From contig DIAY01000284.1 of assembly GCA_002414905.1 (NCBI GenBank), positions 354 to 64,353 of the forward strand: a stretch of 64,000 bases of DNA, given 5' to 3'. The notes beneath the pieces are model-generated. The model was not told the origin of the DNA, did not search any database, and was given only the letters and a program-made list of their open reading frames with translations. Within the stretch, counting starts at the first letter, position 1. Each line of letters opens with the position of its first letter. Both the position numbers and the translations under genes were made by a program. This DNA comes from Holophagales bacterium UBA5066 (GTDB taxonomy: Bacteria; Acidobacteriota; Thermoanaerobaculia; UBA5066). This document shows, in pieces, positions 1 to 64,000 of this stretch.

Positions 1-431
1 AGGGCGGAGGCCTCGAGAAGGTTCAGGCTGACGAGCGCAGCGAGCGGGAGAAGGTCGCGGACGAGGGTGTCCACGACAGTCGACCGCAGGTGGCGAACCC
101 CCGACCGGGGGACGAACCCGGGGTCGATGACGATAGGAAAGGGAGAGGAGGCGAGGGCCCTTGCGACCGTTCTGACGGCCGGGACGGTCGTCAGCAGGCC
201 CACCTTCGCGGAGGAGGGCGGGCGTATCGCGAGGGCGGCCTCGAGGGCGGCATTCAGGATGGCCACGGGGGCGTCGTGCGAGGGGCCCGCTTGCCGGATG
301 CCGTGTGAGGTCAACGCCGTGACGACGCCCGATCCGAGGACTCCCAGCACATCGAAGGCCAGCAGGTCGGTCGCGAGGAGTCCCCCGCCCGGGTCGGCGG
401 CCGAGATCGCGAGAGCGCAGGGAACGGACAT
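1..431 (-). CDS. ThiD-family hydroxymethylpyrimidine/phosphomethylpyrimidine kinase-like protein, N-terminal part only (gene runs off the window start)
   Basis: My own minus-strand translation from ATG at 431 gives MSVPCALAISAADPGGGLLATDLLAFDVLGVLGSGVVTALT...KVGLL...IVIDPGFVPRSG...LNLLEASA. This is colinear with ThiD blocks (AGxDPSGGAG, KIGML, VLDPV..KSG, PNLxEA). It is absent from the ORF track because there is no stop inside the window. Confidence 0.65.
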   Translation of the reverse strand, partial: MSVPCALAISAADPGGGLLATDLLAFDVLGVLGSGVVTALTSHGIRQAGPSHDAPVAILNAALEAALAIRPPSSAKVGLLTTVPAVRTVARALASSPFPIVIDPGFVPRSGVRHLRSTVVDTLVRDLLPLAALVSLNLLEASA

Positions 432-488
432 CAACGTGAGTTTAGACGGCCCTCCTGCTATCCTCGACATCCGGGAGGACGCTAGAAA

Positions 489-1697
489 GTGGCTGAAGAA
501 ATGCTCGCCTCGACCCCGCTCGCGGCCGGTGCACCGGCCCCGTCGTTCACGCTTCCCGGTCGCACCGGGGGCACGGTCTCCCTGGCGGATTTCGCCGGGA
601 AGGGCCATCTCCTCGTCTACTTCTACCCGAAAGACGACACCCCGGGCTGTACGAAGGAAGCGTGCAGCCTGCGCGACGGCTTCGCCGGGCTCCGCGAGGC
701 AGGCGTCACCGTTCTCGGGATCTCTCCCGACGATGTCGATTCGCACAACGCGTTCGCAGGCAAGTACTCGCTGCCGTTCGAGCTCCTGACGGACGCCGAT
801 CATTCGGTCCACGAAGCCTACGGCGTATGGGGAAGGACGCCCTGGGGTGTCGGGACGATCCGCAAGTCCTTCCTCGTCGGCCCTGACGGGAACCTCGTCC
901 ACGTCTTCGAGAAGGTCGACGTCGAGCGCCATGCCGAAGAGGTCCTCGCCGTCCTGAAGCCCACCCCGGTGGCGGAGGCGAGGGCCGCCGTCGAGGCCGC
1001 AGTGGAAGCAGCCGGCGCCGCGGTCACCTCGGCCGTCAAGGACGCGAAGAAGGCCGTCAAGGGCGCAATGAAGTCTCCCGAGGTAAAGGAAGCGGTCGCC
1101 GCGGCGAGACAGGCCGTTGCGGACGTGAGGAAGAAGCCCGCCGTGAAGAAGGCCGTGGCGGACGCGAAGCAGGCGATGGCTGGTGCCCGCAAGGCCGTGT
1201 CGGACGTGGGGAAGAAGCCCGCCGTCAAGAAGGCCGTGGCGCAGGCGAAAAAGGCCGTGGCGGACGCAAAGAAGCGGCCGGCGGTGAAGAGGGCTGTCGC
1301 TTCGGTGAAGAAGGCCGTCAAAAGTGCGAAGACCGCCGCTGCGGAGAAACCGCAGGGCGCGCTGGCGAGGCTTCTGGCTCTCGTGACGCCGAAGAAGACC
1401 GTTGCAAGGAAGAAGGCTGCTCCCACAAAGGTGAAGAAGGCCGTCGCAAGGAAGGTCGCCAGGAAGGCGGCGCCGGCGAAGGCAAAGAAGACCGTCGCGA
1501 AGAAGGCCGTCGCGAAGAAGCCCATGGTGAAAAAGGTTATGGTGAAAAAGGCCATAGCGAAGAAGGCGCCACCCGTAAAGGCGAGGAAAGCGGCGCCAAA
1601 GGCGAAGGCCGCGCCGAAGAAGTCCACTGCGAGGAAACCCGTCTCGCGGAAGGCCGCGCCGAAGAAACCGGCGCGGAAGAAGGCCGCGCGCCGCTGA
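489..1697 (+). CDS. bcp: Bcp-type thiol peroxidase (peroxiredoxin) fused to a ~245-aa Lys/Ala-rich histone-H1-like tail
   Basis: The N-terminal ~155 aa carry FTLPG...GKGHLLVYFYPKDDTPGCTKEACSLRD, the PxDxTPGCTxEAC peroxidatic/resolving Cys motif. The rest is KKAV/KKPA/AKKA low-complexity repeats. The start could be GTG 489 or ATG 501. Confidence 0.85.
   Translation: MAEEMLASTPLAAGAPAPSFTLPGRTGGTVSLADFAGKGHLLVYFYPKDDTPGCTKEACSLRDGFAGLREAGVTVLGISPDDVDSHNAFAGKYSLPFELLTDADHSVHEAYGVWGRTPWGVGTIRKSFLVGPDGNLVHVFEKVDVERHAEEVLAVLKPTPVAEARAAVEAAVEAAGAAVTSAVKDAKKAVKGAMKSPEVKEAVAAARQAVADVRKKPAVKKAVADAKQAMAGARKAVSDVGKKPAVKKAVAQAKKAVADAKKRPAVKRAVASVKKAVKSAKTAAAEKPQGALARLLALVTPKKTVARKKAAPTKVKKAVARKVARKAAPAKAKKTVAKKAVAKKPMVKKVMVKKAIAKKAPPVKARKAAPKAKAAPKKSTARKPVSRKAAPKKPARKKAARR
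955..1694 (+). repeat. Imperfect tandem coding repeats (Lys/Ala-rich, AAG/GCC-rich) forming the C-terminal tail of the bcp ORF
   Basis: Repeated DNA/peptide units, e.g. KKPAVKKAVADAKQA... / KKPAVKKAVAQAKKAVADAKKRPAVKRAV. Further on the sequence is KKAVARKVARKAAPAKAKKTVAKKAVAKKPMVKKVMVKKAIAKKAPP. Confidence 0.8.
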
Positions 1698-2018
1698 ATG
1701 GAGAGCTCCACCGCGGAAAGGTTCAGGGTCACCGATCGGGCCCTGGTGGCGATTCGCGCCGCCGGGCTCGATCCGGCCGGCACGTTCCTCGTCGTCCAGC
1801 ACGTCCTCGGTTGTGGCGGATCCGGCTACCGGATCCTGTTCCGTGACGCCCCGCTCGACGGAAGTATCGTGATCGACGGTCCCGCGGGCCTGCGGATCTC
1901 TCTCTGCTCCTACTCTCACAGCCGCCTCGACGGGGCGGCTCTCGACTACGATCTTGAAAAGGAGACCGAGGGCTTCTGGCTCGACCATCCGGACGCGGCG
2001 TTCGCCGCGTTCTGCTGA
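1698..2018 (+). CDS. HesB/IscA-like domain protein (degenerate C-terminal Cys motif)
   Basis: The ATG directly abuts the bcp stop (TGAATG). VVQHVLGCGGSGYRILF and LDGAALDYDLEKETEGFWLDHPDA match IscA blocks (GGCSGFxY; IDYxxxxxGxxFxIxNPNA). It ends in a single Cys (AAFC) instead of CxC. Confidence 0.55.
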   Translation: MESSTAERFRVTDRALVAIRAAGLDPAGTFLVVQHVLGCGGSGYRILFRDAPLDGSIVIDGPAGLRISLCSYSHSRLDGAALDYDLEKETEGFWLDHPDAAFAAFC

Positions 2019-2042
2019 GTCGACCAGGCCCCGACCGCGCGC

Positions 2043-2762
2043 ATGGCCAAGGACAAGATTTCCCGGAAAGACCTGAAAGAAAACGAGCTCGAGCACGCCA
2101 TCATCGGGGCACGCGACTACGTCGTCATGCACGAGGCGACGGCGAAGAAGTGGACGATTCTCGGCGTCGGCGCCGTCGTCCTCGTCGGCCTCGTCTGGGG
2201 CGGACTCGCTCTGCGAGGGCGGAGGCTCGACACGCGCCTTTCGGCGGCGCTCTCGGTCTTCGACGCCCCGCTCGTCGCAGACGGGGCGGGAGCCGCCCCG
2301 GGAGTGACGGTCTACAAGGATGCCGACGAGAGGCTCGAGGCGGCGAAGAAGCAACTGCGCGAGCTGGCCACCGACGCGCCCGGCTCGAGGCCGGGGCAGG
2401 CGGCCCGTACGATGCTCCTCGCGCTTGAAGGAGGGCCGACGCCCCCCGCGTCGCTCCTCGACGGCGCGCGCGACCTGGCCAAGCGGGACCCGGGCTCGAT
2501 CGCTTCGGGCGTCGCGGCCCTCGCCTACCTCGAGGCCGAGGCGGCCGCCGGGCGGCGGAAGGAGGCGATCAGCTCGGCGAAAGCCTACCTCGACGCGGCG
2601 AACCCGCCCCTCCCGAAGGACGTCATCCTCTTCACGATCGCCCGCTTCTACGAGATGGACGGGCAGCTGGCGGACGCGAAGTCGAGCTACCAGCGCGTCG
2701 TCTCCGATTACCCCGATTCGCCGATGCGATTCGAGGCGCAGCAAAAATCACAGGGGCTTTGA
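2043..2762 (+). CDS. Membrane-anchored TPR-like protein (YfgM/UPF0070-like architecture)
   Basis: Short cytoplasmic N-terminus, one TM helix (WTILGVGAVVLVGLVWGGLAL), then a helical repeat region ending ...ARFYEMDGQLADAKSSYQRVVSDYPDSP. Confidence 0.45.
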   Translation: MAKDKISRKDLKENELEHAIIGARDYVVMHEATAKKWTILGVGAVVLVGLVWGGLALRGRRLDTRLSAALSVFDAPLVADGAGAAPGVTVYKDADERLEAAKKQLRELATDAPGSRPGQAARTMLLALEGGPTPPASLLDGARDLAKRDPGSIASGVAALAYLEAEAAAGRRKEAISSAKAYLDAANPPLPKDVILFTIARFYEMDGQLADAKSSYQRVVSDYPDSPMRFEAQQKSQGL

Positions 2763-2772
2763 GGCGTTCGGG

Positions 2773-3939
2773 GTGAGCCCGCGCGCAATCGTCGTCGTCC
2801 TCGACGGCGTGGGTGTTGGTGCGCTTCCCGACGCCGATGCCTACGGAGACGCCGGTGCGAACACTCTCCGGAACGTCCTCCACGCCGCCCGGCCGCGTCT
2901 TCCGAACCTGACGGCGCTCGGCCTGCTGCATACGCTCTACGGCACGGGGACGAACGGCCTTCCGGAGCCTTCCGGCGCGTTCGGCCGCCTCGCGCCGGTT
3001 GCGCCGGGCAAGGACACGACCTCCGGACACTGGGAGCTCATGGGGCTGGCCGTGGCGGAGCCGTTCCCGGCGTTTCCCGACGGTGTCCCGCTCGAAGTGC
3101 TGGAGGCGTTCGAGAGGGCGATCGGCCGTGAGTCCCTGGGGAACCGGTCCGCATCGGGAATCGTCCTGCTCGACCAGCTCGGTGCCGAGCACGTGAGGAC
3201 CGGCAGGCCCATCGTCTACACCTCGTCCGATTCCGTGTTCCAGATCTCGGCGCACGAGGAGATCGTCCCCGTGGAGACGCTCTATGCCTGGTGCGAGGCA
3301 GCGCGGTCCATCTTCGACGGCCCCCATCGCGTCGGACGCGTCATAGCGCGGCCATTCGTCGGCGTGCCCGGGAGCTTCCGCCGGACGGGCCGGCGCCGCG
3401 ATTTCGCCGTTCCGCCGCCGGGAGAGACGCTGCTCGACCGCCTGCAGGCCGCCGGGAGGCGCGTCCTGGCCATCGGAAAGGTCGCCGAGGTCTTCGCGGG
3501 CCGGGGCGTGACCGAATCGATTCCGACGGATTCGAACCGCGACGGTGTCGAGGCCGCTCTCGAGGCCCTGCGCGACGACGGGGGCGACTTCGTCTTCCTG
3601 AACCTGCGCGACTTCGACACGCGGTTCGGGCACCGCAACGACGCGAAGGGATTCGCCCGCTCCCTGGAGGAGCTGGACGGTCTCGTCCCGGCGCTTGTCA
3701 GGGCGTTGCTCGGAGACGATCTCCTGTTGATGACTGCCGAACACGGGTGCGATCCGACCGACGCATCGACCGAGCACACGCGCGAGTACGCGCCGCTCGT
3801 GGCGACCGGTGCCGGCGTCCGGGCCGGGAACGACGTCGGGACACGCGAGACGTTCGCAGACGTCTCGGCGACCGTCGCCGCGCACCTCGGCGTCGCCCCG
3901 CTGGCGGGCCGGGACCTCCTGCCCGTCCTCAGAGGCTGA
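2773..3939 (+). CDS. deoB: Phosphopentomutase
   Basis: GTG 2773 lies in the frame of track ORF 2320..3939. Sequence is VSPRAIVVVLDGVGVGALPDADAYGDAGANTL...GKDTTSGHWELMG...YTSSDSVFQISAHEE...NLRDFDTRFGHRND...TAEHGCDPT. 388 aa, the typical DeoB length. Confidence 0.9.
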   Translation: MSPRAIVVVLDGVGVGALPDADAYGDAGANTLRNVLHAARPRLPNLTALGLLHTLYGTGTNGLPEPSGAFGRLAPVAPGKDTTSGHWELMGLAVAEPFPAFPDGVPLEVLEAFERAIGRESLGNRSASGIVLLDQLGAEHVRTGRPIVYTSSDSVFQISAHEEIVPVETLYAWCEAARSIFDGPHRVGRVIARPFVGVPGSFRRTGRRRDFAVPPPGETLLDRLQAAGRRVLAIGKVAEVFAGRGVTESIPTDSNRDGVEAALEALRDDGGDFVFLNLRDFDTRFGHRNDAKGFARSLEELDGLVPALVRALLGDDLLLMTAEHGCDPTDASTEHTREYAPLVATGAGVRAGNDVGTRETFADVSATVAAHLGVAPLAGRDLLPVLRG

Positions 3940-4133
3940 TCGGACGAGGCCGGAAAGCCTCTTCTCGGGTATCCTTCCCCGATCGCTTCGCACCAGACTC
4001 TCCGGGCGCTCGCCGCCGACTTCGCCTCCCGGGATCGGACCGGGACACAGGAGCCCGCGCGGTGACGTTCCCGGGAGAGTGCGTCAGCGGGGCGATGCCG
4101 CACGAATTCTGACCGCGCCTCTAGGAGGAAGTT

Positions 4134-5420
4134 TTGGACCGTTTTACCGGCTTCATCGGGCTCGCCGTCATCCTCCTCGCCTGCTACGCCCTCTCCCATG
4201 ACAGGAAGCGGATCCGCTGGGCTACGATCGTCTGGGGAGTCATTCTCCAGTTCGCGCTCGGCTGGTTGGTGATCTCCTGGAAGATGGGAGCCAGGGCGCT
4301 CAAGGCGTTCTCGGACGGCATCACCGGGGCCATCGCCTTTTCCGACAAGGGAGCCGAGTTCGTCTTCGGCTGGCTGTCGGACCCGGCGATCGGAGGGCAG
4401 ATCGGAGCCAGGACAGGCATCGACTTCTCGCCCTTCATCTTCGCGTTCAAGGTGATGCCGATCGTCATCTTCATCGCCTCGTTCTTCACGATCCTCTACT
4501 ACCTCGGGGTCATGCAGAGGGTCGTGCAGGTCTTCGCGGTCGTGATGACGAAGCTGCTGAGGATCTCCGGCGCCGAGTCGCTGGCCGTGTCGGCGAACAT
4601 CTTCATCGGGCAGACGGAGGCGCCGATCATCATCGCGCCGTACATCCCGAAGATGACGATGTCCGAGCTCATGACGATGATGACGGGCGGGATGGCCCAC
4701 ATCTCCGGTGCGGTCCTGCTCGCCTACGCGGCGATGGGGATTCCCGCGGAATACCTCATCACCGCCTCCGTCATGGCTGCCCCGGCGACGATCGTCGTCG
4801 CCAAGCTCCTCCGCCCCGAGGTGGAGGAGCCGGCGACGGCGGGCGACGTCCACGTGAAGATCGAGAAGGAGCACGCCAACGTCATCGAGGCCGCTGCCTC
4901 CGGCGCCTCGCAAGGGATGTCCCTGGCGATCAACATCGTCGGAATGCTCATCGCCTTCATCGCCCTCGTTTCCCTGTTCAACGGTCTCCTCGGGTGGGTT
5001 GGCACCTACATCGGGTTCCCGGCGGCCGGCCCCGGAGTCGACCCGGCGACGACTCTCTCCGTTCAGTGGCTCTTCTCGAAGCTGCTCTGGCCGCTCGCGT
5101 GGGTGATGGGAGTGCCCTCCGTCGACTGCTCGAAGGTCGCCCGCCTCATCGGCTTCAAGACGGTGATCAACGAGTTCGTCGCCTACGCGGAGATGACGAA
5201 GATTCCGCTGACCGAGTGGACGACGAAGGGACGGCTCATCGCGTCCTTCGCGCTCTGCGGTTTCGCGAACTTCTCCTCGATCGGTATCCAGATCGGAGGC
5301 ATCGGGGGTCTCGCCCCGGGGCGCAAGGGCGACATCGCCCGCCTCGGACTCTGGGCCCTGCTCGCCGGGTCCCTCGCGACGTTCATGAGCGCCACGATTG
5401 CCGGCATCCTCCTCGGCTGA
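4134..5420 (+). CDS. nupC: NupC/CNT-family concentrative nucleoside transporter
   Basis: GGAGG sits 5 nt upstream of TTG 4134. Polytopic membrane protein with NupC N-terminal and C-terminal blocks (GFIGLAVILLACYALS, FIGQTEAPIIIAPYI, GFANFSSIGIQIGGIG). Confidence 0.85.
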   Translation: MDRFTGFIGLAVILLACYALSHDRKRIRWATIVWGVILQFALGWLVISWKMGARALKAFSDGITGAIAFSDKGAEFVFGWLSDPAIGGQIGARTGIDFSPFIFAFKVMPIVIFIASFFTILYYLGVMQRVVQVFAVVMTKLLRISGAESLAVSANIFIGQTEAPIIIAPYIPKMTMSELMTMMTGGMAHISGAVLLAYAAMGIPAEYLITASVMAAPATIVVAKLLRPEVEEPATAGDVHVKIEKEHANVIEAAASGASQGMSLAINIVGMLIAFIALVSLFNGLLGWVGTYIGFPAAGPGVDPATTLSVQWLFSKLLWPLAWVMGVPSVDCSKVARLIGFKTVINEFVAYAEMTKIPLTEWTTKGRLIASFALCGFANFSSIGIQIGGIGGLAPGRKGDIARLGLWALLAGSLATFMSATIAGILLG

Positions 5421-5437
5421 AGAGAAGGAGACAAGAG

Positions 5438-6400
5438 ATGGACTCTCGCTTTACCGAGACCGTCGAATTCCTCCGGGCCCGGATTCCCGTCCCGCCCGTC
5501 GTCGGCGTCATCCTCGGCTCGGGCCTCGGCGATTTCGCCGCGGCCGTCGAGGACCGTCTCGAGATCCCCTACGCGCAGATCCCCGGTTTCCCGGCCTCGG
5601 CCGTCGTCGGCCACGCCGGAACGCTCGTCGCCGGAACGCTCGAGGGGGTTCCGATCGTCGTCCTCTCGGGGCGGATCCACTACTACGAGGGGCATCCGAT
5701 GTCGGCCGTCATCACGCCGGCGCGCGTCCTCGGCCTCCTCGGCTGCCGCGACGTCGTGGTGACGAACGCGGCCGGCGGCATCGACACGTCGTTCTCCGCG
5801 GGCGACCTGATGCTCATCACCGACCACATCAACCTGTTCGGAACGAACCCGCTCATCGGGTCGAACGACGATCTGTTCGGCGCCCGCTTCCCTGACATGT
5901 CCGACGCCTACCGCTCCGACCTGAGGACTCTGGCGAAGGCCGCGGCACGGCGAGTCCGCGTGCCGCTGAAGGAAGGCGTCTATGTCGGGGTCACCGGGCC
6001 ATCGTACGAGACGCCGGCCGAGATCCGCGCTTTCCGGACGCTCGGGGCGCACGCCGTCGGGATGTCCACCGTTCCAGAAGTGATTGCGCTCAGTCACATG
6101 GGCGTCGGCGTCGTCGGCATCTCCTGCATCACGAACATGGCCGCAGGGGTCCTGAAGAAGCCCCTGCGTCACGACGAAGTCCTCGAGACGACCCGGCGCG
6201 TGAAGGACCGCTTCGTGAAGCTTCTGACCGCCCTCGTCGTCGCGATGGGCGAGGGGCGCTCGCCCGACCGGCTCGTCGTCGTGCCGTCGAGGAAGGCACC
6301 GGCTTCGAAGACGAAGGCCGGAAAAAAGGTGAGGGCCGGCACGAGTGTGGCCGCCCGGCGCGGGGTGCGCTCGAAAGCGGCTCCACGCGGGAGGAAGTGA
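5438..6400 (+). CDS. punA: Purine nucleoside phosphorylase (trimeric PNP/MTAP family) with a ~45-aa basic C-terminal tail
   Basis: ATG 5438 follows AGAAGGAGA. Sequence is VGVILGSGLGDFA...FPASAVVGHAGTLVAGTLEGVPIVVLSGRIHYYEGH...VVTNAAGGI...GPSYETPAEIRAFRTLGAHAVGMSTVPEV. The tail is SRKAPASKTKAGKKVRAGTSVAARRGVRSKAAPRGRK. Confidence 0.9.
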   Translation: MDSRFTETVEFLRARIPVPPVVGVILGSGLGDFAAAVEDRLEIPYAQIPGFPASAVVGHAGTLVAGTLEGVPIVVLSGRIHYYEGHPMSAVITPARVLGLLGCRDVVVTNAAGGIDTSFSAGDLMLITDHINLFGTNPLIGSNDDLFGARFPDMSDAYRSDLRTLAKAAARRVRVPLKEGVYVGVTGPSYETPAEIRAFRTLGAHAVGMSTVPEVIALSHMGVGVVGISCITNMAAGVLKKPLRHDEVLETTRRVKDRFVKLLTALVVAMGEGRSPDRLVVVPSRKAPASKTKAGKKVRAGTSVAARRGVRSKAAPRGRK

Positions 6401-6404
6401 CGCC

Positions 6405-6809
6405 GTGGCCGTCAGGAATCTCACCGCGGCCGAGCGTGACACCCTCGTCGCCGCTGCCACCGTAGCCCGCGAGAATGCTGCCGCACCCTACTCGCACTTC
6501 CACGTCGGCGCGGCGCTCCTGGCCGAGGACGGCCGCGTCTTCCAGGGGTGCAACGTCGAGTCGGCCAGCTACGGCCTGACGAATTGCGCCGAGCGGACCG
6601 CGGTTTTCAAGGCGATATCCGAGGGAGCGAGAGGCTTCCGGGCGGTGGCCGTCGTGACGGGTGCCGACGAGCCGACGTCGCCCTGCGGAGCGTGCCGACA
6701 GGTCCTCTGGGACCAGTGCCGCGACATCGCCGTCGTCATGGCGACGACCGGAGGCCGGCTCGAGGAGACGACCCTGGCGACGCTCCTCCCGCGAGCCTTC
6801 GAGCTGTGA
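6405..6809 (+). CDS. cdd: Cytidine deaminase
   Basis: APYSHFHVGAALLAEDGRVFQGCNVESASYGLTNCAERTAVF and PCGACRQVL match the CAE...PCGxCRQ zinc motifs. The start is set at GTG 6405, just after the PNP stop, and is approximate. Confidence 0.85.
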   Translation: MAVRNLTAAERDTLVAAATVARENAAAPYSHFHVGAALLAEDGRVFQGCNVESASYGLTNCAERTAVFKAISEGARGFRAVAVVTGADEPTSPCGACRQVLWDQCRDIAVVMATTGGRLEETTLATLLPRAFEL

Positions 6810-6817
6810 GGGGCAGA

Positions 6818-8254
6818 GTGTTGCGCGCCGCCCCGTTCCTCGCGGCCGCGCTCCTGGCCCTTCCGGCCGCCGGCACCCCGCCCGCAAAGCAGGCGGCCGG
6901 CCACGCGAAGAAAGCCCCGTGCGACCTCGTGGTCGTGGCGGGGGCCGCGCTCCCGATGGACGCCGCGTTCACCGTGCGAGGCGCGACGGCTGTCGCGATT
7001 CGCGGCGGGGAGATCGTCGCCCTCGGTGACCCCGCCACGATCGATGCAGCGTATCTGCCGAAACAGCGGATCGCCCGGCCGGGCGGCGTCCTCCTTCCGG
7101 GCTTCGTCAACACCCACACGCATGCCGCGATGAACCTCCTTCGCGGCCTTTCGAACGACCAGCCGCTCATGGACTGGTTGCAGAAGTTCATTTTTCCCGC
7201 CGAGGCGAAGAACGTCTCGCCGGAGTTCGTACGGGCGGGGACGGACCTGGCCTGCCTGGAGATGATCCGGGGCGGGACGACGACGTTCGCCGACATGTAC
7301 TACTACGAGTCGGACGTCGCCTCCTCGGTGGAGAAGGCCGGCCTGCGCGGCGTTCTCGGCGAGACGTGGATCGACTTCCCGGTACCGGGGCATGCGAACC
7401 TGGCGGAGACGAAAGTCGTCACGCGGGCTTTCCTCGAGAAGTGGAAGGGACACCCGCGCATCACGGCGGCCATCGCCCCTCACGCCCCCTACACATGCAG
7501 CCGCGAGACGCTCCAGGCGGCCCGGGCGCTCGCCGACGAGTACGGCGCACCGCTCCTGACGCACGTGTCGGAGACCCGGGACGAGCAGAAGCAGATCTTT
7601 GAGAAGTATGGCAAGAGCTCGACCGCCTGGCTCGACGAGATCGGCTTCCTCGGGCCCCGTCTCTTGGTCGCTCACGGCGTCTGGCTGACACCCGACGATC
7701 TGAAGCTTCTCGTCGAGCGGCACGTCAGCCTTTCACACAACCCCGAGTCGAACATGAAGCTCGGCTCGGGCATCGCACCCGTCGTCGCCGCGCGTGAGGC
7801 GGGCGTCGTCGTTGCGCTCGGGACCGACGGCGTCGCCGGCTCGAACAATGACCTCGACATGTTCGATGCGATGGACTTTGCCGGCAAGCTCGCGAAGGTC
7901 TCGGCCCTCGATCCGACGCCGCTCCCCGCCCCCGAGCTTCTCCGGATGGCGACGATCGACGGCGCGAAGGCTCTGGGCCTCGACCGCCTCGTCGGTTCGC
8001 TCGAGCCCGGCAAGCGGGCGGACCTGATCGTCGTCGAGCTCGAGAACACCCACGTCCAGCCCGTGTTCGACCTCCCCTCCACCATCGTCTATGCCTCCAG
8101 GGGGGGCGACGTCTCGCTCTCTGTCGTCGACGGAAAGATCCTGTGGGACGGGAAGAGCGTCCTCACCCTCGACGAGGCGAAGGTCCTCGCCGCGGCGAAG
8201 GAGTGGCGGGGGAAAATCCTGAAGTCGCTCGAGAAGAGCGGAGAGAAGAAATGA
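6818..8254 (+). CDS. Amidohydrolase of the MtaD/guanine-deaminase/chlorohydrolase group (COG0402-like) with a signal-peptide-like N-terminus
   Basis: GTG 6818 is in frame with track ORF 6548..8254. N-terminus is VLRAAPFLAAALLALPAAGTPPAKQ. Core is LLPGFVNTHTHAAMNLLRGLSNDQPLMDWL...GGTTTFADMYY...LLTHVSET...VAHGVWL...LGTDGVAGSNNDLDMF. Confidence 0.8.
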   Translation: MLRAAPFLAAALLALPAAGTPPAKQAAGHAKKAPCDLVVVAGAALPMDAAFTVRGATAVAIRGGEIVALGDPATIDAAYLPKQRIARPGGVLLPGFVNTHTHAAMNLLRGLSNDQPLMDWLQKFIFPAEAKNVSPEFVRAGTDLACLEMIRGGTTTFADMYYYESDVASSVEKAGLRGVLGETWIDFPVPGHANLAETKVVTRAFLEKWKGHPRITAAIAPHAPYTCSRETLQAARALADEYGAPLLTHVSETRDEQKQIFEKYGKSSTAWLDEIGFLGPRLLVAHGVWLTPDDLKLLVERHVSLSHNPESNMKLGSGIAPVVAAREAGVVVALGTDGVAGSNNDLDMFDAMDFAGKLAKVSALDPTPLPAPELLRMATIDGAKALGLDRLVGSLEPGKRADLIVVELENTHVQPVFDLPSTIVYASRGGDVSLSVVDGKILWDGKSVLTLDEAKVLAAAKEWRGKILKSLEKSGEKK

Positions 8255-9561
8255 GCCTCATCGTAAGAACGATCGTCAAGAAGCGCGACGGCGGGGAGCT
8301 GTCGGACGGGGAGATTCAGGACTTCGTCACCGGGGTGACGAACCGCACGGTCACCGACGAGCAGGCGGCGGCGCTGCTGATGGCGATCTGCTGCCGGGGG
8401 ATGACGACGGCCGAGACGGCGGCGCTCACCTTCGCCATGATGAACTCCGGCGAGACCTGGGACCTGACCTCTCACGGTTTCGTCGGGGACAAGCATTCAA
8501 CCGGCGGGGTCGGCGACAAGGCGACCCTCGTCCTGGCTCCGCTCGTCGCCGCCTGCGGCGTGAAGACCGGAATGATGTCGGGGCGGGGCCTCGGGCACAC
8601 CGGTGGAACCCTCGACAAGCTGGAGGCGATTCCCGGGTTCGTCACAGGGCAGTCGCGCGAGGCGTTTGACCGGCTCCTCGAGACGGTCGGCTGCGCGCTC
8701 ATCGCAGCAACCGGGACCGTCGCACCCGCCGACCGGCGGCTCTACGCGCTTCGGGACGTGACGGGTACGGTCGAGTCGATTCCCCTCATCACCGCGTCGA
8801 TCCTCTCGAAGAAGCTCGCGACCGGAGCCCACGCCACGGTCTTCGACGTGAAGACCGGCAACGGCGCCTTCATGCAGAAGCCGGAGGACGCCCACGTCCT
8901 CGGGCGCGCCCTCGTCGACACGACCCGGGCGACCGGCCGGAAGGCGAGCGGCTACGTCACCGCGATGGATCGGCCCGTCGGAGTGGCCGTCGGGAACGCC
9001 AACGAGGTCGAGGAGTCGATCCTGCTTCTTCGCGGCGACGGGCCTGCGGATCTGCGGGAGAACGTCCTCCTCCTCGGCTCCGACCTTCTCGTGGCGGCCG
9101 GTGTGGCGGGATCGTCGAAGGAAGCCCGCCGGAGGCTCAACGCCGCCCTCCAGGACGGGACCGCCCTCGAGACGTTCGCCCGCGTCATCGCCGCGCAGGG
9201 CGGCAACCCGGCGGTCTGCGACGACCTCTCGCTCCTCCCTCGGCCCGTCGCCAGGCACGACGTCGCGGCGGCAGCCGCCGGGACAGTCCGGAGCGTGGCG
9301 ACGCGCGAGCTGGGACTCCTCTCCATCGAGATCGGCTGCGGTCGGGCCCGCAAGGACGACGTGGTCGATCCGGCCTCGGGATTCCGGGTGCTGCGGAAGA
9401 CGGGGGACGTCGTTTCCGCCGGAGAGCCGCTCCTTGCCGTCGAGCTCGGACCGCAGACGACGCTTCGGCCCGGCTTCCTCGAGCGTGTGGCGGCCTGCTT
9501 CGACATCGGCGCAGCCGAGGGAGCCCCGGCGCCTCTCCCGTTCGTCGTCGAGACGCTGTAG
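8251..9561 (+). CDS. deoA: Thymidine/pyrimidine-nucleoside phosphorylase
   Basis: The ATG overlaps the preceding stop (ATGA). Sequence is IVKKRDGGELSDGEIQDFV...DEQAAALLMAI...GDKHSTGGVGDKATLVLAPLVAACGVKTGMMSGRGLGHTGGTLDKLEAIPGF. Confidence 0.9.
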   Translation: MSLIVRTIVKKRDGGELSDGEIQDFVTGVTNRTVTDEQAAALLMAICCRGMTTAETAALTFAMMNSGETWDLTSHGFVGDKHSTGGVGDKATLVLAPLVAACGVKTGMMSGRGLGHTGGTLDKLEAIPGFVTGQSREAFDRLLETVGCALIAATGTVAPADRRLYALRDVTGTVESIPLITASILSKKLATGAHATVFDVKTGNGAFMQKPEDAHVLGRALVDTTRATGRKASGYVTAMDRPVGVAVGNANEVEESILLLRGDGPADLRENVLLLGSDLLVAAGVAGSSKEARRRLNAALQDGTALETFARVIAAQGGNPAVCDDLSLLPRPVARHDVAAAAAGTVRSVATRELGLLSIEIGCGRARKDDVVDPASGFRVLRKTGDVVSAGEPLLAVELGPQTTLRPGFLERVAACFDIGAAEGAPAPLPFVVETL

Positions 9562-9574
9562 GGGGCGGTTGACC

Positions 9575-9600
9575 CGCCGGCGGCCGTTCGGCCGCCGGCG
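9575..9600. terminator. Perfect 12-bp GC hairpin between convergent deoA and the cNMP-binding gene (bidirectional terminator candidate)
   Basis: CGCCGGCGGCCG-TT-CGGCCGCCGGCG. No U-tract on either side. Confidence 0.5.
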
Positions 9601-9607
9601 AAGCGAC

Positions 9608-10633
9608 TCAGAAGGGGGAGGTCCCCCGCGAGGGGCCTGAAGGGCCGTGGCCCGTCCGGATCTGAACCTCATCGACACTCCCGAAGCGCGCCTCGCAGAA
9701 GTGCTTCAGGATCGTCAGGACGTTCGGCTGGCGCTCGGTAATGGCGTCGAGCGAGGACCGGTCGAGGGCGAGGAGCTCGCACGACGTCGCCGCCGTGATC
9801 GTGGCGCTGCGAGGCTTTCCGGTGAGAATCGAGACCTCGCCGAAGAAGGCCCCCTCGTACATCTCGCGGACCTTGTGATAGTGACCGTCAGGGTCCTTCA
9901 CGAAGGCCTTGACCGTGCCGGTCGTCAGAACGAAGAGGCTGTCGCCGGGAGCACCCTCGGCCACGATGACGTCGCCCGCTTCGTAGGTCAGGAGCTCGAG
10001 CCCCTTGATGACCTCGACGAGCTCCTCGCTCGAGAAGTCGCTGAAGAGAGGGCTCGCCACCATCCCCTGGGCCGCCTCTTCGCCGATGGGATGCAGACTC
10101 CGCGGGGCCGTCTCGGAGACGGTTTCCGCGGGAGCATCCTCCTCGGCGTCGAAATCGACGACGAATCGGGACGTGCCGGAATCGTGAAGGTTGCGGGAGG
10201 GCACCGGACCGGGTGGAGGCTCCAGTACGGAGACCGGCGTGGGAGCGGTCTCGAGCTCGGCCCGGCGACGCATCGCGCCGGCGCGGAGGTTCTGCCGCAG
10301 GGACGACTCGGCGTCCTTCACCTTGACGAGCGATGCGAGCTTCTCCTCGACCTTTGTGAGGGAGGGATCGAGGCGTTGAACCTTCTTCAGGACCGCGATC
10401 GACTTGCCGACGAAGCCCGAGGTGGCGTACTCGTCGGCGAGCTTCCAGAGGAGCTCGACCGCTTCATACACCTTTCCGTCCAGAGCCAGGACGTCGGCGA
10501 GCTGCTGTCTGACGGATGTGTTTGCCGGGTCCTTCGCGAGCTGGCCGCGAAGAACCTTTGCCGCACGGGTGAAATTCCGTTTCGAGATGAGCTCGGCGAC
10601 GTCATCGCCGCCGGAAAGCCACGAGAAGGCCAT
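9608..10633 (-). CDS. Cyclic-nucleotide-binding domain protein with an N-terminal TPR-like helical region
   Basis: The C-terminal CAP_ED is YEAGDVIVAEGAPGDSLFVLTTGTVKAF...FFGEVSILTGKPRSATITAATSCELLAL. The N-terminal part is TPR-like. The start is taken at ATG 10633 (MAFSWL); an upstream ATG at 10681 is possible. Confidence 0.75.
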   Translation of the reverse strand: MAFSWLSGGDDVAELISKRNFTRAAKVLRGQLAKDPANTSVRQQLADVLALDGKVYEAVELLWKLADEYATSGFVGKSIAVLKKVQRLDPSLTKVEEKLASLVKVKDAESSLRQNLRAGAMRRRAELETAPTPVSVLEPPPGPVPSRNLHDSGTSRFVVDFDAEEDAPAETVSETAPRSLHPIGEEAAQGMVASPLFSDFSSEELVEVIKGLELLTYEAGDVIVAEGAPGDSLFVLTTGTVKAFVKDPDGHYHKVREMYEGAFFGEVSILTGKPRSATITAATSCELLALDRSSLDAITERQPNVLTILKHFCEARFGSVDEVQIRTGHGPSGPSRGTSPF

Positions 10634-10737
10634 GCGATTCTGCTCCACTTCGACGTTAGGGCAGGCAATGCATGCTGTCAAGAATGGGGCGGGCTACACT
10701 CTCGCAGGTCGCCCGAAGGGGGAATGCCGAGACACCG

Positions 10738-11106
10738 ATGCCGAAGATCCTGGTCGTCGACGACGACGAAATGAACCGCGACATGCTGTCCCGCCGCCTC
10801 CTTCGGAAGGGGTTCGAGGTGGTTCTTGCGGTCAACGGAGCCGAGGCCATCGACAAGGCTCTCTCCGACCGCCCCGAGCTGATCCTCATGGACCTCTCGA
10901 TGCCGGTCCTCGACGGCTACGAGGCGACGCGCCGGCTGAAGGCGGAGGCGATGACTTCCAGTATCCCGATCATCGGCCTCTCGGCGCACGCGATGGTGGG
11001 CGATCGGGAGAAGGCGCTTGCGGCGGGGTGCGACGACTACGACACCAAACCCGTCGAGCTGCCGCGTCTCCTCGGAAAGGTCGACGCGTTCCTCTCTCCC
11101 GGGTGA
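10738..11106 (+). CDS. Single-domain response regulator (REC only)
   Basis: MPKILVVDDDEMNRDMLSRRLLRKGFEVVLAVNG...LILMDLSMPVLDGYEATRRLK...IPIIGLSAHAM...DYDTKPVE. Confidence 0.85.
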   Translation: MPKILVVDDDEMNRDMLSRRLLRKGFEVVLAVNGAEAIDKALSDRPELILMDLSMPVLDGYEATRRLKAEAMTSSIPIIGLSAHAMVGDREKALAAGCDDYDTKPVELPRLLGKVDAFLSPG

Positions 11107-11145
11107 CCTGGCGTCACGCCGTGGAGGAGGTCCAGGATCCCGCCT

Positions 11146-13191
11146 ATGACTGCTGAGCGTCCCGTGAAGAGGAACCTTCCCGCCGCCGCCCGCGGTCCGT
11201 CCTTCCTCCCGACGACCGTCGAGGAGATCCGGGCCCGCGGCTGGGACGCCGTGGACGTCGTCTTCGTGACGGGCGACGCCTACGTCGACCACCCGAGCTT
11301 CGCCATGGCCGTCCTCGGCCGCGTTCTCGAGTCCCGCGGCTTCCGCGTGGCGATGCTGTCCCAGCCGGACTGGCGCTCGGCCGGAGCGTGGCACGCTCTC
11401 GGACGCCCGCGGCTCTTCTACGCCGTGTCGGCCGGAAACATGGACTCGATGATCAACCACTACACCGCGAACAGGAAGCGGCGCAACGACGACGCCTACT
11501 CTCCCGGCGGACGGATCGGCCTCCGCCCGGACCGGCCGACCCCGGTCTACGCACAGCGCTGCCGCGAGGCGTTCCCCGGGGTGCCCGTCGTCATCGGAGG
11601 TATCGAGGCGTCACTGCGGCGTCTCGCGCATTTCGACTACTGGTCCGGGACGGTGCGGCCTTCGATGCTCGTCCCGTCGAAGGCCGACCTCCTCGCATTC
11701 GGGAAGGGCGAGGAGACGATCGTCGCGATCGCCGAACGCCTGCGCGCCGGCGAGAGCGTGCGGGACCTGCGCGACCTGCGCGGGGTCGCGTACCTCCTCG
11801 GGATGAAGGAGGGGCTGCCCGAGCCGCCCCCGTCTTCATGCTGGAAGACGCTCGAGCTCCCGGGCTTCGACGAGGTGTCCACCGACAAGCTCGCGTTCGC
11901 GAAGATGACCCGCAGCTTCCACCAGGAGACGAACCCCTTCAACGCTCGCCGTCTCGTCCAGGCGCAGGGCGACCGCAAGGCGGTCTTCAACCCGCCCTGC
12001 CTGCCGCTGGACGAGGCGCGGATGGACGCCATCTACGACCTGCCGTATACCCGCCGCCCTCATCCGGGATACGGCGAGCCGATCCCGGCGTTCGAGATGA
12101 TCCGCGACTCGATCGAGATCATGCGGGGCTGCTTCGGAGGGTGCACCTTCTGCAGCATCACGATGCACGAGGGGCGCGTCGTCCAGAGCCGCAGCAAGCG
12201 GTCGATCCTCGCGGAGGTCGAGACGGTCGCCAGCGCTCCGGACTTCAAGGGGACGATCAGCGACCTCGGCGGCCCCACGGCGAACATGTACCGGATGCGG
12301 TGCACCAGCCCGGCGGTCGAAGCGGTCTGTCGCCGGCTGTCGTGCATCCACCCGAAGATCTGCGTCCTGCTCGGTACGGACCACGGTCCGACGATCGACC
12401 TGATGCGCTCGGCCCGCGCCGTCGAGGGGGTGAAGCGGGTCAATATCGCGAGCGGCATCCGGATGGACCTCGCGAACCTCGACGACGCGTACGTCGAGGA
12501 GCTCGCTGCGCACCACGTCGGCGGACACCTGAAGGTTGCGCCCGAGCACCGCAGCGACGGGGTCCTCGACCTCATGAGGAAGCCTTCGTCCGCGTCGTTT
12601 ACGACCTTTGCTGAGAAGTTCGAGCTCGCGAGCGCGAAGGCGGGCAAGGAGCAGTACCTCGTCCCCTACTTCATCGCGAGCCACCCGGGCTCCGGCGTGG
12701 CCGAGATGATCGAGCTCGCCGTCTTCCTGAAGGCTCACGGTTACAAGCCGCGACAGGTGCAGGACTTCATTCCTGCACCGATGGACGTCGCGACCTGCAT
12801 GTACTGGACGGGCCTCGACCCGCAGACGCTGGAGCCGGTAAATACCATCTCGAGGCTGAACGACCGCAAGCTTCAGAGGGCTTTGATGCAGTTTTTCAAG
12901 CCCGAGAACTGGTTCGCCGTCCACAGCGCGCTGACGGAGGCGGGGAGGAGCGACCTCATCGGCGGCGGGCCACAGTGCCTCATTCCGCAGAACCCGCCTC
13001 GGGAGGCGGTCGAAGCGCGACGCAGGGAGGCCCGCGAGAGCACCTACGTCCACGCGGAGGATGCGGGGACGTCGAGGTCGGTGGCGCCGGCGAACGTGGC
13101 CTCCGAAGTGCCGGGTGCCGCCAGGAAACCGCGAGGTGGCGCGGGCTATCGGCCGGGCCGGGCGAGTCACGGGCGTCGACACCCGGGCTGA
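11146..13191 (+). CDS. ygiQ: YgiQ-family (UPF0313) radical SAM protein
   Basis: [43 protein letters not shown]...[20 protein letters not shown] (CxxxCxxC-type cluster), with a long conserved C-terminus. Confidence 0.85.
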
Positions 13192-13213
13192 GCCGTCCGG
13201 CGGCGGAGGAGCC

Positions 13214-15145
13214 TCAGCGGCTCCCGGCGAGGACCGTTTCCAGGAAGGATCGGATCTCCGGGGGGAGCGACGTGAACCTGAGCCCGAAGCCCTTCGTGGT
13301 GAGCTTCGGGGTCGACACCTTGCCGTAGACCTCCCCGGGAATCGTGCTGCCGTCGCGGGCGACGAAACGAAGGCGCAGGTTTCGGAAGGCTTCCGGCCGT
13401 TCCCGCGCCTCGATCTCGGCTTCCTTCATCGAGAGCCGCACGAGGAGCCCCTCGGCCTCGGGTCCGTCCACGCGCTGCCCGGAAATCGTCGCGAACCGGA
13501 CGGGAAGCGGCCCGCGAAGAGCGACGAGCGCCTCTTCGCGTGCGGGGAGGAAGAGGTTGAAATCTCCGGCGACGCCGCGGACGTCCCACGCGGAGACCGG
13601 CTTCTCGAATCCCTTCATCTGCACGACGACCTCGGTCCCGACGGAGAGGTCGGCGCCTCCCTCGCGGCGGGTGCGGTCGCTGACGAGGATCTGTCCGCCG
13701 ACCGTGTACGACTCGATCCGCGCCGTCAGGTTCACCGGACTCCCGACGACACCGTATTTGGCCCTCTTGTCGGAGCCGATGTTGCCGACGACGACCTCGC
13801 CCGTGTGAAGAGCGATTCCCATCTCGACGACGGGGAGCCCTTCCCGCCGGTTGAACTCGTTCACGCGCTCCATCGCCCGCTGCATCTCGACGGCGCAGGC
13901 GATCGCGCGGAGCGTGTCGTCCTCGCGACCCACGGGCGCTCCGAAGATGGCGAGGATCGCGTCGCCGATGAACTCGTCGATCGTCCCCTGGAAGGAGAGG
14001 AGGACGTCGACCATCGTCCCGAGGTAGTTGTTGAGGAGCCTCACCACGCGGTCGGGAGGGATCCGGTCGGCCAGCTGGGTGAAGCCCCTCAGGTCGGACA
14101 TGAGGAGCGTCACCTTGCGCGTCTCGCCTCCGAGCTTGAGCCCCTCCGGCGTCTGGAGAAGGCTCTCGACGACCTCGTTCGAGACGTAGCGGCCGAACGT
14201 CTCGAAGATGAAGCGATTGCGGACCTCCAGGTCCCTGGCGAGCGTGCTGATCCTGGCCTTGGCTCGCGAAAGCGTGAGCTGGGTCGCGACCCGGGCCAGG
14301 ACGACGGGGAAGTCGAGCGGTTTCGTGACGTAGTCGTTCGCGCCGAGACGCAACGCCGTCACGACGTCGCTCGAATCGTCCCGCGCGGTCGCCATGATGA
14401 CGGGGAGGTCGGCCGCAGCGTGCCGTGGCCTGAGGTCCCGCAGGACGTCGAGACCGCTCATCCCGGGCATGACGACGTCGAGGAGGACGAGGTCGAACGG
14501 AGTCTCCTCGAGAAGGCGGAGGGCTTCGGGTCCGCTTTCGGCCACGGCGATCGTGAAGCCGTGGCTCCTGAGACGGCGTGCGAGCATGTCGCGGTTCTCG
14601 GCATTGTCGTCCACGACGAGGAGGTGCGCCGGCTCGACGGGCTCGGACGGGGCCAGGTCGAAGTCGCCGCGCCGGATCGGGCCCGTCCGCTCCGCCGGGT
14701 TCTCGTCGGGAATCGCAGGCCCCACGGCGGGGGCCGGCGGGGGCGGCGGACCGGGGTGCGCCGCTGGCGGCTCATCGCCGGTCCCGGTCGTGGGGACGGA
14801 ATCGTCCTGCGAGGCTTCCGCCGAGTGGCTGCCGGCATCCGGCAGCAGCCTGTCGGGAAGTCCGTCGACCATCCCGAGCAGCCGCCGCGCCGCCGCCTGG
14901 ATCTTTCCGAGGTCTTCGGCCCAGCCGGTCTGGCCGGAGGCGATGGCGTCCTCCTCCAGCATTTCGGCGTAGCCGAGAATCTGGTGGATCGGCGTCCGCA
15001 TGTCGTGCCTCAGACCCGAGAGAAGCTCGCCCGGAACGAAACGGTTGCCCTCACCGAGGTTCGTCGGTGGCTCCTGGGCCGCGAACGCCCTCTCCAACAG
15101 GCTCTCGTCGGTCATCGGGTCGAGTGTATCGCCCGTACCCGGCAC
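13214..15145 (-). CDS. Multidomain signalling protein: HisKA/DHp stub (no ATPase domain), REC, class III nucleotidyl cyclase, PilZ-like C-terminal domain
   Basis: H-box is LSGLRHDMRTPIHQILGYAEML. A Pro-rich linker follows. REC is LLVVDDNAENRDML...LVLLDVVMPGMSG...DYVTKP. Cyclase is VTLLMSDLRGFT...GTIDEFIGDAILAIFGAP...GIALHTGEVVVGNIGS...KYGVVGSPVNLTARIE. The C-terminus ...GKVSTPKLTTKGFGLRFTSLPPEIRSFLETVL resembles PilZ-type domains. The start could be 15145 or 15115. Confidence 0.8.
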   Translation of the reverse strand: MPGTGDTLDPMTDESLLERAFAAQEPPTNLGEGNRFVPGELLSGLRHDMRTPIHQILGYAEMLEEDAIASGQTGWAEDLGKIQAAARRLLGMVDGLPDRLLPDAGSHSAEASQDDSVPTTGTGDEPPAAHPGPPPPPAPAVGPAIPDENPAERTGPIRRGDFDLAPSEPVEPAHLLVVDDNAENRDMLARRLRSHGFTIAVAESGPEALRLLEETPFDLVLLDVVMPGMSGLDVLRDLRPRHAAADLPVIMATARDDSSDVVTALRLGANDYVTKPLDFPVVLARVATQLTLSRAKARISTLARDLEVRNRFIFETFGRYVSNEVVESLLQTPEGLKLGGETRKVTLLMSDLRGFTQLADRIPPDRVVRLLNNYLGTMVDVLLSFQGTIDEFIGDAILAIFGAPVGREDDTLRAIACAVEMQRAMERVNEFNRREGLPVVEMGIALHTGEVVVGNIGSDKRAKYGVVGSPVNLTARIESYTVGGQILVSDRTRREGGADLSVGTEVVVQMKGFEKPVSAWDVRGVAGDFNLFLPAREEALVALRGPLPVRFATISGQRVDGPEAEGLLVRLSMKEAEIEARERPEAFRNLRLRFVARDGSTIPGEVYGKVSTPKLTTKGFGLRFTSLPPEIRSFLETVLAGSR

Positions 15146-15197
15146 GATCCCAGAGCGATATACTGGCCCGAGAGAGATTCATGGGGAAGACAGGGCC

Positions 15198-16094
15198 GTG
15201 AACGAGCTTTACAGTGAGCTTTTGCCGCTCGGACGAGAGGGAGTGGTGGAGGCAGGCGAGGAACTCTGGCAGGAGGGTGCCAAGGGTGACTGTGTCGTCC
15301 TGCTCATGGAGGGGACGTTCGATATCCTTCAGTCCTCCCCCTCGGGCGAGCCCGTCGTACTCCGGGTCGCCAGAGCGGGCGAAGTCCTCGGAGAGCTGGC
15401 CTGCATCGACGGGGGTGCCCGGTCGGCGGGTCTGCGCGCGGCCACCAAGTGCCGGATCCGGACGATCGCTGCCATCGAGTTTCTGGCCTTCATCCGCCAC
15501 CGTTCGGACCTTCTGCAAGCGCTCTTCCTGATCGAGTCCCAGAGGATCCGGAGCCTCTCCCGGATGGTGACGCAGAACCAGCACCGCGCCATTACCGACC
15601 GGCTCACGTCTCTTTACAATTACGGCTTCTTCATCGAGCGGCTGGACCTCGAGCTCGAGCGCGCCGTCCAGATGAAGGACGCCGTGAGCATCGTCCTGTT
15701 CGATATCGACAATTTCAAGGCGTACAACGACACCCATGGCCATCCGGCCGGGAACGTCGTTCTCGTCCAGGTCTCGGACCTCCTTCGGCGAACGGCCCGG
15801 CGTGGTGACATCACGGCCCGTTTCGGGGGGGAGGAGTTCGTGATCCTCCTCTACGGTGCCTCGCGCAAGGAAGCGCAGCAGGTGGCCGAGACGGCGCGCG
15901 CGCGCGTGGAATCGACGGACTTTGCCGGCGGAGAGACCCAGCCGCTCGGGCGTCTCACGATCAGCGGCGGCGTGGCCTGCTTCCCGGGAGACGCCCGGAG
16001 CGCGACCGATCTCCTGAAAGTTGCCGACGTGAGGCTCTACAAGGCCAAGGGAAACGGACGCAACCGGATCGACGCGGGGGGCGCCGCTTCATAG
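15198..16094 (+). CDS. cNMP-binding domain - GGDEF diguanylate cyclase
   Basis: GTG 15198 is in frame with track ORF 15000..16094. CAP_ED is GEELWQEGAKGDCVVLLMEG...LGELACIDGGARSAGLRAATKCRI. GGDEF is DRLTSLYNYGFF...VLFDIDNFKAYNDTHGHPAGN...RRGDITARFGGEEFVILL, with an intact GGEEF A-site and an RxxD I-site 5 residues upstream. Confidence 0.85.
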   Translation: MNELYSELLPLGREGVVEAGEELWQEGAKGDCVVLLMEGTFDILQSSPSGEPVVLRVARAGEVLGELACIDGGARSAGLRAATKCRIRTIAAIEFLAFIRHRSDLLQALFLIESQRIRSLSRMVTQNQHRAITDRLTSLYNYGFFIERLDLELERAVQMKDAVSIVLFDIDNFKAYNDTHGHPAGNVVLVQVSDLLRRTARRGDITARFGGEEFVILLYGASRKEAQQVAETARARVESTDFAGGETQPLGRLTISGGVACFPGDARSATDLLKVADVRLYKAKGNGRNRIDAGGAAS

Positions 16095-16136
16095 AGGCCG
16101 AACCGGCCCGCGAGACGCTGAGGGTATCCTCCGCGA

Positions 16137-18080
16137 GTGCTCTACCGGCTCGATCGCGTCCACAAGGGATTCGGCACCAAAACCGTCCTCGCGGGCGCCA
16201 CGTGGCAGCACGACCCGGGCCGGGTCGCCGGCCTCGTCGGCCGGAACGGAGCGGGGAAGTCGACGCTGCTTCGAATCGTCCAGGGGCTCGTCGAGCCCGA
16301 CGCGGGGCGTGTGATCCGGGCCGGAGGAACGACCTTCGCCTCGCTCGAGCAGGCCGTCGAGCCGGAGGGAGACGAGCCGCTGCGCGAGTTCGTCGCCCGG
16401 GCCCAGGAGGGCCTGCGGGGTCTCGAGGCGGAGATGCGCCGTCTCGAGGAAGCGATCGCCGCCCTCTCCTCCTCCGGGACCGCAGGAGCGGTCGAACCGC
16501 TCCTGGCCGAGCACGACGCCGCACGCGAACGTTTCGAGCGAAACGGCGGGTATGAGGCCGACGCGCGCGTCGAGCGCATTCTCCTGGGCGTCGGCCTTGC
16601 GCGGGAGACCTGGGACCGCCCCGTCGGCGAGCTCTCGGGGGGGCAGAAGCATCGCGCGCAGATGGCGCGACTGCTGCTGGGCGACGCCTCCGTGCTCCTG
16701 CTCGACGAGCCGACGAACCACCTGGACCTGGCAGGGCTCGAGTTCCTCGAGACCTGGCTCGTGGAGAGGAAGGGTACGGTCGCGCAGGCGGCGCTCGTCG
16801 TCTCGCACGACCGGCAGTTCCTGAATTCCGTCGCCGACCGGATCGTGGAAGTTACGCACGGGGTCCTCGAGGATTATCCGGGCGACTACGACGCCTACCG
16901 GAAGCTCAAGGCCGAGCGGGACCGGGTTCGGGCGAAGGCCGCCGAGGAGCAGAAGAAGCTCGTCGAGCGGACCGAGGATTTCATCCGGAGAAACATCGCG
17001 GGGCAGAAGACGAAGCAGGCCCAGGCCCGGCGGAAGATGCTCGCGAAGCTGGAACGCGTGGAGGCGCCCCGGGAGGACGCCAACGAAGTGACCTTCCGGT
17101 TCGAGGAGGCGCGGTCCTCGGGTGACCGCGTCCTCGAGCTCAGGGGGCTGGTTCCGGGCTACGCCGAGACGGGACCGCTCCTCTCGCCCGTCTCCTTTCT
17201 CCTTCGCCGCGGCGAGCGGGTCGCGCTCTGGGGGCCGAACGGCTGCGGAAAGACGACGCTCCTGAAGACCATCGCCCGTCTCCTCCCGCCGCTCGGCGGG
17301 AGCGCCGTCCCGGGAACGGGGGTCCTGGTCGGCTACTACGACCAGGAGATGCGCGACCTTCCGCCCTCCTGGACGGTCCTCGACGTCGTCCGCGACCTCG
17401 ATCCGTCCCTCCTCGATGGCGAGGCACGGGACTTCCTGGCCCTCTTCGACTTCCGCGGAGACGAGGTGGAGCAGAGGGTCGGGACCCTCTCGGGTGGCGA
17501 GAAGGGCCGCCTGTCCCTGGCTCGTATCGTCTTCAGCGGCGCGAACCTCCTCCTGCTCGACGAACCGACGAACCATCTCGACCTCGACTCGCGAGAGCGT
17601 CTCGAGGAGGCTCTTCTGGAGTTCGAAGGGACGATCGTTTTCGTGTCGCACGACCGCTGGTTCGTCGACCGGATCGCGACCCACGTCCTTGAGATCCAGG
17701 GGCGCGAGGCGTCGCTCTGGCCCGGGGGCTTCACCGAGCTCTGGCGGCGGCAGGCGGCGGAGAGAGGCGGGGCAGAGCCTCCGCCGAAGGAGGTTTCAGC
17801 CGGGTCGGGACCGAGGGCTGCCCGTCGGCCGGACCGACAGGCGGACCGGATGCGCGCGAAGGCCCGTCGCGAGGTGGAGGCTCTCGAGGAGGAGGTCTTC
17901 CGCCTCGAGGAGCGGGTCCGGGAGATCGACGACGCCCTCGCCGATCCCGCCACCTGGAGGGACGGCCCGCGCACCCGCGAGCTGACCCTTTCCCGTGACG
18001 ACGCGAGAAAGACTCTCGACGCGCGGTACGCGACCTGGGAAGAGGCGGTACGAAAGCAGGAACTGGAGATCCCGGCGTGA
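16137..18080 (+). CDS. ABC-F family ATPase (two ABC domains, no TM domain)
   Basis: Two Walker A sites (GRNGAGKSTL, GPNGCGKTTL) and two signatures (LSGGQKHR, LSGGEKGR). A charged linker and a coiled C-terminus. Confidence 0.85.
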   Translation: MLYRLDRVHKGFGTKTVLAGATWQHDPGRVAGLVGRNGAGKSTLLRIVQGLVEPDAGRVIRAGGTTFASLEQAVEPEGDEPLREFVARAQEGLRGLEAEMRRLEEAIAALSSSGTAGAVEPLLAEHDAARERFERNGGYEADARVERILLGVGLARETWDRPVGELSGGQKHRAQMARLLLGDASVLLLDEPTNHLDLAGLEFLETWLVERKGTVAQAALVVSHDRQFLNSVADRIVEVTHGVLEDYPGDYDAYRKLKAERDRVRAKAAEEQKKLVERTEDFIRRNIAGQKTKQAQARRKMLAKLERVEAPREDANEVTFRFEEARSSGDRVLELRGLVPGYAETGPLLSPVSFLLRRGERVALWGPNGCGKTTLLKTIARLLPPLGGSAVPGTGVLVGYYDQEMRDLPPSWTVLDVVRDLDPSLLDGEARDFLALFDFRGDEVEQRVGTLSGGEKGRLSLARIVFSGANLLLLDEPTNHLDLDSRERLEEALLEFEGTIVFVSHDRWFVDRIATHVLEIQGREASLWPGGFTELWRRQAAERGGAEPPPKEVSAGSGPRAARRPDRQADRMRAKARREVEALEEEVFRLEERVREIDDALADPATWRDGPRTRELTLSRDDARKTLDARYATWEEAVRKQELEIPA

Positions 18081-19336
18081 CCCGGAACGCCTCGATTCTC
18101 GCGGTGGGAAGTGAGCTCCTCGGGACGACCCGTCTCGATACGAACTCCCTCTTCCTGACCGGTGAGCTGGAGGCGATCGGATATCGCGTCGTGAGGAAGG
18201 CGTGCGTGGGTGACGGCTGGAGAGACCTCGTCACCGAGCTCTCCTTCGCGCTCTCCCGCGCCCCGTGCCTCTGCGTCACTGGCGGGCTCGGACCGACGGA
18301 GGACGACCGGACGAAGGAAGCCGTGGCGGCGCTGCTCGGGCTCAGGCTCGTCCGCGACGAGGAGATCCTCGATTGGCTGAAGAAGCGCTTCCGGAAGCGC
18401 GGACGCGAGATGCCCGAGGTGAACGCCAAGCAGGCCGACGTCATCGAGGGGGCCGTCGTGCTCTCGAACCGGCGGGGGACGGCGCCCGGCTACCTGATCG
18501 AGTCGGACGGGAAGACGATCGTCCTGCTCCCCGGCGTGCCGTGGGAGATGAAAGCCCTGTTCACCGAGTCCGTCGTCCCGCACCTGACCTCCGGAGGAGC
18601 GCCGTCCGGTATCCACAGGCGTGTCCTGAAGGTCGTCGGGCTGGGCGAGAGCGCCGTCGAGGAGCTCGTCCGTCCCGTCTACGAGGCGCACCGGGATCAC
18701 GAGGTCACGATCCTCGCTTCGGGCCCGGGCGAGGTCCAGCTCCACGTCTCCGCACGGGGGACCCCGGGGGAGGCGCAGAAGGAGCTCGACATCCTGGAGG
18801 CGGATTTCCGGTCGGCTGTCGGTCCGGCCCTCTTCGGACGGGACGACGAGACGCTGGAAGGGGTCGTCGGCAACCTCCTGAAGAACAGGGGCCTGACCAT
18901 GGCCGTTGCGGAGTCGTGCACCGGGGGCATGGTCGCCTCGCGCATCACCGAGATCGCCGGTTCGTCCGCATACTTCCTCGGAGGCGCCGTCACCTACGCG
19001 GACGGCGCGAAGATCGAAGTCCTCGGCGTCTCGACCGCGACGCTCGAGTCGCACGGCGCGGTCTCGGAGGAGGTCGCGCGGGAGATGGCCGCCGGGGTGC
19101 GTCGACGCCTGGGCGCCTCCGTCGGCCTCGGGGTCACGGGGGTTGCGGGACCCGGAGGAGGAACGCCCGAAAAGCCCGTCGGCACCGTTCACCTCGCAAT
19201 CGACGCCGCGGACGGTACACGGCGGCACGAGCGGCTCGTCCTGCCGGGCGATCGCAGCATGGTGCGCCGGTGGACGACGTCGGCCGCGCTCGCGCTGATC
19301 CGCGGCTGGCTCACGGAAAGGGGAGGGATCCATTGA
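18077..19336 (+). CDS. cinA: CinA family protein (MoCF-like N-terminal domain + nicotinamide-nucleotide amidohydrolase PncC-like C-terminal domain)
   Basis: The GTG overlaps the ABC-F stop. ASILAVGSELLGTTRLDTNSLFLTGEL...VTGGLGPTEDDRT...AVAESCTGGMVASRIT...VGTVHLA. Confidence 0.85.
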   Translation: MTRNASILAVGSELLGTTRLDTNSLFLTGELEAIGYRVVRKACVGDGWRDLVTELSFALSRAPCLCVTGGLGPTEDDRTKEAVAALLGLRLVRDEEILDWLKKRFRKRGREMPEVNAKQADVIEGAVVLSNRRGTAPGYLIESDGKTIVLLPGVPWEMKALFTESVVPHLTSGGAPSGIHRRVLKVVGLGESAVEELVRPVYEAHRDHEVTILASGPGEVQLHVSARGTPGEAQKELDILEADFRSAVGPALFGRDDETLEGVVGNLLKNRGLTMAVAESCTGGMVASRITEIAGSSAYFLGGAVTYADGAKIEVLGVSTATLESHGAVSEEVAREMAAGVRRRLGASVGLGVTGVAGPGGGTPEKPVGTVHLAIDAADGTRRHERLVLPGDRSMVRRWTTSAALALIRGWLTERGGIH

Positions 19337-20334
19337 AGAAGATCGCGATCGTCGGGACCGGGGCCTGGGGAACGGCACTGGCGCTCCACGGGGCGAGGGC
19401 GGGCCTCGCGGTGAGCCTTCTCGGGTACCGGGCCGATATCGTCGACACGATCGCTCGATCGCGTGCCCATCCGTCGCTTCCGGGCGCCGAGCCGCTCCCT
19501 GCGCTCGTCGAGCCGACGATGAGTCCCGAGGAGGCGTTCGACGGTGCCGAGGCGATCCTCTGGTCGGTGTCGGTCCAGTGGACCGCGGGCGAGCTGACGC
19601 GCCTCCAGGGCTTCCTGCCCAGCGGCGTGCCCGTCGTCTCCACCTCGAAGGGGATCGAGATCGGGACCCACCGCCGGACGACCCAGATGATGCGAGACAT
19701 CCTCGGGCCTGACGTCCCGGTCGCGGTCCTGTCCGGCCCGACCTTCGCGGTCGAGGTGGCCCGGGGCCTGCCCGCCGCGGCCGTCGTCGCCTGTGCGGAC
19801 GCCGACACCGCGGCCCGAGTTCAGAAGGGGCTCGCCTCACCGACGTTTCGTCTCTACCGTTCGACGGACGTCGTCGGCATCGAGATCTCGGGTGCCGCGA
19901 AGAACGTCGTGGCGATCGCCGCCGGCATCGTGGACGGCTTGAAGCTCGGACAGAACACTCGCGCGGCCCTCCTGACTCGGGCTCTCGCGGAGATCCGCCG
20001 GCTCGGAACCCGCCTCGGGGGAGTCCCGGAGACGTTCGCGGGGCTGGCGGGGGTCGGGGACCTCATCCTGACGGCCACGGGCGATCTTTCTCGAAATCGC
20101 CGGGTCGGGCTCGCACTCGCCTCGGGCAAGAGTGTCGAAGAAGCGCTTTCGTCCCTCGGCGGGGAGGTGGCGGAGGGGGTCTCGACAGCCGGTGCGATCG
20201 TCGAGCTCAGCCGGAGCCTCGAGGTCGTGATGCCGATCTCCGAGACGGTGGCGGCGATCCTTTCCGGCGCGTTCGCACCCCGGGAAGCGGTCTCGCGCCT
20301 CATGACCCGCCCGCTGCAGGAGGAGGGCAACTGA
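19333..20334 (+). CDS. gpsA: NAD(P)H-dependent glycerol-3-phosphate dehydrogenase
   Basis: TTG 19333 overlaps the cinA stop. KKIAIVGTGAWGTALA...LSGPTFAVEVARGLPAA...EISGAAKNVVAIAAGI...GDLILTATGDLSRNRRVG. Confidence 0.85.
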   Translation: MKKIAIVGTGAWGTALALHGARAGLAVSLLGYRADIVDTIARSRAHPSLPGAEPLPALVEPTMSPEEAFDGAEAILWSVSVQWTAGELTRLQGFLPSGVPVVSTSKGIEIGTHRRTTQMMRDILGPDVPVAVLSGPTFAVEVARGLPAAAVVACADADTAARVQKGLASPTFRLYRSTDVVGIEISGAAKNVVAIAAGIVDGLKLGQNTRAALLTRALAEIRRLGTRLGGVPETFAGLAGVGDLILTATGDLSRNRRVGLALASGKSVEEALSSLGGEVAEGVSTAGAIVELSRSLEVVMPISETVAAILSGAFAPREAVSRLMTRPLQEEGN

Positions 20335-20405
20335 GCGGCCGCGCAGTCCCGGCGGCGGCTCGGGACCACGGGAATCCCGACGACGAACGTCTCCCGCTCT
20401 TCGTC

Positions 20406-21395
20406 GTGGCGGACCCCAGGGTCCGCTACGCCCGGGTGGACCGGCCGGAGGACGAGCCGCCGGCGGTGAGGAGCCTCCTCGACGTCGCCGTTCTGGACAT
20501 GCACCACGGCTTCGCGAACCTCGGGCACGCCTCGGTCGTCGAGCGGCTGATGAGGATCGCCCTGGAAGAGAGGCGGCGTGTCGGGGAAGGCGCACCGGGC
20601 GTTCGCATCGTCTCTTACGACGTGAGACTCGGCGGCGCGGTACCGTCCTCGGCGTCGCGTTTCGCCCTCGTCGTCGGCACGGGTGGCCCGGGTTCGCTGG
20701 ACCCGCGCGAGAACGACGGCGTGTCGCCCTACGCACAGGGGATCCGCGAGGACCCGTCGTGGGAGGCGCCGCTCTGGCGTTTCTTCGACGCCGTCCGCGG
20801 GAACCCGTCCTGCGCGCTCCTCGGCATCTGTCACACCTTCGGGCTTCTCGCCCGCTGGGCAGAATTCGGCGAAGCCGTCCCGCGCTCTGCGCAGAAGGGC
20901 AAGAGCGCGGGAGTCGTCACGAACCTTCTGACCGATGCGGCGCGGCAGCATGCATGGTTTGGAGGGCTCTACCACGCGAGCTCGGGCGGGCGGATCCAGG
21001 TTCTCGACAGCCGGCTTTTCGACATCCTCCCGACGGGGAAGGCCGGTCCCGACGTCCTCGCGTACGAGGCGACCAACGACGGCGTGCGTGGAGAGGCGAT
21101 CACGATGGCCGAGGTGGAACGCTTCGCCGACGGGCATCCCCGGATCTGGGCAGTGAACCACCACCCGGAGATCGGCGATGCCGGAGAGCAGAGGGCCCGG
21201 CTCCTCAGGATCGCCGCCTCCCGCCAGCTCAGTGAGGCGTGGCTCGGCGAGAGGCTTCAGGCGCTCGAGGCGTGGACGGCGTCCGAGGCCGCCGAGAGAC
21301 GGCTCCAGATCACCACGTCGTACACGTTCGAGGAGCCGGTGCGTACGATCCTGTCGCGGGCGCTTGGTGCCCGGCGCGATGCCCGGCCTTCCTGA
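20406..21395 (+). CDS. Class I glutamine amidotransferase-like protein (specific function unknown)
   Basis: Nucleophile elbow LLGICHTFG and downstream NHHPE (His-Glu) are typical of GATase1. The remainder is not assignable. Confidence 0.5.
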   Translation: MADPRVRYARVDRPEDEPPAVRSLLDVAVLDMHHGFANLGHASVVERLMRIALEERRRVGEGAPGVRIVSYDVRLGGAVPSSASRFALVVGTGGPGSLDPRENDGVSPYAQGIREDPSWEAPLWRFFDAVRGNPSCALLGICHTFGLLARWAEFGEAVPRSAQKGKSAGVVTNLLTDAARQHAWFGGLYHASSGGRIQVLDSRLFDILPTGKAGPDVLAYEATNDGVRGEAITMAEVERFADGHPRIWAVNHHPEIGDAGEQRARLLRIAASRQLSEAWLGERLQALEAWTASEAAERRLQITTSYTFEEPVRTILSRALGARRDARPS

Positions 21396-21404
21396 GCGCC
21401 GGCG

Positions 21405-21755
21405 TCAGATCGTGCCGTGGAGATCGCAATGATCCCCGTGGAGATGATGGAGGGCGCCATCGACGAGGTAATCGACGTGGTCGCCGTGCGGAACGGCGGG
21501 GTGCCCACAGCCCGGGTGGTGCCTGGCCGCGCACTCGACGGGCGCGCAGGCGGCAGGGCGACCCCGGTCCACCTCGAGGACGTGCTCCTCAACGCCCGGA
21601 TCGCCGGGGGAGTGGAGTTGCCCGTCGTGGAGATAATCGGCGTGATCGCCATGCCGAACGGCTCGATGACCACAGCCCGGCCCGTGAATGTGGGTGTGGT
21701 CGTCCGGGTGCTCCACGGTGTTTCGTCCTCCTCGGGCGAGAGCATGGTCCGTCAC
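21405..21755 (-). CDS. Histidine-rich tandem-repeat metal-binding protein (candidate zinc buffer/chaperone)
   Basis: Two copies of H-x-PGCGH-x-AV-x-HGDH-x-DYL-x-DG-x-LH, and a C-terminus HHLHGDHCDLHG. I count about 21 His and 5 Cys in 116 aa. No signal peptide is visible. The start is set at GTG 21755 to avoid overlapping znuA, and is uncertain. Confidence 0.55.
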   Translation of the reverse strand: MTDHALARGGRNTVEHPDDHTHIHGPGCGHRAVRHGDHADYLHDGQLHSPGDPGVEEHVLEVDRGRPAACAPVECAARHHPGCGHPAVPHGDHVDYLVDGALHHLHGDHCDLHGTI

Positions 21756-21787
21756 GGCTCCCGGGGTCAAGTCGCGGCGGTGTCGTC

Positions 21788-22777
21788 GTGACACGGTGGC
21801 CGTTGCGGTGCGCTGCCGCGTCCGTGCTTCTCCTCGTCGCACTCTCGGGCTGCCGGAGGGGGGGGGCGCCCCTCCCGGAGGGACGGCCCGTTGCCGTCGC
21901 GACGATCGCGCCCCTGGGAGATTTTCTTCGAAGCGTCGCCGGCCCCGACTGGACGGTGCGGACCGTAATCCCCCCCGGGACTTCTCCCCACGTCTTCGAG
22001 CCGGAGCCGTCCGATCTCAGAAAGCTCGTCGGCGCGAGGGTCGTCGTCGTGGCGGGGGCGGGATACGACGACTGGATGCGGAGGATCCTCGCGGCGTGCG
22101 CTTCGGCGGCGCGCGTCCACGATGCGGCGGCCTCTCTGGGCATCGGACCCGACGCGCACGAAGGGCACGACCACGCCCCGCTCGAAAGCCACACGGGCGA
22201 CGCGCATCCCGAAGAGGAGGGGCAGGACGGCCACGCGCACGGTGTCCTCGGAGAGGACCCCCACTGGTGGCTCTCGCCAGTCCTTGCGGCCAGGAGCCTC
22301 GGACCGATCGCCGAAGCGCTCGCCGCCGTCGACCCCATTCACGCCGACGACTATCGACGGCGCGCCCGGGAGACGGCCCGCGCGTACCTGGACCTCGACG
22401 CCGAGCTGGCCGCCACGCTGGCACCGCTGCGGGGGAAGCGCTTCGTGTCGGCCCACCGGGCGTGGGTCTACTTCGCGGACCGATACGGCCTCGTCGAAGC
22501 CGCCTCCATCGAACCGGTCCCGGGCCGCGAGCCCTCTCCGCGGGAGCTCAGGGCCCTCGTCGAGGAAGGACGCCGCGGCGGCCTCGGCCGGCTCTTCACC
22601 GAGCCGCAGTTCCCTCCGGCGGCGGCGCGGGTCGTCGCGCGCGAGGCGGGGCTCGCCCTGACGCTCGTAGACCCGATCGGCGGCGTCGCGGGGCGGGAGA
22701 CGTATCCTGCGCTGATGCGCTTCAACGCCGCCGCGTTCCGCCGCGGCCTGCTTCATGCGACCGGAGGGCCCGAGTGA
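21788..22777 (+). CDS. znuA: Zinc ABC transporter substrate-binding lipoprotein (ZnuA/cluster A-I SBP)
   Basis: GTG 21788. Lipobox LLVALSGC. PPGTSPHVFEPEPSD. His/acidic loop HEGHDHAPLESHTGDAHPEEEGQDGHAHG, then DPHWWLSP, characteristic of zinc-specific ZnuA. Confidence 0.85.
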   Translation: MTRWPLRCAAASVLLLVALSGCRRGGAPLPEGRPVAVATIAPLGDFLRSVAGPDWTVRTVIPPGTSPHVFEPEPSDLRKLVGARVVVVAGAGYDDWMRRILAACASAARVHDAAASLGIGPDAHEGHDHAPLESHTGDAHPEEEGQDGHAHGVLGEDPHWWLSPVLAARSLGPIAEALAAVDPIHADDYRRRARETARAYLDLDAELAATLAPLRGKRFVSAHRAWVYFADRYGLVEAASIEPVPGREPSPRELRALVEEGRRGGLGRLFTEPQFPPAAARVVAREAGLALTLVDPIGGVAGRETYPALMRFNAAAFRRGLLHATGGPE

Positions 22778-23433
22778 GCGTGGCCGTCCGCTTCGAGGAC
22801 GTCACCGTCTCGTTCAACGGGCGAAGGGCGGTCTCCTCGGTTTCCTTCACGATCCCGGCCGGGAAGCGGACCGCGCTGGTCGGCCCGAACGGCGGCGGGA
22901 AGACGACGCTCGCGCGGGTCCTCCTGGGCCTGCTGGAGCCGGAGAGCGGGCGCGTCACATTCCTCGACGAGGCGGGCCGCGAGCTGCCGCGACCGCGCGT
23001 CGGCTACCTGCCGCAGAGGTCCACCCTCTCGCCCCAGGCGCCCGTGACGGGGCTCGACCTCGTCGGTCTGGCCCTCTCTCCGGGACCGGGCTTCGGGATG
23101 TCCCGCGCCGTCGAGGCGGAGGCGCGGCGCGCCCTCTCGCGGGCCGGCCTCGCCGAGGAGCTCGCCACGCGCCCCGTCGGCCGGCTCTCGGGCGGGCAGA
23201 GGCAGAGAGTGCTCCTGGCCCGCGCCATCGCAGGAACCCCCGCGATCCTCCTCCTCGACGAGCCCGACACCGCCCTCGACGCGGAGGGGATGAAGACACT
23301 CCGCCGGCTCACGGCGGAGGAGGTGGCCGCGGGCAGGACGATCGTCTTCGTCACCCACGACAGTGACGCGATGGGGGGCGCCGATGCCGTCTTCCGGATC
23401 GACGGTCGCGTCTTCGAGGAGACCCGGTCGTGA
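22774..23433 (+). CDS. znuC: Zinc ABC transporter ATP-binding protein
   Basis: GTGA overlap with znuA. GPNGGGKTTL, LSGGQRQRVLLARA, LLLDEP. Confidence 0.85.
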   Translation: MSVAVRFEDVTVSFNGRRAVSSVSFTIPAGKRTALVGPNGGGKTTLARVLLGLLEPESGRVTFLDEAGRELPRPRVGYLPQRSTLSPQAPVTGLDLVGLALSPGPGFGMSRAVEAEARRALSRAGLAEELATRPVGRLSGGQRQRVLLARAIAGTPAILLLDEPDTALDAEGMKTLRRLTAEEVAAGRTIVFVTHDSDAMGGADAVFRIDGRVFEETRS

Positions 23434-24236
23434 TCGAGTTCTTCGCGTTTCCGTTCTTCCAGCGGGCCCTCGCCGCGGGATTCATCGTCGCCGTGGTCTG
23501 CGGGGCGCTCTCGTTCTTCGTGATCCTGCGTCGTCTCGCATTCGTCGGTTCAGGGGTCTCCCACGGGGCTTTCGGCGGCGTGGCCCTCGCGGCGCTCGTG
23601 GGGGCGCCTCCGGGTCTCGGAGCGCTCGTCGCCGCGCTCGCGGTGGCTCTCGCGACCGCGAAGGCCTCCGACGACGGAGAGTTGACCGAGGACACGGCCG
23701 TCGGGGTCTTTACCGTGGCGGCGATGGCGGTCGGCGTGGTGGCAATCAGCTTCCTGAAGACGAACGTGGACCTCTTCGGGCTGATGTTCGGGAACATCCT
23801 GACCGTCGATCCGAAGGACCTGCTGGCGCTCGGTGCCGCCTCCCTCCTCGTCCTGACCCTCCTGACGCTCTACTTCCGGCCGCTCCTCCTCGCCTCCATC
23901 GACGAAGACGGCGCGTTCGCCGCGGGCGTGAACGTGACCCGGATGCGTCTCCTCGTCCTCGTCCTCCTCGCGCTGACCGTCGTGGTCGCGTTGAAGGTCG
24001 TCGGCATCCTGCTGGTCTCGGCGCTGCTCGTCCTTCCCGGCGCCGTCGCACGGACTCTCGCCTCGCGCTGGCCGGGGTTCCTCCTCGGCTCCATGGGCGC
24101 GTCGCTCGTGATGGTCCTCGGCGGGCTCCTCCTCTCCATCGCCCTCGACATCCCGTCGGGAGCCGCGATCATCCTGACCGGAACGCTCCTCTTCCTGGGG
24201 GGCGTGGCGGCGGGACGGCTGCGGCGCAGGACGTGA
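23430..24236 (+). CDS. znuB: Zinc/metal ABC transporter permease (ABC-3 family)
   Basis: 4-bp overlap with znuC. Polytopic 268-aa protein; FFQRALAAGFIVAVVCGALSFFVILRRLAFVGSGVSHGAFGG is typical of the ZnuB/MntB family. Confidence 0.8.
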   Translation: MIEFFAFPFFQRALAAGFIVAVVCGALSFFVILRRLAFVGSGVSHGAFGGVALAALVGAPPGLGALVAALAVALATAKASDDGELTEDTAVGVFTVAAMAVGVVAISFLKTNVDLFGLMFGNILTVDPKDLLALGAASLLVLTLLTLYFRPLLLASIDEDGAFAAGVNVTRMRLLVLVLLALTVVVALKVVGILLVSALLVLPGAVARTLASRWPGFLLGSMGASLVMVLGGLLLSIALDIPSGAAIILTGTLLFLGGVAAGRLRRRT

Positions 24237-24937
24237 GCGTGCCTCTGCTGTCCGCCGGGGGACTCACGCGGATCTACGCGTCGGGCGGAGAGCGCGTCGT
24301 CGGGGTCCGCGAAGCGACGCTCTCGATGGCGCCGGGCGAGCTCGCCGTTCTGGCGGGGCCCTCGGGGAGCGGCAAGACGACCCTGCTGAACCTCCTGGGT
24401 CTGCTCGACCGGCCGGATGCGGGGCGCCTGGAGCTCCTCGGCGAGGACGTCTCGACTCTCGACGACCGCGGGCGCGCGCGTCTGCGGCGGGAGAAGCTCG
24501 GCTTCGTCTTCCAGTCGCACCAGCTCGTACCGGTCCTCTCAGCCGAGGAGAACGTGGCGCTCGCGCTCTGGATCCGCGACCTCCCGGAGGAGACCTGCCG
24601 AACCCGGGCGCGCGCGGCTCTCGCGGCGGTCGGCCTCTCCGGGATGGAGGGGCGCCGCCCCGACGCGTTGTCGGGCGGGCAGCGTCAGCGCGTGGCCGTG
24701 GCGCGGGCGATCGTCGGCGAGCCGGCGCTCGTCCTGGCCGACGAGCCGACCGCGTCGCTCGACTCCGAGACGGCCGCACGCCTCCTCGACCTCTTCGACG
24801 CGCTCCACGCGGAGAAGGGAATCGCGTTCCTCTTCTCGAGTCACGACCCGCGGATCGTCGAACGTGTTCCGCGTCAGATCCGCCTCGTCGACGGCCTCAT
24901 CGTCTCCGACGAACGGACGGGGGGAGGACCTTCGTGA
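24233..24937 (+). CDS. ABC transporter ATP-binding protein, LolD/MacB type
   Basis: GTGA overlap with the znuB stop. GPSGSGKTTLLNLLGLLD, GFVFQSHQLVPVLSAEENV, LSGGQRQRVAVARA, VLADEPT. Confidence 0.85.
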   Translation: MSVPLLSAGGLTRIYASGGERVVGVREATLSMAPGELAVLAGPSGSGKTTLLNLLGLLDRPDAGRLELLGEDVSTLDDRGRARLRREKLGFVFQSHQLVPVLSAEENVALALWIRDLPEETCRTRARAALAAVGLSGMEGRRPDALSGGQRQRVAVARAIVGEPALVLADEPTASLDSETAARLLDLFDALHAEKGIAFLFSSHDPRIVERVPRQIRLVDGLIVSDERTGGGPS

Positions 24938-26166
24938 ACCTCAGGTGGTGGCGCCTCGCGGCGCGAAATCTCTTCCGGCACCGGCGCCGGACGATCCTCA
25001 CCGGGAGCATCGTCGTGGTCGGATTCATCGCCGCAACGATGACGGCCGGCTTCGTCGCACAGACGTTCCGCGGCCTGAAGGACATCACGATCCGGGGCCA
25101 GGGGGGCCACCTGCGTGTCGTCAGCGGCGAAGCGGCGGGGAAGAGCGACGAGGAGGCCGCGACCCTTCTCCTCGACCACGCCGAGGAGCTGACCCGGAGC
25201 GTCGTGACGAGCCCCGACGTCCTCCAGGCGATGCCGCGTCTCGCGTTCTTCGGCCTCGTCGCGCGCGGGGAGAAGAGCGTCGGCTACATGGGGACGGGCA
25301 CGGTCCCCGCGCTCGAGAAGAGCGCCTCGATCACGGCGGAGGCGGTGGCGGACGGGACGTTTCTCTCCGACCCCGAAGCCGACGAGGTGATGCTCGGGGG
25401 AGGGTTGGCGCGTTCGCTCGGAGCGAAGGTCGGGGACCTCGTCACGGTCATGACGACGACGCCCGACGGCGGGCTGAACGCCATCGACGCGACCGTCGTC
25501 GCCATCCTCCGCTGGCCGATCAAGGAGCTCGACGACCGGCTCCTGTTCCTGCCCTGGGCTCCCGCGGGGCGTCTCCTGAAAGCGGAAGGGAAGGCGACGT
25601 CGATCGCCGTCACGCTGAAGCCGGGGGTCGACCTCGAAAAGGCCGCCGGTGGCCTCCGCGCCCGGCTCCACCGGGAAGGCGTGGACGCGACCGTCAGGAC
25701 CTGGATCGAGAGCGCGCCCTTCTACGTCGCCGTGCGGCGCCTCTATGCCGCGATCTTCCTCTTCACGGGTCTCGTCCTGGCCACGGTCGTGGTCCTGGCG
25801 GCGGCGAACACGATGACGATGTCCGTATTCGAGAGGACCAGAGAAATCGGCACGCTTCTCGCCATCGGCATGGAGCGCGGGCAGGTGAGGAACCTCTTCC
25901 TCGCGGAGGGACTCCTGATGGGGCTCGGGGGCTCGGTCGCGGGGGCGATCGGATCGCTCCTCATCAGGGCCGTCATCAACGCGGCCCGGATCTCTCTGCC
26001 GCCGCCTCCGGGGGCCACGAGCGGCGGAGTCCTGCACGTCGAGCTGATCCCGATCGCCTTCCTCGTCGGCTTCGTCCTGATGACCACCACGCTCCTCGCC
26101 GCATCCTGGTGGCCGGCGCGGCGTGCGGCGCGTCTCGACCCGGTGGAGGCGCTGACGCATGTCTGA
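24934..26166 (+). CDS. FtsX-like ABC permease (LolC/E / MacB-type, 4 TM with a large periplasmic loop)
   Basis: 4-bp overlap. MNLRWWRLAARNLFRHRRRTILTGSIVVVGF... and a C-terminal FtsX domain with ...REIGTLLAIGMERGQVRNLFLAEG... Confidence 0.8.
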   Translation: MNLRWWRLAARNLFRHRRRTILTGSIVVVGFIAATMTAGFVAQTFRGLKDITIRGQGGHLRVVSGEAAGKSDEEAATLLLDHAEELTRSVVTSPDVLQAMPRLAFFGLVARGEKSVGYMGTGTVPALEKSASITAEAVADGTFLSDPEADEVMLGGGLARSLGAKVGDLVTVMTTTPDGGLNAIDATVVAILRWPIKELDDRLLFLPWAPAGRLLKAEGKATSIAVTLKPGVDLEKAAGGLRARLHREGVDATVRTWIESAPFYVAVRRLYAAIFLFTGLVLATVVVLAAANTMTMSVFERTREIGTLLAIGMERGQVRNLFLAEGLLMGLGGSVAGAIGSLLIRAVINAARISLPPPPGATSGGVLHVELIPIAFLVGFVLMTTTLLAASWWPARRAARLDPVEALTHV

Positions 26167-26923
26167 CCGCCGGCCGGCTCTCGAACGACTGCGGCTCTGC
26201 CCGCTGCTCGTCCTCCTCTGGCTCTCGCCGTCCTCGCACGGGGCCCCGGACGAGGCCGCGGCGATCCTCGCTCGCGCCGATGCACCCCGGGCCGCGCTTT
26301 CCGAGGCCCGGATGAAGCTCCGCGTGACGACCACGCGCACGGGGGCCGCAGCCTTCGCCGGGGAGTTCGCGGTCCTGGTGAAGGGACCGGAGAAGATCCG
26401 GATCGAGTTCCTGGCTCCGGGCGACCAGGGCAAGCTTCTCATCGTGAATGGCAGGGACGCGTGGCTCGTCCTGCCCGGAACGAAGAACCCGATCAAGGTG
26501 CCGCGCAGCCACCGGGTGACCGGAGGGTTCGCCGTAGCCGACGTCGCGCGGACGCGCTTCGTGGACGACTACGACGCCACCGTCGAGAGGAGAGATGAGA
26601 TCGGCGGAAGGACGTGCGACGTCCTTCTCCTCCGGGCGAAGAAGGGGCGGGACCCGGCGTTCCCGGTCCTGCGCGTCTGGGTGGACCGTGAAGAGGGCCG
26701 AACGCGGAAGGTCGTCTTCCTGCTGCCGTCGGGCAAGACCGCGCGCGAGGCGACGTTCGACGAATGGGGAACCCTGCGAGGCGTTCCGACGGTGGCGCGG
26801 ATGACGATCGTCGACGCCCTCCGTCCGGGGACGACCGTCGTCGACTACCTCGACGCCGAGAAGGCCGTGATCCCCGACTCCCTCTTCGTCCCCGTCGGCG
26901 CGAAGGCGGAAGGCGCACGCTGA
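26159..26923 (+). CDS. Secreted LolA-like / outer-membrane lipoprotein-sorting-protein-like protein
   Basis: 8-bp overlap with the permease. Signal peptide LCPLLVLLWLSPSSHGA. FAVLVKGPEKIRIEFLAPGDQGKLLIVNGRDAWLVLPGTKNPIKV resembles LolA-fold sorting proteins usually paired with FtsX permeases. Confidence 0.6.
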   Translation: MSDRRPALERLRLCPLLVLLWLSPSSHGAPDEAAAILARADAPRAALSEARMKLRVTTTRTGAAAFAGEFAVLVKGPEKIRIEFLAPGDQGKLLIVNGRDAWLVLPGTKNPIKVPRSHRVTGGFAVADVARTRFVDDYDATVERRDEIGGRTCDVLLLRAKKGRDPAFPVLRVWVDREEGRTRKVVFLLPSGKTAREATFDEWGTLRGVPTVARMTIVDALRPGTTVVDYLDAEKAVIPDSLFVPVGAKAEGAR

Positions 26924-26952
26924 ACCTCATCGCCCGGAGGAGGGCGGGAGGG

Positions 26953-27816
26953 TCAGTTCACCGGGACGCCGGCCGAGAGCGAGTCGAGGCCCCGGGAGGC
27001 CCGGTCCGCCTCGGGCGAGTCGGGGAAACGCTCGATCACCTCGGCGAAAACCGTGGCGGCTTCCTCCGTCACGCCGATCGCCGCGGCGGTCATCGCCTTC
27101 TGGAGCGTCCTCTCGGGAGACAGGGGGCGAAGCGCCGCGAGAAATGTCGCCACGCGATAGCTCCCGGCCGGGTCACGCTCCTCGCGGGTCGAGGCGCCGA
27201 GATTGTTGAGGATCCTTTCGAGAATCTGGTCCGTCGCGCTCACCCCGAGGAAATCGGTGCTCCACCGGGACTTCGAACCGGCGATCCGGTCGTGGAGGGC
27301 CCGGCATCCTTCGCGGGACAGCTCCTGACCGCCCGCGAACGGATCGACGTGGACGCCTGCCGCCCCGCCCACCCGGACGAGGAAGTGGCCCGGCATGCCA
27401 ATGCCGTCGACGGGAACCCCTGCCCGGCGGCCGACCTCGATCCAGACGCAGGACAGGAGGATCGGCATCCCCTTCCTTCGCGCGAGGACCTGGTGGAGAC
27501 AGCAGTTCCTCGTGGCCGAGTAGTCGTCGGTGTCGCCCCGGAAGAAGAGGTCGTCGACGAGGAGGCCTCGCAGGAGGCGCGAGAGCGCGAACGGTCCGCG
27601 CGAGGGGAGGAGGGGCAGGCGCCGCGCGGCGATGGCCGCCCACGCCGTCAGCTGAGCCTCGTCCTCCAGACGGTCCGCGACCGGAGCGCCCTCGATCGCC
27701 GACAGGGCGGCGAGGAGGTCGGCTCGCGAAACGGCCTCGAGAAAGAGGCGGACGTCCTCGTCGTCCTCCGGGGTCCAGAGGTCGCGAAGAGTCGGTTGCG
27801 GCGGCCCTCCCAGCAC
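26953..27816 (-). CDS. SirB1/YchA-like transglutaminase-like + TPR protein
   Basis: LVDDLFFRGDTDDYSATRNCCLHQVLARRKGMPILLSCVWIEVGRRAGVPVDGIGMPGHFLVR matches the SirB1 N-terminal domain. Confidence 0.65.
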   Translation of the reverse strand: MLGGPPQPTLRDLWTPEDDEDVRLFLEAVSRADLLAALSAIEGAPVADRLEDEAQLTAWAAIAARRLPLLPSRGPFALSRLLRGLLVDDLFFRGDTDDYSATRNCCLHQVLARRKGMPILLSCVWIEVGRRAGVPVDGIGMPGHFLVRVGGAAGVHVDPFAGGQELSREGCRALHDRIAGSKSRWSTDFLGVSATDQILERILNNLGASTREERDPAGSYRVATFLAALRPLSPERTLQKAMTAAAIGVTEEAATVFAEVIERFPDSPEADRASRGLDSLSAGVPVN

Positions 27817-27850
27817 GGCTCGATCGTAGCTCTTCCCGCGTCCGGAGGGG

Positions 27851-28897
27851 TCAGGAGACGGGGACCCGGCGAGTTCGGGCGGCGATCGCGGCGCGAATGA
27901 GCGGCAGGGCCTCCCGGGCCGCGTCCTCTCCGGCGGCGATGAGACGCTTCTTCCGGGTGAAGTCGTCGTAGGCGATGTCGCCGACGTCGGGCGTGATGAC
28001 GACGTCGGCCTCGCGGGCGCGCAGCCGCCCGATCTCCGCCGACATGATCGTCACGGCCTGGTAGGCGATGGCGACCGGATTCGCCGGGACGGTGGAGCGG
28101 GTCAGCGGCGGTATGGAGACGGCGATCACGACCTCGGCTCCCATCGAACGGGCCACGTCGGCCGGCACCGGGTTCACGACGCCGCCGTCGATGTAGGTCC
28201 TCCCGCTGATCACGACGGGGACGAAGACCCCGGGAATGGCGCACGACGCGTGCACGGCGGGAGCGATTGCGCCGCGCTGGAAGGAGACGACCCGTCCCGT
28301 GGCGGCGTCGACGGCGACGGCCGCGAAGGGGATCTTCATCTTCTCGATCGACTTGCTCCTCAGGTTCGCGCCGAGGAACTGCCGGAGGCGTTCGCCCTTC
28401 ACGAAGCCTCCCGAGAAGACCGCGAAGGCGCGGTAATCGAAGAGATCTTCCTCGGTGACGGCGATCGCGTGGAACTCGGCGTCGAGGACGCGTCCCGTAT
28501 CGGCGTAGAGGGCGCCGACGAGACTTCCGACGGAGGTGCCGGCGACGAAGGAGATCGGGATCTTCTCCTGCTCGAGGACGCGCAGGACCCCGATCTCGGC
28601 GAACCCGCGGGCGCCACCTCCGCCGAGGGCAAGGCCCACTTTCGGGAGGACCTCTCGCGTCGGTACCGGCGCCGGCGTGGGGACGACGGGAGGTGCCGGA
28701 GGAGGCGTGGGAGAGCAGGAGGCCAGGAAGAGCGCGGCGGCGAGGACCGCCGGCACGCTGGGCGGGAAGGCCCTCAAGCCGTCACTTCCCCGGGACCGGG
28801 CCGGTCGTTCACGCTCATCCCGGGATTCAGGTATTCGACGCACATGCACCGCTCCCCGCGGACCCTCGGGCGACGGCTCGCTCCGGCGAGAGTCCAA
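27851..28897 (-). CDS. Patatin-like phospholipase, probable lipoprotein
   Basis: GLALGGGGARGFAEIGVLRVLEQ...FVAGTSVGSLVGALYA (GxGxxG and GxSxG) and DGGVVNPVP (catalytic Asp). Lipobox-like AAALFLASC is upstream, so the true start is probably downstream of 28897. Confidence 0.8.
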   Translation of the reverse strand: MDSRRSEPSPEGPRGAVHVRRIPESRDERERPARSRGSDGLRAFPPSVPAVLAAALFLASCSPTPPPAPPVVPTPAPVPTREVLPKVGLALGGGGARGFAEIGVLRVLEQEKIPISFVAGTSVGSLVGALYADTGRVLDAEFHAIAVTEEDLFDYRAFAVFSGGFVKGERLRQFLGANLRSKSIEKMKIPFAAVAVDAATGRVVSFQRGAIAPAVHASCAIPGVFVPVVISGRTYIDGGVVNPVPADVARSMGAEVVIAVSIPPLTRSTVPANPVAIAYQAVTIMSAEIGRLRAREADVVITPDVGDIAYDDFTRKKRLIAAGEDAAREALPLIRAAIAARTRRVPVS

Positions 28898-29024
28898 CGA
28901 TCCTTGTAGGTGGCGGAGGAGGGGAAGTCAAGGAAGAGAGCCAGTGCTTGCGGGGTGCTAGCATGTTCGGTCGGGCGGCGCGGAATACCCGCTGTCGCCA
29001 CTCCCGAAAGAGGTGCCTTGCATC

Positions 29025-30212
29025 ATGGCCGACGTCAAGAAGCTGCGCATCGCCAGCCGGATCATCCACTCGGGTCAGCACACCTGCCCGCTCACCGGTG
29101 CTGTCGCGACGCCGATCTACCAGACGTCGACCTTCGCGTTCAAGGACACGGACGAGGGAGCCGCCCGCTTCGGCGGCACGGACCCGGGCTACAAATACAC
29201 GCGGCTCGGGAACCCGACCGTGGCAGCCCTGGAGGAATGCATCGCGGACCTCGAGGGGGGCTGCGGGGCGATGGCCGCCTCGACCGGCATGGCGGCCGTC
29301 AACACCGTCTACTTCTCCCTTCTCGGCGCGGGGGCCCACATCGTGGGGACGGACGCCCTGTACGGCGCGAGCCGGATGATCCTGGAGAAGGAGTATTCCC
29401 GCTTCGGCGTGACCGGGACCTTCGTCGACACGTCCGATCCGGCCAACGTCGAGAAGGCGATGAGGCCGGAAACGAAGCTCGTCTACCTCGAGACGCCCGC
29501 GAACCCGACGCTCAAGCTCTGCGATATCGAGGCGATCGTGAAGATCGCCCACGGCCGGGGCGCACTCGTCGCCGTGGACAACACGTTCGCCACACCCCTC
29601 CTCCAGCAGCCACTCGCTCTCGGAGCGGACGTCGTCCTGCACAGCATGACGAAGTTCCTCAACGGCCACAGCGACGTGGTCGCCGGGATCGTCGTCGCGA
29701 AGGACCCGGCGCTTTACGCCCGACTCCGCTCCGTCCACGTGAACGTCGGACCGACGATGGACCCGCACCAGGCGTGGCTCGTCTTCCGGGGCGTCAAGAC
29801 GCTGGGGCTGCGGCTGGAGAAGGCTCAGTCCAACGCCCTCGAGGTCGCGCAGTTCCTGGAAGCGCACCCGAAGGTCTCCTGGATCCGCTACCCCTACCTG
29901 CCGAGCCACCCGCAGTACGCTCTCGCGCGTCGCCAGATGGCCGGTGGCGGAGCGATCATCTCCTTCGGTGTGAAGGGGGGCCTCGAGGCGGGTCGGACCC
30001 TCATGAACTCCGTCAGGCTCGCGACGCTCGCCGTCAGCCTGGGCGGCATCGAGACGCTCATCGAGCACCCGGCCTCCATGACACATGCGAGCGTTCCGAA
30101 AGCCGACCGGGAGAAGGCCGAGATCTCCGACGACCTCGTCCGGATCGCCGTCGGCTGCGAGGACGCCGCCGACCTCTGCGAGGATCTCGAGCAGGCCCTG
30201 GCGAGGGTGTAG
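29025..30212 (+). CDS. Cys/Met-metabolism PLP enzyme, methionine gamma-lyase type
   Basis: IHSGQHTCPLTGAVATPIYQTSTFAF, YTRLGNPTVAALEECIADLEGG, VDNTFATPLLQQPLALGADVVLHSMTKFLNGHSDVVAG (PLP Lys). The lyase versus synthase assignment is not certain. Confidence 0.75.
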   Translation: MADVKKLRIASRIIHSGQHTCPLTGAVATPIYQTSTFAFKDTDEGAARFGGTDPGYKYTRLGNPTVAALEECIADLEGGCGAMAASTGMAAVNTVYFSLLGAGAHIVGTDALYGASRMILEKEYSRFGVTGTFVDTSDPANVEKAMRPETKLVYLETPANPTLKLCDIEAIVKIAHGRGALVAVDNTFATPLLQQPLALGADVVLHSMTKFLNGHSDVVAGIVVAKDPALYARLRSVHVNVGPTMDPHQAWLVFRGVKTLGLRLEKAQSNALEVAQFLEAHPKVSWIRYPYLPSHPQYALARRQMAGGGAIISFGVKGGLEAGRTLMNSVRLATLAVSLGGIETLIEHPASMTHASVPKADREKAEISDDLVRIAVGCEDAADLCEDLEQALARV

Positions 30213-30254
30213 CGCCTCGGCTCCGTCCGGGGGCCGTGCTTCCGTGTACCGGGC

Positions 30255-31130
30255 TCAGACTTCGAAGTCCGAGAGGAACCGCTCCGTCTCCGAGAGGATC
30301 CTTGCGGGATCCTCCCGGTGAGGGAAGTGTCCGAGTGCCGGCAGGATGAGGGACCGGACCGGCCCCGAGACGGCCCTCGCGATGGACTCGACCTGCGCCG
30401 CAGTGCCGTAGTCGTCGTTCTCCCCCTGGATCACCAGGACCGGGCAGCGGACCGATCGGATGGTCTCGACCGCCGAGAAATGGCGAAATGCGGGATCGCG
30501 CCAGGTCTCGCTCCAGCCGCGGAAGACGGACTCCGTCTTTTCGCCGTGATGCCGTTCGAGGCGGACCGGAAGGTCGGTCTTCGACCAGGCCTCGGCCGCC
30601 CGGTCGATTCCCGCGAGCGTCACGTCCTCGATGAAGACGTGGGCCGCAATGGAGACGACGGCGGCTGGAGCTTCGGGGAAGGCCGCGGCGAAGAGAAGGG
30701 CGATGGAGGCGCCGTCGCTGTGGCCGAAGAGAACGGGACTCGCGACTTCCGCCTGGCGGAGGACCTCCGGAAGCCGTTCGGTGGCCTCGCGCTCGAGGTA
30801 CCGTTGGTCGGGAGGCGCGGGGCGGGCGTCCGATCGGCCGAACCCCAGCCGGTCGAAGACCAGCCCCTCCCGCCCCAGCTCCCCGCAGAGCCGTTCGGGG
30901 AGATTCCGCCAGAGAGAAACGGCACCGAGGGCGTCGTGGAGGAAGACGATCGGGGGGAGGCCGGCCCGAGTCTCGTCCGGTAAGATCCGGAGGGCTTCGA
31001 TCCGTCCCTCGGGAAGTCGGATCGGGACCCGCTGACGCGTCGCACGGACGTGGGCGGGGCGGCTCACAGGGGCATTCTGAAGGGCGCCTCTCACGCCGGC
31101 AAGGGATGCGGGGGCCTGGTGCGAGACCAT
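30255..31130 (-). CDS. Alpha/beta-fold hydrolase
   Basis: PPIVFLHDALGAVSLW and the nucleophile elbow LFGHSDGASIAL. A C-terminal His region GHFPHRE. Confidence 0.7.
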   Translation of the reverse strand: MVSHQAPASLAGVRGALQNAPVSRPAHVRATRQRVPIRLPEGRIEALRILPDETRAGLPPIVFLHDALGAVSLWRNLPERLCGELGREGLVFDRLGFGRSDARPAPPDQRYLEREATERLPEVLRQAEVASPVLFGHSDGASIALLFAAAFPEAPAAVVSIAAHVFIEDVTLAGIDRAAEAWSKTDLPVRLERHHGEKTESVFRGWSETWRDPAFRHFSAVETIRSVRCPVLVIQGENDDYGTAAQVESIARAVSGPVRSLILPALGHFPHREDPARILSETERFLSDFEV

Positions 31131-31192
31131 CGGCTGATCCCCCGTCGCACCTTTCTTCCTCCCGAGCCTGTAATCTGCCGAAGGAGGGTCCG

Positions 31193-31660
31193 TTGAGGTT
31201 CCGTCGTCTCGTCGCCTTTCATGAAGCCGGCCGCGCGGTCGTCGCGTGGGATGCCGGCCTCCGCCTTCCGAACGTTTCGATCTACCCCGAACAGCACACG
31301 CGCGGCCGCATCCTCGTCGACCAGGAATTTCCTTCGGGGGTCTCCGACGTCGATCGGCGGGAGCAGCGCGTCTATCTCCGCCTCCTCGCGGCGGGTCCGC
31401 TCGCGGTCCTGATGGCCGGCGGAAAGCTCCCGGTCGAACCGCATGTCGGCATCGAGATCGACACTCACCGGATCGCCGTTTTTGCTCGCCGGGCCGGCCT
31501 CGAGATCGATGCCGTTTTTCGGGAGACGGCCGTGAGGCTCGCCTACCTCTGGGAGCCGGTTGAGGAGCTCGTGAACGCGCTGCTGATGAACGAGACCGTG
31601 GCGGGGTCCCTCGCCTCGCGGATCATCCGCAGGACTCACCCGGGTCCGCTCCTCGGTTAG
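31193..31660 (+). CDS. Stand-alone FtsH-type peptidase M41-like domain with a degenerate zinc motif (HEAGR)
   Basis: GGAGG sits 5 nt before the in-frame TTG 31193. RRLVAFHEAGRAVVAWDAGLRLPNVSIYPEQHTRGRILV aligns with FtsH AYHEAGHALV...V.IIPRGRALG, but the second His of HExxH is Arg. Confidence 0.55.
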   Translation: MRFRRLVAFHEAGRAVVAWDAGLRLPNVSIYPEQHTRGRILVDQEFPSGVSDVDRREQRVYLRLLAAGPLAVLMAGGKLPVEPHVGIEIDTHRIAVFARRAGLEIDAVFRETAVRLAYLWEPVEELVNALLMNETVAGSLASRIIRRTHPGPLLG

Positions 31661-31700
31661 GCCCCGCCGCTCCCCGCCTGAGACGCGGGACCGGGGCGGG

Positions 31701-31729
31701 CCGGGAGAGAGGCCGTGCCGCTCTCCCGG
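31701..31729. terminator. Hairpin between the convergent M41-like gene and dcp
   Basis: CCGGGAGAG-11 nt-CTCTCCCGG (9-bp stem). No U-tract. Confidence 0.3.
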
Positions 31730-31741
31730 CCGATTGCCAGG

Positions 31742-33901
31742 TCAGTGTGGGGTCGGCGCCGTCGGGGACACCGTGGACGCCGCCGCCGGGGCCAGCCCTC
31801 GCCGCACGAGGAGCGGCTCGACGGAGGGCTCGCGGCCCCGGAAGCTCTTGTAGAGCGACATCGCCTCGGCGGTGCCCCCTTTCTCGAGGATGTTCTTCCG
31901 GAAGGCCGTGGCGGTCGCCTTGTCGAAGATTCCCTTCTCGCGGAACGCTTCGAAGGCGTCGGCGTCGAGGACCTCGCTCCAGAGGTAGCTGTAGTAGCCG
32001 GCGGAGTAGCCACCGCCCGGTCCGAAAATGTGCTGGAAGTACGGGCTCCGGTATCGGGGAACGATCTCGGGGATGAGACCGATCTTCGCGAGCGAGGCCT
32101 TCTCGAACGCGGTTGCGTCCTCGACCCTGGGCCCTGTCAGCGTGTGCCAGTCCATGTCGAGGTAGGAGGCGGCGGTGTACTCGACCGTCGCGAAGCCCTG
32201 CCCGTAGAGCCGCGATTTTTCGATCTTCGCAACGAGGGCGTCCGGGATCGACTCGCCCGTCTTCCAGTTCTTCGCGTAGCCCTTCAGGACCTCGGGCTCG
32301 AGCGCCCAGTTCTCCATGATTTGCGAGGGGAGCTCGACGAAATCGCGCGGGACGCTCGCCATCGACCGGTAGGTCACGCGCGAGAGCATCCCGTGAAGGC
32401 CGTGCCCGAACTCGTGGAAGAGGGTCTCGACCTCGTCGAGCGAGAGGAGCGCCGGAGCGTCGCCGGCGGGGCGGGTGAAGTTCGTGACGTTCGTGACGAT
32501 GGGGCGGACATCCTTGCCGTCCTTCACCCACTGGCCGCGCAGGTGCCCGCACCAGGCCCCGCCTCGCTTGCCCGGGCGCGGGTGGTAGTCGGTCGTGTAA
32601 AGCGCGAGGAACGAGCCGTCGGCGTCCTTCACCTCGAACGTCCGCACCTCGGGGTGGTACTTCGGCACGTCGGTCCGCTCGGTGAACGTGATCCCGTAGA
32701 GCCGGTTCGCCACCGAGAAGGCCCCTTCGCGTACGCGGTCGAGCGGGAAGTAGGGGCGCAGCTCCTGGTCGTCGAGGTCGTAGCGCGCCTTGCGCAACTT
32801 CTCTGCGTAGTAGCGCCAGTCCCACGGCTCGAGCTTGTCGCCCTTGCCGTCAGCCGCGAGCGCCGCGGCGAGGTCCCTGGCGTCGATCTTCGCCACCACG
32901 AGCGCCGGCTTCCAGACGCGGTCGAGCAGCTCGTAGACGCGCGCCGGAGTCTTCGCCATGTTGTCGTCGAGGACGAAGGCGGCCCACGTGGGGAAACCCA
33001 GGAGCCTGGCGCGCTCGGCGCGCAGGGCCGCGATCTTCGACAGGAGCTCCTTGTTGTCCGTCTCGCCCCCCTTGTCGCACCGGGTCGTGTAGGCGGTCAG
33101 GATCTCCTTCCGGAGCTGACGGTTCTCGGCGAACGTGAGGAAGGGCCAGATCGAGGGCGACTGGAGCGTGAAGACCCATTTCCCTTCCAGCTTCGCCGCC
33201 TTCGCCACGTCGGCCGCAGCCGCCACGACTCCCGGAGGGAGGCCTGCGAGGTCGGCCTTCTTCTCGACGACGAGGCGATACCCGTTCGTCTCCTTGAGGA
33301 GGTTGTCGCTGAACCGGATGCCGAGAGCGGAGAGCTGCTGGTTGACCTCCCGGAATCGCTGCTTCTGCTCGGGTGCCAGGTTCGCGCCGCCGCGGACGAA
33401 GTCCTTGTATCCGTCTTCGACGAGCTTTTTCTGCTCGGGCGTCAGGCCGAGGGAGTCCCGTTTCGCCCAGACCGACTTCACACGGGCGAAGAGCCTCTCG
33501 TTCAGCCTCACGTCGTCGCGGAGCGACGAGAGCAGCGGTGCGACCTTCCTGTTGATCGCCTGGAGCTCGTCGTTCGTGTCGGCACCGGACAGGGTGTAGA
33601 AGACCTCGCTCACCTTCGAGAGCGCGAGGCCGCCGTTCTCGAGGGCCTCGACGGTGTTCGCGAACGTGGCCGGCTCGGGGTTCGAGACGATCGCCTCGAT
33701 TTCCTTCTTGCGCTCGGCGATCCCGGCTTCGAAAGCCGGGACGAAGTGGGCGGGCTCGATTTTGTCGAAAGGAGCCATGCCGAACGGGGTCGTCCACTCC
33801 GTGAAGAAAGGGTTCGTCCCGGGGTTTGGCTCGGCAGCGGGCTGCGCCAGGCACGGAATCGCGATCGCGATGGCGGCGATGGCAAAAAGAGCTGTTCTCA
33901 T
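31742..33901 (-). CDS. dcp: Peptidyl-dipeptidase Dcp / M3-family oligopeptidase, secreted
   Basis: ATG 33901 (MRTALFAIAAIAIAIPCLAQ signal peptide). The zinc site is FHEFGHGLHGML. 719 aa. The upstream part of track ORF 31742..34156 runs through the tRNA and is not coding. Confidence 0.9.
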   Translation of the reverse strand: MRTALFAIAAIAIAIPCLAQPAAEPNPGTNPFFTEWTTPFGMAPFDKIEPAHFVPAFEAGIAERKKEIEAIVSNPEPATFANTVEALENGGLALSKVSEVFYTLSGADTNDELQAINRKVAPLLSSLRDDVRLNERLFARVKSVWAKRDSLGLTPEQKKLVEDGYKDFVRGGANLAPEQKQRFREVNQQLSALGIRFSDNLLKETNGYRLVVEKKADLAGLPPGVVAAAADVAKAAKLEGKWVFTLQSPSIWPFLTFAENRQLRKEILTAYTTRCDKGGETDNKELLSKIAALRAERARLLGFPTWAAFVLDDNMAKTPARVYELLDRVWKPALVVAKIDARDLAAALAADGKGDKLEPWDWRYYAEKLRKARYDLDDQELRPYFPLDRVREGAFSVANRLYGITFTERTDVPKYHPEVRTFEVKDADGSFLALYTTDYHPRPGKRGGAWCGHLRGQWVKDGKDVRPIVTNVTNFTRPAGDAPALLSLDEVETLFHEFGHGLHGMLSRVTYRSMASVPRDFVELPSQIMENWALEPEVLKGYAKNWKTGESIPDALVAKIEKSRLYGQGFATVEYTAASYLDMDWHTLTGPRVEDATAFEKASLAKIGLIPEIVPRYRSPYFQHIFGPGGGYSAGYYSYLWSEVLDADAFEAFREKGIFDKATATAFRKNILEKGGTAEAMSLYKSFRGREPSVEPLLVRRGLAPAAASTVSPTAPTPH

Positions 33902-34077
33902 GTACGTCCTCCCTGCAAATGCCCGCGCGTGACCGGGAAGGCCGGGCGGGCGATCTGGCATCTTACGCGGCGAAGGGGCGCCTCGCATCGTCCGGGAACG
34001 AGACCTGCTCCGGCAGCGTCCGGAAAGGCGGCGAAGGCCGCCTGGCGCGCATCCGCCAACGCATGAGGGGAGAAAGG

Positions 34078-34154
34078 TGGTACCCCCAGCGGGATTCGAA
34101 CCCGCGATCTTCACCTTGAAAGGGTGACGTCCTAGGCCACTAGACGATGGGGGC
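34078..34154 (-). tRNA. tRNA-Glu (anticodon TTC)
   Basis: The reverse complement GCCCCCATCGTCTAGTGGCCTAGGACGTCACCCTTTCAAGGTGAAGATCGCGGGTTCGAATCCCGCTGGGGGTACCA folds as a cloverleaf. The anticodon loop is CTTTCAA, the T-loop is GGTTCGAATCC, and CCA is encoded. Confidence 0.9.
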
Positions 34155-34277
34155 ACCGGGCAGGATCGCCTCTCGACGACGGCAGGAATTTACCACGAGC
34201 CGCCGGTGCCGGCCCGGTCGTGCCAGGATTCGAAGAACTGGCCGTTGGGCGGCTAAAGGAGTGTCCGGCGGAGAGAC

Positions 34278-34354
34278 TGGTGAGCCGTCCGGGACTCGAA
34301 CCCGGGACCCCCTGCTTAAAAGGCAGATGCTCTAACCAACTGAGCTAACGGCCC
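34278..34354 (-). tRNA. tRNA-Lys (anticodon TTT)
   Basis: The reverse complement GGGCCGTTAGCTCAGTTGGTTAGAGCATCTGCCTTTTAAGCAGGGGGTCCCGGGTTCGAGTCCCGGACGGCTCACCA folds as a cloverleaf. The anticodon loop is CTTTTAA, and CCA is encoded. Confidence 0.9.
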
Positions 34355-34509
34355 GCCAGAGCGGATGTTACCCCGTCGGCGGGCACTCTGCGGAATTCCG
34401 TACCGGTCTCTGCTGCGCGACAGCAGGAGATCGGTGTCGGGGGTCACGGTGCGGTGGGGAGGCCTGAATCTGGAGTAGTCTTTGTTCGTCCGTAACACGG
34501 GAGGTGACA

Positions 34510-35415
34510 ATGAAACGAAACGAGGCGTGTCGTGTCGTCGCTCTCGGAGCGATCGTCGTTCTGGCTGCGGCCCGGCCGGCAGCGGGGCAGAGCAACGTGA
34601 AGGTCGTCTTGGCCGAGGTCGTCGACGACCGGATCTCTGCGGGAATGGCGTCGGGCGGGCTCGTCCTGATGCTGAACCTGGAAGGCGACGGGCTGGACGC
34701 GGTGAAGTCGATGCGGATTCGTCTCAAGGAGGCGAAGGACGACACGGGCAAGAGTCTCCTCGCCGCGAAGTCCTCCGCCCCCGATTTCAGCGACCGCAAC
34801 AGCAACGGCGGGAACGTTGAGGTCTCTCTTGCGAACCCTCCGCGGGATGCGACGTCGGTGCGGATTGCGGGAACCGCGGACCTGTTCGTGCCCGGGAAGG
34901 ACCCGAACAGCGTCGTCAAGATCCCGGGCTTCCTCGCACGGCCGGGAAAGCCGGTCCCGTCGAAGGGACTCCTGGCCGCGAAGGTCGAGGTGACGGTTCT
35001 GTCGAAGGAGCGCTACGTCGAGGAGCGGAAGAAAAATCGACTCGACGAAAAGAAGATCGCCGCGATTCGCGCCGAGGCGAAGGAGCGAGGGATGAAAGAC
35101 GAGGAGATCGGGGCCATGATCGAGATGGCGAAGGCCTTCGACGAGATGGGGGAGTCGGACTTTCCCGAACACGGCCTTTACCTGCAGATTCCGAAGGAGA
35201 GCGAGGAGAAGATCCAGGAGCTCCGGCTTGAGACTCCCTCGGGCGAGCGGATCGAGACGGGAGGATCGTCCTCGCGCACGGACGAGGCGATGGTCCTGAA
35301 GCAGCTCGACGTCAAGAAGGCTCTTCCGAAGGATGCCGTTCTCGTCCTCAGCCTGTTCACCCAGAAGGCCATCGTCCCCGTTCCGTTCGACATCAAGGAG
35401 GTCCCGCTCCCGTGA
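34510..35415 (+). CDS. Secreted protein of unknown family (paralog A of a tandem pair)
   Basis: GGGAGG sits 5 nt before ATG 34510. Signal peptide MKRNEACRVVALGAIVVLAAARPAAG/Q. No family recognised. Shares blocks with the next ORF (NPPRxA, LxxPGxDPN, GKP, VExxVLS, a K/E-rich helix, C-terminal VPLP). Confidence 0.6.
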   Translation: MKRNEACRVVALGAIVVLAAARPAAGQSNVKVVLAEVVDDRISAGMASGGLVLMLNLEGDGLDAVKSMRIRLKEAKDDTGKSLLAAKSSAPDFSDRNSNGGNVEVSLANPPRDATSVRIAGTADLFVPGKDPNSVVKIPGFLARPGKPVPSKGLLAAKVEVTVLSKERYVEERKKNRLDEKKIAAIRAEAKERGMKDEEIGAMIEMAKAFDEMGESDFPEHGLYLQIPKESEEKIQELRLETPSGERIETGGSSSRTDEAMVLKQLDVKKALPKDAVLVLSLFTQKAIVPVPFDIKEVPLP

Positions 35416-36365
35416 CTCCGAACCGTCGTTCCCTCCTCCTCCCATTCCTCCTCGTGACGGCCCTGCACGGATTCCCGGCGGCCGGGCAATCGAAGGCGAA
35501 GTCGAAATCCGCGACGCCCGCGAGGAATGCGACCCCGGCGCCGGCGAAGGCGACCCCGGTGAACGCCACACTGAAGTCGGTCCAGGATCGCCGATCCGCG
35601 GGTCACTTCCCTCGCTGCACGCTCGGGATCGAGCTGCCCGACCTTCCGGCGGTGGATGTGAAGGCGTCGCGCGTCGTCGTCGTGAAGGCGGTCGACGACC
35701 TCGGGACGAACCTCGTCCGTGAGGACGCGGCCGATGCTCGTCTCGAGCCGACCCAGCGGGGTCAGTTTGGAAGGCCGAAGGAAGGACCTGCGCCTCCGAC
35801 GATCGTCTTCGCCGAGCTGAAGAACCCTCCGCGCAAGGCGAAGATGCTGAAGGAGGTCTCGGGAGAGATCGAGCTCTACATCCCGGGCCGCGATCCGAAC
35901 GGCGAGGCGGACTTCCCGAAGATCCTGTCGATGGCCGGCAAGCCCCTCGCTCACGCGGCGCTGAAGGCGAACGGGGTCGAGATTTCGGTGCTGTCCGAGG
36001 CGCAGATCGGCGTCGAGCGGAAGAAGGCCGGGGAGGCCGAGAAGGCGAAAGCCAGGAAGGAAGGCATCACCGATGAGGACACGATCCGCTCGATGGTCGA
36101 GTACGCCGTCGACTCGTTCCCGAAGGGGGGCGAGGGGCAGATCGTCCTTCGCGTGAAAGACCCGAACAAGACGATCCAGGACTTCAAGATGGCGGACGGC
36201 GAGGGGAACCCGCAGTTCAACGGGAAGTCCGACGAGGCAGGGTTCACGATTCTCGAATTCTGGGGCGACAAGCCGAAGCCCGACTGGTCGATAAAGGTCC
36301 TGATGCAGTCGGACAGGAGCCTCGTCCGGCATACGTTCGTCTTCAGGGACGTTCCGCTACCGTGA
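35412..36365 (+). CDS. Secreted protein of unknown family (paralog B of a tandem pair)
   Basis: GTGA overlap with paralog A. Signal peptide SLLLPFLLVTALHGFPAAG/Q. An S/K/A/T/P-rich linker, then the same conserved blocks and a C-terminal FRDVPLP. Confidence 0.6.
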   Translation: MTPNRRSLLLPFLLVTALHGFPAAGQSKAKSKSATPARNATPAPAKATPVNATLKSVQDRRSAGHFPRCTLGIELPDLPAVDVKASRVVVVKAVDDLGTNLVREDAADARLEPTQRGQFGRPKEGPAPPTIVFAELKNPPRKAKMLKEVSGEIELYIPGRDPNGEADFPKILSMAGKPLAHAALKANGVEISVLSEAQIGVERKKAGEAEKAKARKEGITDEDTIRSMVEYAVDSFPKGGEGQIVLRVKDPNKTIQDFKMADGEGNPQFNGKSDEAGFTILEFWGDKPKPDWSIKVLMQSDRSLVRHTFVFRDVPLP

Positions 36366-36377
36366 GGGGAGAGTCCG

Positions 36378-36409
36378 CGCCTGCCCGGCCCGTTTCAGGG
36401 CCGGGCAGG
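36378..36409 (+). terminator. Perfect 13-bp GC hairpin 13 nt after the paralog-B stop
   Basis: GCCTGCCCGGCCC-GTTTCA-GGGCCGGGCAGGC. No U-tract, which is common in high-GC genomes. Confidence 0.55.
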
Positions 36410-36451
36410 CGGTGGGCTCGGTCGCCACGGCGGTAGAATGGGCGGTTGAAG

Positions 36452-37366
36452 ATGGCCGCCGACAAAGAGCTTCCGGACGTTCAGACGCGACTCAAGGACT
36501 CCTACCACGACTTCCCTGAGGCGATGCGCCGCATTGCGGACGCGCTCATGTCCGACTCGCTCCTGGGCGCCCTCTGGGGCATCGAGTCGATGGCCGAGCG
36601 GGCGAACGTGAGCATCGGCACGGTCGCGAGGTTCTCGAAGCGTCTCGGTTACCGGGGCTTCAGCGAGTTCCGCGACGCGCTCCGCACCGCCTGCCAGATC
36701 CGCTCCGAGGGGGACCCGCTCGAGGCTCTCGAGGCGCCGACGGACCCGTTCTGGGCACTCTCGGAGGTCGTCCGTCGCGACCAGGACAACCTGAACCGGC
36801 TGCTTCAGACTCTCGACGCCACGACGCTCGACGCGGCGACGCAGCTCCTGGTGAAGGCCGAGCACCGTCTCCTCCTCGGCCGCGGCGTCTCTCACGTCAT
36901 GTGTCAGGTGCTCGCCTTCAACCTCACGCAGGCGGGCCTCCCGTGTATCGCGGCGATCACCTCCGACTTCTCGAGCCAGGTGGCGAACCTCGGATCGCGC
37001 GATCTCCTCGTCGTCGTCAGCTGCGCCCCGTTCAGCCGCGAGACGGTGGACGCCGCGGCCTTCGCGAAGCGGTGCGGCATCCCGGTCCTCGCCTTCAGCG
37101 ACCGGAAAGACTCCCCGCTCGCCGCCAGCGCGAGCGTCACGATCACCCTCCCCTCGGAAGACTTCCTCTTCAGCTTCGGTCTGTCGACCTTCTCGGTCCT
37201 CTCGCACGCCTTCGCGATCGCCGTCGCCTCGAAGGACTCGGCGGGTACGAAGCGCCGGATTCAGGCTGCCGACGAGGTTGCGCAGCCACTCTTCGTCGAG
37301 CGATGGCTGCCGATGCAGCCGGGAGCGATCCGGGTTACGAGGCCGGCAAAACCGGACAAGGACTGA
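36452..37366 (+). CDS. MurR/RpiR-family transcriptional regulator (HTH_6 + SIS domain)
   Basis: FPEAMRRIADALMSD...IESMAERANVSIGTVARFSKRLGYRGFSEFRDAL (HTH). A SIS-like region has GRGVSHVMCQVLAFNL and LLVVVSCAPFSRETV. The start could be ATG 36452 or TTG 36446. Confidence 0.75.
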   Translation: MAADKELPDVQTRLKDSYHDFPEAMRRIADALMSDSLLGALWGIESMAERANVSIGTVARFSKRLGYRGFSEFRDALRTACQIRSEGDPLEALEAPTDPFWALSEVVRRDQDNLNRLLQTLDATTLDAATQLLVKAEHRLLLGRGVSHVMCQVLAFNLTQAGLPCIAAITSDFSSQVANLGSRDLLVVVSCAPFSRETVDAAAFAKRCGIPVLAFSDRKDSPLAASASVTITLPSEDFLFSFGLSTFSVLSHAFAIAVASKDSAGTKRRIQAADEVAQPLFVERWLPMQPGAIRVTRPAKPDKD

Positions 37367-37390
37367 GAGGTCGCCGAAGCCGGCCCACGC

Positions 37391-38182
37391 TCAGGGGGCG
37401 AGCGCGAGGATCGCCTCGAGGACGCCCCCTGCAATGGCCCGGGCCTTGTCGGAGATCGAAAAGCAGCTCTCTCTGATGAACCGCGGGTCGACGTCGGCGA
37501 TCTTGAAGCCCGCGGGCACCTCGAGTCCGGGGCGGATCATTCCGCGCACGACGCCTCCGATCGGAGCGGAGACGACGACCGCACCGATGGAGAGGAGCGG
37601 CTCTCCCGCCTCCACGGTGTCGCCGATGGCGCGGATCGGCGTGGCGACTCCGGCGCTCGGCGAGTGAACGACCCGCCGGGCACCCTGGCCCGCGATGAGG
37701 CCGGGCTCTCCGGTGTTCTGCTCGGCGCCTCCGGAGAGGATCACCCGCCCGAGGTCGTGACCGCGGTTCGTCTCGATGACGGCGTGGACGTCGCGCCCCG
37801 CCTCGAAGCCCGGGCCGAGCGCGACGACGACCGGGGCCATGTCGATCCGGGTACCGAGATTCTTCTTGGCGACGATCGCGTCGACGAGGGCGACGGGGGA
37901 GAGCCGTCCGAGGACCCGGCATTCCGGGTCCTCGAGAAGGGGAACCTCACCCGCTTTCCATTTAGCCGGCAGGTCCTGGCACCGGAAGGCGCGAACGCCC
38001 TCCACCGTGGCGAAGCCGTCGTACATCGCCTCGGAGAGGCTCACGGTCCTCCGGATGGCGAGCGGTGTCGCGGTTTCGAGCGCGACGACCCGGAAGCCCG
38101 AGCGGACGAGCCGCACGATGCAACCCGTGCCGAGGTCGCCCGCGCCCCGAACGACGACGAGACTCCCGCCGACGAGGCTCAT
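37391..38182 (-). CDS. yqeB: YqeB-family selenium-dependent molybdenum hydroxylase system protein
   Basis: The ATG overlaps the yqeC stop (ATGA). LVVVRGAGDLGTGCIVRLVRSGFRVVALETATPLAIRRTVSLSEAMYDG...DAIVAKKNLGT...HAVIETNRGHDLGRVI. 263 aa. Only the C-terminal part of track ORF 37391..39001 is real. Confidence 0.8.
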   Translation of the reverse strand: MSLVGGSLVVVRGAGDLGTGCIVRLVRSGFRVVALETATPLAIRRTVSLSEAMYDGFATVEGVRAFRCQDLPAKWKAGEVPLLEDPECRVLGRLSPVALVDAIVAKKNLGTRIDMAPVVVALGPGFEAGRDVHAVIETNRGHDLGRVILSGGAEQNTGEPGLIAGQGARRVVHSPSAGVATPIRAIGDTVEAGEPLLSIGAVVVSAPIGGVVRGMIRPGLEVPAGFKIADVDPRFIRESCFSISDKARAIAGGVLEAILALAP

Positions 38183-38955
38183 CGGGCGGGTTCCCGTCGG
38201 GCGGTGAAGAAATACCGCCCGCCGTCCTGCTCGCCGCTCAGGAGGACGAGGTCTGCATCGAGCGCCGAGAGCTGGCCGGGCGACGGGAGGAACGGGGACT
38301 CGTCGACCTTGTTGAGGAGGACGACGCGCCGGCCGTGAGTCCGTGCAAAGAGCCCTTCGGGATGGCGCGCGAGCGCCACGAGGTGGTCCCAGACGATCGG
38401 GTCTCCCGGCGCGCAGCCGGTGACGGCGGCGAAGCGTCCCGGGCGGTGGACCGTGCGCTCGTCCATCGGCCACCCGAGGGCGTCGAGGCCGATGACGCCG
38501 ACGACGAGATCGGTCTCGTCCGGCACGACCGGCTCGTACGGTGCTGGAGCCTTGATCGGAAGCCGCCTCGACCCGTCGGCCTCGACCAGGACGAGTCCCC
38601 ACGTACTTCGCAGCCGGGCGATGTGCGACGGATGGATGCCCTTCAGCTTCCCCGCCTCGTCCGCGGGCCGGGCGACGAGGAGCGTGATCCCGGCGAGCGG
38701 CTCCGGATCGGCCGGAACCTCCCCCGCGGCCGGAGGTTCGAGGTCGGGGCGGAAGACGATCCTCACGTCGTTCCCTTCGCCCCCGTTGCGCGTGTCGGCG
38801 AGCTGGGTCGTGGTCGTGACGAGGACCGGACGCCCGTCCGAAGCGAGCTCGCGGGCGAAGTGCAGCAGCAGGCTCGTCTTTCCGCCCGCGCCGACGAACG
38901 ACACGACTCCAGAGCCCCCGGGAAGCAGGGGAAGGAGGACGTCTGCGAGTCTCAG
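38179..38955 (-). CDS. yqeC: YqeC-family selenium-dependent hydroxylase accessory protein (P-loop)
   Basis: VVSFVGAGGKTSLLLHFARELASDGRPVLVTTTT...LVLVEADGSRRLPIKAPAPYEPVVP...VVLLNKVD. The start is unresolved: either CTG 38955 overlapping the xdhC stop (CTGA) or GTG 38904. Confidence 0.75.
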   Translation of the reverse strand: MRLADVLLPLLPGGSGVVSFVGAGGKTSLLLHFARELASDGRPVLVTTTTQLADTRNGGEGNDVRIVFRPDLEPPAAGEVPADPEPLAGITLLVARPADEAGKLKGIHPSHIARLRSTWGLVLVEADGSRRLPIKAPAPYEPVVPDETDLVVGVIGLDALGWPMDERTVHRPGRFAAVTGCAPGDPIVWDHLVALARHPEGLFARTHGRRVVLLNKVDESPFLPSPGQLSALDADLVLLSGEQDGGRYFFTARREPAR

Positions 38956-39983
38956 GACGCGCTTCGTCGCGCTCTCCCCGAGATCCCGGCATTCGGGACA
39001 CCGCGACGAACTGCCACGAGCTCGCCGACGATCGAGACCGCGAGCTCCTCGGGGGTCTCGGCGCCGATGTCGAGGCCGATCGGCGCGTGGACGGCCTCGA
39101 CCTTCGCCCGGTCGAAGCCGTCCGCGATCGCCTGCTCCAGGATGAGGCGGACTTTCTTCCGGCTCCCGATCATCCCCGCGTAGCGCCACGGCTTGCCGAG
39201 GACGGCACGGAGCGACTCGAGGTCGGCGAGGTGGCCTCGGGTGACGATGACGACGTAGGCGGAGGCATCCCAGGGGAACGCGTCGACAGCCTCCGTGTAG
39301 CCGCTCGGGAGGGTCTCCACCCCCGCCGGATACCGTTCCGGCGAAAGGAACTCGGCCCGGTCGTCTGCGACGGTGACGGTGAAGCCGACGGCGTCGGCCG
39401 CGGCGGCGACGGCGCGGCCGACGTGGCCGCCTCCGAGGACGAGGAGCCTCTCGGGCGGCAGGAGCGGGTCGTAGAAGACGCCGGCCTCCGCATCGAGGAG
39501 CGGCTTGCCCTGCTCGAGGAGGCGCCGCGCCGTCGCGGCGTCGGCGCCCTCGGGAGCCTCGGGGGTGAAGGCGCCCGTCGCATCGAAGACGGCGCTCTGC
39601 CCGGTCGCGGTGCGCCGGACGAGGACCGCCCGCTCGCCGCGGGAGAGAAGCTCCCGCGCCGCGGTGTAGGCGGCCTTCGACGCGACCGGCTCGACGAGGA
39701 TCCGGGCCGTCCCCCCGCAGACCATATCCGGCCCTTCGGCCGCCGTCCCGAGCTTTGCGACCTCGAGGTCGCGCGCCTCTCCGTCGGCGAGCGCCTCGCG
39801 GGCCGCTTCGAGGACGAGCGCCTCACCTCCGCCGCCTCCGACGGAGCCGGCGAGAAGGCCACCTCGTCCCACGAGCATCCAGGAGCCCGGGTGGCGTGGC
39901 GCCGAACCCTTCACCTGCATCACGGTGCAGAGGACGAGCGGCTCCCGGGCCGCGAGGAGGAGGTCGAGAAGGGCGAGGCTCAC
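38952..39983 (-). CDS. xdhC: XdhC/CoxI-family molybdenum-cofactor insertion chaperone
   Basis: The GTG overlaps the hydroxylase stop (GTGA). LVLCTVMQVKGSAPRHPGSWMLV...GGGGGEA...LLVLGGGHVGRAVAAAADAVGFTVTVADDR...VIVTRGH..D...YAGMIGSRKKV...HAPIGLDIGAETPEE. Confidence 0.85.
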   Translation of the reverse strand: MSLALLDLLLAAREPLVLCTVMQVKGSAPRHPGSWMLVGRGGLLAGSVGGGGGEALVLEAAREALADGEARDLEVAKLGTAAEGPDMVCGGTARILVEPVASKAAYTAARELLSRGERAVLVRRTATGQSAVFDATGAFTPEAPEGADAATARRLLEQGKPLLDAEAGVFYDPLLPPERLLVLGGGHVGRAVAAAADAVGFTVTVADDRAEFLSPERYPAGVETLPSGYTEAVDAFPWDASAYVVIVTRGHLADLESLRAVLGKPWRYAGMIGSRKKVRLILEQAIADGFDRAKVEAVHAPIGLDIGAETPEELAVSIVGELVAVRRGVPNAGISGRARRSAS

Positions 39984-42601
39984 GCCTTCTTCTTCCGGCT
40001 GTAGGGCGTCCCCGCGAGCGGCAGCTCCGTCCGGAAGACGCCGTCGCGGAGGAAATACGCGCCGGCGACGGCGGGGGCCGTCGGGATCGTCGCGATCTCG
40101 CCGAGGCCCTTGGCGCCCCTGGCGAGGGGCGAGAGGTTCTTCTCGACGATGATGGATTCGATGGGCGGGACTTTCGCCGCCTTGAAGAGGCCGAGCGTGC
40201 CGTACTTGACCTGCGGCTCACCCTCCTTCAGCGGGAAGTCTTCGGTCAGGGCGAAGCCGAGGCCCATGACGACGCCCCCTTCGATCTGCGACTCGACCTG
40301 GACCGGGTTGATCGCCCGGCCGATGTCGTGCGCGGCGACGACCTTCTCGAGCATCCCGTCGCCGTCGAGGAGGACGACATGGACGGCGTAGGAGTAGGAG
40401 ACGTGGCTCACGGGGTTCGGCTTGTCGGAGGCGAAGGGGTCGGTAACGCCTGCGAACTCGGCGTAGTACTCCTTCCCCTCGAGCGCCTCGAGCGTCGCAC
40501 CGTCGAGATCCTGCTTCAGCGCCCGGGCTGCCCGGCAGGCGGCCTCGCCCGTGAAGAGGGTCTGGCGGGAGGCCGTGGTCGTCCCGCTGTTCGGGGAGGT
40601 CGCGGTGTCGGGCTGGGCGACGGTGATCCTCTCCCACGGGAGCCCGGTGATCTCGGCGACGAACTGCATCAGGACGGAGGCGAGCCCCTGGCCCATGCAC
40701 GCGGCGCTCGTGTAGACGACCGCCTGCCCGTTCTCGACCTTCAGGCGGACCCGCCCGACGTCGGGGAGCCCGACGCCGATCCCGGCGTTCTTCAGCGCGC
40801 ACGCGATCCCCGCGTCGGGACGCTTCTCGCAGAGCTCCTTCACGGCGAGAAGGCATTCCTTCAAGGCCGTCCCCTGGTCGGTGATCTGGCCGTTCGGGAG
40901 AACGTCGCCGGGCCCGACGGCGTTGCGCCACCGGATCTCCCACGGGCTGACGCCCACCTCCTTCGCGAGGAGGTTCATGCACGATTCCATCGCGAAGCAC
41001 GACTGCGTGACGCCGAAGCCGCGGAAGGCGCCGCCAGGAGGGTTGTTCGTGTAGACCCCGGTCCCGATCATCTCGACGTTCGGAATCGTGTAGCCGCCCG
41101 CACCGTGCGTGCAGGCGCGCTGGAGGACCGGCCCGCCGAGCGAGGCGTAGGCGCCGGTGTCCTCGAGGATGTCTGCCTTCACCGCGGTGACCCGCCCCTC
41201 GGCATCGGCGGCGACGGTGTACTTCATCTCCATCGCGTGCCGCTTCGGGTGGACGCGGATCGACTCCTGCCGGTCGAGCGTCACCTTCGCCGGCGCCCCC
41301 GTCTTCCAGGCGAGAAGCGCGGCGTGATGCTGGACGATGAGGTCCTCCTTGCCGCCGAAGCCGCCGCCGACGTAGGCGCTGATCACGTTCACGCTCTCGG
41401 GTGCGACACCGAGGACGCCGACGATCCCCTTGTGGTCGTCGTAGATGCTCTGCGTTCCCGTGTAGACGGTCATCGTGCCGTCCTCGTGCGGGATCGCGAG
41501 GGCGCTCTCGGGCTCCATGAAGGCGTGCTCGGTCTCGGGGGTCCGGAACGTCTCCCTTATGACGTACGCCGCGGAAGCGATCGCCGCGTCCGGGTCGCCG
41601 CGCTTGAGGACCGTCCTGGCGAGGAGGTTCCCCTTCGGGTGGAGCTTCGGGGCGTCGTCGTCGAGCGCCCGCCGGGCGTCGACGAGGGGCGGAAGGACCT
41701 CGTGCTCGAGGCGGATCCGCTTTACCGCTTCCTTGGCGATCTCGCGCGTCTCGGCGGCGACGAGGGCGATCGCGTCGCCGATATAGCGCGTCTCCTCGCC
41801 GACGGCGATCATCGCCGGCCAGTCGTGGATGATGTGCCCCTGGTGCCTCTCGCCCGGGACGTCCTGGGCGGTCATCACGGCCACGACGCCCGGCATCGCG
41901 AGCGCCTCGCTCGCGTCGATCCCGAGGACCTTTACCCGTGCCTTCGGCGGGCGAAGGACAGCCCCGTGGAGCATCCCGGGGACCTTCATGTCGTCGACGT
42001 AGATGGCCCCGCCGAGGACCTTCTCGCGGGCATCGGCCCGGAGGATCTTCGCGCCGACGGAGAGCGGCACCGCGTGCTCGCCGGGGACCTCGCCCCCTTC
42101 ACGAAGGAGTCGCGCCGCGTCCTGGATCCCCTTCTCGATCTTCACGTACCCCGTGCAACGGCACATACTGAACTGGAGAGCCTTCTCGATCTCCTCGGAC
42201 GCCGGCTCCGGTTGGGCGTCGACGAGCCCCTTGGCCGTCATCACCATTCCCGGCATGCAGAAGCCGCACTGGACGGCGCCGGCGCTGGCGAACGCCCACG
42301 AGTAGACGTCCTTCTCCCGCTCCGAGAGACCCTCGACCGTGACGATGCTTTTTCCGGCGACCTTCTCCGTCGTCGTGAGGCAGGAGCGGGTCGGCTTGCC
42401 GTCGACGAGGACCATGCAGGCACCACATGACCCCTCGGAACAGCCGTTCTTCACCGAGGTGAGGTTCAGCTCCTCGCGGAGGAACGGCATGAGCTTGACG
42501 TCCTTGCCGGACGTGACCTCCTTCCCGTTCACGCGGAAGGTCTGGGCCAGAGGCTCGCCCGAAACCACGTCCTTTGTCCCTTCCACCTGCGTCGTCGACA
42601 T
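39980..42601 (-). CDS. xdhD: Fused [2Fe-2S]/molybdopterin hydroxylase of the XdhD / selenium-dependent xanthine dehydrogenase type (no FAD subunit)
   Basis: GGGAGGTGG precedes ATG 42601. The N-terminus carries CSEGSCGACMVLVDG and QCGFCMPGMVM...CRCTGY (two 2Fe-2S sites). A large aldehyde oxidase/XDH Moco domain follows (GGGFGGKE, AFRGFG). 873 aa. Confidence 0.85.
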   Translation of the reverse strand: MSTTQVEGTKDVVSGEPLAQTFRVNGKEVTSGKDVKLMPFLREELNLTSVKNGCSEGSCGACMVLVDGKPTRSCLTTTEKVAGKSIVTVEGLSEREKDVYSWAFASAGAVQCGFCMPGMVMTAKGLVDAQPEPASEEIEKALQFSMCRCTGYVKIEKGIQDAARLLREGGEVPGEHAVPLSVGAKILRADAREKVLGGAIYVDDMKVPGMLHGAVLRPPKARVKVLGIDASEALAMPGVVAVMTAQDVPGERHQGHIIHDWPAMIAVGEETRYIGDAIALVAAETREIAKEAVKRIRLEHEVLPPLVDARRALDDDAPKLHPKGNLLARTVLKRGDPDAAIASAAYVIRETFRTPETEHAFMEPESALAIPHEDGTMTVYTGTQSIYDDHKGIVGVLGVAPESVNVISAYVGGGFGGKEDLIVQHHAALLAWKTGAPAKVTLDRQESIRVHPKRHAMEMKYTVAADAEGRVTAVKADILEDTGAYASLGGPVLQRACTHGAGGYTIPNVEMIGTGVYTNNPPGGAFRGFGVTQSCFAMESCMNLLAKEVGVSPWEIRWRNAVGPGDVLPNGQITDQGTALKECLLAVKELCEKRPDAGIACALKNAGIGVGLPDVGRVRLKVENGQAVVYTSAACMGQGLASVLMQFVAEITGLPWERITVAQPDTATSPNSGTTTASRQTLFTGEAACRAARALKQDLDGATLEALEGKEYYAEFAGVTDPFASDKPNPVSHVSYSYAVHVVLLDGDGMLEKVVAAHDIGRAINPVQVESQIEGGVVMGLGFALTEDFPLKEGEPQVKYGTLGLFKAAKVPPIESIIVEKNLSPLARGAKGLGEIATIPTAPAVAGAYFLRDGVFRTELPLAGTPYSRKKKA

Positions 42602-42659
42602 GCACCACCTCCCTGGGAGATATCAGTCTAGGCCAGCGCGGGCCGGTTCGGAGCGGCCC

Positions 42660-43859
42660 TCAGCGGGCCACGGTGAGGATCGTCCCGATCTCCTCGGGGG
42701 AACGCCCGACGATGGCCTGGAAATGACCCCGGTCCGTCGCCCCTTCGGTAATCATGAGAAGAACGGTCTTGTCCGGCCCCAGGAGGCCGCTGTCGCGGAA
42801 CTCGGCTGTAGAGCCGTCGCCGTGGAGCGCGGCGAGCGTTCCGAGCGCGGCCGCCCCGGTTTCCCCGGCGACGACTCCCGCGTCCGCAAGCCCTCTCATT
42901 GCCTCGCGCGCCCGCTCATCTCCGATGGAGACCATCCAGTCCACTCCCGTCGAGACTCTCGGCCAGGCGACGGGCGAGGGGAGTCCGCAATTGAGGCCGA
43001 CCATGATGGAGCGGTGCGGCCCGGGGACGGCCGTCATCTCTCCCGCCCGCGCCGACACCTGGATGCAGTTCGCATCCGCCGGCTCCACGCCGACGAGAGC
43101 ACCCTTCCAGGGACGGCTCCGGTAGTAGCTCACGGCGGCCGCCATGAAGGCGCCGACCCCCATCGGGACGACGACGACATCCGGCGCGCCGATTCCCGCG
43201 GCCGCGAGCGCCTGCTCGATCTCCATGAAGATCGTCGTGTAGCCGTCGACGACCCGCCGGGGTGTCACGTCGTAGCCGGGCCAGGAGGTGTCGGAGATGA
43301 CGAGGCACTTGTCGCTCGCCTCTTCCGCGGAAAGGGCGACGGCGGCGTCGTAGTCGCCGTCGACGACGGTCACCTCGGCCCCCTCGTTCTGGATCGCGTG
43401 GATCCGGGCGGGGACCGTCCCGGCAGGGACGAAGATCCGGCACCCGAACCCGAGGAGGCGAGCCATGAAGGCGACCGCGCGACCGTGGTTTCCGTCGGTC
43501 GCCGCCGCCAGCGAGAAGGGACGGAGGTAGCCGATGCGGCGCGAGAGGTCGTTGATGTTCGCCCAGGGCTCCGGATCGAATCCGAGATGGTCGCAGAGCG
43601 CCCGGTAGGTCGCCCAGGACGCGCCGAGGATCTTGAAGCTCGGCAAGCCGAGCCTCTGCGTTTCCGCCTTCACCAGAACACGTCCCACGCCGTAGCGGTG
43701 GGCGAGCTCCGGACAGTCATAGAGAGTCGTGGCGCGGTACGCGGGCATTCGCCGATGGAACGTCCAGACCGAGGGGTCCGGAACCGGCCAGCGGGTCTCG
43801 GGTCTGGCGAGCGGGTTTCGGAGGAGCGTTGCCTCCGGGGAGAGGGTCGTGGCGTTCAT
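42660..43859 (-). CDS. dpaL: Diaminopropionate ammonia-lyase (YgeX type, PLP fold II)
   Basis: GGAGG sits 7 nt before ATG 43859. VLVKAETQRLGLPSFKILGASWA (PLP Lys), AATDGNHGRAVA, VVVPMGVGAF. Confidence 0.85.
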   Translation of the reverse strand: MNATTLSPEATLLRNPLARPETRWPVPDPSVWTFHRRMPAYRATTLYDCPELAHRYGVGRVLVKAETQRLGLPSFKILGASWATYRALCDHLGFDPEPWANINDLSRRIGYLRPFSLAAATDGNHGRAVAFMARLLGFGCRIFVPAGTVPARIHAIQNEGAEVTVVDGDYDAAVALSAEEASDKCLVISDTSWPGYDVTPRRVVDGYTTIFMEIEQALAAAGIGAPDVVVVPMGVGAFMAAAVSYYRSRPWKGALVGVEPADANCIQVSARAGEMTAVPGPHRSIMVGLNCGLPSPVAWPRVSTGVDWMVSIGDERAREAMRGLADAGVVAGETGAAALGTLAALHGDGSTAEFRDSGLLGPDKTVLLMITEGATDRGHFQAIVGRSPEEIGTILTVAR

Positions 43860-43882
43860 ATTTCAGCCTCCGGGAGTCGGGG

Positions 43883-44827
43883 TCAGGGGACGACGTGGGT
43901 ACCGGTCTTTCCGGCGAAGGCGAGGCTCAGGTGCGCGGGGTCGGTGATGATCGCCTCGCGGCCGCCTCCCTCGAGGAACGCGATGACGGCCTGGATCTTG
44001 GGGAGCATGCTCCCCGGCTTGAAGTGCCCCTCGGCGACGTAGCGTTTCGCCTCGGCGACCGTCATCCGGTCGACGTCGATCTGGTTCGGCTTTCCGAAGT
44101 TCAGGCAGACCTTCTCGACGGCCGTCGAGATGACGAGGAGCTCGGCGCCCAGCTGGCGCGCCAGGAGGCTCGAAGCGTGGTCCTTGTCGATGACCGCGGA
44201 GGCGCCCGTGAGGTTCCCGTCGGCATCGGCGACGACCGCGATTCCCCCTCCCCCCGCCGCCACGACGACGAAGCCGGCGTCGAGGAGGCTCTTCACGGCG
44301 TTGAGCTCGAGGATCGCCTTCGGGACGGGCGAGGCGACGACGCGGCGCCAGCCGCGCCCGGAGTCCTCGACGACGTCCCAGCCGTCCACCGCGCGGTGGT
44401 GGTCGGCCTGCTCCTTCGTCAGGAACGAGCCGATCGGCTTGTTCGGCTTCGCGAACGCGGGGTCCCCGCGGTCGACGAGACACTGCGTGACGACGGTGGC
44501 CGCGCCCTTTTCGATACCGAGTTTTCGGAACTCGTTGTACAGCGCGAGCTGGATGTGGTAGCCGATCGCCCCCTGCGTGTCCGCCACGCAGGAGTCGAGA
44601 GGAACCATGTGGAGCTCCTTCAGTGCGAGCTCGGAGCGGCGCAGGATGAATCCGACCTGGGGCCCGTTGCCGTGCGTGATGACGAGGCGCAGGTCGCCGT
44701 CCGCCAGGAGCGGCGCGACGTGCCGGCACGTCTGGGCGGCCGCCAGGTACTGGTCGGGGACGGTCTGGTGTTCCTTGTCGGTGATGAGCGAGTTGCCACC
44801 GATGGCGATGACGGCCGTCCTGGTCAC
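43883..44827 (-). CDS. arcC: Carbamate kinase (YqeA/ArcC type)
   Basis: GGAGGAG sits 6 nt before GTG 44827. AVIAIGGNSL...VITHGNGPQVG...VVAAGGGGIAV...AVIDKDHASSLLA. Confidence 0.9.
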   Translation of the reverse strand: MTRTAVIAIGGNSLITDKEHQTVPDQYLAAAQTCRHVAPLLADGDLRLVITHGNGPQVGFILRRSELALKELHMVPLDSCVADTQGAIGYHIQLALYNEFRKLGIEKGAATVVTQCLVDRGDPAFAKPNKPIGSFLTKEQADHHRAVDGWDVVEDSGRGWRRVVASPVPKAILELNAVKSLLDAGFVVVAAGGGGIAVVADADGNLTGASAVIDKDHASSLLARQLGAELLVISTAVEKVCLNFGKPNQIDVDRMTVAEAKRYVAEGHFKPGSMLPKIQAVIAFLEGGGREAIITDPAHLSLAFAGKTGTHVVP

Positions 44828-44894
44828 GTGAGTCTCCTCCTGTCGGCGCAGCCGGCGGCCGCGCGCTGTTTCCGGCGAAGAGAGCCGGTCCTGC

Positions 44895-46220
44895 TCAGAA
44901 CCGCTCCCAGAGGGCCGCGGCGAGCCGGCGGCTCTCGGCGGCGAGGGCGGCCTCGTCGAGGTCGAGCTCGAGCTTCCGGCCGTGCATCAGGACCCGGCCG
45001 CCGCAGATCGTCGTGTCGACGCTCGCCTGCGAGATTCCGTAGACGAGATGCCCGAGGACGGTCGAGTCGTTCAAAGGCGTCGGAGCGTGGTAGTCGACGA
45101 GGATGACGTCGGCCGCGGCCCCCGCGGACAAAGTGCCGATGGGGAACCCCCAGAGGGTCGAGGCGATCCTCGGGTTCTGGACGAAGAGCGCGCCCGTCAG
45201 CTCCATGAAGCCGCAGCTCGGGTTCTCCTGCTTCAGGTGCTGCGCCCAGAGGCCGACCCGAAGCTCCTCGAGCATGCCGACCGTCATCGCGTCGGTCCCG
45301 AGCCCGACGGGGACGCCGCGCGAAACCAGCCCGAGGACGTCCGTGATGCCGACGGCGTTGTTGAGATTCGACTGGGGGTTCGTGACGACCCAGGCTCCGC
45401 TCGCGGCGAGGAGGTCCTTGTCCGCGTCGTCGCAGTGGACGGCGTGGGCGGCGATGCTCCCGGCGCGAAGGATCCGATGGTCCACGAGTCTTTTCGCCGG
45501 GGTCTTTCCGTACTTCGTCCGGTTCGCTTCGACGTCGGAAGCGGCCTCGGCGACGTGGACGTGGAAGCCGATGCCGAGGTCCTGCCCCATCCGGGCCGCC
45601 TTCGCGAGCGTCTCGTCGGACAGCGTGAATGCCGCGTGGAGGCCGAAGAGGGCGCGCAGCTGCGGGTCGTTCGCCGCGGCGCACTCGCGAGCGAAGGCGG
45701 CGTTCTCCGCGAGGCCTTCCTCGGTCACGGCGGCGCCGTCGCGGTCCGAGACCTCGTAACAGAGGCAGGAACGAAGCCCCGTCTCCTTCACGGCCTTCGC
45801 GATTCTGCCGAGCGATCCTCTGATCGCTCCGGGGCTCGCGTGGTGGTCGACGAGGGTCGTCGTCCCCTTCCGGATCGCGTCGAGGAGCATCACCTTCGCG
45901 CTCACCTCGACGTCATCGAGGGAGAGCTTCCGGTCGAGGCGCCACCAGAGGTTCTCGAGAACCTCCTGGAAGCTCGCGCTCGGCGCGGCCTTCCCGAGGC
46001 CGCGCACGAGCGTCGAGTAGAAGTGCATGTGCGCGTTGACGAGACCCGGAAGGACGAGCTTGCCCCGGGCGTCGAGAACGCGATCGAAGGGGCCCGGGAT
46101 CTCCTCCGCCGGGGCGATCCGCGCGATGCGGTCCCCCTCGAGAAGGAGGGCCTGCCCTTCGAGGACCCGGCAGGGATTCCCGAAGGTGACGAGAGTGCCG
46201 TTTCGGATCAGGAGCCGCAT
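44895..46220 (-). CDS. ssnA: SsnA-family aminohydrolase (selenium/purine-cluster-linked amidohydrolase)
   Basis: GGAGG sits 6 nt before ATG 46220. MRLLIRNGTLVTF...LVLPGLVNAHMHFYSTLVRGL...FQEVLENLWWRLD...GTTTLVDHHASP...FHVHVAE. Confidence 0.85.
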   Translation of the reverse strand: MRLLIRNGTLVTFGNPCRVLEGQALLLEGDRIARIAPAEEIPGPFDRVLDARGKLVLPGLVNAHMHFYSTLVRGLGKAAPSASFQEVLENLWWRLDRKLSLDDVEVSAKVMLLDAIRKGTTTLVDHHASPGAIRGSLGRIAKAVKETGLRSCLCYEVSDRDGAAVTEEGLAENAAFARECAAANDPQLRALFGLHAAFTLSDETLAKAARMGQDLGIGFHVHVAEAASDVEANRTKYGKTPAKRLVDHRILRAGSIAAHAVHCDDADKDLLAASGAWVVTNPQSNLNNAVGITDVLGLVSRGVPVGLGTDAMTVGMLEELRVGLWAQHLKQENPSCGFMELTGALFVQNPRIASTLWGFPIGTLSAGAAADVILVDYHAPTPLNDSTVLGHLVYGISQASVDTTICGGRVLMHGRKLELDLDEAALAAESRRLAAALWERF

Positions 46221-46257
46221 CGGGACCTCCATTTCGAGAGAAGAGGGGCCTCGGGGG

Positions 46258-47715
46258 TCACCCGAGGCCGACCTGGGCGTTGAACTCCTCGATGAGCCGG
46301 TCGAAGTGGACGACCTCCTCCTCGAAGAGCTGGCGCCAGTATTCCGGGTCCCACTGGGCCTGGATCTCCTCGTAGGTCTTCCCCTGCTGCTCGACCCACG
46401 TGTAGTACTTCAGGTTGTGGATCGCCTTGCGGTCCTGATAGCTCAGCTCCTTGAAATAGTCGACGGACTGGCGCTCGAGGCTTCCGGCGGAGGTCCGCGC
46501 CGCGTCGATCGCCGTGAAGGGGCCGCGCTCGGCCGTCAGCTCCGCGAGGCGCGAGAGATACAGCTCCGCGCTGTCGGTGAAGACGGTCATGACGACGTCG
46601 TTCTCGTCGAGCTCCCAGTACTTCGCGGCCTTGATGGCCGCGAGGAGGTTGCAGATGCAGCTGATGCCGAGGAGGTCGAGCTTCCCGACGGCGTCGTCGG
46701 CGGCTCCGATCGCGACGAGGAACTCCCGGCCTGCCGGCTCGTTGAAGAGCCGGAGGAGGCGCATGCAGTCCTCGTCGTCGATGGCAGCCACGGCGTCGGT
46801 GCTTCTCGCGTTGTGGACCCAGGGGACGTGCTTGTCGCCGATTCCCTCGATCCGGTGCCCTCCGAAGCCGTTCATGAGAAGGGTGGGACACTGGAGGGCC
46901 TCGGTGGCGACGGTCTTCATTCCCGGGAACTTCGTCTTCAGGTAGTCGCCCGCGGCGATCGTTCCCGCGCTGCCGGTCGCGCTGATCCAGGCTGCGAGGC
47001 GCGCCTTCGGCCCGCGCACCGCGGCGTAGGCCTCCTCGACGGCGGGGCCGGTCACGTTGTAGTGCCAGATCGGGTTTCCGAACTCGTCGAACTGGTTGAA
47101 GATGACGTTAGTCGGGTCGTTCTTGAGCTCCCAGCACTTGTCGTAGATCTCCTTGACGTTGCTCTCGCATCCCGGAGTCGCGATGACCTCGGCCCCGATC
47201 TCGCGAAGCCAGTCGAAGCGCTCCTGGGACATCTCCCGGGGGAGGATCGCGACGGAGTGGCAGCCGAGGATCGCCGAGTCGAACGCGCCGCCGCGGCAGT
47301 AGTTCCCGGTCGACGGCCAGACGGCCTTGTGCTTCTCGGGGTCGAACTCACCGCTGACGAGGCGGGGTACGAGGCAGGCGAACGCCGCGCCGACCTTGTG
47401 GGCGCCGGTGGGGAAGTACTTCCCGACGAGCCCTACGATCCGTGCCTTCACGCCGGTGATCTCCTTCGGGATCTCGAGGTAGTTCGGTCCGCCGAAGAGG
47501 CCGGTCTCGTGGTCGTTCTTCCAGGTGATCCGGAAGAGGTTCGCCGGGTCGACGTCCCAGAGGCCGACCCCCTCGAGCCGCTTCTTCTGAGCCTGAGGGA
47601 TCAGCTCCGGATCCCGCATCTGCCTGAAGGTCGGGATGACGATCCCGCGCTCCCGGCAGCGCCTGGCCGTCCGCTGCCGGACTTCCGTGTCGATGGTCTT
47701 GACGATGCGCGACAT
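46258..47715 (-). CDS. Fold-type II PLP-dependent enzyme (Trp-synthase-beta / cysteine-synthase superfamily), 485 aa, function unassigned
   Basis: ATG 47715 lies 11 nt after the ygeW stop. FPTGAHKVGAAFACLV (candidate PLP Lys), WPSTGNYCRGGAFDSA, ISATGSAGTIAAGDYL (Gly-rich phosphate loop). A ~120-aa helical C-terminal extension. The upstream 744 codons of track ORF 46258..49947 are an out-of-frame artefact. Confidence 0.7.
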   Translation of the reverse strand: MSRIVKTIDTEVRQRTARRCRERGIVIPTFRQMRDPELIPQAQKKRLEGVGLWDVDPANLFRITWKNDHETGLFGGPNYLEIPKEITGVKARIVGLVGKYFPTGAHKVGAAFACLVPRLVSGEFDPEKHKAVWPSTGNYCRGGAFDSAILGCHSVAILPREMSQERFDWLREIGAEVIATPGCESNVKEIYDKCWELKNDPTNVIFNQFDEFGNPIWHYNVTGPAVEEAYAAVRGPKARLAAWISATGSAGTIAAGDYLKTKFPGMKTVATEALQCPTLLMNGFGGHRIEGIGDKHVPWVHNARSTDAVAAIDDEDCMRLLRLFNEPAGREFLVAIGAADDAVGKLDLLGISCICNLLAAIKAAKYWELDENDVVMTVFTDSAELYLSRLAELTAERGPFTAIDAARTSAGSLERQSVDYFKELSYQDRKAIHNLKYYTWVEQQGKTYEEIQAQWDPEYWRQLFEEEVVHFDRLIEEFNAQVGLG

Positions 47716-47726
47716 GACGCGGCTCC

Positions 47727-48920
47727 TCAGATGCTCAGCTGCCGGCCGCGGGCGACGATCTCGTCGAGCTTCGCAGCGGGGTCGGCGATCCGCTCGAGGA
47801 ACATGAGGGCGCTGATGACGAACGGCTTGTAGGCCGCCTCCTGGTAGGTCGGGATCCGATACTGCTCGAAAACGTCGGCGCTCACCTCGCCCGCCTTGCA
47901 GCTGACGTCGGTGATGTCGGCCGGGAGGCAGTGCATGTAGAGGGCCTTCCCGCCCTTCGTCAGGTTCATCTTCGCCCGGTCGCACTCCCAGCTCGTGAAC
48001 TTCGCGTTGTTCGCCAGGCACTCCTTCTCGAGCGTCTTCAGGCCGTCCTTGTCGCCCTTGTTCAGGAGCTCGGTCCGGCGGCCCATGACTTCGTAGGGGG
48101 CCCACGACTTCGGGTAGACGATGTCGGCGTCCTTGAAGGCCGCCTCCATGCTGTTGCCGACCACGAGCTTCCCGCCTGTAGCGGCGGCGTTCTTCTTCGC
48201 AACCTCGATGACGTCCGGGATCAGCCCGTAGCCCTCGGGGTAGGCGAGGCTCACCTCCATCCCGAAGCGGGACATGAGGCCGATGATTCCCTGCGGCACG
48301 GAGAGCGGCTTGCCGTAGCTCGGGCTGTAGGCCCAGGTCATCGCGAGCTTTTTCCCCTTCAGGTTCTCGAGGCTGCCGAAGTGCTCCTTCAGCCAGGCGA
48401 GGTCGGCGAGCGACTGCGTCGGATGGTCGATGTCGCACTGGAGGTTGATGAGGCTCGGGCGCCGGTGGAGGACCCCCTGCTTCGTCCCGTCGGTGAGGGC
48501 GTCGCCGACCTCGCGCATGTACGAGTTCCCCGCTCCGAGGAACATGTCGTCGCGGATGCCGATGACCTCGGTGAGGAAGGAGATCATGTTCGCCGTTTCG
48601 CGCACCGTCTCGCCGTGGGCGATCTGGCTCTTCTGCTCGTCGAGGTCGGCCAGCGACAGGCCGAGCGCGCTCGCGGCCGAGGCGAAGGAGAAGCGGGTCC
48701 GGGTGGAGTTGTCGCGGAAGATCGAGATCGCCAGACCGGTGTCGAAGGCGCGGTAGGAGTACCCCTCCTGGTGGAGGCGCTTGAAGGTCGCCGCCAGCGT
48801 CAGGATCGCCTTGATCTGGTCTTCGGGGTGCTCCCAGGTGAGGAGGAAGTCCTTCTGGAAGAGGTCGGACTTGACGCTCTTGAACTCGGTGGCGAGATCG
48901 AGGATCGCTTTGGACGGCAT
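47727..48920 (-). CDS. ygeW: YgeW-type knotted carbamoyltransferase
   Basis: FQKDFLLTWEHPEDQIKAILTLAATFK...ISIFRDNSTRTRFSFASAA (STRTR carbamoyl-phosphate motif)...HPTQSLADL...MHCLPA. Confidence 0.85.
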   Translation of the reverse strand: MPSKAILDLATEFKSVKSDLFQKDFLLTWEHPEDQIKAILTLAATFKRLHQEGYSYRAFDTGLAISIFRDNSTRTRFSFASAASALGLSLADLDEQKSQIAHGETVRETANMISFLTEVIGIRDDMFLGAGNSYMREVGDALTDGTKQGVLHRRPSLINLQCDIDHPTQSLADLAWLKEHFGSLENLKGKKLAMTWAYSPSYGKPLSVPQGIIGLMSRFGMEVSLAYPEGYGLIPDVIEVAKKNAAATGGKLVVGNSMEAAFKDADIVYPKSWAPYEVMGRRTELLNKGDKDGLKTLEKECLANNAKFTSWECDRAKMNLTKGGKALYMHCLPADITDVSCKAGEVSADVFEQYRIPTYQEAAYKPFVISALMFLERIADPAAKLDEIVARGRQLSI

Positions 48921-48941
48921 GGCGTTCTCCTTCGTTTCTGC

Positions 48942-50291
48942 TCAGTCGTGATGAGGATGGAACTGTCCCCGACGCACGCCGCCGTCGACGAGCCCGCCGT
49001 CCGTGACGACGGTCTCCCCGTGGACGAGGACGTGGCGAAGGGCAAGTGTCGATGTGAAGCCCGGGAAGGCGTCGTACGCGTCGCTCTCGGTTCCACGGAC
49101 GGGGCGCTCGGGCCCGTTCGGGTCGAGGACGACGACGTCGGCATCGTGGCCGGGGCGAAGCGCCCCCTTCCGGCTGTCGAGCCCGAGGCGGGCGGCGGGG
49201 TTCCGCGAGAGGAGGAGCGACACCTCGGCAGCGGCCCGGTCCGGGTTGTCCCCCCAGAGCTTCCAGGCGTGGTGGAGAAGGCCGCCGACGCCGGGGAGCC
49301 CGTTTGCAACGGTCCGGATGTCCTTGCCGTCCCAGTCGTCCTTGTCGGCCTTCCGGAAGGCGCAGTGGTCCGTCGCGAGGAGGTCGAAGACCCCCTCGCG
49401 CGCGAGCTCGCGGAAACGGGCCCTCTCGCCGCGGAGCGGGGGAGAGCAGAGCCAGCGGTGGCCGTCGGGGCGGTCGAGCCAGCCCTCGTCGAGCCAGAGG
49501 TACTGGGGGCAGGTCTCGCAGGTGACGTCCTGTCGCTCGCGCGCCGCGCGGATCCTCTCCGCGGCGGCGACGGTCGAGACGTGGACGACGTGAAGCGGGA
49601 CGGCGCAACGCTGTGCGAGGTCGAGGAGAGCCTCGACCGAGGCGACCTCGGCCGCTTCCGGCCGGAGCCTTGCGTGGGAGGAGGCACGGGAGAGGTCGAG
49701 GGCGGAGGAGTCGACCGATTCGAGAAGTGCGTCGTCCTCGCAGTGGAGGAGAAAGCGGACGCCGAGTGGCCCGAGGCGCCGGAACAGCTCCTCGAGACGG
49801 GCCTGGTCGGAGAAGAGCCCGGCGCCACGGTACGTCGTGTAGAGCTTGAACGTGCGGTGGCCCGCACGGACGAGCTCCTCCATCTCCTGCCAGTCGGCCG
49901 GCTCGAATCGCGTCGGCGTCAGGTGCCACGCGACATCGACGTGGCACTTCCCCTCGGCGCGAGAGTGAACCGTGCGGAGCGCGTCGCCGAGCGACTCGCC
50001 GGAGCCCTGCGTGACGAAGGTGCAGAGCGTCGTGACGCCGTTTTTCACGGCGACACGGGTGCCGCTCTCGTAGTCGTCGGCGAGCTCGAATCGGCCGATC
50101 CGGTCGGCCACGTGAACGTGGAAGTCGACGAGTCCGGGGAGGACGAAGCAGTCGGAGGCGTCGACGACACGGTCCACAGGGCCGAGGCCGCGGCGGCCGA
50201 CAGCGGAAACACGCCCCTCCTCGAGGAGGAGGTCCGTCGCCTCGACGCGGCCTTCGGAGGCCACCCGGCCGTTCCTGACGAGGGTTCTCAA
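48942..50291 (-). CDS. hyuA: Cyclic amidohydrolase of the D-hydantoinase/dihydropyrimidinase (HyuA) type
   Basis: GGAGA sits 7 nt before the in-frame TTG 50291. LVRNGRV...VLPGLVDFHVHV...GVTT...FKLYTTY...HCED...HVVHVST...TDHC. 449 aa. Confidence 0.8.
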   Translation of the reverse strand: MRTLVRNGRVASEGRVEATDLLLEEGRVSAVGRRGLGPVDRVVDASDCFVLPGLVDFHVHVADRIGRFELADDYESGTRVAVKNGVTTLCTFVTQGSGESLGDALRTVHSRAEGKCHVDVAWHLTPTRFEPADWQEMEELVRAGHRTFKLYTTYRGAGLFSDQARLEELFRRLGPLGVRFLLHCEDDALLESVDSSALDLSRASSHARLRPEAAEVASVEALLDLAQRCAVPLHVVHVSTVAAAERIRAARERQDVTCETCPQYLWLDEGWLDRPDGHRWLCSPPLRGERARFRELAREGVFDLLATDHCAFRKADKDDWDGKDIRTVANGLPGVGGLLHHAWKLWGDNPDRAAAEVSLLLSRNPAARLGLDSRKGALRPGHDADVVVLDPNGPERPVRGTESDAYDAFPGFTSTLALRHVLVHGETVVTDGGLVDGGVRRGQFHPHHD

Positions 50292-50319
50292 TCGTGTCTC
50301 CTGCCGTCTGGGCGAAGGC

Positions 50320-51201
50320 TCAGAAGTGGATCTCGGCCTGGAAGGTCGGGGCGGAGGTCGTGTGGTTTGGTTTCGTGCTCGACGTGCCGGCAACCGGGAT
50401 GGGCGAAGGGTTCCCGTACTTGTGGTACCAGAGCTCGTATCCCGGGCCCACCTGGATGGTCCCCTTCTTCACCCCGAGGAGCGAGCCGACATCGAACTGC
50501 CAGGTGATCCTCGAGAGGACCTCCGTCTCGGTCTCCACGCCGACGGCGTCCTTCCCCTTCGGGAGCGTGGCGTAGGCAAAGCCCTTGAACGTCGAGCCGA
50601 CGTCCTTGCTCAGTGCGATCGGAAGGCCCCACGTGAGGTTGAACATCACCGTGCCGTCGAACTCGATGTCCTTCTGACCCGTGGCGGCGAACGCGTTGTG
50701 GGTCCACTCCTTGTAGTACCAGACGCCGAGGTCCGCGAAGCCCTTCTTCGGGTTGAGGTTCACAGTCGGGCCGACGACGATCATCCTCTTGCCGGGAGCG
50801 AATCCGGTGTTCTTCGAATTGAGGTCGGTTCCGACGGTCAACGCGACGTCGCGGACGAGTCCGCTCTTGATCCCGGCCTTGAAGGCCTTGTTCAGGCTGA
50901 ACTGGTGGCGGTAGGTGACGTAGATCTCCTGGGCGCCGCCCGACGTCGCCCCGTTCGCGGGATCGTAGGAGTTCGACATCAGGACGTCGACGTTCAGGAA
51001 GTTGCTTCCGAGCGAGTACCGGTTTGCAGTCGTGAACTGGACGACATTCTTGATGATGTCGTGGTCGATCGTCGGGTCGTTCACGTGATAGCAGTAGCGG
51101 TAGCCGACGAACATGTCGGACCACTCGGCGGCGGGAGCGGGGAGAGCGATTGCGAGGAGGAGTGCGGCGGGGGCGAGGAGGAGGCTCTTCGGGGCTTTCA
51201 T
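50320..51201 (-). CDS. Outer-membrane beta-barrel channel (Tsx/OmpK-like nucleoside-type porin candidate)
   Basis: GGGAGGA precedes ATG 51201. Signal peptide MKAPKSLLLAPAALLLAIALPAPAAE. Alternating beta-strand pattern, aromatic girdles, C-terminal ...FQAEIHF. 293 aa, close to Tsx size. The family call is tentative. Confidence 0.6.
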   Translation of the reverse strand: MKAPKSLLLAPAALLLAIALPAPAAEWSDMFVGYRYCYHVNDPTIDHDIIKNVVQFTTANRYSLGSNFLNVDVLMSNSYDPANGATSGGAQEIYVTYRHQFSLNKAFKAGIKSGLVRDVALTVGTDLNSKNTGFAPGKRMIVVGPTVNLNPKKGFADLGVWYYKEWTHNAFAATGQKDIEFDGTVMFNLTWGLPIALSKDVGSTFKGFAYATLPKGKDAVGVETETEVLSRITWQFDVGSLLGVKKGTIQVGPGYELWYHKYGNPSPIPVAGTSSTKPNHTTSAPTFQAEIHF

Positions 51202-51244
51202 CGGGGTCCTCCCGTGACCCGTTCGTCGAGAGAGGCCGTGGGGG

Positions 51245-52645
51245 TCATGCCTCGGCCTTCGCCGACGCGAGCTTGCTCTCCGAAGCCGCGGCGTCGACAC
51301 CCTGGAGGTGGTTGAAGAAGGCGTTCAGCGCGACCGCGACGATCGAACAGAGAAGGATACCGCTGTGGAGGAGCGGGCTCAGCGCTTTCGGCAGCTGGTC
51401 GAAGAACTTCTCGGCGACCAGCGGGATCATCCCGAAGCCGATGGAGAGGGCGACGATGTAGAGGTTCAGGCGGTTCTTCGCGAAGTCGACGCCGCCGAGG
51501 ATCCGGATTCCGGTCGCGCAGACCATGCCGAACATGACGATCCCGGCGCCCCCCAGAACGAACTGGGGGACGGAGGCGACGATGACGGCGAGCTTCGGGA
51601 CGAGGCCGAGGGTGAGAAGGATGACGCCGCCGAGGGCGGTGACCCAGCGGCTCTTCACGCCCGTCACCCCGACGAGGCCGACGTTCTGCGAGAACGAGGT
51701 ATACGGGAAGGTGTTGAAGATGCCGCCGATCAGGGTGCCGAGACCGTCGACGCGCAGGCCGTCGGAAAGGTGTTTCTGGCTGATCTCCTTGCCGACGATG
51801 CTGCCGACGGCGAGGAACATGCCGAGCGACTCGATCATGACGACGACCATGACCATGCACATCGTCAGGCAGGCGACGAGGTTGAACGACGGCATGCCGA
51901 ACTGGAAGGGGTAGACGACGGCGAACCAGCTCGAGGTCGCGAGGCCGGAGAAGCTCACCTTGCCGAGCGCGATGGCGATGAGCATCCCGAGGACGAGCCC
52001 CAGCAGGACCGAGATGTTCGAGAGGAAACCCTTCACGAACTTCGTGATGAAGAGGATGAAGACGAGGACGATCCCGGCGACCGCGAGGTGGAGCGGCGCT
52101 CCGTAGGCCGGGTTCGGGATCATCGGACCGGCGAGGTCCGCGGCATTCCTGATCATCGGGTTTCCGCCGGCGGCCCAGTTCACGCCGACGCCCATCAGGG
52201 AGATGCCGATGATGGTGATGATCGAGCCGGTCACGACGGGCGGGAAGAGCGGAAGCATCCGGCTGATGAGCGGTGCGACGAGGATGCCGAAGATGCCGGC
52301 AACGATGACGGCTCCGTAGATCCCGAGAAGTCCGATCTCCGGGTTCGTCGCCATGACGATCATCGGGCTGACGGCTGCGAAGGTGACCCCCATCATCACG
52401 GGGAGGCGGATGCCGAACCGCCAGACGCCGATCGACTGAACGAGGGTCGCGATACCGCACGCGAAGAGGTCCGCGTTGATGAGCATCGCCATCTGGTCCT
52501 TCGGAAGCTTCAGCGCCCCGCCGACGATGAGGGGGACGGCGACGGCGCCCGCGTACATGACGAGGACGTGCTGGAGGCCGAGGAGGATCAGCCGGGTCGG
52601 CGGCAGGACCTCGTCGACCGGGTGAATGGCGTTCTGGTTTGCCAT
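51245..52645 (-). CDS. NCS2-family nucleobase:cation symporter (xanthine/urate permease type)
   Basis: LILLGLQHVLVMYAGAVAVPLIVG...ADLFACGIATLVQ...GVTFAAV...FPYTSFSQNVGLVGVTGV... are typical NCS2/NAT motifs. 466 aa. Confidence 0.85.
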   Translation of the reverse strand: MANQNAIHPVDEVLPPTRLILLGLQHVLVMYAGAVAVPLIVGGALKLPKDQMAMLINADLFACGIATLVQSIGVWRFGIRLPVMMGVTFAAVSPMIVMATNPEIGLLGIYGAVIVAGIFGILVAPLISRMLPLFPPVVTGSIITIIGISLMGVGVNWAAGGNPMIRNAADLAGPMIPNPAYGAPLHLAVAGIVLVFILFITKFVKGFLSNISVLLGLVLGMLIAIALGKVSFSGLATSSWFAVVYPFQFGMPSFNLVACLTMCMVMVVVMIESLGMFLAVGSIVGKEISQKHLSDGLRVDGLGTLIGGIFNTFPYTSFSQNVGLVGVTGVKSRWVTALGGVILLTLGLVPKLAVIVASVPQFVLGGAGIVMFGMVCATGIRILGGVDFAKNRLNLYIVALSIGFGMIPLVAEKFFDQLPKALSPLLHSGILLCSIVAVALNAFFNHLQGVDAAASESKLASAKAEA

Positions 52646-52660
52646 GTTCTCTCCTCGGAC

Positions 52661-55600
52661 TCAGATTCCGACAGCGTCGGAGCTCGTGAGGGGCGGAAGG
52701 GCGGGCTCCGCGTGGAGCAGCGCGATCAGAAGGGCGCAGGTCCCGAGGTCGAGGGCAGTGCCCTCAGCAGGCGCCCCCTCGACGCGGGCGTCGAGGAGCG
52801 TCCAGCTCGCCGGATCGAGCGTCGCGCGGAGCGTGTCCGAGCGGTACTCGGCGACGCCGTCACGGCGCTCGAGACGATGAGGGCGGCCGGCGATCCTGGC
52901 CTCGATCGCGACGGTGCCGCCAACGCGAGACATCCGGAAGGCGTCGCCTTTCGCCTCGGCAAAGCCGAGCGGGTCGATCCAGAAGGTCGGCTTGTCACGG
53001 TGCGGCGAGCCGGAGGTCGGGCAGAAGCTGACGCAGTTGCCGCACTCGTTGCAGGCGTCGCCGAGGTTGACGATCTGGACGCCCTGCTCGACTTTCAGCT
53101 TCGTCGTCCCCTTCGGGACGGCGCGCCCCGCCTCGACGACGAACGACGGGAGCTCTATTTCGAGGGGCGGGAGGACGTACGCCTGGTTCGCCAGGTTCGG
53201 GCAGACGATGACGCAGAGGCTGCAGACCTCGTCGCAGTCGAGGCAGCGGGCCGCCTCGCGGCGAGCCGCCTCGGGGTCCAGAGAGAGGAGGACCTCGGCA
53301 AAGCCGCCGCGGTCGGAGACGGGGAGCTCGGGGACGGGCTCGGGGCCGACGAGCCGGGACTTCTTCTCCATCATCGCGGCGACGGAGGTCCCCTTCGGGA
53401 GATGCGGCTCGGCGAGGGGAAGGGCGAGGCCGTGGCGCCGTGCGATCTCGTCGGCGGCGGCGCGGCCGTCGGCGACGGCCTTGATGATCGAGGCGGGGCC
53501 GCGGACGACGTCTCCCCCCGCGAAGAAGCTCTCGCGCGAGGTCTCGCCCGTCTCGAGGCCGGCCTTCAGCGTTCCGTCGCGCCGGGTGTCGAGCGTCGTG
53601 CCCCCGAGGAACTCGAGAGCCGTTTCCTGGCCGATCGCCGTGACGATCGTGTCAGCGGGGATCACGACCTCGCTCCCGTCGAGCGGGACGGGGCGCGGGC
53701 GGCCGGAGGCGTCGGGCTCTCCGAGCTTCATCCGGGTGCAGGCGAGGCCGACGGCTCGGCCGTTCTCGACGACGACGCGCGCCGGGGCGAGGAGGTCCAT
53801 CAGGCCGATCCCTTCCACCTCACAGTCGTGGATCTCGGCCGGATCGGCGGGCATCTCGGCCCGGGTCCGCCGGTAGACGAGCGAGACTTCGCCGTCGCCG
53901 ACGAGGCGTTTCGCGGACCTGGCGCCGTCCATCGCGGAGTTGCCGCCGCCGACGACGAGCACGCGCTTGCCGAGATCGCGATTGCCCCCCTCGCGGAGGC
54001 CGTCGAGGAACTCGAGCGCGTCGACGACGCCCTCGGCGTCTTCGCCGGGGATCCCGAGCTTCTTCCCCTTCTGGGCGCCGACGCCGAGGAAGACGTAATC
54101 GAAGCGGGTGCGGAGGTCGTCGAGGGAGACGTCCTTTCCGACGGCGGTGTTCAGGTGGGTCTTCACCCCGAGCGAGGCGAGCCGGTCGAGGTCGACCTTC
54201 AGCTTGTCGTCGTCGAGGCGGTAGCGCGGAACCGCGCCGCCGACCATGCCGCCGGCGCGCCCCTTCGCTTCGAAAAGCTCGGCCTCGATGCCGGCGCGCG
54301 CGAGGTTCAGGGCGGCGGAGATCCCGGCCGGTCCGGCGCCGATGATGGCGACCTTCACGCCCTTCGCCTCGCCTGCGACCTCGGGCCTGCTGATGCCGTT
54401 CTCGAAGGCGAAGCGCTTGATCTCGCGGATGCCGAGCGGTGCGTCGTAGAGGTTCCTCACGCAGCGGTCGGTACACGGGTGATCGCAGATGCTGCCGGTA
54501 ACGCCGGGGAGGGCGTTCGAGCGGCGGATGACCTCGATCGCCTCGTCGTTGCGCCCGTGCGCGACGAGCCAGAGGTAGTCGGGGATGTTCTGGTGCGCCG
54601 GGCAGGCCTCCATGCAGGGAGCCGCGATGCAGTCGAAGGGGCCGAGGGGACGCGAACCCTTGAAAGCGAGGGGCCGTTCGCGGCGGGCGAAGCGGCTGCC
54701 GCGTCCGCCTTTGACGACCCGCTCGGCGTGCCGGGCGAGGTTCCAGCGCCGGCCGCGGCCGTCCGAGGTCTTCTCGACGAAGGCGTCGAGACTCCCGGCG
54801 CCGGCGGCGTCCATTGCTCCACCGAGGTTCGTCAGGTACTGGTTCAGGCGGGCGTAGCCGCCGGGCTTGAGCAGGTCGGTGCAGACCGTGATCGGGGCGA
54901 CGCCGTCGGCGACGAGGTCGGGGAAGTTCCAGGCGTCGGCGCCTCCGCAGAAGCTGATCGGCACCTGCCCGTCGAGCTCGTCGTCGACGAGGCGGGCGAG
55001 CGTGAGCGTGAGCGGATGGAGCGCCCGCCCCGACATGTACATCATCTTCTCGTTCGCCGGGAAGACGGGGCGGTGGTTGACGACCTCGAGGGTGTTCGAG
55101 AGCTTCACGCCGAACTCGCGGCCGGCGGCGCGGGCCGTCTGGGCGAGGCGCCGGACCATGGGCAGCGCGTCGGGCCAGCACGGGTCGTGGCCGAAGGCCG
55201 CGTCGGGAACTTCGATGCCGAAGCCGAACGTGCTGTTGAGGAGGCCGCGGAGCCGCTCGGGGCCGAGAAGTGTCGGATTCAGCTTGACCCAGGCGTGGAC
55301 GCCGACCTCCTCGAGGAGGTGGCGGGCGATCCGCTCGATCTCCGCGGGAGGGCAGCCGTGCATCGTCGAGAGGGTGATGTGCTCGGAGATCGAGGTCGGA
55401 ATCTCGACGTCGCGGACGCCGGGCCAGACCTTCGCGACCGCGTCGACGGCGGCGGGGAGGGCGTCCTTCGCGTCGCGGATCGAAGCGATGAAGTGCTGGA
55501 CGCGGGGGCTCTGGATTCCCTCCAGGTTGTAGCCGACGCTCATGTTGAAGAGCGTTCCGGGGCCCGGGAGGGAGAGCCTGGCGGCCAGGGCGTGGACGAG

Positions 55601-55984
55601 GACCCACGCCTTGAGGTACTCGTCGAAGGACTGCTCGAGCTTCAGCTCCTGCGACCACTCGCAGTTGAAGGTCTCGTCGGCCGAGTCGATGCAGGGGCGG
55701 CTCACCTCGAGCTCGTCCAGGATCTGCACCGTCTTGAGCTCGATGAAGCGGGCGCCGCAGAGCCAGCTGGCGACGATGTTCTGCGCGAGCTGGCTGTGGG
55801 GGCCCGCCGCGACGCCGAGCGGTGCGGCGAGTTCCCTGCCGAGGAGGCGGGAGGAGAACCGGGGCTCGGGCCGCGCGACGCAGGCCCTCGGAATCCCGAG
55901 GACCGTGTCGCGCGTCTCGAGGTCGCCGAACACCCAACGCGCGAGGAGCTCGAGAGGGAGAGGACGGAAGGCTTTTTCCACCAT
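52661..55984 (-). CDS. ygfK: YgfK-type iron-sulfur flavoprotein (DPD-like barrel + GltD-like FAD/NAD(P) domains + 2x[4Fe-4S] ferredoxin)
   Basis: GAGGAGG precedes ATG 55984. Sequence is GVAAGPHSQLAQNIV...FIELKTVQ. Next come VAIIGAGPAGISAALNLARAG and VLVVGGGNSAMDGARSA. Then the ferredoxin motifs CDEVCSLCVIVCPN and CNECGNCVSFCP. 1107 aa. The track ORF extends 72 spurious codons upstream. Confidence 0.85.
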   Translation of the reverse strand: MVEKAFRPLPLELLARWVFGDLETRDTVLGIPRACVARPEPRFSSRLLGRELAAPLGVAAGPHSQLAQNIVASWLCGARFIELKTVQILDELEVSRPCIDSADETFNCEWSQELKLEQSFDEYLKAWVLVHALAARLSLPGPGTLFNMSVGYNLEGIQSPRVQHFIASIRDAKDALPAAVDAVAKVWPGVRDVEIPTSISEHITLSTMHGCPPAEIERIARHLLEEVGVHAWVKLNPTLLGPERLRGLLNSTFGFGIEVPDAAFGHDPCWPDALPMVRRLAQTARAAGREFGVKLSNTLEVVNHRPVFPANEKMMYMSGRALHPLTLTLARLVDDELDGQVPISFCGGADAWNFPDLVADGVAPITVCTDLLKPGGYARLNQYLTNLGGAMDAAGAGSLDAFVEKTSDGRGRRWNLARHAERVVKGGRGSRFARRERPLAFKGSRPLGPFDCIAAPCMEACPAHQNIPDYLWLVAHGRNDEAIEVIRRSNALPGVTGSICDHPCTDRCVRNLYDAPLGIREIKRFAFENGISRPEVAGEAKGVKVAIIGAGPAGISAALNLARAGIEAELFEAKGRAGGMVGGAVPRYRLDDDKLKVDLDRLASLGVKTHLNTAVGKDVSLDDLRTRFDYVFLGVGAQKGKKLGIPGEDAEGVVDALEFLDGLREGGNRDLGKRVLVVGGGNSAMDGARSAKRLVGDGEVSLVYRRTRAEMPADPAEIHDCEVEGIGLMDLLAPARVVVENGRAVGLACTRMKLGEPDASGRPRPVPLDGSEVVIPADTIVTAIGQETALEFLGGTTLDTRRDGTLKAGLETGETSRESFFAGGDVVRGPASIIKAVADGRAAADEIARRHGLALPLAEPHLPKGTSVAAMMEKKSRLVGPEPVPELPVSDRGGFAEVLLSLDPEAARREAARCLDCDEVCSLCVIVCPNLANQAYVLPPLEIELPSFVVEAGRAVPKGTTKLKVEQGVQIVNLGDACNECGNCVSFCPTSGSPHRDKPTFWIDPLGFAEAKGDAFRMSRVGGTVAIEARIAGRPHRLERRDGVAEYRSDTLRATLDPASWTLLDARVEGAPAEGTALDLGTCALLIALLHAEPALPPLTSSDAVGI

Positions 55985-56024
55985 GACGACCTCCTCGGGC
56001 AGCGGATCGTTTCGCGGGGCTACT

Positions 56025-57590
56025 TCACTTCGTGGCGACGAAGACGCTCGGGAAGCGAGCCAGGAACGCGGCGCAGTGGATGAGCTCGCGGGTGTCGAGA
56101 CACTCGCCGATCTTGTGGGTGTTCTGCTCGATACCGGTGCCGAAGCCGAACATCGCGGGATACTTGTACGGTCCGCTCTCGATCCAGGCCTTGCCCGCAG
56201 CACCCGGGATCTTCGCGGCCTTCGGGACCGGGAAGCCGACGCCGTCGGTGGAGAAAACCCAGCGCTCGACGCGGGGCTCCTTCGTCAGGACTCCGCCCTC
56301 GCCGATCTTCCCGTCGACGTTCGGGCTCACGACGCCCTTGTAGGCCGCGACAGCCGCGCGGATCGACGGGTGATCTTCGGGGGTGACCCAGCCGAGGTAG
56401 ACCTGCGGGTTGTTCAGGACGTAGCCCTTCCAGCTCGCGTCGGTGTAGACCGGGATGGAGACCTCGACCGAAAGGCCGGCCTCGCGCGCGGCGGCGACGG
56501 AGGAGAGGCGCTCGACGTCGGCGACGGCCTGCTCGGGAGTCTCGCCGATCGTCAGGCGGCGGTCGAAGCGGAAGACGAGCTTCTCGGGGACGGCGCAGTC
56601 GCTCGGCGTGTCGAGGCGGGCCCAGGAGGCCGTCCGCGTGCCGTGGCCGAGGAACGGATCGTCGAGGAAGCCGTCGCGCCTCTCGTAGGCCTCGGCGGCC
56701 TCCTTGACGATCGCGCCACCGTACTCGAGCGGGTTCTTGCCTTCCCACGGCATGGAGCCGTGGCACGACTTTCCCGTGACGGTGACCTCGATCTGCATCC
56801 GGCCTCGCTGGCCACGGTAGATGCCGAGAGCGCCGCGCTTGCTGCAGCCCGTGCCGTCCGTGAGGATGACGACGTCGGGGATGACCTCGGGCCCGGCCGT
56901 CGGGAAGACCTCGCGGTTGAGGTACATCGGGCCGGCGCCGTCGTTGTCCTCCTCGCAGACCGTGCCGTACGAGCGGACGATCGCACCCCTCAGGGCACCC
57001 TCGCCCGTCAGCTCGACGAGGATCTTCGTGGCGATCGCGGCCGAGATGACGCCTCCGAGCTGGTCCGCGGAGCCGCGGCCGAAGAGGAGGTGGTCCCACT
57101 CGGACTCCGGCGGCACCCAGCCGAGCTCCTTCTTGAGGAACTCCCTGTTGATCTTCGCCTTGTCGATGAGGCCGTCGAAGCAGTCGGCCCCGACGACCTT
57201 CTCCTTCCACTGGGCGCGGAGGGGCTTGACGGTGTCGGTATGGCCGTCGATGTAGACGACCTTCTTCTGCGCCGCCGGGATGCCGTCGTTCGGGTCCTCG
57301 ACCTGCCAGACGAGGTTGCCGAAACCGTCGAAGAAGACGTCCTCGGGCTTCCGCACGGCGTTGATCTCGATGATCTTCTTCCGGAGGTACTCGAGGCGGG
57401 GGAACTCGTGGTTCGAGGTGCCGCAGAGCGGGTCGCCCCCCTGATCGAGCGGCTTGTCGACGTAATCCGCAGGGATTCGGATCGCTTCCGCGAGGATCTC
57501 CCTGGCGAGGGGAAGGTACTTCACGGCGAGCTCGGCGATGCGGGCGTCGAGATCAGTGGCGACGGGGACCGGGGCGTTCAGTGTCGGCAT
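56025..57590 (-). CDS. M20-family metallohydrolase (occupies the YgeY position; enlarged, 521 aa)
   Basis: GGAGGA precedes ATG 57590. Metal ligand blocks are YIDGHTDTV, FGRGSADQLGG and CEEDNDGAG. There are insertions and a C-terminal extension relative to ~400-aa YgeY-type enzymes. Confidence 0.75.
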   Translation of the reverse strand: MPTLNAPVPVATDLDARIAELAVKYLPLAREILAEAIRIPADYVDKPLDQGGDPLCGTSNHEFPRLEYLRKKIIEINAVRKPEDVFFDGFGNLVWQVEDPNDGIPAAQKKVVYIDGHTDTVKPLRAQWKEKVVGADCFDGLIDKAKINREFLKKELGWVPPESEWDHLLFGRGSADQLGGVISAAIATKILVELTGEGALRGAIVRSYGTVCEEDNDGAGPMYLNREVFPTAGPEVIPDVVILTDGTGCSKRGALGIYRGQRGRMQIEVTVTGKSCHGSMPWEGKNPLEYGGAIVKEAAEAYERRDGFLDDPFLGHGTRTASWARLDTPSDCAVPEKLVFRFDRRLTIGETPEQAVADVERLSSVAAAREAGLSVEVSIPVYTDASWKGYVLNNPQVYLGWVTPEDHPSIRAAVAAYKGVVSPNVDGKIGEGGVLTKEPRVERWVFSTDGVGFPVPKAAKIPGAAGKAWIESGPYKYPAMFGFGTGIEQNTHKIGECLDTRELIHCAAFLARFPSVFVATK

Positions 57591-57861
57591 ATCGTCCTCC
57601 GGAAGGTTTGCGCTTCAGGCTCATCTGTCGGGATGGAGTTCAAGGGCGTTGGACCCGTGGGGTCCTGCGGGCTGGAGAGGGTGATGGGGGAGGTGGTCCT
57701 GCGGCTCACCGACGGCGTGGGGTGGGGAAGCTCGCCGGGGAACGCGACCGCGTTTGAGGGGAATCCGGGAGCCGCCGGTGCGATCGCGCGGGCCAGGCTT
57801 CTGTTGACCTTCGGATTCCGGGGGTTGAGAGAGCAGGCGTTCGATCTCACGTCCGCCCTGA

Positions 57862-57889
57862 AATCTATGCCTGAATGTCAGGATGTCAA
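57862..57889 (-). promoter_or_regulatory. Sigma70-like promoter candidate for the 14-gene operon inside an AT-rich island
   Basis: The minus strand reads TTGACA-16 nt-TAGATT. The -35 hexamer is part of a direct repeat TGACAT-CC-TGACAT. The surrounding ~65 bp are strikingly AT-rich in a ~70% GC window. It lies ~270 nt upstream of the M20 start. Confidence 0.45.
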
Positions 57890-57901
57890 TAAAATTCTGT
57901 G

Positions 57902-58498
57902 CTAGTCAGATAATTTATTTACCATGCGGCTTGTCGCAGGCTCCAGATCTGATCGAACGTCTATATCGCGTACAATGCCGGGATCATCGCTCTTTAGCAG
58001 TACGAGTTCCGACGCGTGCCTGGCCAGAATGGACCTTGCACCGGCGTCCCCGGTGAGTCTGAGGATTTCCGGGAGAAGCACCCCTGCGAAGCCCACCGGG
58101 TGGCCTCTGCGCCCGCCGAAGGACGGAGCGACCAGAAGCGCGCCTTCCTTCAGCCTTCGGACGACTGCCCCGACCGTTTCGGGCCTGACGAAGGGCATGT
58201 CGGCCAGAGCCACGACCCATCCGTCCGCCGTGGAGGCGTTCGAGACGCCGAAGGCGAGGCTTGCACCCATCCCTTCGCTGGCTCCCGGGAAGGGAAGGAC
58301 TTCGGCCCCCTCGGCCCTCAGGAGCGCCTCGAGCGGGAGGTCGCCGGGACGTACGACGGCGAGGAGCCGATCGACGGCGCTCCCGAGGGAGCGCGCCGAC
58401 CGGACCCCGACAGGCGTCCCGTCCTCGAGCAGGGCGAGGAGCTTCCGTCCGCCGAAGCGGGCGCCGGCCCCCGCCGCGAGGAGGATGCCGGCGATCAT
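57902..58498 (-). CDS. mocA: MobA-like nucleotidyltransferase, MocA/YgfJ type (molybdenum cofactor cytidylyltransferase)
   Basis: ATG 58498 gives MIAGILLAAGAGARFGGRKLL...EGMGASLAFGV...VALADMPFV...GRRGHPVGF. 198 aa. The upstream 45 codons of the track ORF overlap the purA 3' end and are unlikely to be coding. Confidence 0.75.
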   Translation of the reverse strand: MIAGILLAAGAGARFGGRKLLALLEDGTPVGVRSARSLGSAVDRLLAVVRPGDLPLEALLRAEGAEVLPFPGASEGMGASLAFGVSNASTADGWVVALADMPFVRPETVGAVVRRLKEGALLVAPSFGGRRGHPVGFAGVLLPEILRLTGDAGARSILARHASELVLLKSDDPGIVRDIDVRSDLEPATSRMVNKLSD

Positions 58499-58532
58499 CG
58501 AATGGCCCTGCGCGAGCTCCTGGCCCCCGGCG

Positions 58533-59861
58533 TCAGTGGCGGGCGAGGGCGAGCCAGGAATCCAGGACGGTCCCGGACCGAATGATGGTCTCTTCCCGCT
58601 TGGGGCCGGTCGACAGAATGGTGATGGGCGCACCCACGGCCTCTTCGAGCGCCGAGACGAATGCCCTCGCCGCCTCCGGGAGCCCGGAGAAGTCGCCGGT
58701 GCCGACGATCGACTTCTTCCATCCCGGGAAGGACCTGTAGACCGGTCTCGCCGCCTCGTAGTGGTCGGAGCGGGCAGGGACTTCCGTCACCGTCTTCCCG
58801 TTGATCTCGTAGGCGACGCAGATCTTCACCTCGTCGTGGTCGTCGAGGACGTCCATCTTCGTCAGCGCGATGCCGGCGAGGCCTCCGACGCGCAGGCTCG
58901 TCCGCGCAACGACGGCGTCGAACCAGCCGACCCTCCGCGGACGCCCGGTCACGGTTCCGAACTCGTTTCCGCGCCTGCGGATCCGCTCCCCGGTCTCGTC
59001 GAAGAGCTCGGTCGGGAAGGGCCCGGAGCCGACCCGTGTCGTGTAGGCCTTCATGATCCCCATCACGGCGCCGATGGCTGAAGGAGGGATCCCGAGGCCG
59101 GTGCAGGCGCCGCCCGGCCCGCAGGAGGAGGACGTTACGAACGGGTAGGTCCCGTGGTCGACGTCGAGCATGATTCCCTGTGCGCCTTCGCAGAGGAGGC
59201 GGGCGCCGGCGGCCAGCCTCTCGTTGAGAAGGGCCCGGGTGTCGGCGACGAGGGGGGCGAGCTCCCTGGCGTACTCGAGGTAGGTGTCGATCGTCTCGTC
59301 CACCTTCGGTGCGTCGAGGCCGTAGAAGTGCGAGAGGACGGCGGCCTGGTGCGTGAGGAGGGGACGGGCGAGAGAGACGAACCGGTCGGGGTCCACGAGA
59401 TCGGCGATGCGGATGCCGCTCCGGTTCGCCTTCGACTCGTAGGCCGGACCGATCCCGCGTGACGTCGTTCCGATGTTCGCACCGCCGAGCGCCTGCTCAC
59501 GGGCGCCGTCCAGGAGGGCATGGGTCGGGAGGATGACGTGGGCGCGGTCGGAGAGCTTCAGGTTCTCCGCCACCTCGACACCCGCGGCCCTCAGGCTCGC
59601 GATCTCGAAGACGAGGGCCTTCGGGTCCACGACGAGGCCGTTACCGATGACGTTCAGGACGCCTTTCCGGCAGATGCCGGACGGGACGAGGCGAAGGGCG
59701 AAGTGTCGATCTTCGAACTTGACGGTGTGGCCGGCGTTGTGGCCGCCCTGGAAGCGCGCGACGACGTCGAAGGCCGGGGAGATCAGGTCGACGACCTTTC
59801 CCTTGCCTTCGTCGCCCCACTGCCCCCCGACGATCACGAAGGCGTTGCGAGACGTATTCAC
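58533..59861 (-). CDS. purA: Adenylosuccinate synthase
   Basis: VIVGGQWGDEGKGKVVDLI...RFQGGHNAGHTV...GTTSRGIGPAYE...TKMDVLD. Confidence 0.95.
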   Translation of the reverse strand: MNTSRNAFVIVGGQWGDEGKGKVVDLISPAFDVVARFQGGHNAGHTVKFEDRHFALRLVPSGICRKGVLNVIGNGLVVDPKALVFEIASLRAAGVEVAENLKLSDRAHVILPTHALLDGAREQALGGANIGTTSRGIGPAYESKANRSGIRIADLVDPDRFVSLARPLLTHQAAVLSHFYGLDAPKVDETIDTYLEYARELAPLVADTRALLNERLAAGARLLCEGAQGIMLDVDHGTYPFVTSSSCGPGGACTGLGIPPSAIGAVMGIMKAYTTRVGSGPFPTELFDETGERIRRRGNEFGTVTGRPRRVGWFDAVVARTSLRVGGLAGIALTKMDVLDDHDEVKICVAYEINGKTVTEVPARSDHYEAARPVYRSFPGWKKSIVGTGDFSGLPEAARAFVSALEEAVGAPITILSTGPKREETIIRSGTVLDSWLALARH

Positions 59862-59916
59862 CGCGCGATTCTACCCGGCGGCGAAAGAACCAGCCGAATG
59901 CGAGAATTGCCGACCG

Positions 59917-61449
59917 ATGAGCGAACCCATCCTCCTGACCGGTGATTCCCTGACCCTCGCTGACCTCACCGACGTGGCGTACCGGGGTCGTTCCGCCGTC
60001 CTCTCCGAGGAGGCCGGCCGGCGTATCGACGCCTCGCGCGCGGTCATCGACCGTGCGGTGACCGAGGACCGCATCGTCTACGGCGTGACGACCGGCTTCG
60101 GGAAGTTTTCCGACGTCGTCATCCCCCGCGACAAGCTGAGGCAGCTGCAGCGCAACCTCGTCGAGAGCCACGCCGCGGGCGTCGGAGAGGTGCTCCCGTA
60201 CGAGACCGTGCGCGCCCTGATGCTCCTGAGGTCCAACTGTCTCGCCTGCGGCTTCTCGGGAGTGCGCCGGAGCACCGTCGAGCTGCTCCTCGCGATGCTC
60301 GCCGCGGGGATCCACCCTCGCGTCCCGTCCCAGGGATCGGTCGGCGCCTCGGGCGACCTGGCACCGCTGGCGCACCTGGCACGCGCCGTGATGGGAGAGG
60401 GCGAGGTCGAGCTCCGCGGACGGGTCGTTCCCGCGAAGGAGGCGCTCGCCCAGGCCGGCCTTGTGCCTGCGGTCTTCGAGGCCAAGGAGGGGCTCGCCCT
60501 GATCAACGGAACCCAGCTGACGACGTCGGTCGGAGGGCTCGCGCTCGCCCGGCTCCTGTCGCTCCTGAAAGCGGCCGACCTCGTCACGGCGCTCACCATC
60601 GACGCGCTCAAGGGCACCGACGCGGCGTTTGACGCCCGGATCCACGCGGCCCGGCCTCACCCGGGCCAGTCCGCCTCCGCTGCAAACCTGCGCGCCCTTC
60701 TCGCCGGATCACCGCTGCGCGAGAGCCACCGCGACTGTGCCATCGTCCAGGATGCCTACGCCCTGCGCTGCGCGCCCCAGGTCCACGGAACTGTTCGCGA
60801 CGCCGCGGCGCACGCGCTGCGCGTCGTGACGACCGAGATGAACTCGGCGACCGACAACCCGATGGTCTTCGTCACCGGTCCCGACGGCGAGGGGGAGCTC
60901 ATCTCGGGCGGCAATTTCCACGCGGCGCCCGTGGCCCTCGTCTTCGACATGCTGACGGCCGCGGCGACCGACCTCGCTTCGATCTCCGAGCGGAGGACCG
61001 AGCGGCTCGTGAACCCGACCCTGTCCGGCGACCTTCCCGCCTTCCTCGTGAAGGAAGGGGGGCTCCACTCCGGCTTCATGATGATCCACGTGACGGCGGC
61101 GGCGCTCGTGTCGGAATGCAAGTCGAACTCGTTCCCGGCCTCGGTCGACTCGATCCCGACGTCGGCCGGCAAGGAGGATCACGTCTCGATGGGACCGATC
61201 GCCGCGCGAAAGCTGGCCCGAAACGTGGCGAACCTCGAGGTGGTGCTGGCCATCGAGCTGCTCGCCGCCGCCCAGGCGATCGATCTGAGGCGCCCGCTGC
61301 GTTCGAGCCCGGCCCTGGAGGACCTTCACGGCCGCCTGCGGTCGCGGGTCGATCCGTGGGACGCCGACCGCTATGCGGCCGCGGACATCGAGAGGGCACG
61401 GGACGTTCTCGTTTCGGGGATCGACGACCTGCTCGCTGTGCTGGCGTAG
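59917..61449 (+). CDS. hutH: Histidine ammonia-lyase
   Basis: ATG 59917 is in frame with track ORF 59473..61449. YGVTTGFGKFS...SQGSVGASGDLAPLAHLA (MIO-forming ASG)...NGTQ...QDAYALRCAPQVHG. 510 aa. Confidence 0.9.
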   Translation: MSEPILLTGDSLTLADLTDVAYRGRSAVLSEEAGRRIDASRAVIDRAVTEDRIVYGVTTGFGKFSDVVIPRDKLRQLQRNLVESHAAGVGEVLPYETVRALMLLRSNCLACGFSGVRRSTVELLLAMLAAGIHPRVPSQGSVGASGDLAPLAHLARAVMGEGEVELRGRVVPAKEALAQAGLVPAVFEAKEGLALINGTQLTTSVGGLALARLLSLLKAADLVTALTIDALKGTDAAFDARIHAARPHPGQSASAANLRALLAGSPLRESHRDCAIVQDAYALRCAPQVHGTVRDAAAHALRVVTTEMNSATDNPMVFVTGPDGEGELISGGNFHAAPVALVFDMLTAAATDLASISERRTERLVNPTLSGDLPAFLVKEGGLHSGFMMIHVTAAALVSECKSNSFPASVDSIPTSAGKEDHVSMGPIAARKLARNVANLEVVLAIELLAAAQAIDLRRPLRSSPALEDLHGRLRSRVDPWDADRYAAADIERARDVLVSGIDDLLAVLA

Positions 61450-61452
61450 AGG

Positions 61453-63303
61453 TCAGGACGGAGCGTCGATCGCGGCCGGCGAGAGCTGGTCGGCGAGACG
61501 GAAGGGGAGCGATTCCACGGAGCCCGGCTCCTCGAGGAAGTTCCTGCGCGGGAGCGTCCGGAGGGAGTGGGGGAGCGGCGGGAGGCCGAACCGCGGCGAG
61601 ACGCGATTGAGGAGGAGGCCCGCCCTGCCGGGGCCGGCCGGGAGAAGCTCGGCCAGCTCGGCGGCGGTCCGGAGGGCCGAGCGGTCGGCCGAGGAGACGA
61701 TGAGGTATCGGGCATCCGCCAGGAGTCCCTGGATCAGGACGTTCCTGTCGCGGAAGCCCTCGTAGAGCCCGTCGAAAGCCCGGAAGAAATCGGCGAGGTC
61801 GGCGAGGAAGCTGAACCCCAGGTGCCGATCCGCGAGGTGCAGGACGAACGCCGCGCCGCGGGACGCTCCCGACAGAGCCCGGGACAGGAGGGAATCGCTT
61901 TTCAGGAACCAGCGGAGGGCGTCGTTCTCGAGGAGCTCGACCATTCTCTGCGGCGCTTTCAGGAAGTCGACACCGCGTGCCGCCGGGGCCGTGTCGAGCA
62001 CGATACGGTCTATGCCGGGATCGTTCGCGTGCTCGGCGAGAGCCTCGACGCCCATGTACTCGACGACGCCGGGGAGCGCGTCGACGAGCCCCCCGTAGAG
62101 GCGGTTGTCGTGGATCCGCTTCAGCGTGGCCGGGGGCGCGACGCGGGTGAGGAGCCTCTCGAAGGTCGCGCGGGGATCGATCTGCATCACGCTCAGCGTC
62201 GCCCCGTCAGGGATCGCCACGGCGACGGGACGGTCGAGGGCCCCGGTGAGGCCGAGGGCCTGCGCGAGACGGCGCGCGGGGTCGACGGTCAGGACGAGCG
62301 TCCGCTTTCCGGATCGGGCCGAGGCGATTCCGACCGCGGCGGCGAGCGTGGTCTTGCCGACTCCGCCCGGGCCGGCGAGGACGACGAGCCGCTCGTCGCG
62401 CAGCACCTCGTCGAGATCGAGGTTTCCCGGACCCGGAGGGGCGACAGTCGCTCCCCGGCGCCGGGGAGGCGGGACACCCTCCATTGCGGGCCGGAAGGCG
62501 CCGAAGAAAGCCACGTCGGACGCGAACGGGGTGTCGGCCGGGACGTTCGGGACATCCAGCTCCGGGACGCGGACGACGGGGAGCTCGCTGCGCGGGAGCG
62601 TCTCGGCCCGTCCGCTCCGGCCGACGCGGTTGACGACGAGCAGGGCGGTTTCGAGACCTGCCTTCTCTCGCGCGGCGCGGATCAGCTCCTCCGCCTCGCG
62701 GGCGGCGAACTCGGCGGGCTCGGCGACGGCCACGAGGAACGTTCGGTGCCGTTCCGAGAGAAGTGCGTCGAGATCGACGGCGAGGTGCCGCATCGGTCCC
62801 GCCGGTACGGTAGCGAGGATCGTCCGGGGCATCGAGAAGAGGGAGATGGCATGGCCGGTGGCGGGGGCGTCGATGACGACGAGGTCGTAACGCGGCTTCT
62901 TCTCGCGGAAGAGCTCCCGGACCTTTCCGAGGAGGAGCAGGTCCGCGAGACCCGGCGTGGCGCGGGTGAAGTAGCGGAAGGTCGCCGAGGAGAGAATGCG
63001 GGTCGAGACGAAGCCGACCGGCGCGATGGTCCGGACGAAGTCCCCGAGGAGGGAGTCGAACTCGGCGGTCATGCCGTGAAGGCCGGGTGCGAGAAGCGAC
63101 TCCGCGTATCCGTGGTCGGTCCGGCCGAAGAGGGCCGCGGCGTCGCCCCGGCCGTCGGTCGACACCAGCAGGACGCGACGTCCCGCCGCGCCGGCTCGGG
63201 CCGCGAGGGCAGCCGCGACGGCCGTCTTCCCGACTCCTCCTTTCCCCGAGACGAGGAGGAGCCGCGCGCCGGCGAGGCCGGAAAAAGGATCGGCCTGGGC
63301 CAT
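61453..63303 (-). CDS. Two-domain ArsA/GET3-family ATPase
   Basis: Two deviant Walker A sites, LLLVSGKGGVGKTAVAAALA and VVLAGPGGVGKTTLAAAVG. Also VDPARRLAQALG. 616 aa. Confidence 0.75.
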   Translation of the reverse strand: MAQADPFSGLAGARLLLVSGKGGVGKTAVAAALAARAGAAGRRVLLVSTDGRGDAAALFGRTDHGYAESLLAPGLHGMTAEFDSLLGDFVRTIAPVGFVSTRILSSATFRYFTRATPGLADLLLLGKVRELFREKKPRYDLVVIDAPATGHAISLFSMPRTILATVPAGPMRHLAVDLDALLSERHRTFLVAVAEPAEFAAREAEELIRAAREKAGLETALLVVNRVGRSGRAETLPRSELPVVRVPELDVPNVPADTPFASDVAFFGAFRPAMEGVPPPRRRGATVAPPGPGNLDLDEVLRDERLVVLAGPGGVGKTTLAAAVGIASARSGKRTLVLTVDPARRLAQALGLTGALDRPVAVAIPDGATLSVMQIDPRATFERLLTRVAPPATLKRIHDNRLYGGLVDALPGVVEYMGVEALAEHANDPGIDRIVLDTAPAARGVDFLKAPQRMVELLENDALRWFLKSDSLLSRALSGASRGAAFVLHLADRHLGFSFLADLADFFRAFDGLYEGFRDRNVLIQGLLADARYLIVSSADRSALRTAAELAELLPAGPGRAGLLLNRVSPRFGLPPLPHSLRTLPRRNFLEEPGSVESLPFRLADQLSPAAIDAPS

Positions 63304-63424
63304 GCTTCATTCTCCGCTCGATTCCGATTCTGCGTTGCGGCGATAATGAGAGCTCGCGCGGTCGCCCGGGCCCCGGCACCTCCTGCGGGGCGGAAGGGGC
63401 GCGTGCGGAGGGAGGGACATACCC

Positions 63425-63709
63425 ATGGCCGAGACGATCATCCGGCAGCTCATGAATCGTGGAGAGGAGCTCGCGACGGAGGTGACGAACACCCTGCTTG
63501 CCAACGAGGCCTTCGTCGAGGTTCTCAAAAAGGGGATCGCCGCCAAGGAGATCGTCGACAAGCAGGTTGCCGACGCGCTCAAGAGGATGAACGTCGCCAC
63601 GCGAAAGGACCTCGCCCGGATGGAGGCGCGAATCGCGACCCTCGAGGCCGAGCTCGAGGCCGGCAGGGCTCCGGCGCCCCGTAAGCCGCGACGCAGGAAA
63701 GCCGGATGA
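63425..63709 (+). CDS. Small coiled-coil protein, phasin/PHA-granule-regulator-like
   Basis: 94 aa. ...FVEVLKKGIAAKEIVDKQVADALKRMNVATRKDLARMEARIATLEAELEA, then a basic tail. The family call is weak. Confidence 0.4.
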   Translation: MAETIIRQLMNRGEELATEVTNTLLANEAFVEVLKKGIAAKEIVDKQVADALKRMNVATRKDLARMEARIATLEAELEAGRAPAPRKPRRRKAG

Positions 63710-63722
63710 ACGGGGGCCGCGT

Positions 63723-64000
63723 GTGACCGAGCCCGACAAGAAAGTCTCGCCCCGGACCAGACGCAGGGAAGAGGGACGGGTGGTCGGCTTCAAGCCCGCG
63801 GCCGGAGCCCGGCCCAGGGTGGCCGTGACGGGTGGGAGCGGCTACCTCGGCGCCCGATTCGTGCGTGCCCTGGCCGCGCGCGGAACGTGGGATATCGTCG
63901 TCCTCGACCTGGCACCCGCGGCGAACACCCCCGTCGACGTCCGGCATCGATTTCTCGATCTGAACCTGCCCCACTCGGACGGGACCGTCTACAAGATCCT
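63723..64000 (+). CDS. NAD-dependent epimerase/dehydratase family protein, 5' part (runs off the window end)
   Basis: My own translation gives ...RVAVTGGSGYLGARFVRALAARGTWDIVVLDL (GxxGxxG Rossmann). The start could be GTG 63723 or GTG 63819. No stop before the window end. Confidence 0.6.
   Translation, partial: MTEPDKKVSPRTRRREEGRVVGFKPAAGARPRVAVTGGSGYLGARFVRALAARGTWDIVVLDLAPAANTPVDVRHRFLDLNLPHSDGTVYKI

Follow-up and report, generated by a model that had tools for sequence, protein, structure and literature searches.

Does the cyclase gene at this locus make cGMP, and does that cGMP act on the diguanylate cyclase encoded next to it? To our knowledge, cGMP signalling in bacteria has been worked out in only a few cases: Cya2, the guanylate cyclases of Rhodospirillum centenum together with CgrA, and the XC_0250/XC_0249 pair. 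The original prediction was made on a 64,000-nucleotide stretch of DNA from Holophagales bacterium UBA5066 (hereafter the window). It described a class III cyclase, gated by a receiver (REC) domain, whose cGMP would activate the product of a divergently transcribed CAP_ED-GGDEF gene. The locus is probably a new instance of cGMP signalling, which is rare in bacteria, and a variant of the Cya2 and XC_0250/XC_0249 kinds; it is not a system of a new kind.

Domain organization of the cyclase

The cyclase gene and the segments of its product are as follows.

13214 to 15145, minus strand: HisKA-REC-cyclase-PilZ-like protein, 643 residues as the longest open reading frame (ORF list and Pfam)
14861 to 15028, minus strand: HisKA/DHp helical hairpin with the H-box RHDMRTP and His47 (codon 15005-15007) (Pfam E 1.9e-10)
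14636 to 14848, minus strand: Pro-rich HisKA-REC linker, predicted disordered and poorly conserved (pLDDT <50 for residues 95-157, 633-residue numbering)
14288 to 14620, minus strand: REC domain with D179, D180, phospho-acceptor D223 (codon 14477-14479), T253 and K275 (Pfam E 1.7e-29)
14141 to 14287, minus strand: long helix extending REC alpha5, and cyclase transducer element with FGRY at residues 316-319 (AF2 model and sequence)
13535 to 14140, minus strand: class III catalytic core of the Cya2 type, residues 336-537 (phmmer against 2w01; Foldseek)
13217 to 13525, minus strand: six-stranded beta-barrel plus helix, PilZ-like fold (AF2 pLDDT 86; Foldseek)

Pfam matched HisKA (residues 40-95), Response_reg (176-286) and Guanylate_cyc (342-502) in the 643-residue translation. 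The start kept among homologues is the ATG at 15115, giving 633 residues, the length of the identical product P0001. From the N-terminus the protein consists of HisKA, which lacks an accompanying ATPase domain, the Pro-rich linker, REC, the FGRY transducer, the core of the Cya2 type and, at the C-terminus, the PilZ-fold barrel. The N-terminal HisKA and the C-terminal PilZ-like domain had been overlooked in the original prediction, as had an alanine (Ala475) in place of Tyr572 of Cya2.

His47 is present in every aligned homologue (118/118), and in the AF2 model, which is of the monomer, the hairpin is predicted as two long helices with pLDDT >90. Pfam found no HATPase_c domain anywhere in the protein, including after HisKA. 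The HisKA domain therefore cannot autophosphorylate alone, and the protein does not qualify as a histidine kinase. The Pro-rich linker showed no conservation in the family alignment. The REC quintet D179/D180/D223/T253/K275 is kept in 120-121 of 121 sequences, as expected of a two-component receiver. REC is followed by a predicted linker helix of 39 residues (269-307, 633-residue numbering). The FGRY motif beyond it aligns with the cyclase transducer element (CTE) of Cya2 in 6fht, a motif described in PMC5995499.

The last ~105 residues are predicted to adopt a PilZ beta-barrel fold: almost all of the top 25 Foldseek matches in the PDB were PilZ domains (E from 2e-4, TM 0.5-0.65). The fold, six beta-strands and a C-terminal helix, is like that of the PilZ receptors Alg44, YcgR, BcsA and MapZ, but the barrel differs from them in having neither a Pfam PilZ match nor their c-di-GMP-binding motifs. 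Pfam gave no match to it of any kind, even at E 10, and RxxxR and (D/N)xSxxG were not recognisable by inspection in the barrel or the family consensus (R536-E-E-A-L; R570-L-S-M-K-E). The barrel is homologous to the C-terminal extension of Cya2, is found also in CHASE2-cyclases (L014, L021, P0267), including those of cyanobacteria, and occurs almost exclusively as a fusion that follows a cyclase core of the Cya2 type. In Cya2 this extension, of ~118 residues, stimulates activity and is needed for high activity (PMC5995499).

Judged by its homologues, the cyclase belongs to a large uncharacterised family and is not a singleton. Cya2-type cyclases of this family were found in Acidobacteriota and other phyla, fused to REC, PAS, GAF, CHASE2 and other sensors. 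The earlier description of a new multidomain variant was to that extent overstated. The architecture itself proved richer than had been noted.

Substrate-specifying residues of the catalytic core

Three positions of the core bear on the choice of substrate.

13973 to 13975, minus strand: Glu391, base-specifying residue 1 (Cya2 Glu488; Lys in adenylate cyclases), codon GAG, in GTIDEFIGDA
13751 to 13753, minus strand: Gly465, base-specifying residue 2 (Cya2 Gly562; Asp/Thr in adenylate cyclases), codon GGT, in KYGVVGSPVN
13721 to 13723, minus strand: Ala475 at the position of Cya2 Tyr572, the third determinant, where it differs from Cya2 (alignment of NLTAR with Cya2 NLTYR)

Re-reading the sequence confirmed the Glu and Gly codons and the intact catalytic residues of the original prediction. 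The core aligned with Cya2 (2w01) without gaps over 202 residues by phmmer (E 3e-65), and the model superimposed on the same structure in Foldseek with TM 0.94, an rmsd of 2.0 Å and ~54% identity. Glu391 and Gly465 fall in the columns of Cya2 Glu488 and Gly562, and the Glu/Gly pair that the original prediction gave for Cya2 was correct. Two adenylate cyclases aligned by that search, CyaB (3r5g) and CyaC (1wc0), have K and T in these columns. The pair is thus placed in the purine-specifying columns because of ungapped homology to Cya2, not because of motif resemblance. The metal aspartates D351 (LLMSDLRGF) and D395 (FIGDA) and the transition-state residues N472 and R476 (PVNLTARIE) are present together with the phosphate-binding R353 and K511. 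This complete catalytic set is conserved in 120-121 of 121 sequences, and D351/R353/D395/N472/R476/K511 correspond to Cya2 D448/R450/D492/N569/R573/K608 at a constant offset of 97 (residue table in PMC6005667).

Glu391 and Gly465 are invariant in the family (121/121 members, including all 120 best homologues). Among the cyclase matches of the fetched loci, 54 of the 63 that were readable have Glu at position 1, including all of those with at least 47% identity. According to published summaries (PMC6005667, PMC5995499), Cya2 is GTP-specific via Glu488/Gly562, and E488K turns it into an adenylate cyclase. Glu391 and Gly465 would likewise prefer GTP, and cGMP is therefore the most likely product.

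The third determinant complicates this assignment. The position is Ala in all close relatives, G, A or S in the wider family, and mostly Y in cyanobacterial relatives. Rauch et al., as cited in PMC4215837, found that Tyr572 of Cya2 greatly raises guanylate but not adenylate cyclase activity. In its sequence, the enzyme has the Glu/Gly pair in a core homologous to that of Cya2 and lacks the counterpart of Tyr572. It might instead be an adenylate or dual-specificity cyclase. The relay to c-di-GMP would then start from cAMP, alone or together with cGMP, and would resemble other c-di-GMP enzymes that respond to cAMP. The loss of the guanylate cyclase-enhancing tyrosine fits such an enzyme, and ATP was still the preferred substrate of the Ma1120 K101E/D157G mutant, in which Glu and Gly are combined with an Ala as third determinant (PMC4215837). 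That result, however, was obtained on an engineered adenylate-cyclase scaffold and not on a natural Glu enzyme. The invariance of Glu at position 1, the identity of the core to a proven guanylate cyclase and the creation of adenylate cyclase activity in Cya2 by one change at that position all argue for GTP, and we regard an adenylate or dual-specificity enzyme as rather unlikely.

The linked genes and their conservation

The genes that accompany the cyclase, and the region that separates it from the first of them, are listed here.

15116 to 15197, no strand: intergenic region between the divergent genes, 82 bp when measured from the conserved ATG and 52 bp when measured from the GTG of the longest ORF
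15198 to 16094, plus strand: CAP_ED-GGDEF protein, 298 residues (Pfam GGDEF E 2e-41, cNMP_binding E 1.6e-15); within it, plus strand, cNMP_binding at residues 17-100 (15246-15497), GGDEF at residues 131-290 (15588-16067), PBC GELACIDGGARSA
10738 to 11106, plus strand: single-domain response regulator, 122 residues, a member of the cluster (Pfam E 5.9e-25)
9608 to 10633, minus strand: TPR-CAP_ED protein, ~341 residues, a second cNMP-binding protein, PBC FGEVSILTGKPRSAT (Pfam cNMP_binding E 2e-22, plus TPR)

The 52-bp gap first reported between the divergent genes holds for the longest ORF (15146-15197); from the conserved ATG at 15115 it is 82 bp, and the equivalent gap in the related locus L081 is 88 bp. 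No sigma-70-like consensus site was found in this region. The neighbour carries GGEEF at residue 210 and the RxxD I-site (RRGD, residues 201-204) five residues upstream, as originally described. Both are nearly invariant in 12 CAP_ED-GGDEF homologues, which predicts an active diguanylate cyclase, and the gene calls in L081/L082 are also of 298 residues.

The Gly-Glu...Arg-Ser-Ala elements of the PBC are intact in the CAP_ED-GGDEF protein, with RSA as in cAMP-binding CRP. The CAP_ED family profile matched PKA and PKG domains equally, and neither CAP_ED shows a sequence feature that would mark it as a receptor of cGMP as opposed to cAMP; the ligand preference of neither domain can be read from its sequence. 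This resemblance to cAMP as much as to cGMP receptors fits an adenylate or dual-specificity cyclase, as does the presence among the matches of the CAP_ED of Bd1971, a cAMP-sensing EAL enzyme. So does P0237 (locus L088), a CAP_ED-GGDEF homologue of another phylum, 51-53% identical, whose gene immediately follows that of a GAF-PAS cyclase, on its downstream side; the specificity pair of that cyclase is Lys/Thr, the adenylate type.

The cluster recurs in four related Holophagales/Thermoanaerobaculia contigs at 66-84% identity. The order CAP_ED-GGDEF, divergent cyclase, REC and TPR-CAP_ED is kept in L081/L082 (79%), L090 (84%) and L084 (66%). The single-domain REC is 87% identical to its counterparts at the corresponding position of L081 and L084 and is also found in L090; the TPR-CAP_ED gene is present in L081, L084 and L090 too. 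An extra CHASE8-HAMP hybrid kinase lies in the L084 cluster, and a radical SAM gene lies between cluster genes in the window. Elsewhere, a HisKA-REC-cyclase of 50% identity (L004) has a gene for a protein with two CAP_ED domains and a patatin domain two genes away. CNB genes were found in the flanks of 10/57 Cya2-like loci compared with 0/23 control loci (p 0.055). The 64,000-nucleotide window encodes no kinase and no cGMP phosphodiesterase.

The linkage of cyclase and CAP_ED-GGDEF was seen only in one clade, at identities of at least 66%, and is absent from the sister Vicinamibacteria clade (52-58% identity), so shared descent could explain it. The two genes would then be neighbours by descent only, the CAP_ED domains serving another cyclase or ligand and the cyclase product acting elsewhere. 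The cluster does sit within an otherwise syntenic housekeeping block (ABC-F, CinA, GpsA, thymidine phosphorylase), and most of the distant CAP_ED-GGDEF homologues have no nearby cyclase, none being found in three homologue loci other than L088. Against this, the cyclase, the two cNMP receptors and the REC gene have stayed contiguous and divergent despite the insertion of the radical SAM gene or the hybrid kinase, CNB genes also occur at independent Cya2-like loci, and the Xanthomonas pair provides a precedent (PMC3770947). We consider neighbourhood by descent alone unlikely. That the cyclase makes another nucleotide (cCMP/cUMP or another) or is mainly a scaffold is highly improbable, given the full canonical catalytic set, a purine pocket identical to that of Cya2 and metabolic window neighbours with no defence-island context; nothing specific favours it, beyond the pyrimidine cyclases among class III folds (Pycsar, mentioned in PMC10249747).

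The proposed relay and related systems

We propose a probable REC-gated relay from cGMP to c-di-GMP under two-component control, an explanation whose chances we judge to be about even. The cyclase, a class III enzyme of Cya2 descent, would work as a homodimer, prefer GTP and produce cGMP, as Cya2 does. Its architecture suggests that phosphorylation of Asp223 sets its activity, the signal passing from REC alpha5 and the linker helix through the FGRY transducer to the catalytic dimer. More speculatively, the HisKA hairpin may hold the dimer together or act as a His-phosphotransfer or phosphatase station, which would connect a (hybrid) kinase encoded away from the cluster with the neighbouring single-domain REC and with Asp223. 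Both roles of these upstream domains have parallels: in Spirulina CyaC phosphorylation of the proximal receiver activates, and in Dictyostelium ACR the HisKA domain enforces cyclase dimerisation (PMC3009899). The PilZ-fold barrel is the counterpart of the Cya2 C-terminal extension. Conservation of the linkage between the genes, together with the precedent in Xanthomonas, suggests that cGMP binds the CAP_ED of the divergent GGDEF enzyme and alters its diguanylate cyclase output, which would be subject to product inhibition through RxxD, and that the TPR-CAP_ED protein binds cGMP as a second, non-enzymatic output. The REC-gated cGMP generator first predicted is thus partly supported, by its Cya2-type pair, intact REC residues and linked genes. 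It is weakened by Ala475 in place of Tyr572, by CAP_ED domains that resemble cAMP and cGMP receptors alike, by the pairing of P0237 with a Lys/Thr cyclase, by linkage in a single clade and by the lack of kinase and cGMP phosphodiesterase genes in the window.

A closed circuit is a much less likely extension. Here the DHp-REC-gated cyclase would activate the diguanylate cyclase via cGMP, and its own PilZ-fold barrel would sense a nucleotide (c-di-GMP bound non-canonically, or another) and feed back on cGMP synthesis. If true, this would give a function to the structurally uncharacterised C-terminal extension of Cya2 and would provide cGMP signalling of the Cya2 type with its first receptors.

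The closest known enzyme is Cya2 (Sll0646, Synechocystis PCC 6803; PDB 2w01, engineered fusion 6fht). The two have in common the Glu/Gly pair, the supporting Lys, the metal Asp, the Asn/Arg, the FGRY transducer and a homologous C-terminal extension. Apart from the third determinant they differ in the sensor, which is CHASE2 with a membrane anchor in Cya2 (PMC5995499) and a soluble HisKA-linker-REC here, and in the two linked CAP_ED genes, whereas no receptor for Cya2 cGMP is known in Synechocystis (PMC10187061).

The cGMP-to-c-di-GMP pathway of Xanthomonas campestris had been described correctly: XC_0249, a cNMP-GGDEF protein, binds cGMP with a Kd of 0.29 µM compared with 17.9 µM for cAMP, and cGMP, made by the guanylate cyclase XC_0250, stimulates its diguanylate cyclase activity (PMC3770947). 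In both systems a cyclase gene adjoins a cNMP-binding GGDEF gene, and the logic in common would be control of c-di-GMP synthesis by a cyclic mononucleotide. The α-C residues N145/E146 of XC_0249 could not be mapped onto the CAP_ED here, and the present cluster also has the REC and TPR-CAP_ED genes. XC_0250 combines a cyclase with TPR, its active site is non-canonical (Ala150; Leu157/Ala161 for Asn/Arg), and it is reported to be unlike other bacterial guanylate cyclases (PMC3770947). Set against that published description, the present enzyme keeps the canonical Asn/Arg, lacks TPR, and has a Cya2-type core and putative REC gating. Because the cyclases differ in type, the locus is an analogue, not a member, of the Xanthomonas relay.

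HisKA and REC precede a class III cyclase also in Spirulina/Anabaena CyaC, Dictyostelium ACR and the algal 2c-Cyclops, which are HK-REC-guanylate cyclases (PMC6284317). Those proteins have a complete kinase, HATPase_c included, and further sensors (GAF, rhodopsin, TM), whereas here a linker predicted to be disordered connects REC to a lone HisKA whose His is intact; the products of CyaC and ACR are, moreover, cAMP.

One clade has thus hard-wired a Cya2-type cyclase beside two candidate receptors. If the proposed relay is correct, crosstalk from cGMP to c-di-GMP would reach beyond Xanthomonas into an abundant soil and sediment phylum, and bacterial cGMP synthesis could be driven by two-component phosphorylation. 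The proteins of this locus would also be clean ones for probing the roles of the Tyr/Ala third determinant and of the PilZ-like extension.

Domain organization and substrate specificity of the cyclase

The cyclase and the divergently transcribed CAP_ED-GGDEF gene comprise the following features.

13214-15145, minus strand: cyclase ORF, 643 aa from a GTG, matching three Pfam families
Cyclase aa 40-95: HisKA (Pfam, E 1.9e-10)
Cyclase aa 176-286: Response_reg (Pfam, E 1.7e-29)
Cyclase aa 342-502: Guanylate_cyc (Pfam, E 3.2e-21)
13217-13525, minus strand: C-terminal domain of the cyclase (aa 541-643), ~105 residues
15198-16094, plus strand: CAP_ED-GGDEF gene, 298 aa, with cNMP_binding (aa 17-100) and GGDEF (aa 131-290) by Pfam

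The ATG at 15115 (633 aa) is the start in an identical database protein and in most homologues. The 52-bp gap between the two genes that was originally reported is correct for the longest ORFs; the conserved start gives 82 bp. A promoter and terminator scan of 13000-16300 returned no match. The protein had been described as a receiver (REC) joined to a cyclase; both domains are present, and a HisKA hairpin, a linker and a C-terminal domain also belong to it. The H-box of the hairpin reads RHDMRTP, with His47 found in 118 of 118 aligned homologues. No HATPase_c domain was detected after HisKA in the Pfam scan of the protein, and a bona fide histidine kinase was ruled out on this ground. The linker between HisKA and REC (~70 residues) is Pro-rich, shows no conservation and is predicted to be disordered in the AlphaFold model. 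Within REC, D179, D180, D223, T253 and K275 are all conserved in the homologue alignment, and a 39-residue helix after this domain leads into the FGRY cyclase transducer element, as seen in both the model and the alignment.

E391 (GAG, 13973-13975) and G465 (GGT, 13751-13753), as well as D351, D395, N472 and R476, were found in the places assigned to them by the original prediction. The Synechocystis guanylate cyclase Cya2 (PDB 2w01) aligned with the core at E 3e-65 with zero gaps across 202 residues, and the AlphaFold model of the cyclase superposed on it with a TM of 0.94 and an rmsd of 2.0 Å at 54% identity. Cya2 reads GTIDEFMGD and KYGVVG in the relevant columns, with Glu and Gly as in the cyclase; in the same alignment 6fht, an engineered adenylate cyclase version of Cya2, reads GTIDKF, and the adenylate cyclases CyaB (3r5g) and CyaC (1wc0) carry Lys and Thr. 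A constant offset of 97 equates D351, R353, E391, D395, G465, N472, R476 and K511 of the cyclase with D448, R450, E488, D492, G562, N569, R573 and K608 of Cya2, all eight of which appear in the residue table of PMC6005667. According to this review, Cya2 owes a strong specificity for GTP to an unusual Glu-Gly pair, and PMC5995499 states that E488K turns Cya2 into an adenylate cyclase. E391 and G465 are thus identified as specificity residues by homology to Cya2 and not by motif resemblance, and the structural alignment keeps both in matching columns, so that they are not displaced from the purine pocket. As judged from its sequence, the core is a catalytically complete, Cya2-type cyclase with the Glu/Gly pair, and the receiver and H-box are intact.

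A third determinant of Cya2, Tyr572 (NLTYR), has Ala475 as its counterpart in the cyclase (NLTAR, 13721-13723, minus strand). According to Rauch et al., as cited in PMC4215837, Tyr572 greatly raises guanylate cyclase activity and leaves adenylate cyclase activity unaffected. The K101E/D157G variant of the adenylate cyclase Ma1120, which pairs Glu-Gly with a third-site Ala, retains a preference for ATP, and addition of A167Y makes it impartial between the substrates (PMC4215837). Among the 120 best homologues and the window protein (counted in Ala), the third site is Gly in 49, Ala in 46, Ser in 25 and Phe in 1, with Ala in all close relatives. The wider family is split, with Tyr mostly in cyanobacterial relatives and Gly, Ala or Ser in the others. 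Glu at the first position is present in 121/121 aligned sequences and in 54 of the 63 readable cyclase matches of the fetched loci, including all at ≥47% identity. The product of the cyclase is probably mainly cGMP; we do not put this more strongly because of Ala475 in place of Tyr572 and because of the Ma1120 results.

Relatives of the cyclase and its PilZ-like C-terminal domain

More than 7,600 proteins passed E 1e-20 against the cyclase, many of which probably share only the REC or cyclase domains. The HisKA-REC-cyclase architecture with the Glu/Gly pair occurs in all 120 best homologues. By source name, relatives at 79-91% come from Holophagales and Thermoanaerobaculia, and those at about 52% from Vicinamibacteria and Entotheonellia. 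The organism is therefore placed in the Acidobacteriota; G+C content across the window is 65-72%. NCBIfam has no equivalog for the cyclase, and we found no literature description of this architecture. In the Vicinamibacteria clade, a Lactamase_B_2 gene (metallo-beta-lactamase fold) shares 4 bp with the start of the HisKA-REC-cyclase gene (5093-6004 in locus L085, 4093-5004 in L091), and in the homologous proteins P0117 and P0296 this domain is fused to the cyclase N-terminus. Its NCBIfam matches are weak and of RNase Z/PhnP-like type; it is a candidate partner hydrolase of the cyclase and might be a phosphodiesterase.

The C-terminal domain is not matched by any Pfam family. Modelled alone, it forms a barrel of six strands followed by a terminal helix (pLDDT 86), and its best PDB matches by Foldseek are almost exclusively PilZ domains (Alg44, VCA0042, MotI, BcsA, MapZ and YcgR; E from 2e-4, TM 0.5-0.65). 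Inspection revealed no recognisable canonical RxxxR and (D/N)xSxxG motifs, for which reason we call the barrel PilZ-like in fold only; as these c-di-GMP-binding motifs are missing, a canonical PilZ c-di-GMP receptor was rejected. Just 357 relatives were found at E ≤0.001 in a library of 1.84 billion representatives. In seven of ten scanned relatives the barrel lies behind a Guanylate_cyc domain, with CHASE2, GAF, PAS, REC, Lactamase_B_2-HisKA-REC or a kinase-STAND module as N-terminal sensor; for one of the seven no sensor was recognised. Of the remaining three relatives, one carries a FIST domain and two gave no Pfam hit. Cyanobacterial CHASE2-cyclases have a homologous C-terminus. The C-terminal extension of Cya2, uncharacterised in structure, is likewise homologous to the barrel, and a useful side result of the analysis concerns this domain.

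Linkage of the cyclase to putative cyclic-nucleotide receptors

GGEEF at aa 210 of the CAP_ED-GGDEF protein and RRGD five residues upstream were both confirmed. The phosphate-binding cassette is kept in both CAP_ED domains, as G-E...R-S-A in the GGDEF protein and FGEVSILTGKPRSAT in the TPR-CAP_ED protein. By these motifs, the CAP_ED-GGDEF protein is a predicted diguanylate cyclase with intact GGEEF and RxxD sites and an intact cNMP cassette. Single-sequence and family-profile searches of the PDB matched the CAP_ED domains of PKA, PKG, CRP, Clr and Bd1971 at similar scores; the cNMP structure of XC_0249 (probably 5h5o) was matched at E 2e-6, low-ranked. The determinants of XC_0249 are F73, E90, H98, N145 and E146, the last two in alpha-C (PMC3770947). 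In a comparison of CAP_ED-GGDEF homologues the cassette read RSAG or RSAA on the guanylate cyclase-linked side and RSAT on the adenylate cyclase-linked side, a difference to which we attach no meaning.

Because the genome-collection scan gave few close relatives among the matches listed, synteny was taken from contigs encoding homologues. Gene order in L081/L082 (79%), L090 (84%) and L084 (66%) matches that of the window: ABC-F, CAP_ED-GGDEF, divergent HisKA-REC-cyclase, REC, TPR-CAP_ED and thymidine phosphorylase. The four-gene linkage is conserved in one clade. The single-domain REC is 87% identical across loci whose cyclases share 66-79% identity with that of the window. In the window, REC and the cyclase are separated by a YgiQ radical SAM gene (11146-13191, plus strand; TIGR03904, E 4e-240), which is not at that position in L081, L084 and L090 and was therefore probably inserted into the cluster. 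Between the REC and TPR-CAP_ED genes, L084 carries a CHASE8-HAMP-HisKA-HATPase_c-REC(-REC) hybrid histidine kinase (8184-10517, minus strand), a candidate upstream kinase; the window contains no kinase gene.

CNB-domain genes flank 10 of 57 Cya2-like cyclase loci versus 0 of 23 control loci (p 0.055, borderline), both sets being from one genome-collection scan among the matches listed. A protein that combines two cNMP-binding domains with an NTE P-loop-like domain and a patatin phospholipase is encoded in L004 (1686-3950, minus strand), two genes upstream of a HisKA-REC-cyclase at 50% identity; it is possibly another cyclic-nucleotide effector linked to the family. The Vicinamibacteria sister clade (L085, L091) has no CAP_ED neighbours of the cyclase. 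Three of four CAP_ED-GGDEF homologues at 51-55% identity have no cyclase nearby. The fourth, in a Planctomycetes MAG (L088, 6001-6921, plus strand; 51-53% identical to the window's), is preceded, at a distance of 70 bp, by a class III cyclase of GAF-GAF-PAS architecture (3478-5931, plus strand) with the adenylate-type pair Lys and Thr. This two-gene pair is an apparent cAMP counterpart of the window's logic, and members of the CAP_ED-GGDEF family thus do not pair with guanylate cyclases alone.

Genes of nucleoside and purine/pyrimidine catabolism surround the signalling cluster (4134-9561 and 38952-57590). On one side lie a nucleoside transporter, PNP, an amidohydrolase and thymidine phosphorylase; farther along come XdhC, a xanthine-dehydrogenase-type molybdoenzyme, a xanthine/uracil permease and dihydropyrimidine-dehydrogenase-like, carbamate kinase-like and OTCase-like genes. 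Relatives show synteny of the nucleoside genes and carry a cytidine deaminase there in addition. Several ORFs that are long or have coding-like GC3 in 20406-21395, 34504-36365 and 37391-39001 gave no Pfam match at E ≤0.001. A Pycsar-like defence cyclase was rejected since the gene context is metabolic.

A proposed cGMP to c-di-GMP relay

In the proposed pathway, phosphorylation of D223 would act through the linker helix and FGRY element on the cyclase, as in Spirulina CyaC, whose cyclase is switched on when its proximal receiver is phosphorylated (PMC3009899). GTP would be the preferred substrate, and cGMP would bind CAP_ED and modulate the diguanylate cyclase activity of the GGDEF protein, as in XC_0249 (PMC3770947), with the TPR-CAP_ED protein as a putative second receptor. 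The HisKA hairpin, lacking a kinase, may enforce dimerisation, as the HisKA domain of ACR does (PMC3009899); alternatively, it might be a His-phosphotransfer or phosphatase station that connects D223 with a hybrid kinase and the single-domain REC. For the PilZ-like barrel, a role as an allosteric site is conceivable. Taken jointly, the reading of the locus as a REC-gated cGMP to c-di-GMP relay has about an even chance of being right. The sequence features named in the original prediction were all confirmed, and its interpretation found support in part; it had overlooked the Tyr572 position, and the CAP_ED-GGDEF family proved to have a partner cyclase of adenylate type as well.

The cyclase is a relative of Cya2 in catalytic type but lacks one of its defining features, Tyr572. 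The circuit logic resembles that of the Xanthomonas XC_0250/XC_0249 pair, although the window's cyclase and XC_0250 are unrelated in type. In its predicted regulation it is like CyaC, ACR and 2c-Cyclop (PMC6284317), without their kinase ATPase domain. All of the elements are known already, and the locus could have been predicted by homology and does not represent a new category; neither the combination nor the family has been characterised. For bacterial cGMP signalling, a field that has been little explored, the locus is a sound lead open to direct testing.

Follow-up and report, generated by a model that had tools for sequence, protein, structure and literature searches.

The question raised by this locus is whether fourteen adjacent minus-strand genes (57590 to 37391) encode a complete pathway of purine breakdown, and whether each of their products has a place in it. 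The window, i.e. the whole stretch of DNA analysed (64 kb), belongs to a contig of a wastewater Thermoanaerobaculia/Holophagales bacterium (Acidobacteriota). Judging from homology, the fourteen genes very probably (probability about 0.85) encode the complete reductive ("2,8-dioxopurine") urate pathway in one transcription unit of an anaerobic Thermoanaerobaculia/Holophagales-like acidobacterium. A preliminary description had proposed a self-contained purine (urate) catabolic module around a YqeB/YqeC-marked, FAD-less fused 2Fe-2S/Moco enzyme, and this proposal is supported. Features are listed in Table 1. A nucleoside-catabolism cluster is found elsewhere in the same window.

Table 1. Features of the locus, sorted according to the direction of transcription of the operon. 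Scores are given in bits, with the cut-off of the model where available. Identities are those to the named E. coli protein.
Feature	Position	Strand	Match or basis	Identity
MocA-like NTP transferase, 198 aa	57902..58498	-	PF12804, 1.1e-33; TIGR03310, 89 (cut-off 186)	
Sigma-70-like promoter, TTGACA-16-TAGATT	57862..57889	-	10/12 matches	
Putative 5' leader, ~270 nt	57591..57861	-	between promoter and g1	
g1, divergent YgeY-like M20 metallohydrolase, 521 aa	56025..57590	-	Pfam M20_dimer	YgeY, 34% (aa 164-521)
g2, YgfK Fe-S flavoprotein, 1107 aa	52661..55984	-	TIGR03315, 887 (cut-off 835)	YgfK, 38% (1039 aligned positions)
g3, NCS2 permease, urate transporter (UacT) type, 466 aa	51245..52645	-	TIGR03173, 532	UacT, 57%; XanQ, 28%
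g4, Tsx-like outer-membrane beta-barrel channel, 293 aa	50320..51201	-	fold search	
g5, HyuA-like cyclic amidohydrolase, 449 aa, TTG start	48942..50291	-	D-hydantoinase model, 269 (cut-off 393)	HyuA, 34% (full length)
g6, YgeW knotted carbamoyltransferase	47727..48920	-	NF005538, 653 (cut-off 453)	YgeW, 66%
g7, uncharacterised PLP enzyme, 485 aa	46258..47715	-	PALP domain only	
GC-rich 9-bp hairpin, weak T tail, across g7 stop codon	46247..46269	-	terminator-like scan	
g8, SsnA aminohydrolase	44895..46220	-	NF005540, 488 (cut-off 444); TIGR03314, 460 (cut-off 455.5)	SsnA, 33%
g9, carbamate kinase	43883..44827	-	NF009007, 402 (cut-off 266)	YqeA, 48%
g10, diaminopropionate ammonia-lyase, YgeX type	42660..43859	-	NF006058, 308 (cut-off 276)	YgeX, 35%
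g11, fused 2Fe-2S/Moco enzyme without FAD domain, TIGR03311 type	39980..42601	-	TIGR03311, 1314 (cut-off 830)	XdhD, 25%
g12, XdhC-family Moco insertion/maturation factor	38952..39983	-	NF045664, 272, and TIGR02964, 125 (both under cut-off)	
g13, YqeC	38179..38904	-	TIGR03172, 171 (cut-off 73)	
g14, stand-alone YqeB, 263 aa	37391..38182	-	TIGR03309, 339.5 (cut-off 220)	YqeB, 51% (C-terminal half)
RpiR/MurR-family regulator (HTH_6 + SIS), convergent	36446..37366	+	Pfam and NCBIfam matches	

Layout and transcription of the operon

Minus-strand coding is uninterrupted from about 57600 to 37391 in the GC3 frame plot. Genes called independently on the source contig, where four operon genes are covered, agree with our gene models on the M20 enzyme (521 aa), YgfK (1107 aa), the permease (466 aa) and the MocA-like protein (198 aa). 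From g1 to g11, the successive gaps are 40, 15, 43, 28, 21, 11, 37, 67, 23 and 58 nt. The tight packing stated in the preliminary description is thus confirmed by the frame plot, the gene calls and the spacing. Two of its three 4-nt overlaps stand: GTGA (39980-39983), where the GTG start of g12 overlaps the stop codon of g11, and ATGA (38179-38182, g13/g14). The third, CTGA between xdhC and yqeC, is uncertain, as it needs a CTG start at 38955. Candidate starts of g13 are GTG 38904 (the first canonical one, leaving a 47-nt gap to xdhC), CTG 38955 and CTG 38928; the choice between them is uncertain because the match to the YqeC profile starts one residue before GTG 38904. Shine-Dalgarno sites, said to precede nearly all genes, are of GGAG/GAGG type and lie upstream of 11-12 of the 14 starts.

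The AT-rich promoter island placed upstream of the operon was recovered as the sole sigma-70-like site within 36.3-59 kb (about 0.1-0.5 expected from shuffled sequence), in a patch of 45% GC versus 69% for the window. Its hexamers can be aligned with those of a related Acidobacteriota metagenome-assembled genome, L001 (TTGACA/TTGACT, TAGATT/TAGCTT). The MocA-like gene, also correctly placed just before the promoter by the preliminary description, ends 13 nt upstream of it, has the same position in L001 and is probably in one unit with purA. The leader is poorly conserved among relatives, has no meaningful Rfam match and is predicted to fold no more stably than shuffled sequence (z = +0.79).

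Division into several transcription units (e.g. with the maturation genes apart from the catabolic ones, or with a break behind g7) is unlikely: no internal sigma-70-like site is found in 20 kb, all gaps are of 67 nt or less, three junctions overlap or nearly so, and a strong T-tract terminator is lacking. The points in favour of such a division are the 58- and 67-nt gaps, the hairpin at the g7 stop codon, the blindness of the consensus scan to non-sigma-70 promoters and the arrangement in E. coli, where these genes are distributed among several operons located on both strands. Gene order is kept in three related Acidobacteriota genomes, which argues against it: all fourteen genes are in identical order in L002, and L001 and L003 differ only in the hyuA slot. 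The single-operon layout, previously described as unusual, is therefore not a one-off. Within a single transcription unit, the hairpin could partially terminate transcription or stabilise the mRNA, and together with the two longer gaps it could hide internal regulation. The convergent RpiR/MurR-family protein is a candidate regulator of the operon; homologues (55-76% identical) lie beside the cluster in about ten Acidobacteriota loci.

Proposed route from urate to pyruvate

In 2025, two groups solved the anaerobic urate pathway of gut bacteria biochemically (E. coli, C. difficile, C. sporogenes). The steps below are assigned by homology or orthology to the enzymes then characterised. Identities to characterised or named E. 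coli proteins are 33-66%, with several steps at only 33-38%. Curated NCBIfam cut-offs are passed by nine of the family labels of the preliminary description (YgfK, pbuX/NCS2, YgeW, SsnA, carbamate kinase, diaminopropionate ammonia-lyase, TIGR03311, YqeC, YqeB); the M20 enzyme, the HyuA-like enzyme, XdhC and MocA stay under them yet are clearly homologous.

Urate would cross the outer membrane through g4 and the inner membrane through the UacT-like symporter g3, in agreement with the uptake route first suggested. The g4 protein, first labelled a porin, has a signal peptide and ends in Phe. It has no Pfam or NCBIfam match; in the fold of its AF2 model (pLDDT 86) it is Tsx-like, the best PDB match being Tsx 1TLW (E = 3.9e-8, TM 0.64-0.75). 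PF03502 (Channel_Tsx) is matched by 7 of 35 g4 homologues.

Inside the cell, g11 would reductively remove the 6-oxo group of urate, giving 2,8-dioxopurine, and YgfK (g2) would reduce the ring with NADPH. SsnA (g8) would then open the six-membered (pyrimidine) ring of dihydro-2,8-dioxopurine to yield ureidomethyl-hydantoin, and HyuA (g5) the hydantoin to yield 2,3-diureidopropionate. One ureido group would be phosphorolysed by YgeW (g6) to carbamoyl phosphate, from which carbamate kinase (g9) would make ATP; the other would be hydrolysed by the M20 enzyme (g1). YgeX (g10) would convert the resulting 2,3-diaminopropionate into pyruvate and 2 NH3. The hydrolytic, phosphorolytic and ammonia-lyase steps foreseen in the preliminary description match this reconstituted pathway. 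Its view of YgfK as electron partner of the hydroxylase does not, since the 2025 papers describe YgfK as a 2,8-dioxopurine reductase in its own right (DOPOR), dependent on NADPH; nor does an activation of the purine by the Moco enzyme, the published enzyme being reductive. The statements that most steps are poorly defined and that the locus could serve as a template for the pathway are outdated because of the same biochemical work.

In the M20 enzyme, the metal motifs HxD, GRGxxD and EED are visible, and YgeY models cover aa 164-519 only (197 and 175 bits, under 321-bit cut-offs). It is presumed to be a ureido-group hydrolase. Related clusters carry, in their upstream part, sometimes a g1-type M20 enzyme and sometimes canonical YgeY.

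The Moco enzyme and its maturation

The g11 protein is likely the reductase converting urate into 2,8-dioxopurine (DOPDH). It had been named XdhD; this orthology is rejected (TIGR03313, 209 bits versus a cut-off of 1102). In alignment with rat XDH, the catalytic residues E419, R454, F529 and E835 are conserved; at the positions of F1009 and A1078, g11 has V610 and T676. Liu et al. reported these two substitutions for DOPDH and described a fused FAD-less architecture for the C. sporogenes XdhAC/DOPDH enzyme; g11 resembles it in both respects. The signature is not universal: a homologue (L049) has Asn at the first position.

A selenium-dependent xanthine/hypoxanthine dehydrogenase would carry the same catalytic residues, and TIGR03311 is entitled 'selenium-dependent xanthine dehydrogenase' in NCBIfam. 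The operon would then start from xanthine or hypoxanthine and produce urate, the reductive step being carried out elsewhere or by the same enzyme. For xanthine to enter the pathway, C. sporogenes depends on an additional XDH, whereas a single Moco enzyme is encoded here, and the nucleoside-catabolism cluster of the window would also suit a xanthine source. This reading is nevertheless very improbable: the permease is UacT-like rather than XanQ-like, the Val/Thr pair and the fused FAD-less architecture are those of an enzyme shown to be DOPDH, and the downstream enzymes all require 2,8-dioxopurine, not xanthine. As for a possible electron donor of g11, no ferredoxin is encoded among the 14 operon genes.

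The cofactor of g11 would be matured by XdhC, YqeC, YqeB and probably the upstream MocA-like protein, a probable Moco cytidylyltransferase by similarity. YqeB has been reported solely from selD-positive genomes and marks the maturation of selenium-dependent Mo hydroxylases; the C. sporogenes enzyme is SelD-dependent. Neither selD nor Moco biosynthesis genes were found in the window or in the 10 kb past its right end, so that we infer the selenium dependence of g11 from the marker genes.

A PLP enzyme outside the published pathway

The preliminary description left g7 unassigned, a justified hesitation. Only a generic PALP domain is matched. Its gene, just after ygeW, would be that of a co-transcribed ninth enzyme, which is not in the published urate pathway. 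The PLP lysine, the STGN loop and the glycine loop are intact. Homologues are 67-91% identical across at least 8 phyla. Among loci encoding them, ygeW immediately precedes the gene in 43 of the 66 testable ones, and a purine-breakdown cluster surrounds g7 in 33 of 34 fully flanked ones, across phyla.

Source databases label g7 'cysteine synthase', and the folds nearest to its AF2 model (pLDDT 80) are CysK/CBS (25-27% identity). A cysteine synthase, or another housekeeping enzyme of sulfur or amino-acid metabolism present by chance, agrees poorly with the recurrence of g7 in purine clusters, usually right after ygeW. It also agrees poorly with the score against the cysK model (103 bits, cut-off 351; every cysteine-synthase cut-off is failed), with N- and C-terminal helical extensions absent from CysK, and with the homologues forming one tight 50%-identity cluster, with no canonical cysteine synthase among the 150 best representatives. 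Alternatively, g7 could be a second diaminopropionate ammonia-lyase: YgeX is absent from 31 of the 34 fully flanked loci, so that g7 could replace it elsewhere and be redundant here. Most of these clusters, however, encode another PLP enzyme (ThrC-like in 27/34, YgeX in 3/34), which suggests that g7 adds a step instead of replacing one. Taken together, the housekeeping and redundancy explanations are not very likely.

We tentatively suggest that g7 may act on the free alpha-amino acid released by YgeW, either albizziin or diaminopropionate, in a beta-elimination or a beta-replacement, and may in this way pull the thermodynamically weak phosphorolysis forward. An albizziin beta-lyase is not strictly needed, since the YgeY-like enzyme and YgeX are both encoded in the cluster.

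The locus is largely ordinary and the urate pathway itself was already known (2025). Its novelty, and its most interesting part, is g7: one added, very conserved vitamin-B6 (PLP) enzyme outside the published pathway.

Operon layout, expression signals and neighbouring genes

The window is 69% GC, which makes raw lists of ORFs noisy. Frame analysis combined with GC content at third positions gave unbroken minus-strand coding from about 57600 to 37391, divided into the 14 gene models of the table. An independent gene prediction for the source contig covers four of these genes and gives the same products for them. Gaps between genes are 11-67 nt, and GGAG-type Shine-Dalgarno sites precede 11-12 of the 14 starts. 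A consensus scan of 36.3-59 kb found a single sigma-70-like promoter (TTGACA-16-TAGATT), located 13 nt past the stop codon of the MocA-like gene, and no such site inside the 20-kb operon. The promoter hexamers align with those of a relative. The continuous coding, the short gaps and the single upstream promoter bear out the 14-gene operon of the preliminary description, and the 14 genes are probably carried by one transcript. Of the start/stop overlaps described there, two of 4 nt are certain; the third, between xdhC and yqeC, would exist only if yqeC started with CTG 38955, upstream of its first canonical start (GTG 38904). The YqeC start is ambiguous (38904-38955). The family profile starts one residue upstream of GTG 38904, which suggests that translation begins at a non-canonical CTG (38955 or 38928) and is coupled to the stop of xdhC.

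Coordinates of the operon genes (derived gene models, g1 to g14), signals and neighbouring or related features. Positions refer to the window unless a locus (L number) is given. Scores are in bits (score / NCBIfam curated cut-off). Identities to E. coli K-12 proteins were obtained by BLASTP.
Feature	Position	Strand	Product or content	Family model	Score / cut-off	E. coli identity
g1	56025-57590	-	M20 hydrolase			YgeY, 34% (partial alignment)
g2	52661-55984	-	YgfK	TIGR03315	887 / 835	YgfK, 38%
g3	51245-52645	-	NCS2 xanthine/urate permease	TIGR03173	532 / 414	
g4	50320-51201	-	Tsx-like channel			
g5	48942-50291	-	HyuA-like			HyuA, 34%
g6	47727-48920	-	YgeW	NF005538	653 / 453	YgeW, 66%
g7	46258-47715	-	PLP enzyme			
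g8	44895-46220	-	SsnA	NF005540	488 / 444	SsnA, 33%
g9	43883-44827	-	Carbamate kinase	NF009007	402 / 266	YqeA, 48%
g10	42660-43859	-	Diaminopropionate ammonia-lyase (YgeX-type)	NF006058	308 / 276	YgeX, 35%
g11	39980-42601	-	Fused Fe-S/Moco protein	TIGR03311	1314 / 830	
g12	38952-39983	-	XdhC			
g13	38179-38904	-	YqeC	TIGR03172	171 / 73	YqeC, 36%
g14	37391-38182	-	YqeB	TIGR03309	339.5 / 220	YqeB C-terminal domain, 51%
Promoter	57889-57862	-	Sigma-70-like			
Hairpin	46247-46269	-	9 bp, GC-rich			
mocA	57902-58498	-	MocA-like			
Regulator	36446-37366	+	RpiR/MurR family (HTH_6 + SIS)			
Nucleoside cluster	2773-9561	+	Nucleoside catabolism			
Signalling cluster	9608-16094		Cyclic nucleotide/c-di-GMP			
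tRNA genes	34078-34354	-	tRNA-Glu(UUC), tRNA-Lys(UUU)			
ORFs after tRNA genes	34597-35415; 35412-36365					
purA and histidine ammonia-lyase	58533-61449		Divergent genes; purA on minus strand			
Listed ORF	59473-61449		Source gene call, 510 aa			
Urocanase	L082:3137-4819		About 7 kb past right end of window			
L001 interval	L001:8627-8797		Between Tsx-like gene and ygeW			
ThrC-like genes	L003:7530-8735; L055:3397-4629		Threonine-synthase-like PLP enzyme			
Short YgfK-like gene	L049:2978-5011		About 677 aa			

A riboswitch in the leader of about 270 nt was considered and rejected: Rfam searches for a riboswitch or structured RNA at the gathering threshold and at E <= 10 returned nothing relevant, the folding energy is no better than that of shuffles, and the leader is poorly conserved among relatives. 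The hairpin of the table spans the g7 stop codon just ahead of ssnA. Its T tail is weak, and it could act in attenuation or in stabilising the mRNA.

The operon ends 24 nt from the gene of the convergent RpiR-family regulator, which is kept beside the cluster in about ten Acidobacteriota loci. Genes for nucleoside catabolism form a co-directional cluster at a distance of about 28 kb from the operon. The cluster codes for a phosphopentomutase-like metalloenzyme, a NupC-type nucleoside transporter, a purine nucleoside phosphorylase, a cytidine deaminase, a TRZ/ATZ-family deaminase (guanine/adenosine-deaminase-like) and a pyrimidine nucleoside phosphorylase, and could supply purine bases to the urate operon. 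The signalling cluster comprises two cNMP-binding proteins, one fused to GGDEF, a receiver protein and a HisKA-receiver-adenylate/guanylate cyclase hybrid. The two ORFs next after the tRNA genes have no family match. On the other side of the operon, purA is directly upstream of mocA. The ORF listed at 59473-61449 overlaps purA by 389 nt; the length in the source call indicates that its true start is later.

Reductive urate pathway and selenium markers

The pathway was found genetically in 2023 and solved biochemically in 2025 by two reconstitutions (Li et al. Life Metab 2025, PMC12507026; Liu et al. bioRxiv 10.1101/2025.04.24.650524), both discussed in a commentary (Percudani, PMC12990295). 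Urate is reduced to 2,8-dioxopurine either by XdhD-YgfM (E. coli) or by an FAD-less, SelD-dependent XdhAC named DOPDH (C. sporogenes). The ring is dearomatised by YgfK with NAD(P)H and opened by SsnA to ureidomethyl-hydantoin, from which HyuA produces 2,3-diureidopropionate. One ureido group yields ATP via YgeW and carbamate kinase, the other is hydrolysed by YgeY, and pyruvate is formed by YgeX. The order of ureido removal is disputed between the two schemes; the commentary lists as open which group YgeW removes and the stereochemistry of the intermediates.

Judged by NCBIfam curated cut-offs, nine products belong to their families (see table). The M20, hydantoinase-like, XdhC and upstream MocA-like proteins are clear homologues that score under the equivalog cut-offs. 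The cluster encodes a DOPDH-type Moco reductase (g11), a dearomatising reductase of the YgfK or UacX kind (here YgfK) with SsnA, and HyuA, YgeW (the alternative being UacY), YgeY-type M20 and YgeX proteins. Judged from these families, the locus is a variant of the 2,8-dioxopurine route of urate degradation: it comes from a phylum new to the pathway, is laid out as one operon, includes a Tsx-like channel and a divergent M20 enzyme, and has an RpiR-type regulator beside it. The purine-breakdown scheme put forward in the preliminary description matches the 2025 pathway except for YgfK, which had been cast as electron partner of the hydroxylase and is a second reductase in the 2025 work. The statement that the enzyme steps are poorly defined is superseded by the reconstitutions. 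On a reading weaker than the one proposed for g7 below, YgfK might also pass electrons to the FAD-less Moco enzyme, because the operon encodes no other redox protein; the physiological electron donor of this type of enzyme is an acknowledged open question.

The Moco enzyme g11 was previously named XdhD. It scores 209 bits with the XdhD model (TIGR03313, cut-off 1102) and is 25% identical to XdhD, so the orthology does not hold. Its architecture is fused 2Fe-2S/Moco and FAD-less, as in D. gigas aldehyde oxidoreductase, and no gene for a YgfM-like FAD subunit was found in the operon. The next-closest solved relative is selenium-dependent nicotinate dehydrogenase. Residues were mapped by phmmer alignment to rat XDH, which in these segments is numbered like the bovine enzyme. 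The catalytic residues E802, R880, F914 and E1261 are conserved (g11 E419, R454, F529 and E835); F1009 and A1078 are replaced by V610 and T676, both DOPDH-type substitutions. F1009V and A1078T/S mark DOPDH (Liu et al.), a signature that is not universal, since the homologue of another g7-bearing locus (L049) has Asn at the first position. The permease g3 is 57% identical to the urate:H+ symporter UacT versus 28% to the xanthine symporter XanQ. Together, V610/T676 and the UacT-like permease favour conversion of urate to 2,8-dioxopurine as the predicted entry reaction. Glu606 of E. coli XdhD, highlighted by Li et al., is uninformative as a guide to g11 because it sits in an XdhD-specific insertion without counterpart there.

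YqeB and YqeC, the markers of selenium-dependent molybdenum hydroxylases, are encoded near the hydroxylase, translationally coupled downstream of g11 and XdhC. YqeB has been reported from selD-positive genomes only, and a labile non-selenocysteine Se cofactor was shown to be needed for the activity of a homologue, the C. sporogenes DOPDH, with enzyme purified from a selD mutant. No selD or Moco biosynthesis gene was found in the 64-kb window (Pfam searches of essentially all other genes) or in 10 kb past its right end. The presence of YqeB and YqeC, TIGR03311 membership and the published homologues suggest that g11 may be selenium-dependent.

The M20 enzyme g1 scores 197 and 175 bits with the YgeY family models (NF009555 / TIGR03526) against 321, and aligns to profile positions 88-397 only; the canonical YgeY proteins of two other g7-bearing loci (L055 and L049) reach 528-591 bits. 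It appears to be a divergent, 521-aa relative of YgeY. It is found in the cluster and alternates with the canonical form in related ones, which suggests that the two are functionally equivalent.

The product of g4 carries a signal peptide and a C-terminal Phe. It has no family match of its own, PF03502 at E <= 0.01 included; searches of PDB sequences gave nothing usable for g4 or g1. Among its homologues, 7 of 35 match PF03502 (Channel_Tsx; best E value, 4.6e-7), and some are annotated Tsx. The AF2 model is a beta-barrel (pLDDT 86) whose top PDB fold match is the nucleoside channel Tsx (1TLW; E = 3.9e-8, TM 0.64-0.75); the next matches have E values about 50 to 200 times higher and TM < 0.5. 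E. coli Tsx is a barrel of similar size, with only about 10% sequence identity to g4. These matches indicate a distant Tsx-like, substrate-specific channel. The product formerly labelled "porin" is therefore not a general porin. From the genomic context, the substrate would be a nucleobase (urate) rather than a nucleoside.

The PLP enzyme encoded downstream of ygeW

The product of g7 (485 aa), previously left unassigned, matches only the generic PALP domain and fails every cysteine synthase cut-off (cysK, 103 versus 351 bits; cysM, 50 versus 394 bits). Its AF2 model (pLDDT 80) has a CysK/CBS-type core, with helical extensions of about 90 extra N-terminal and 100 extra C-terminal residues. All members of the g7 family keep the PLP lysine, the S-T-G-N loop for the carboxylate and the glycine-rich loop for the phosphate unchanged. 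The fold-type II PLP core and these motifs (Schiff-base lysine, GAHK107V; S-T-G-N; G-S-A-G-T) are common to g7 and the O-acetylserine sulfhydrylase/beta-substituted alanine synthase family (CysK, CBS, beta-cyanoalanine synthase). g7 differs from that family by its catabolic context, its low identity (25-27%), its extra termini and its scores far under the cut-offs.

Members of the g7 family are 67-91% identical and form essentially one 50%-identity cluster, apart from canonical cysteine synthases. They are found in at least eight phyla (Acidobacteriota, Bacteroidota, Ignavibacteriota, Verrucomicrobiota, KSB1, Cloacimonadota, Aminicenantes and others). Of 80 g7 loci, 66 extend far enough upstream for comparison; in 43 of these, ygeW directly precedes the gene on the same strand. 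Most other loci have ygeW, or another carbamoyltransferase and carbamate kinase, nearby. Where 10-kb flanks are complete, 33/34 loci contain at least two other pathway families: YgeW and the Moco enzyme (28/34 each), SsnA, the M20 enzyme and a threonine-synthase-like PLP enzyme (27/34 each), YgfK or a PreA-like reductase (23/34), YgeX (3/34) and YqeB/YqeC (3/34). Two g7 loci were fully annotated; both were confirmed as urate-pathway variants. Neither 2025 paper mentions the g7 enzyme, and no paper was found on its PLP family, on a Tsx-like channel in the urate pathway or on Acidobacteria in that pathway. PF00291 serves as the YgeX marker in one SSN analysis; g7 would also match it.

It is tentatively proposed, with a probability of about 0.3, that in environmental bacteria of many phyla the reductive urate pathway includes a ninth, so far unrecognised enzyme, namely g7, which is functionally coupled to YgeW. 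It would be a PLP lyase of the beta-substituted-alanine-synthase fold acting on the free alpha-amino acid released by YgeW, most plausibly 3-ureidoalanine (albizziin), and would release urea or ammonia together with aminoacrylate, which would give pyruvate. Action on the amino-acid product of YgeW is suggested with modest confidence, because g7 comes next after ygeW and a free alpha-amino group is required by fold-type II PLP enzymes. Beta-substituted alanine synthases such as DcsD take ureido-type nucleophiles, which makes a ureido leaving group chemically plausible. The canonical route is not strictly dependent on g7, as a YgeY-like enzyme and YgeX are both encoded in the operon. That g7 merely replaces YgeX would fit the 31 fully flanked loci that have g7 and no YgeX; this explanation is weakened by the second PLP enzyme (ThrC-like or YgeX) of nearly all g7 clusters. 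A role in selenium metabolism, e.g. selenocysteine formation, was rejected as main idea, most g7 clusters having no YqeB/YqeC within 10 kb.

The threonine-synthase-like enzyme, which has no representative in the window, is found in L003, L004-L010, L013 and L055 among others. Where clusters lack YgeX, it may fill the role of that enzyme.

Related clusters and significance

The exact operon proteins are encoded on an 84,958-nt wastewater-metagenome contig (ENA ERZ965221), and their 90%-identity cluster mates come from named Thermoanaerobaculia or Holophagales MAGs. The operon order recurs with some plasticity in three Acidobacteriota MAGs, which argues that the one-operon design is a feature of the lineage and not a singular event. 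The order is identical in one of them (L002); another (L003) has the threonine-synthase-like gene in the slot of hyuA. In the closest Holophagales relative (L001), neither gene is found between the Tsx-like gene and ygeW, the rest being intact; hydantoin opening must be encoded elsewhere or done differently there.

Compared by architecture and gene families, the clusters of C. sporogenes and Clostridioides difficile share with the operon the fused FAD-less Fe-S/Moco enzyme (XdhAC/DOPDH), the YqeB/YqeC selenium-cofactor markers, YgfK, SsnA, HyuA, YgeW, M20 and YgeX, and the coupling of YgeW to carbamate kinase for ATP. The host of the window is an environmental diderm acidobacterium, not a gut Firmicute; uptake, cofactor maturation and enzymes are combined in one operon, the M20 enzyme is of the divergent form, and the Tsx-like channel, g7 and the adjoining regulator are additional. 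The E. coli region (ygeW-ygeX-ygeY-hyuA-yqeA / yqeBC / mocA-ygfK-ssnA-ygfM-xdhD-xanQ...uacT) encodes the same enzyme families. Its genes lie in several divergent units, the sigma-54 activator YgeV is found instead of the RpiR/MurR regulator, XdhD acts with the FAD subunit YgfM and NADH whereas the TIGR03311 enzyme has no YgfM, YqeB is fused to an XdhC-like domain encoded separately in the window, and ygeX fills the slot after ygeW, no g7 homologue being present in the region.

Uncharacterised purine clusters from MAGs of Bacteroidota, Ignavibacteriota, Verrucomicrobiota, KSB1 and Aminicenantes (e.g. L055, L052, L027, L080) have the YgeW-g7 pair (65-72% and 67-73% identical, respectively), SsnA (about 55%), a HyuA-like protein (about 40-47%), MocA and XdhC. 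They differ by a two-subunit XdhA-like Moco enzyme, a PreA/PydA-like reductase in place of YgfK, a canonical YgeY, the threonine-synthase-like enzyme in place of YgeX and the absence of YqeB/YqeC within 10 kb. In some Acidobacteria and Bacteroidota (L049, L030, L061), a short YgfK-like protein of about 677 aa matches the YgfK profile in the 400 N-terminal positions only. Its gene adjoins those of a TIGR03311 enzyme (977 bits), YgeW, g7, YgeY and carbamate kinase; YgfK thus appears to be split or truncated in these clusters.

As the pathway core is already known, the locus poses no new question on anaerobic urate degradation. It extends the complete, selenium-marker-linked version of the pathway to wastewater Acidobacteriota, outside gut Firmicutes and Enterobacteria. 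Its compactness is unusual (a channel, a permease, eight enzymes and three maturation factors under one promoter) and convenient for heterologous expression, e.g. in uricolytic probiotics. The one element that merits follow-up is g7, which is extraordinarily conserved beside ygeW in purine clusters across eight phyla or more and is accounted for by neither published scheme. It provides a concrete handle on which ureido group YgeW removes, and may also bear on the stereochemistry of the intermediates, both raised by Percudani (PMC12990295). If the proposed role of g7 is true, it would support the order in which YgeW cleaves the 2-ureido group first, would explain the pull on the unfavourable YgeW phosphorolysis and would bring to light a variant of the pathway that is widespread outside the gut.
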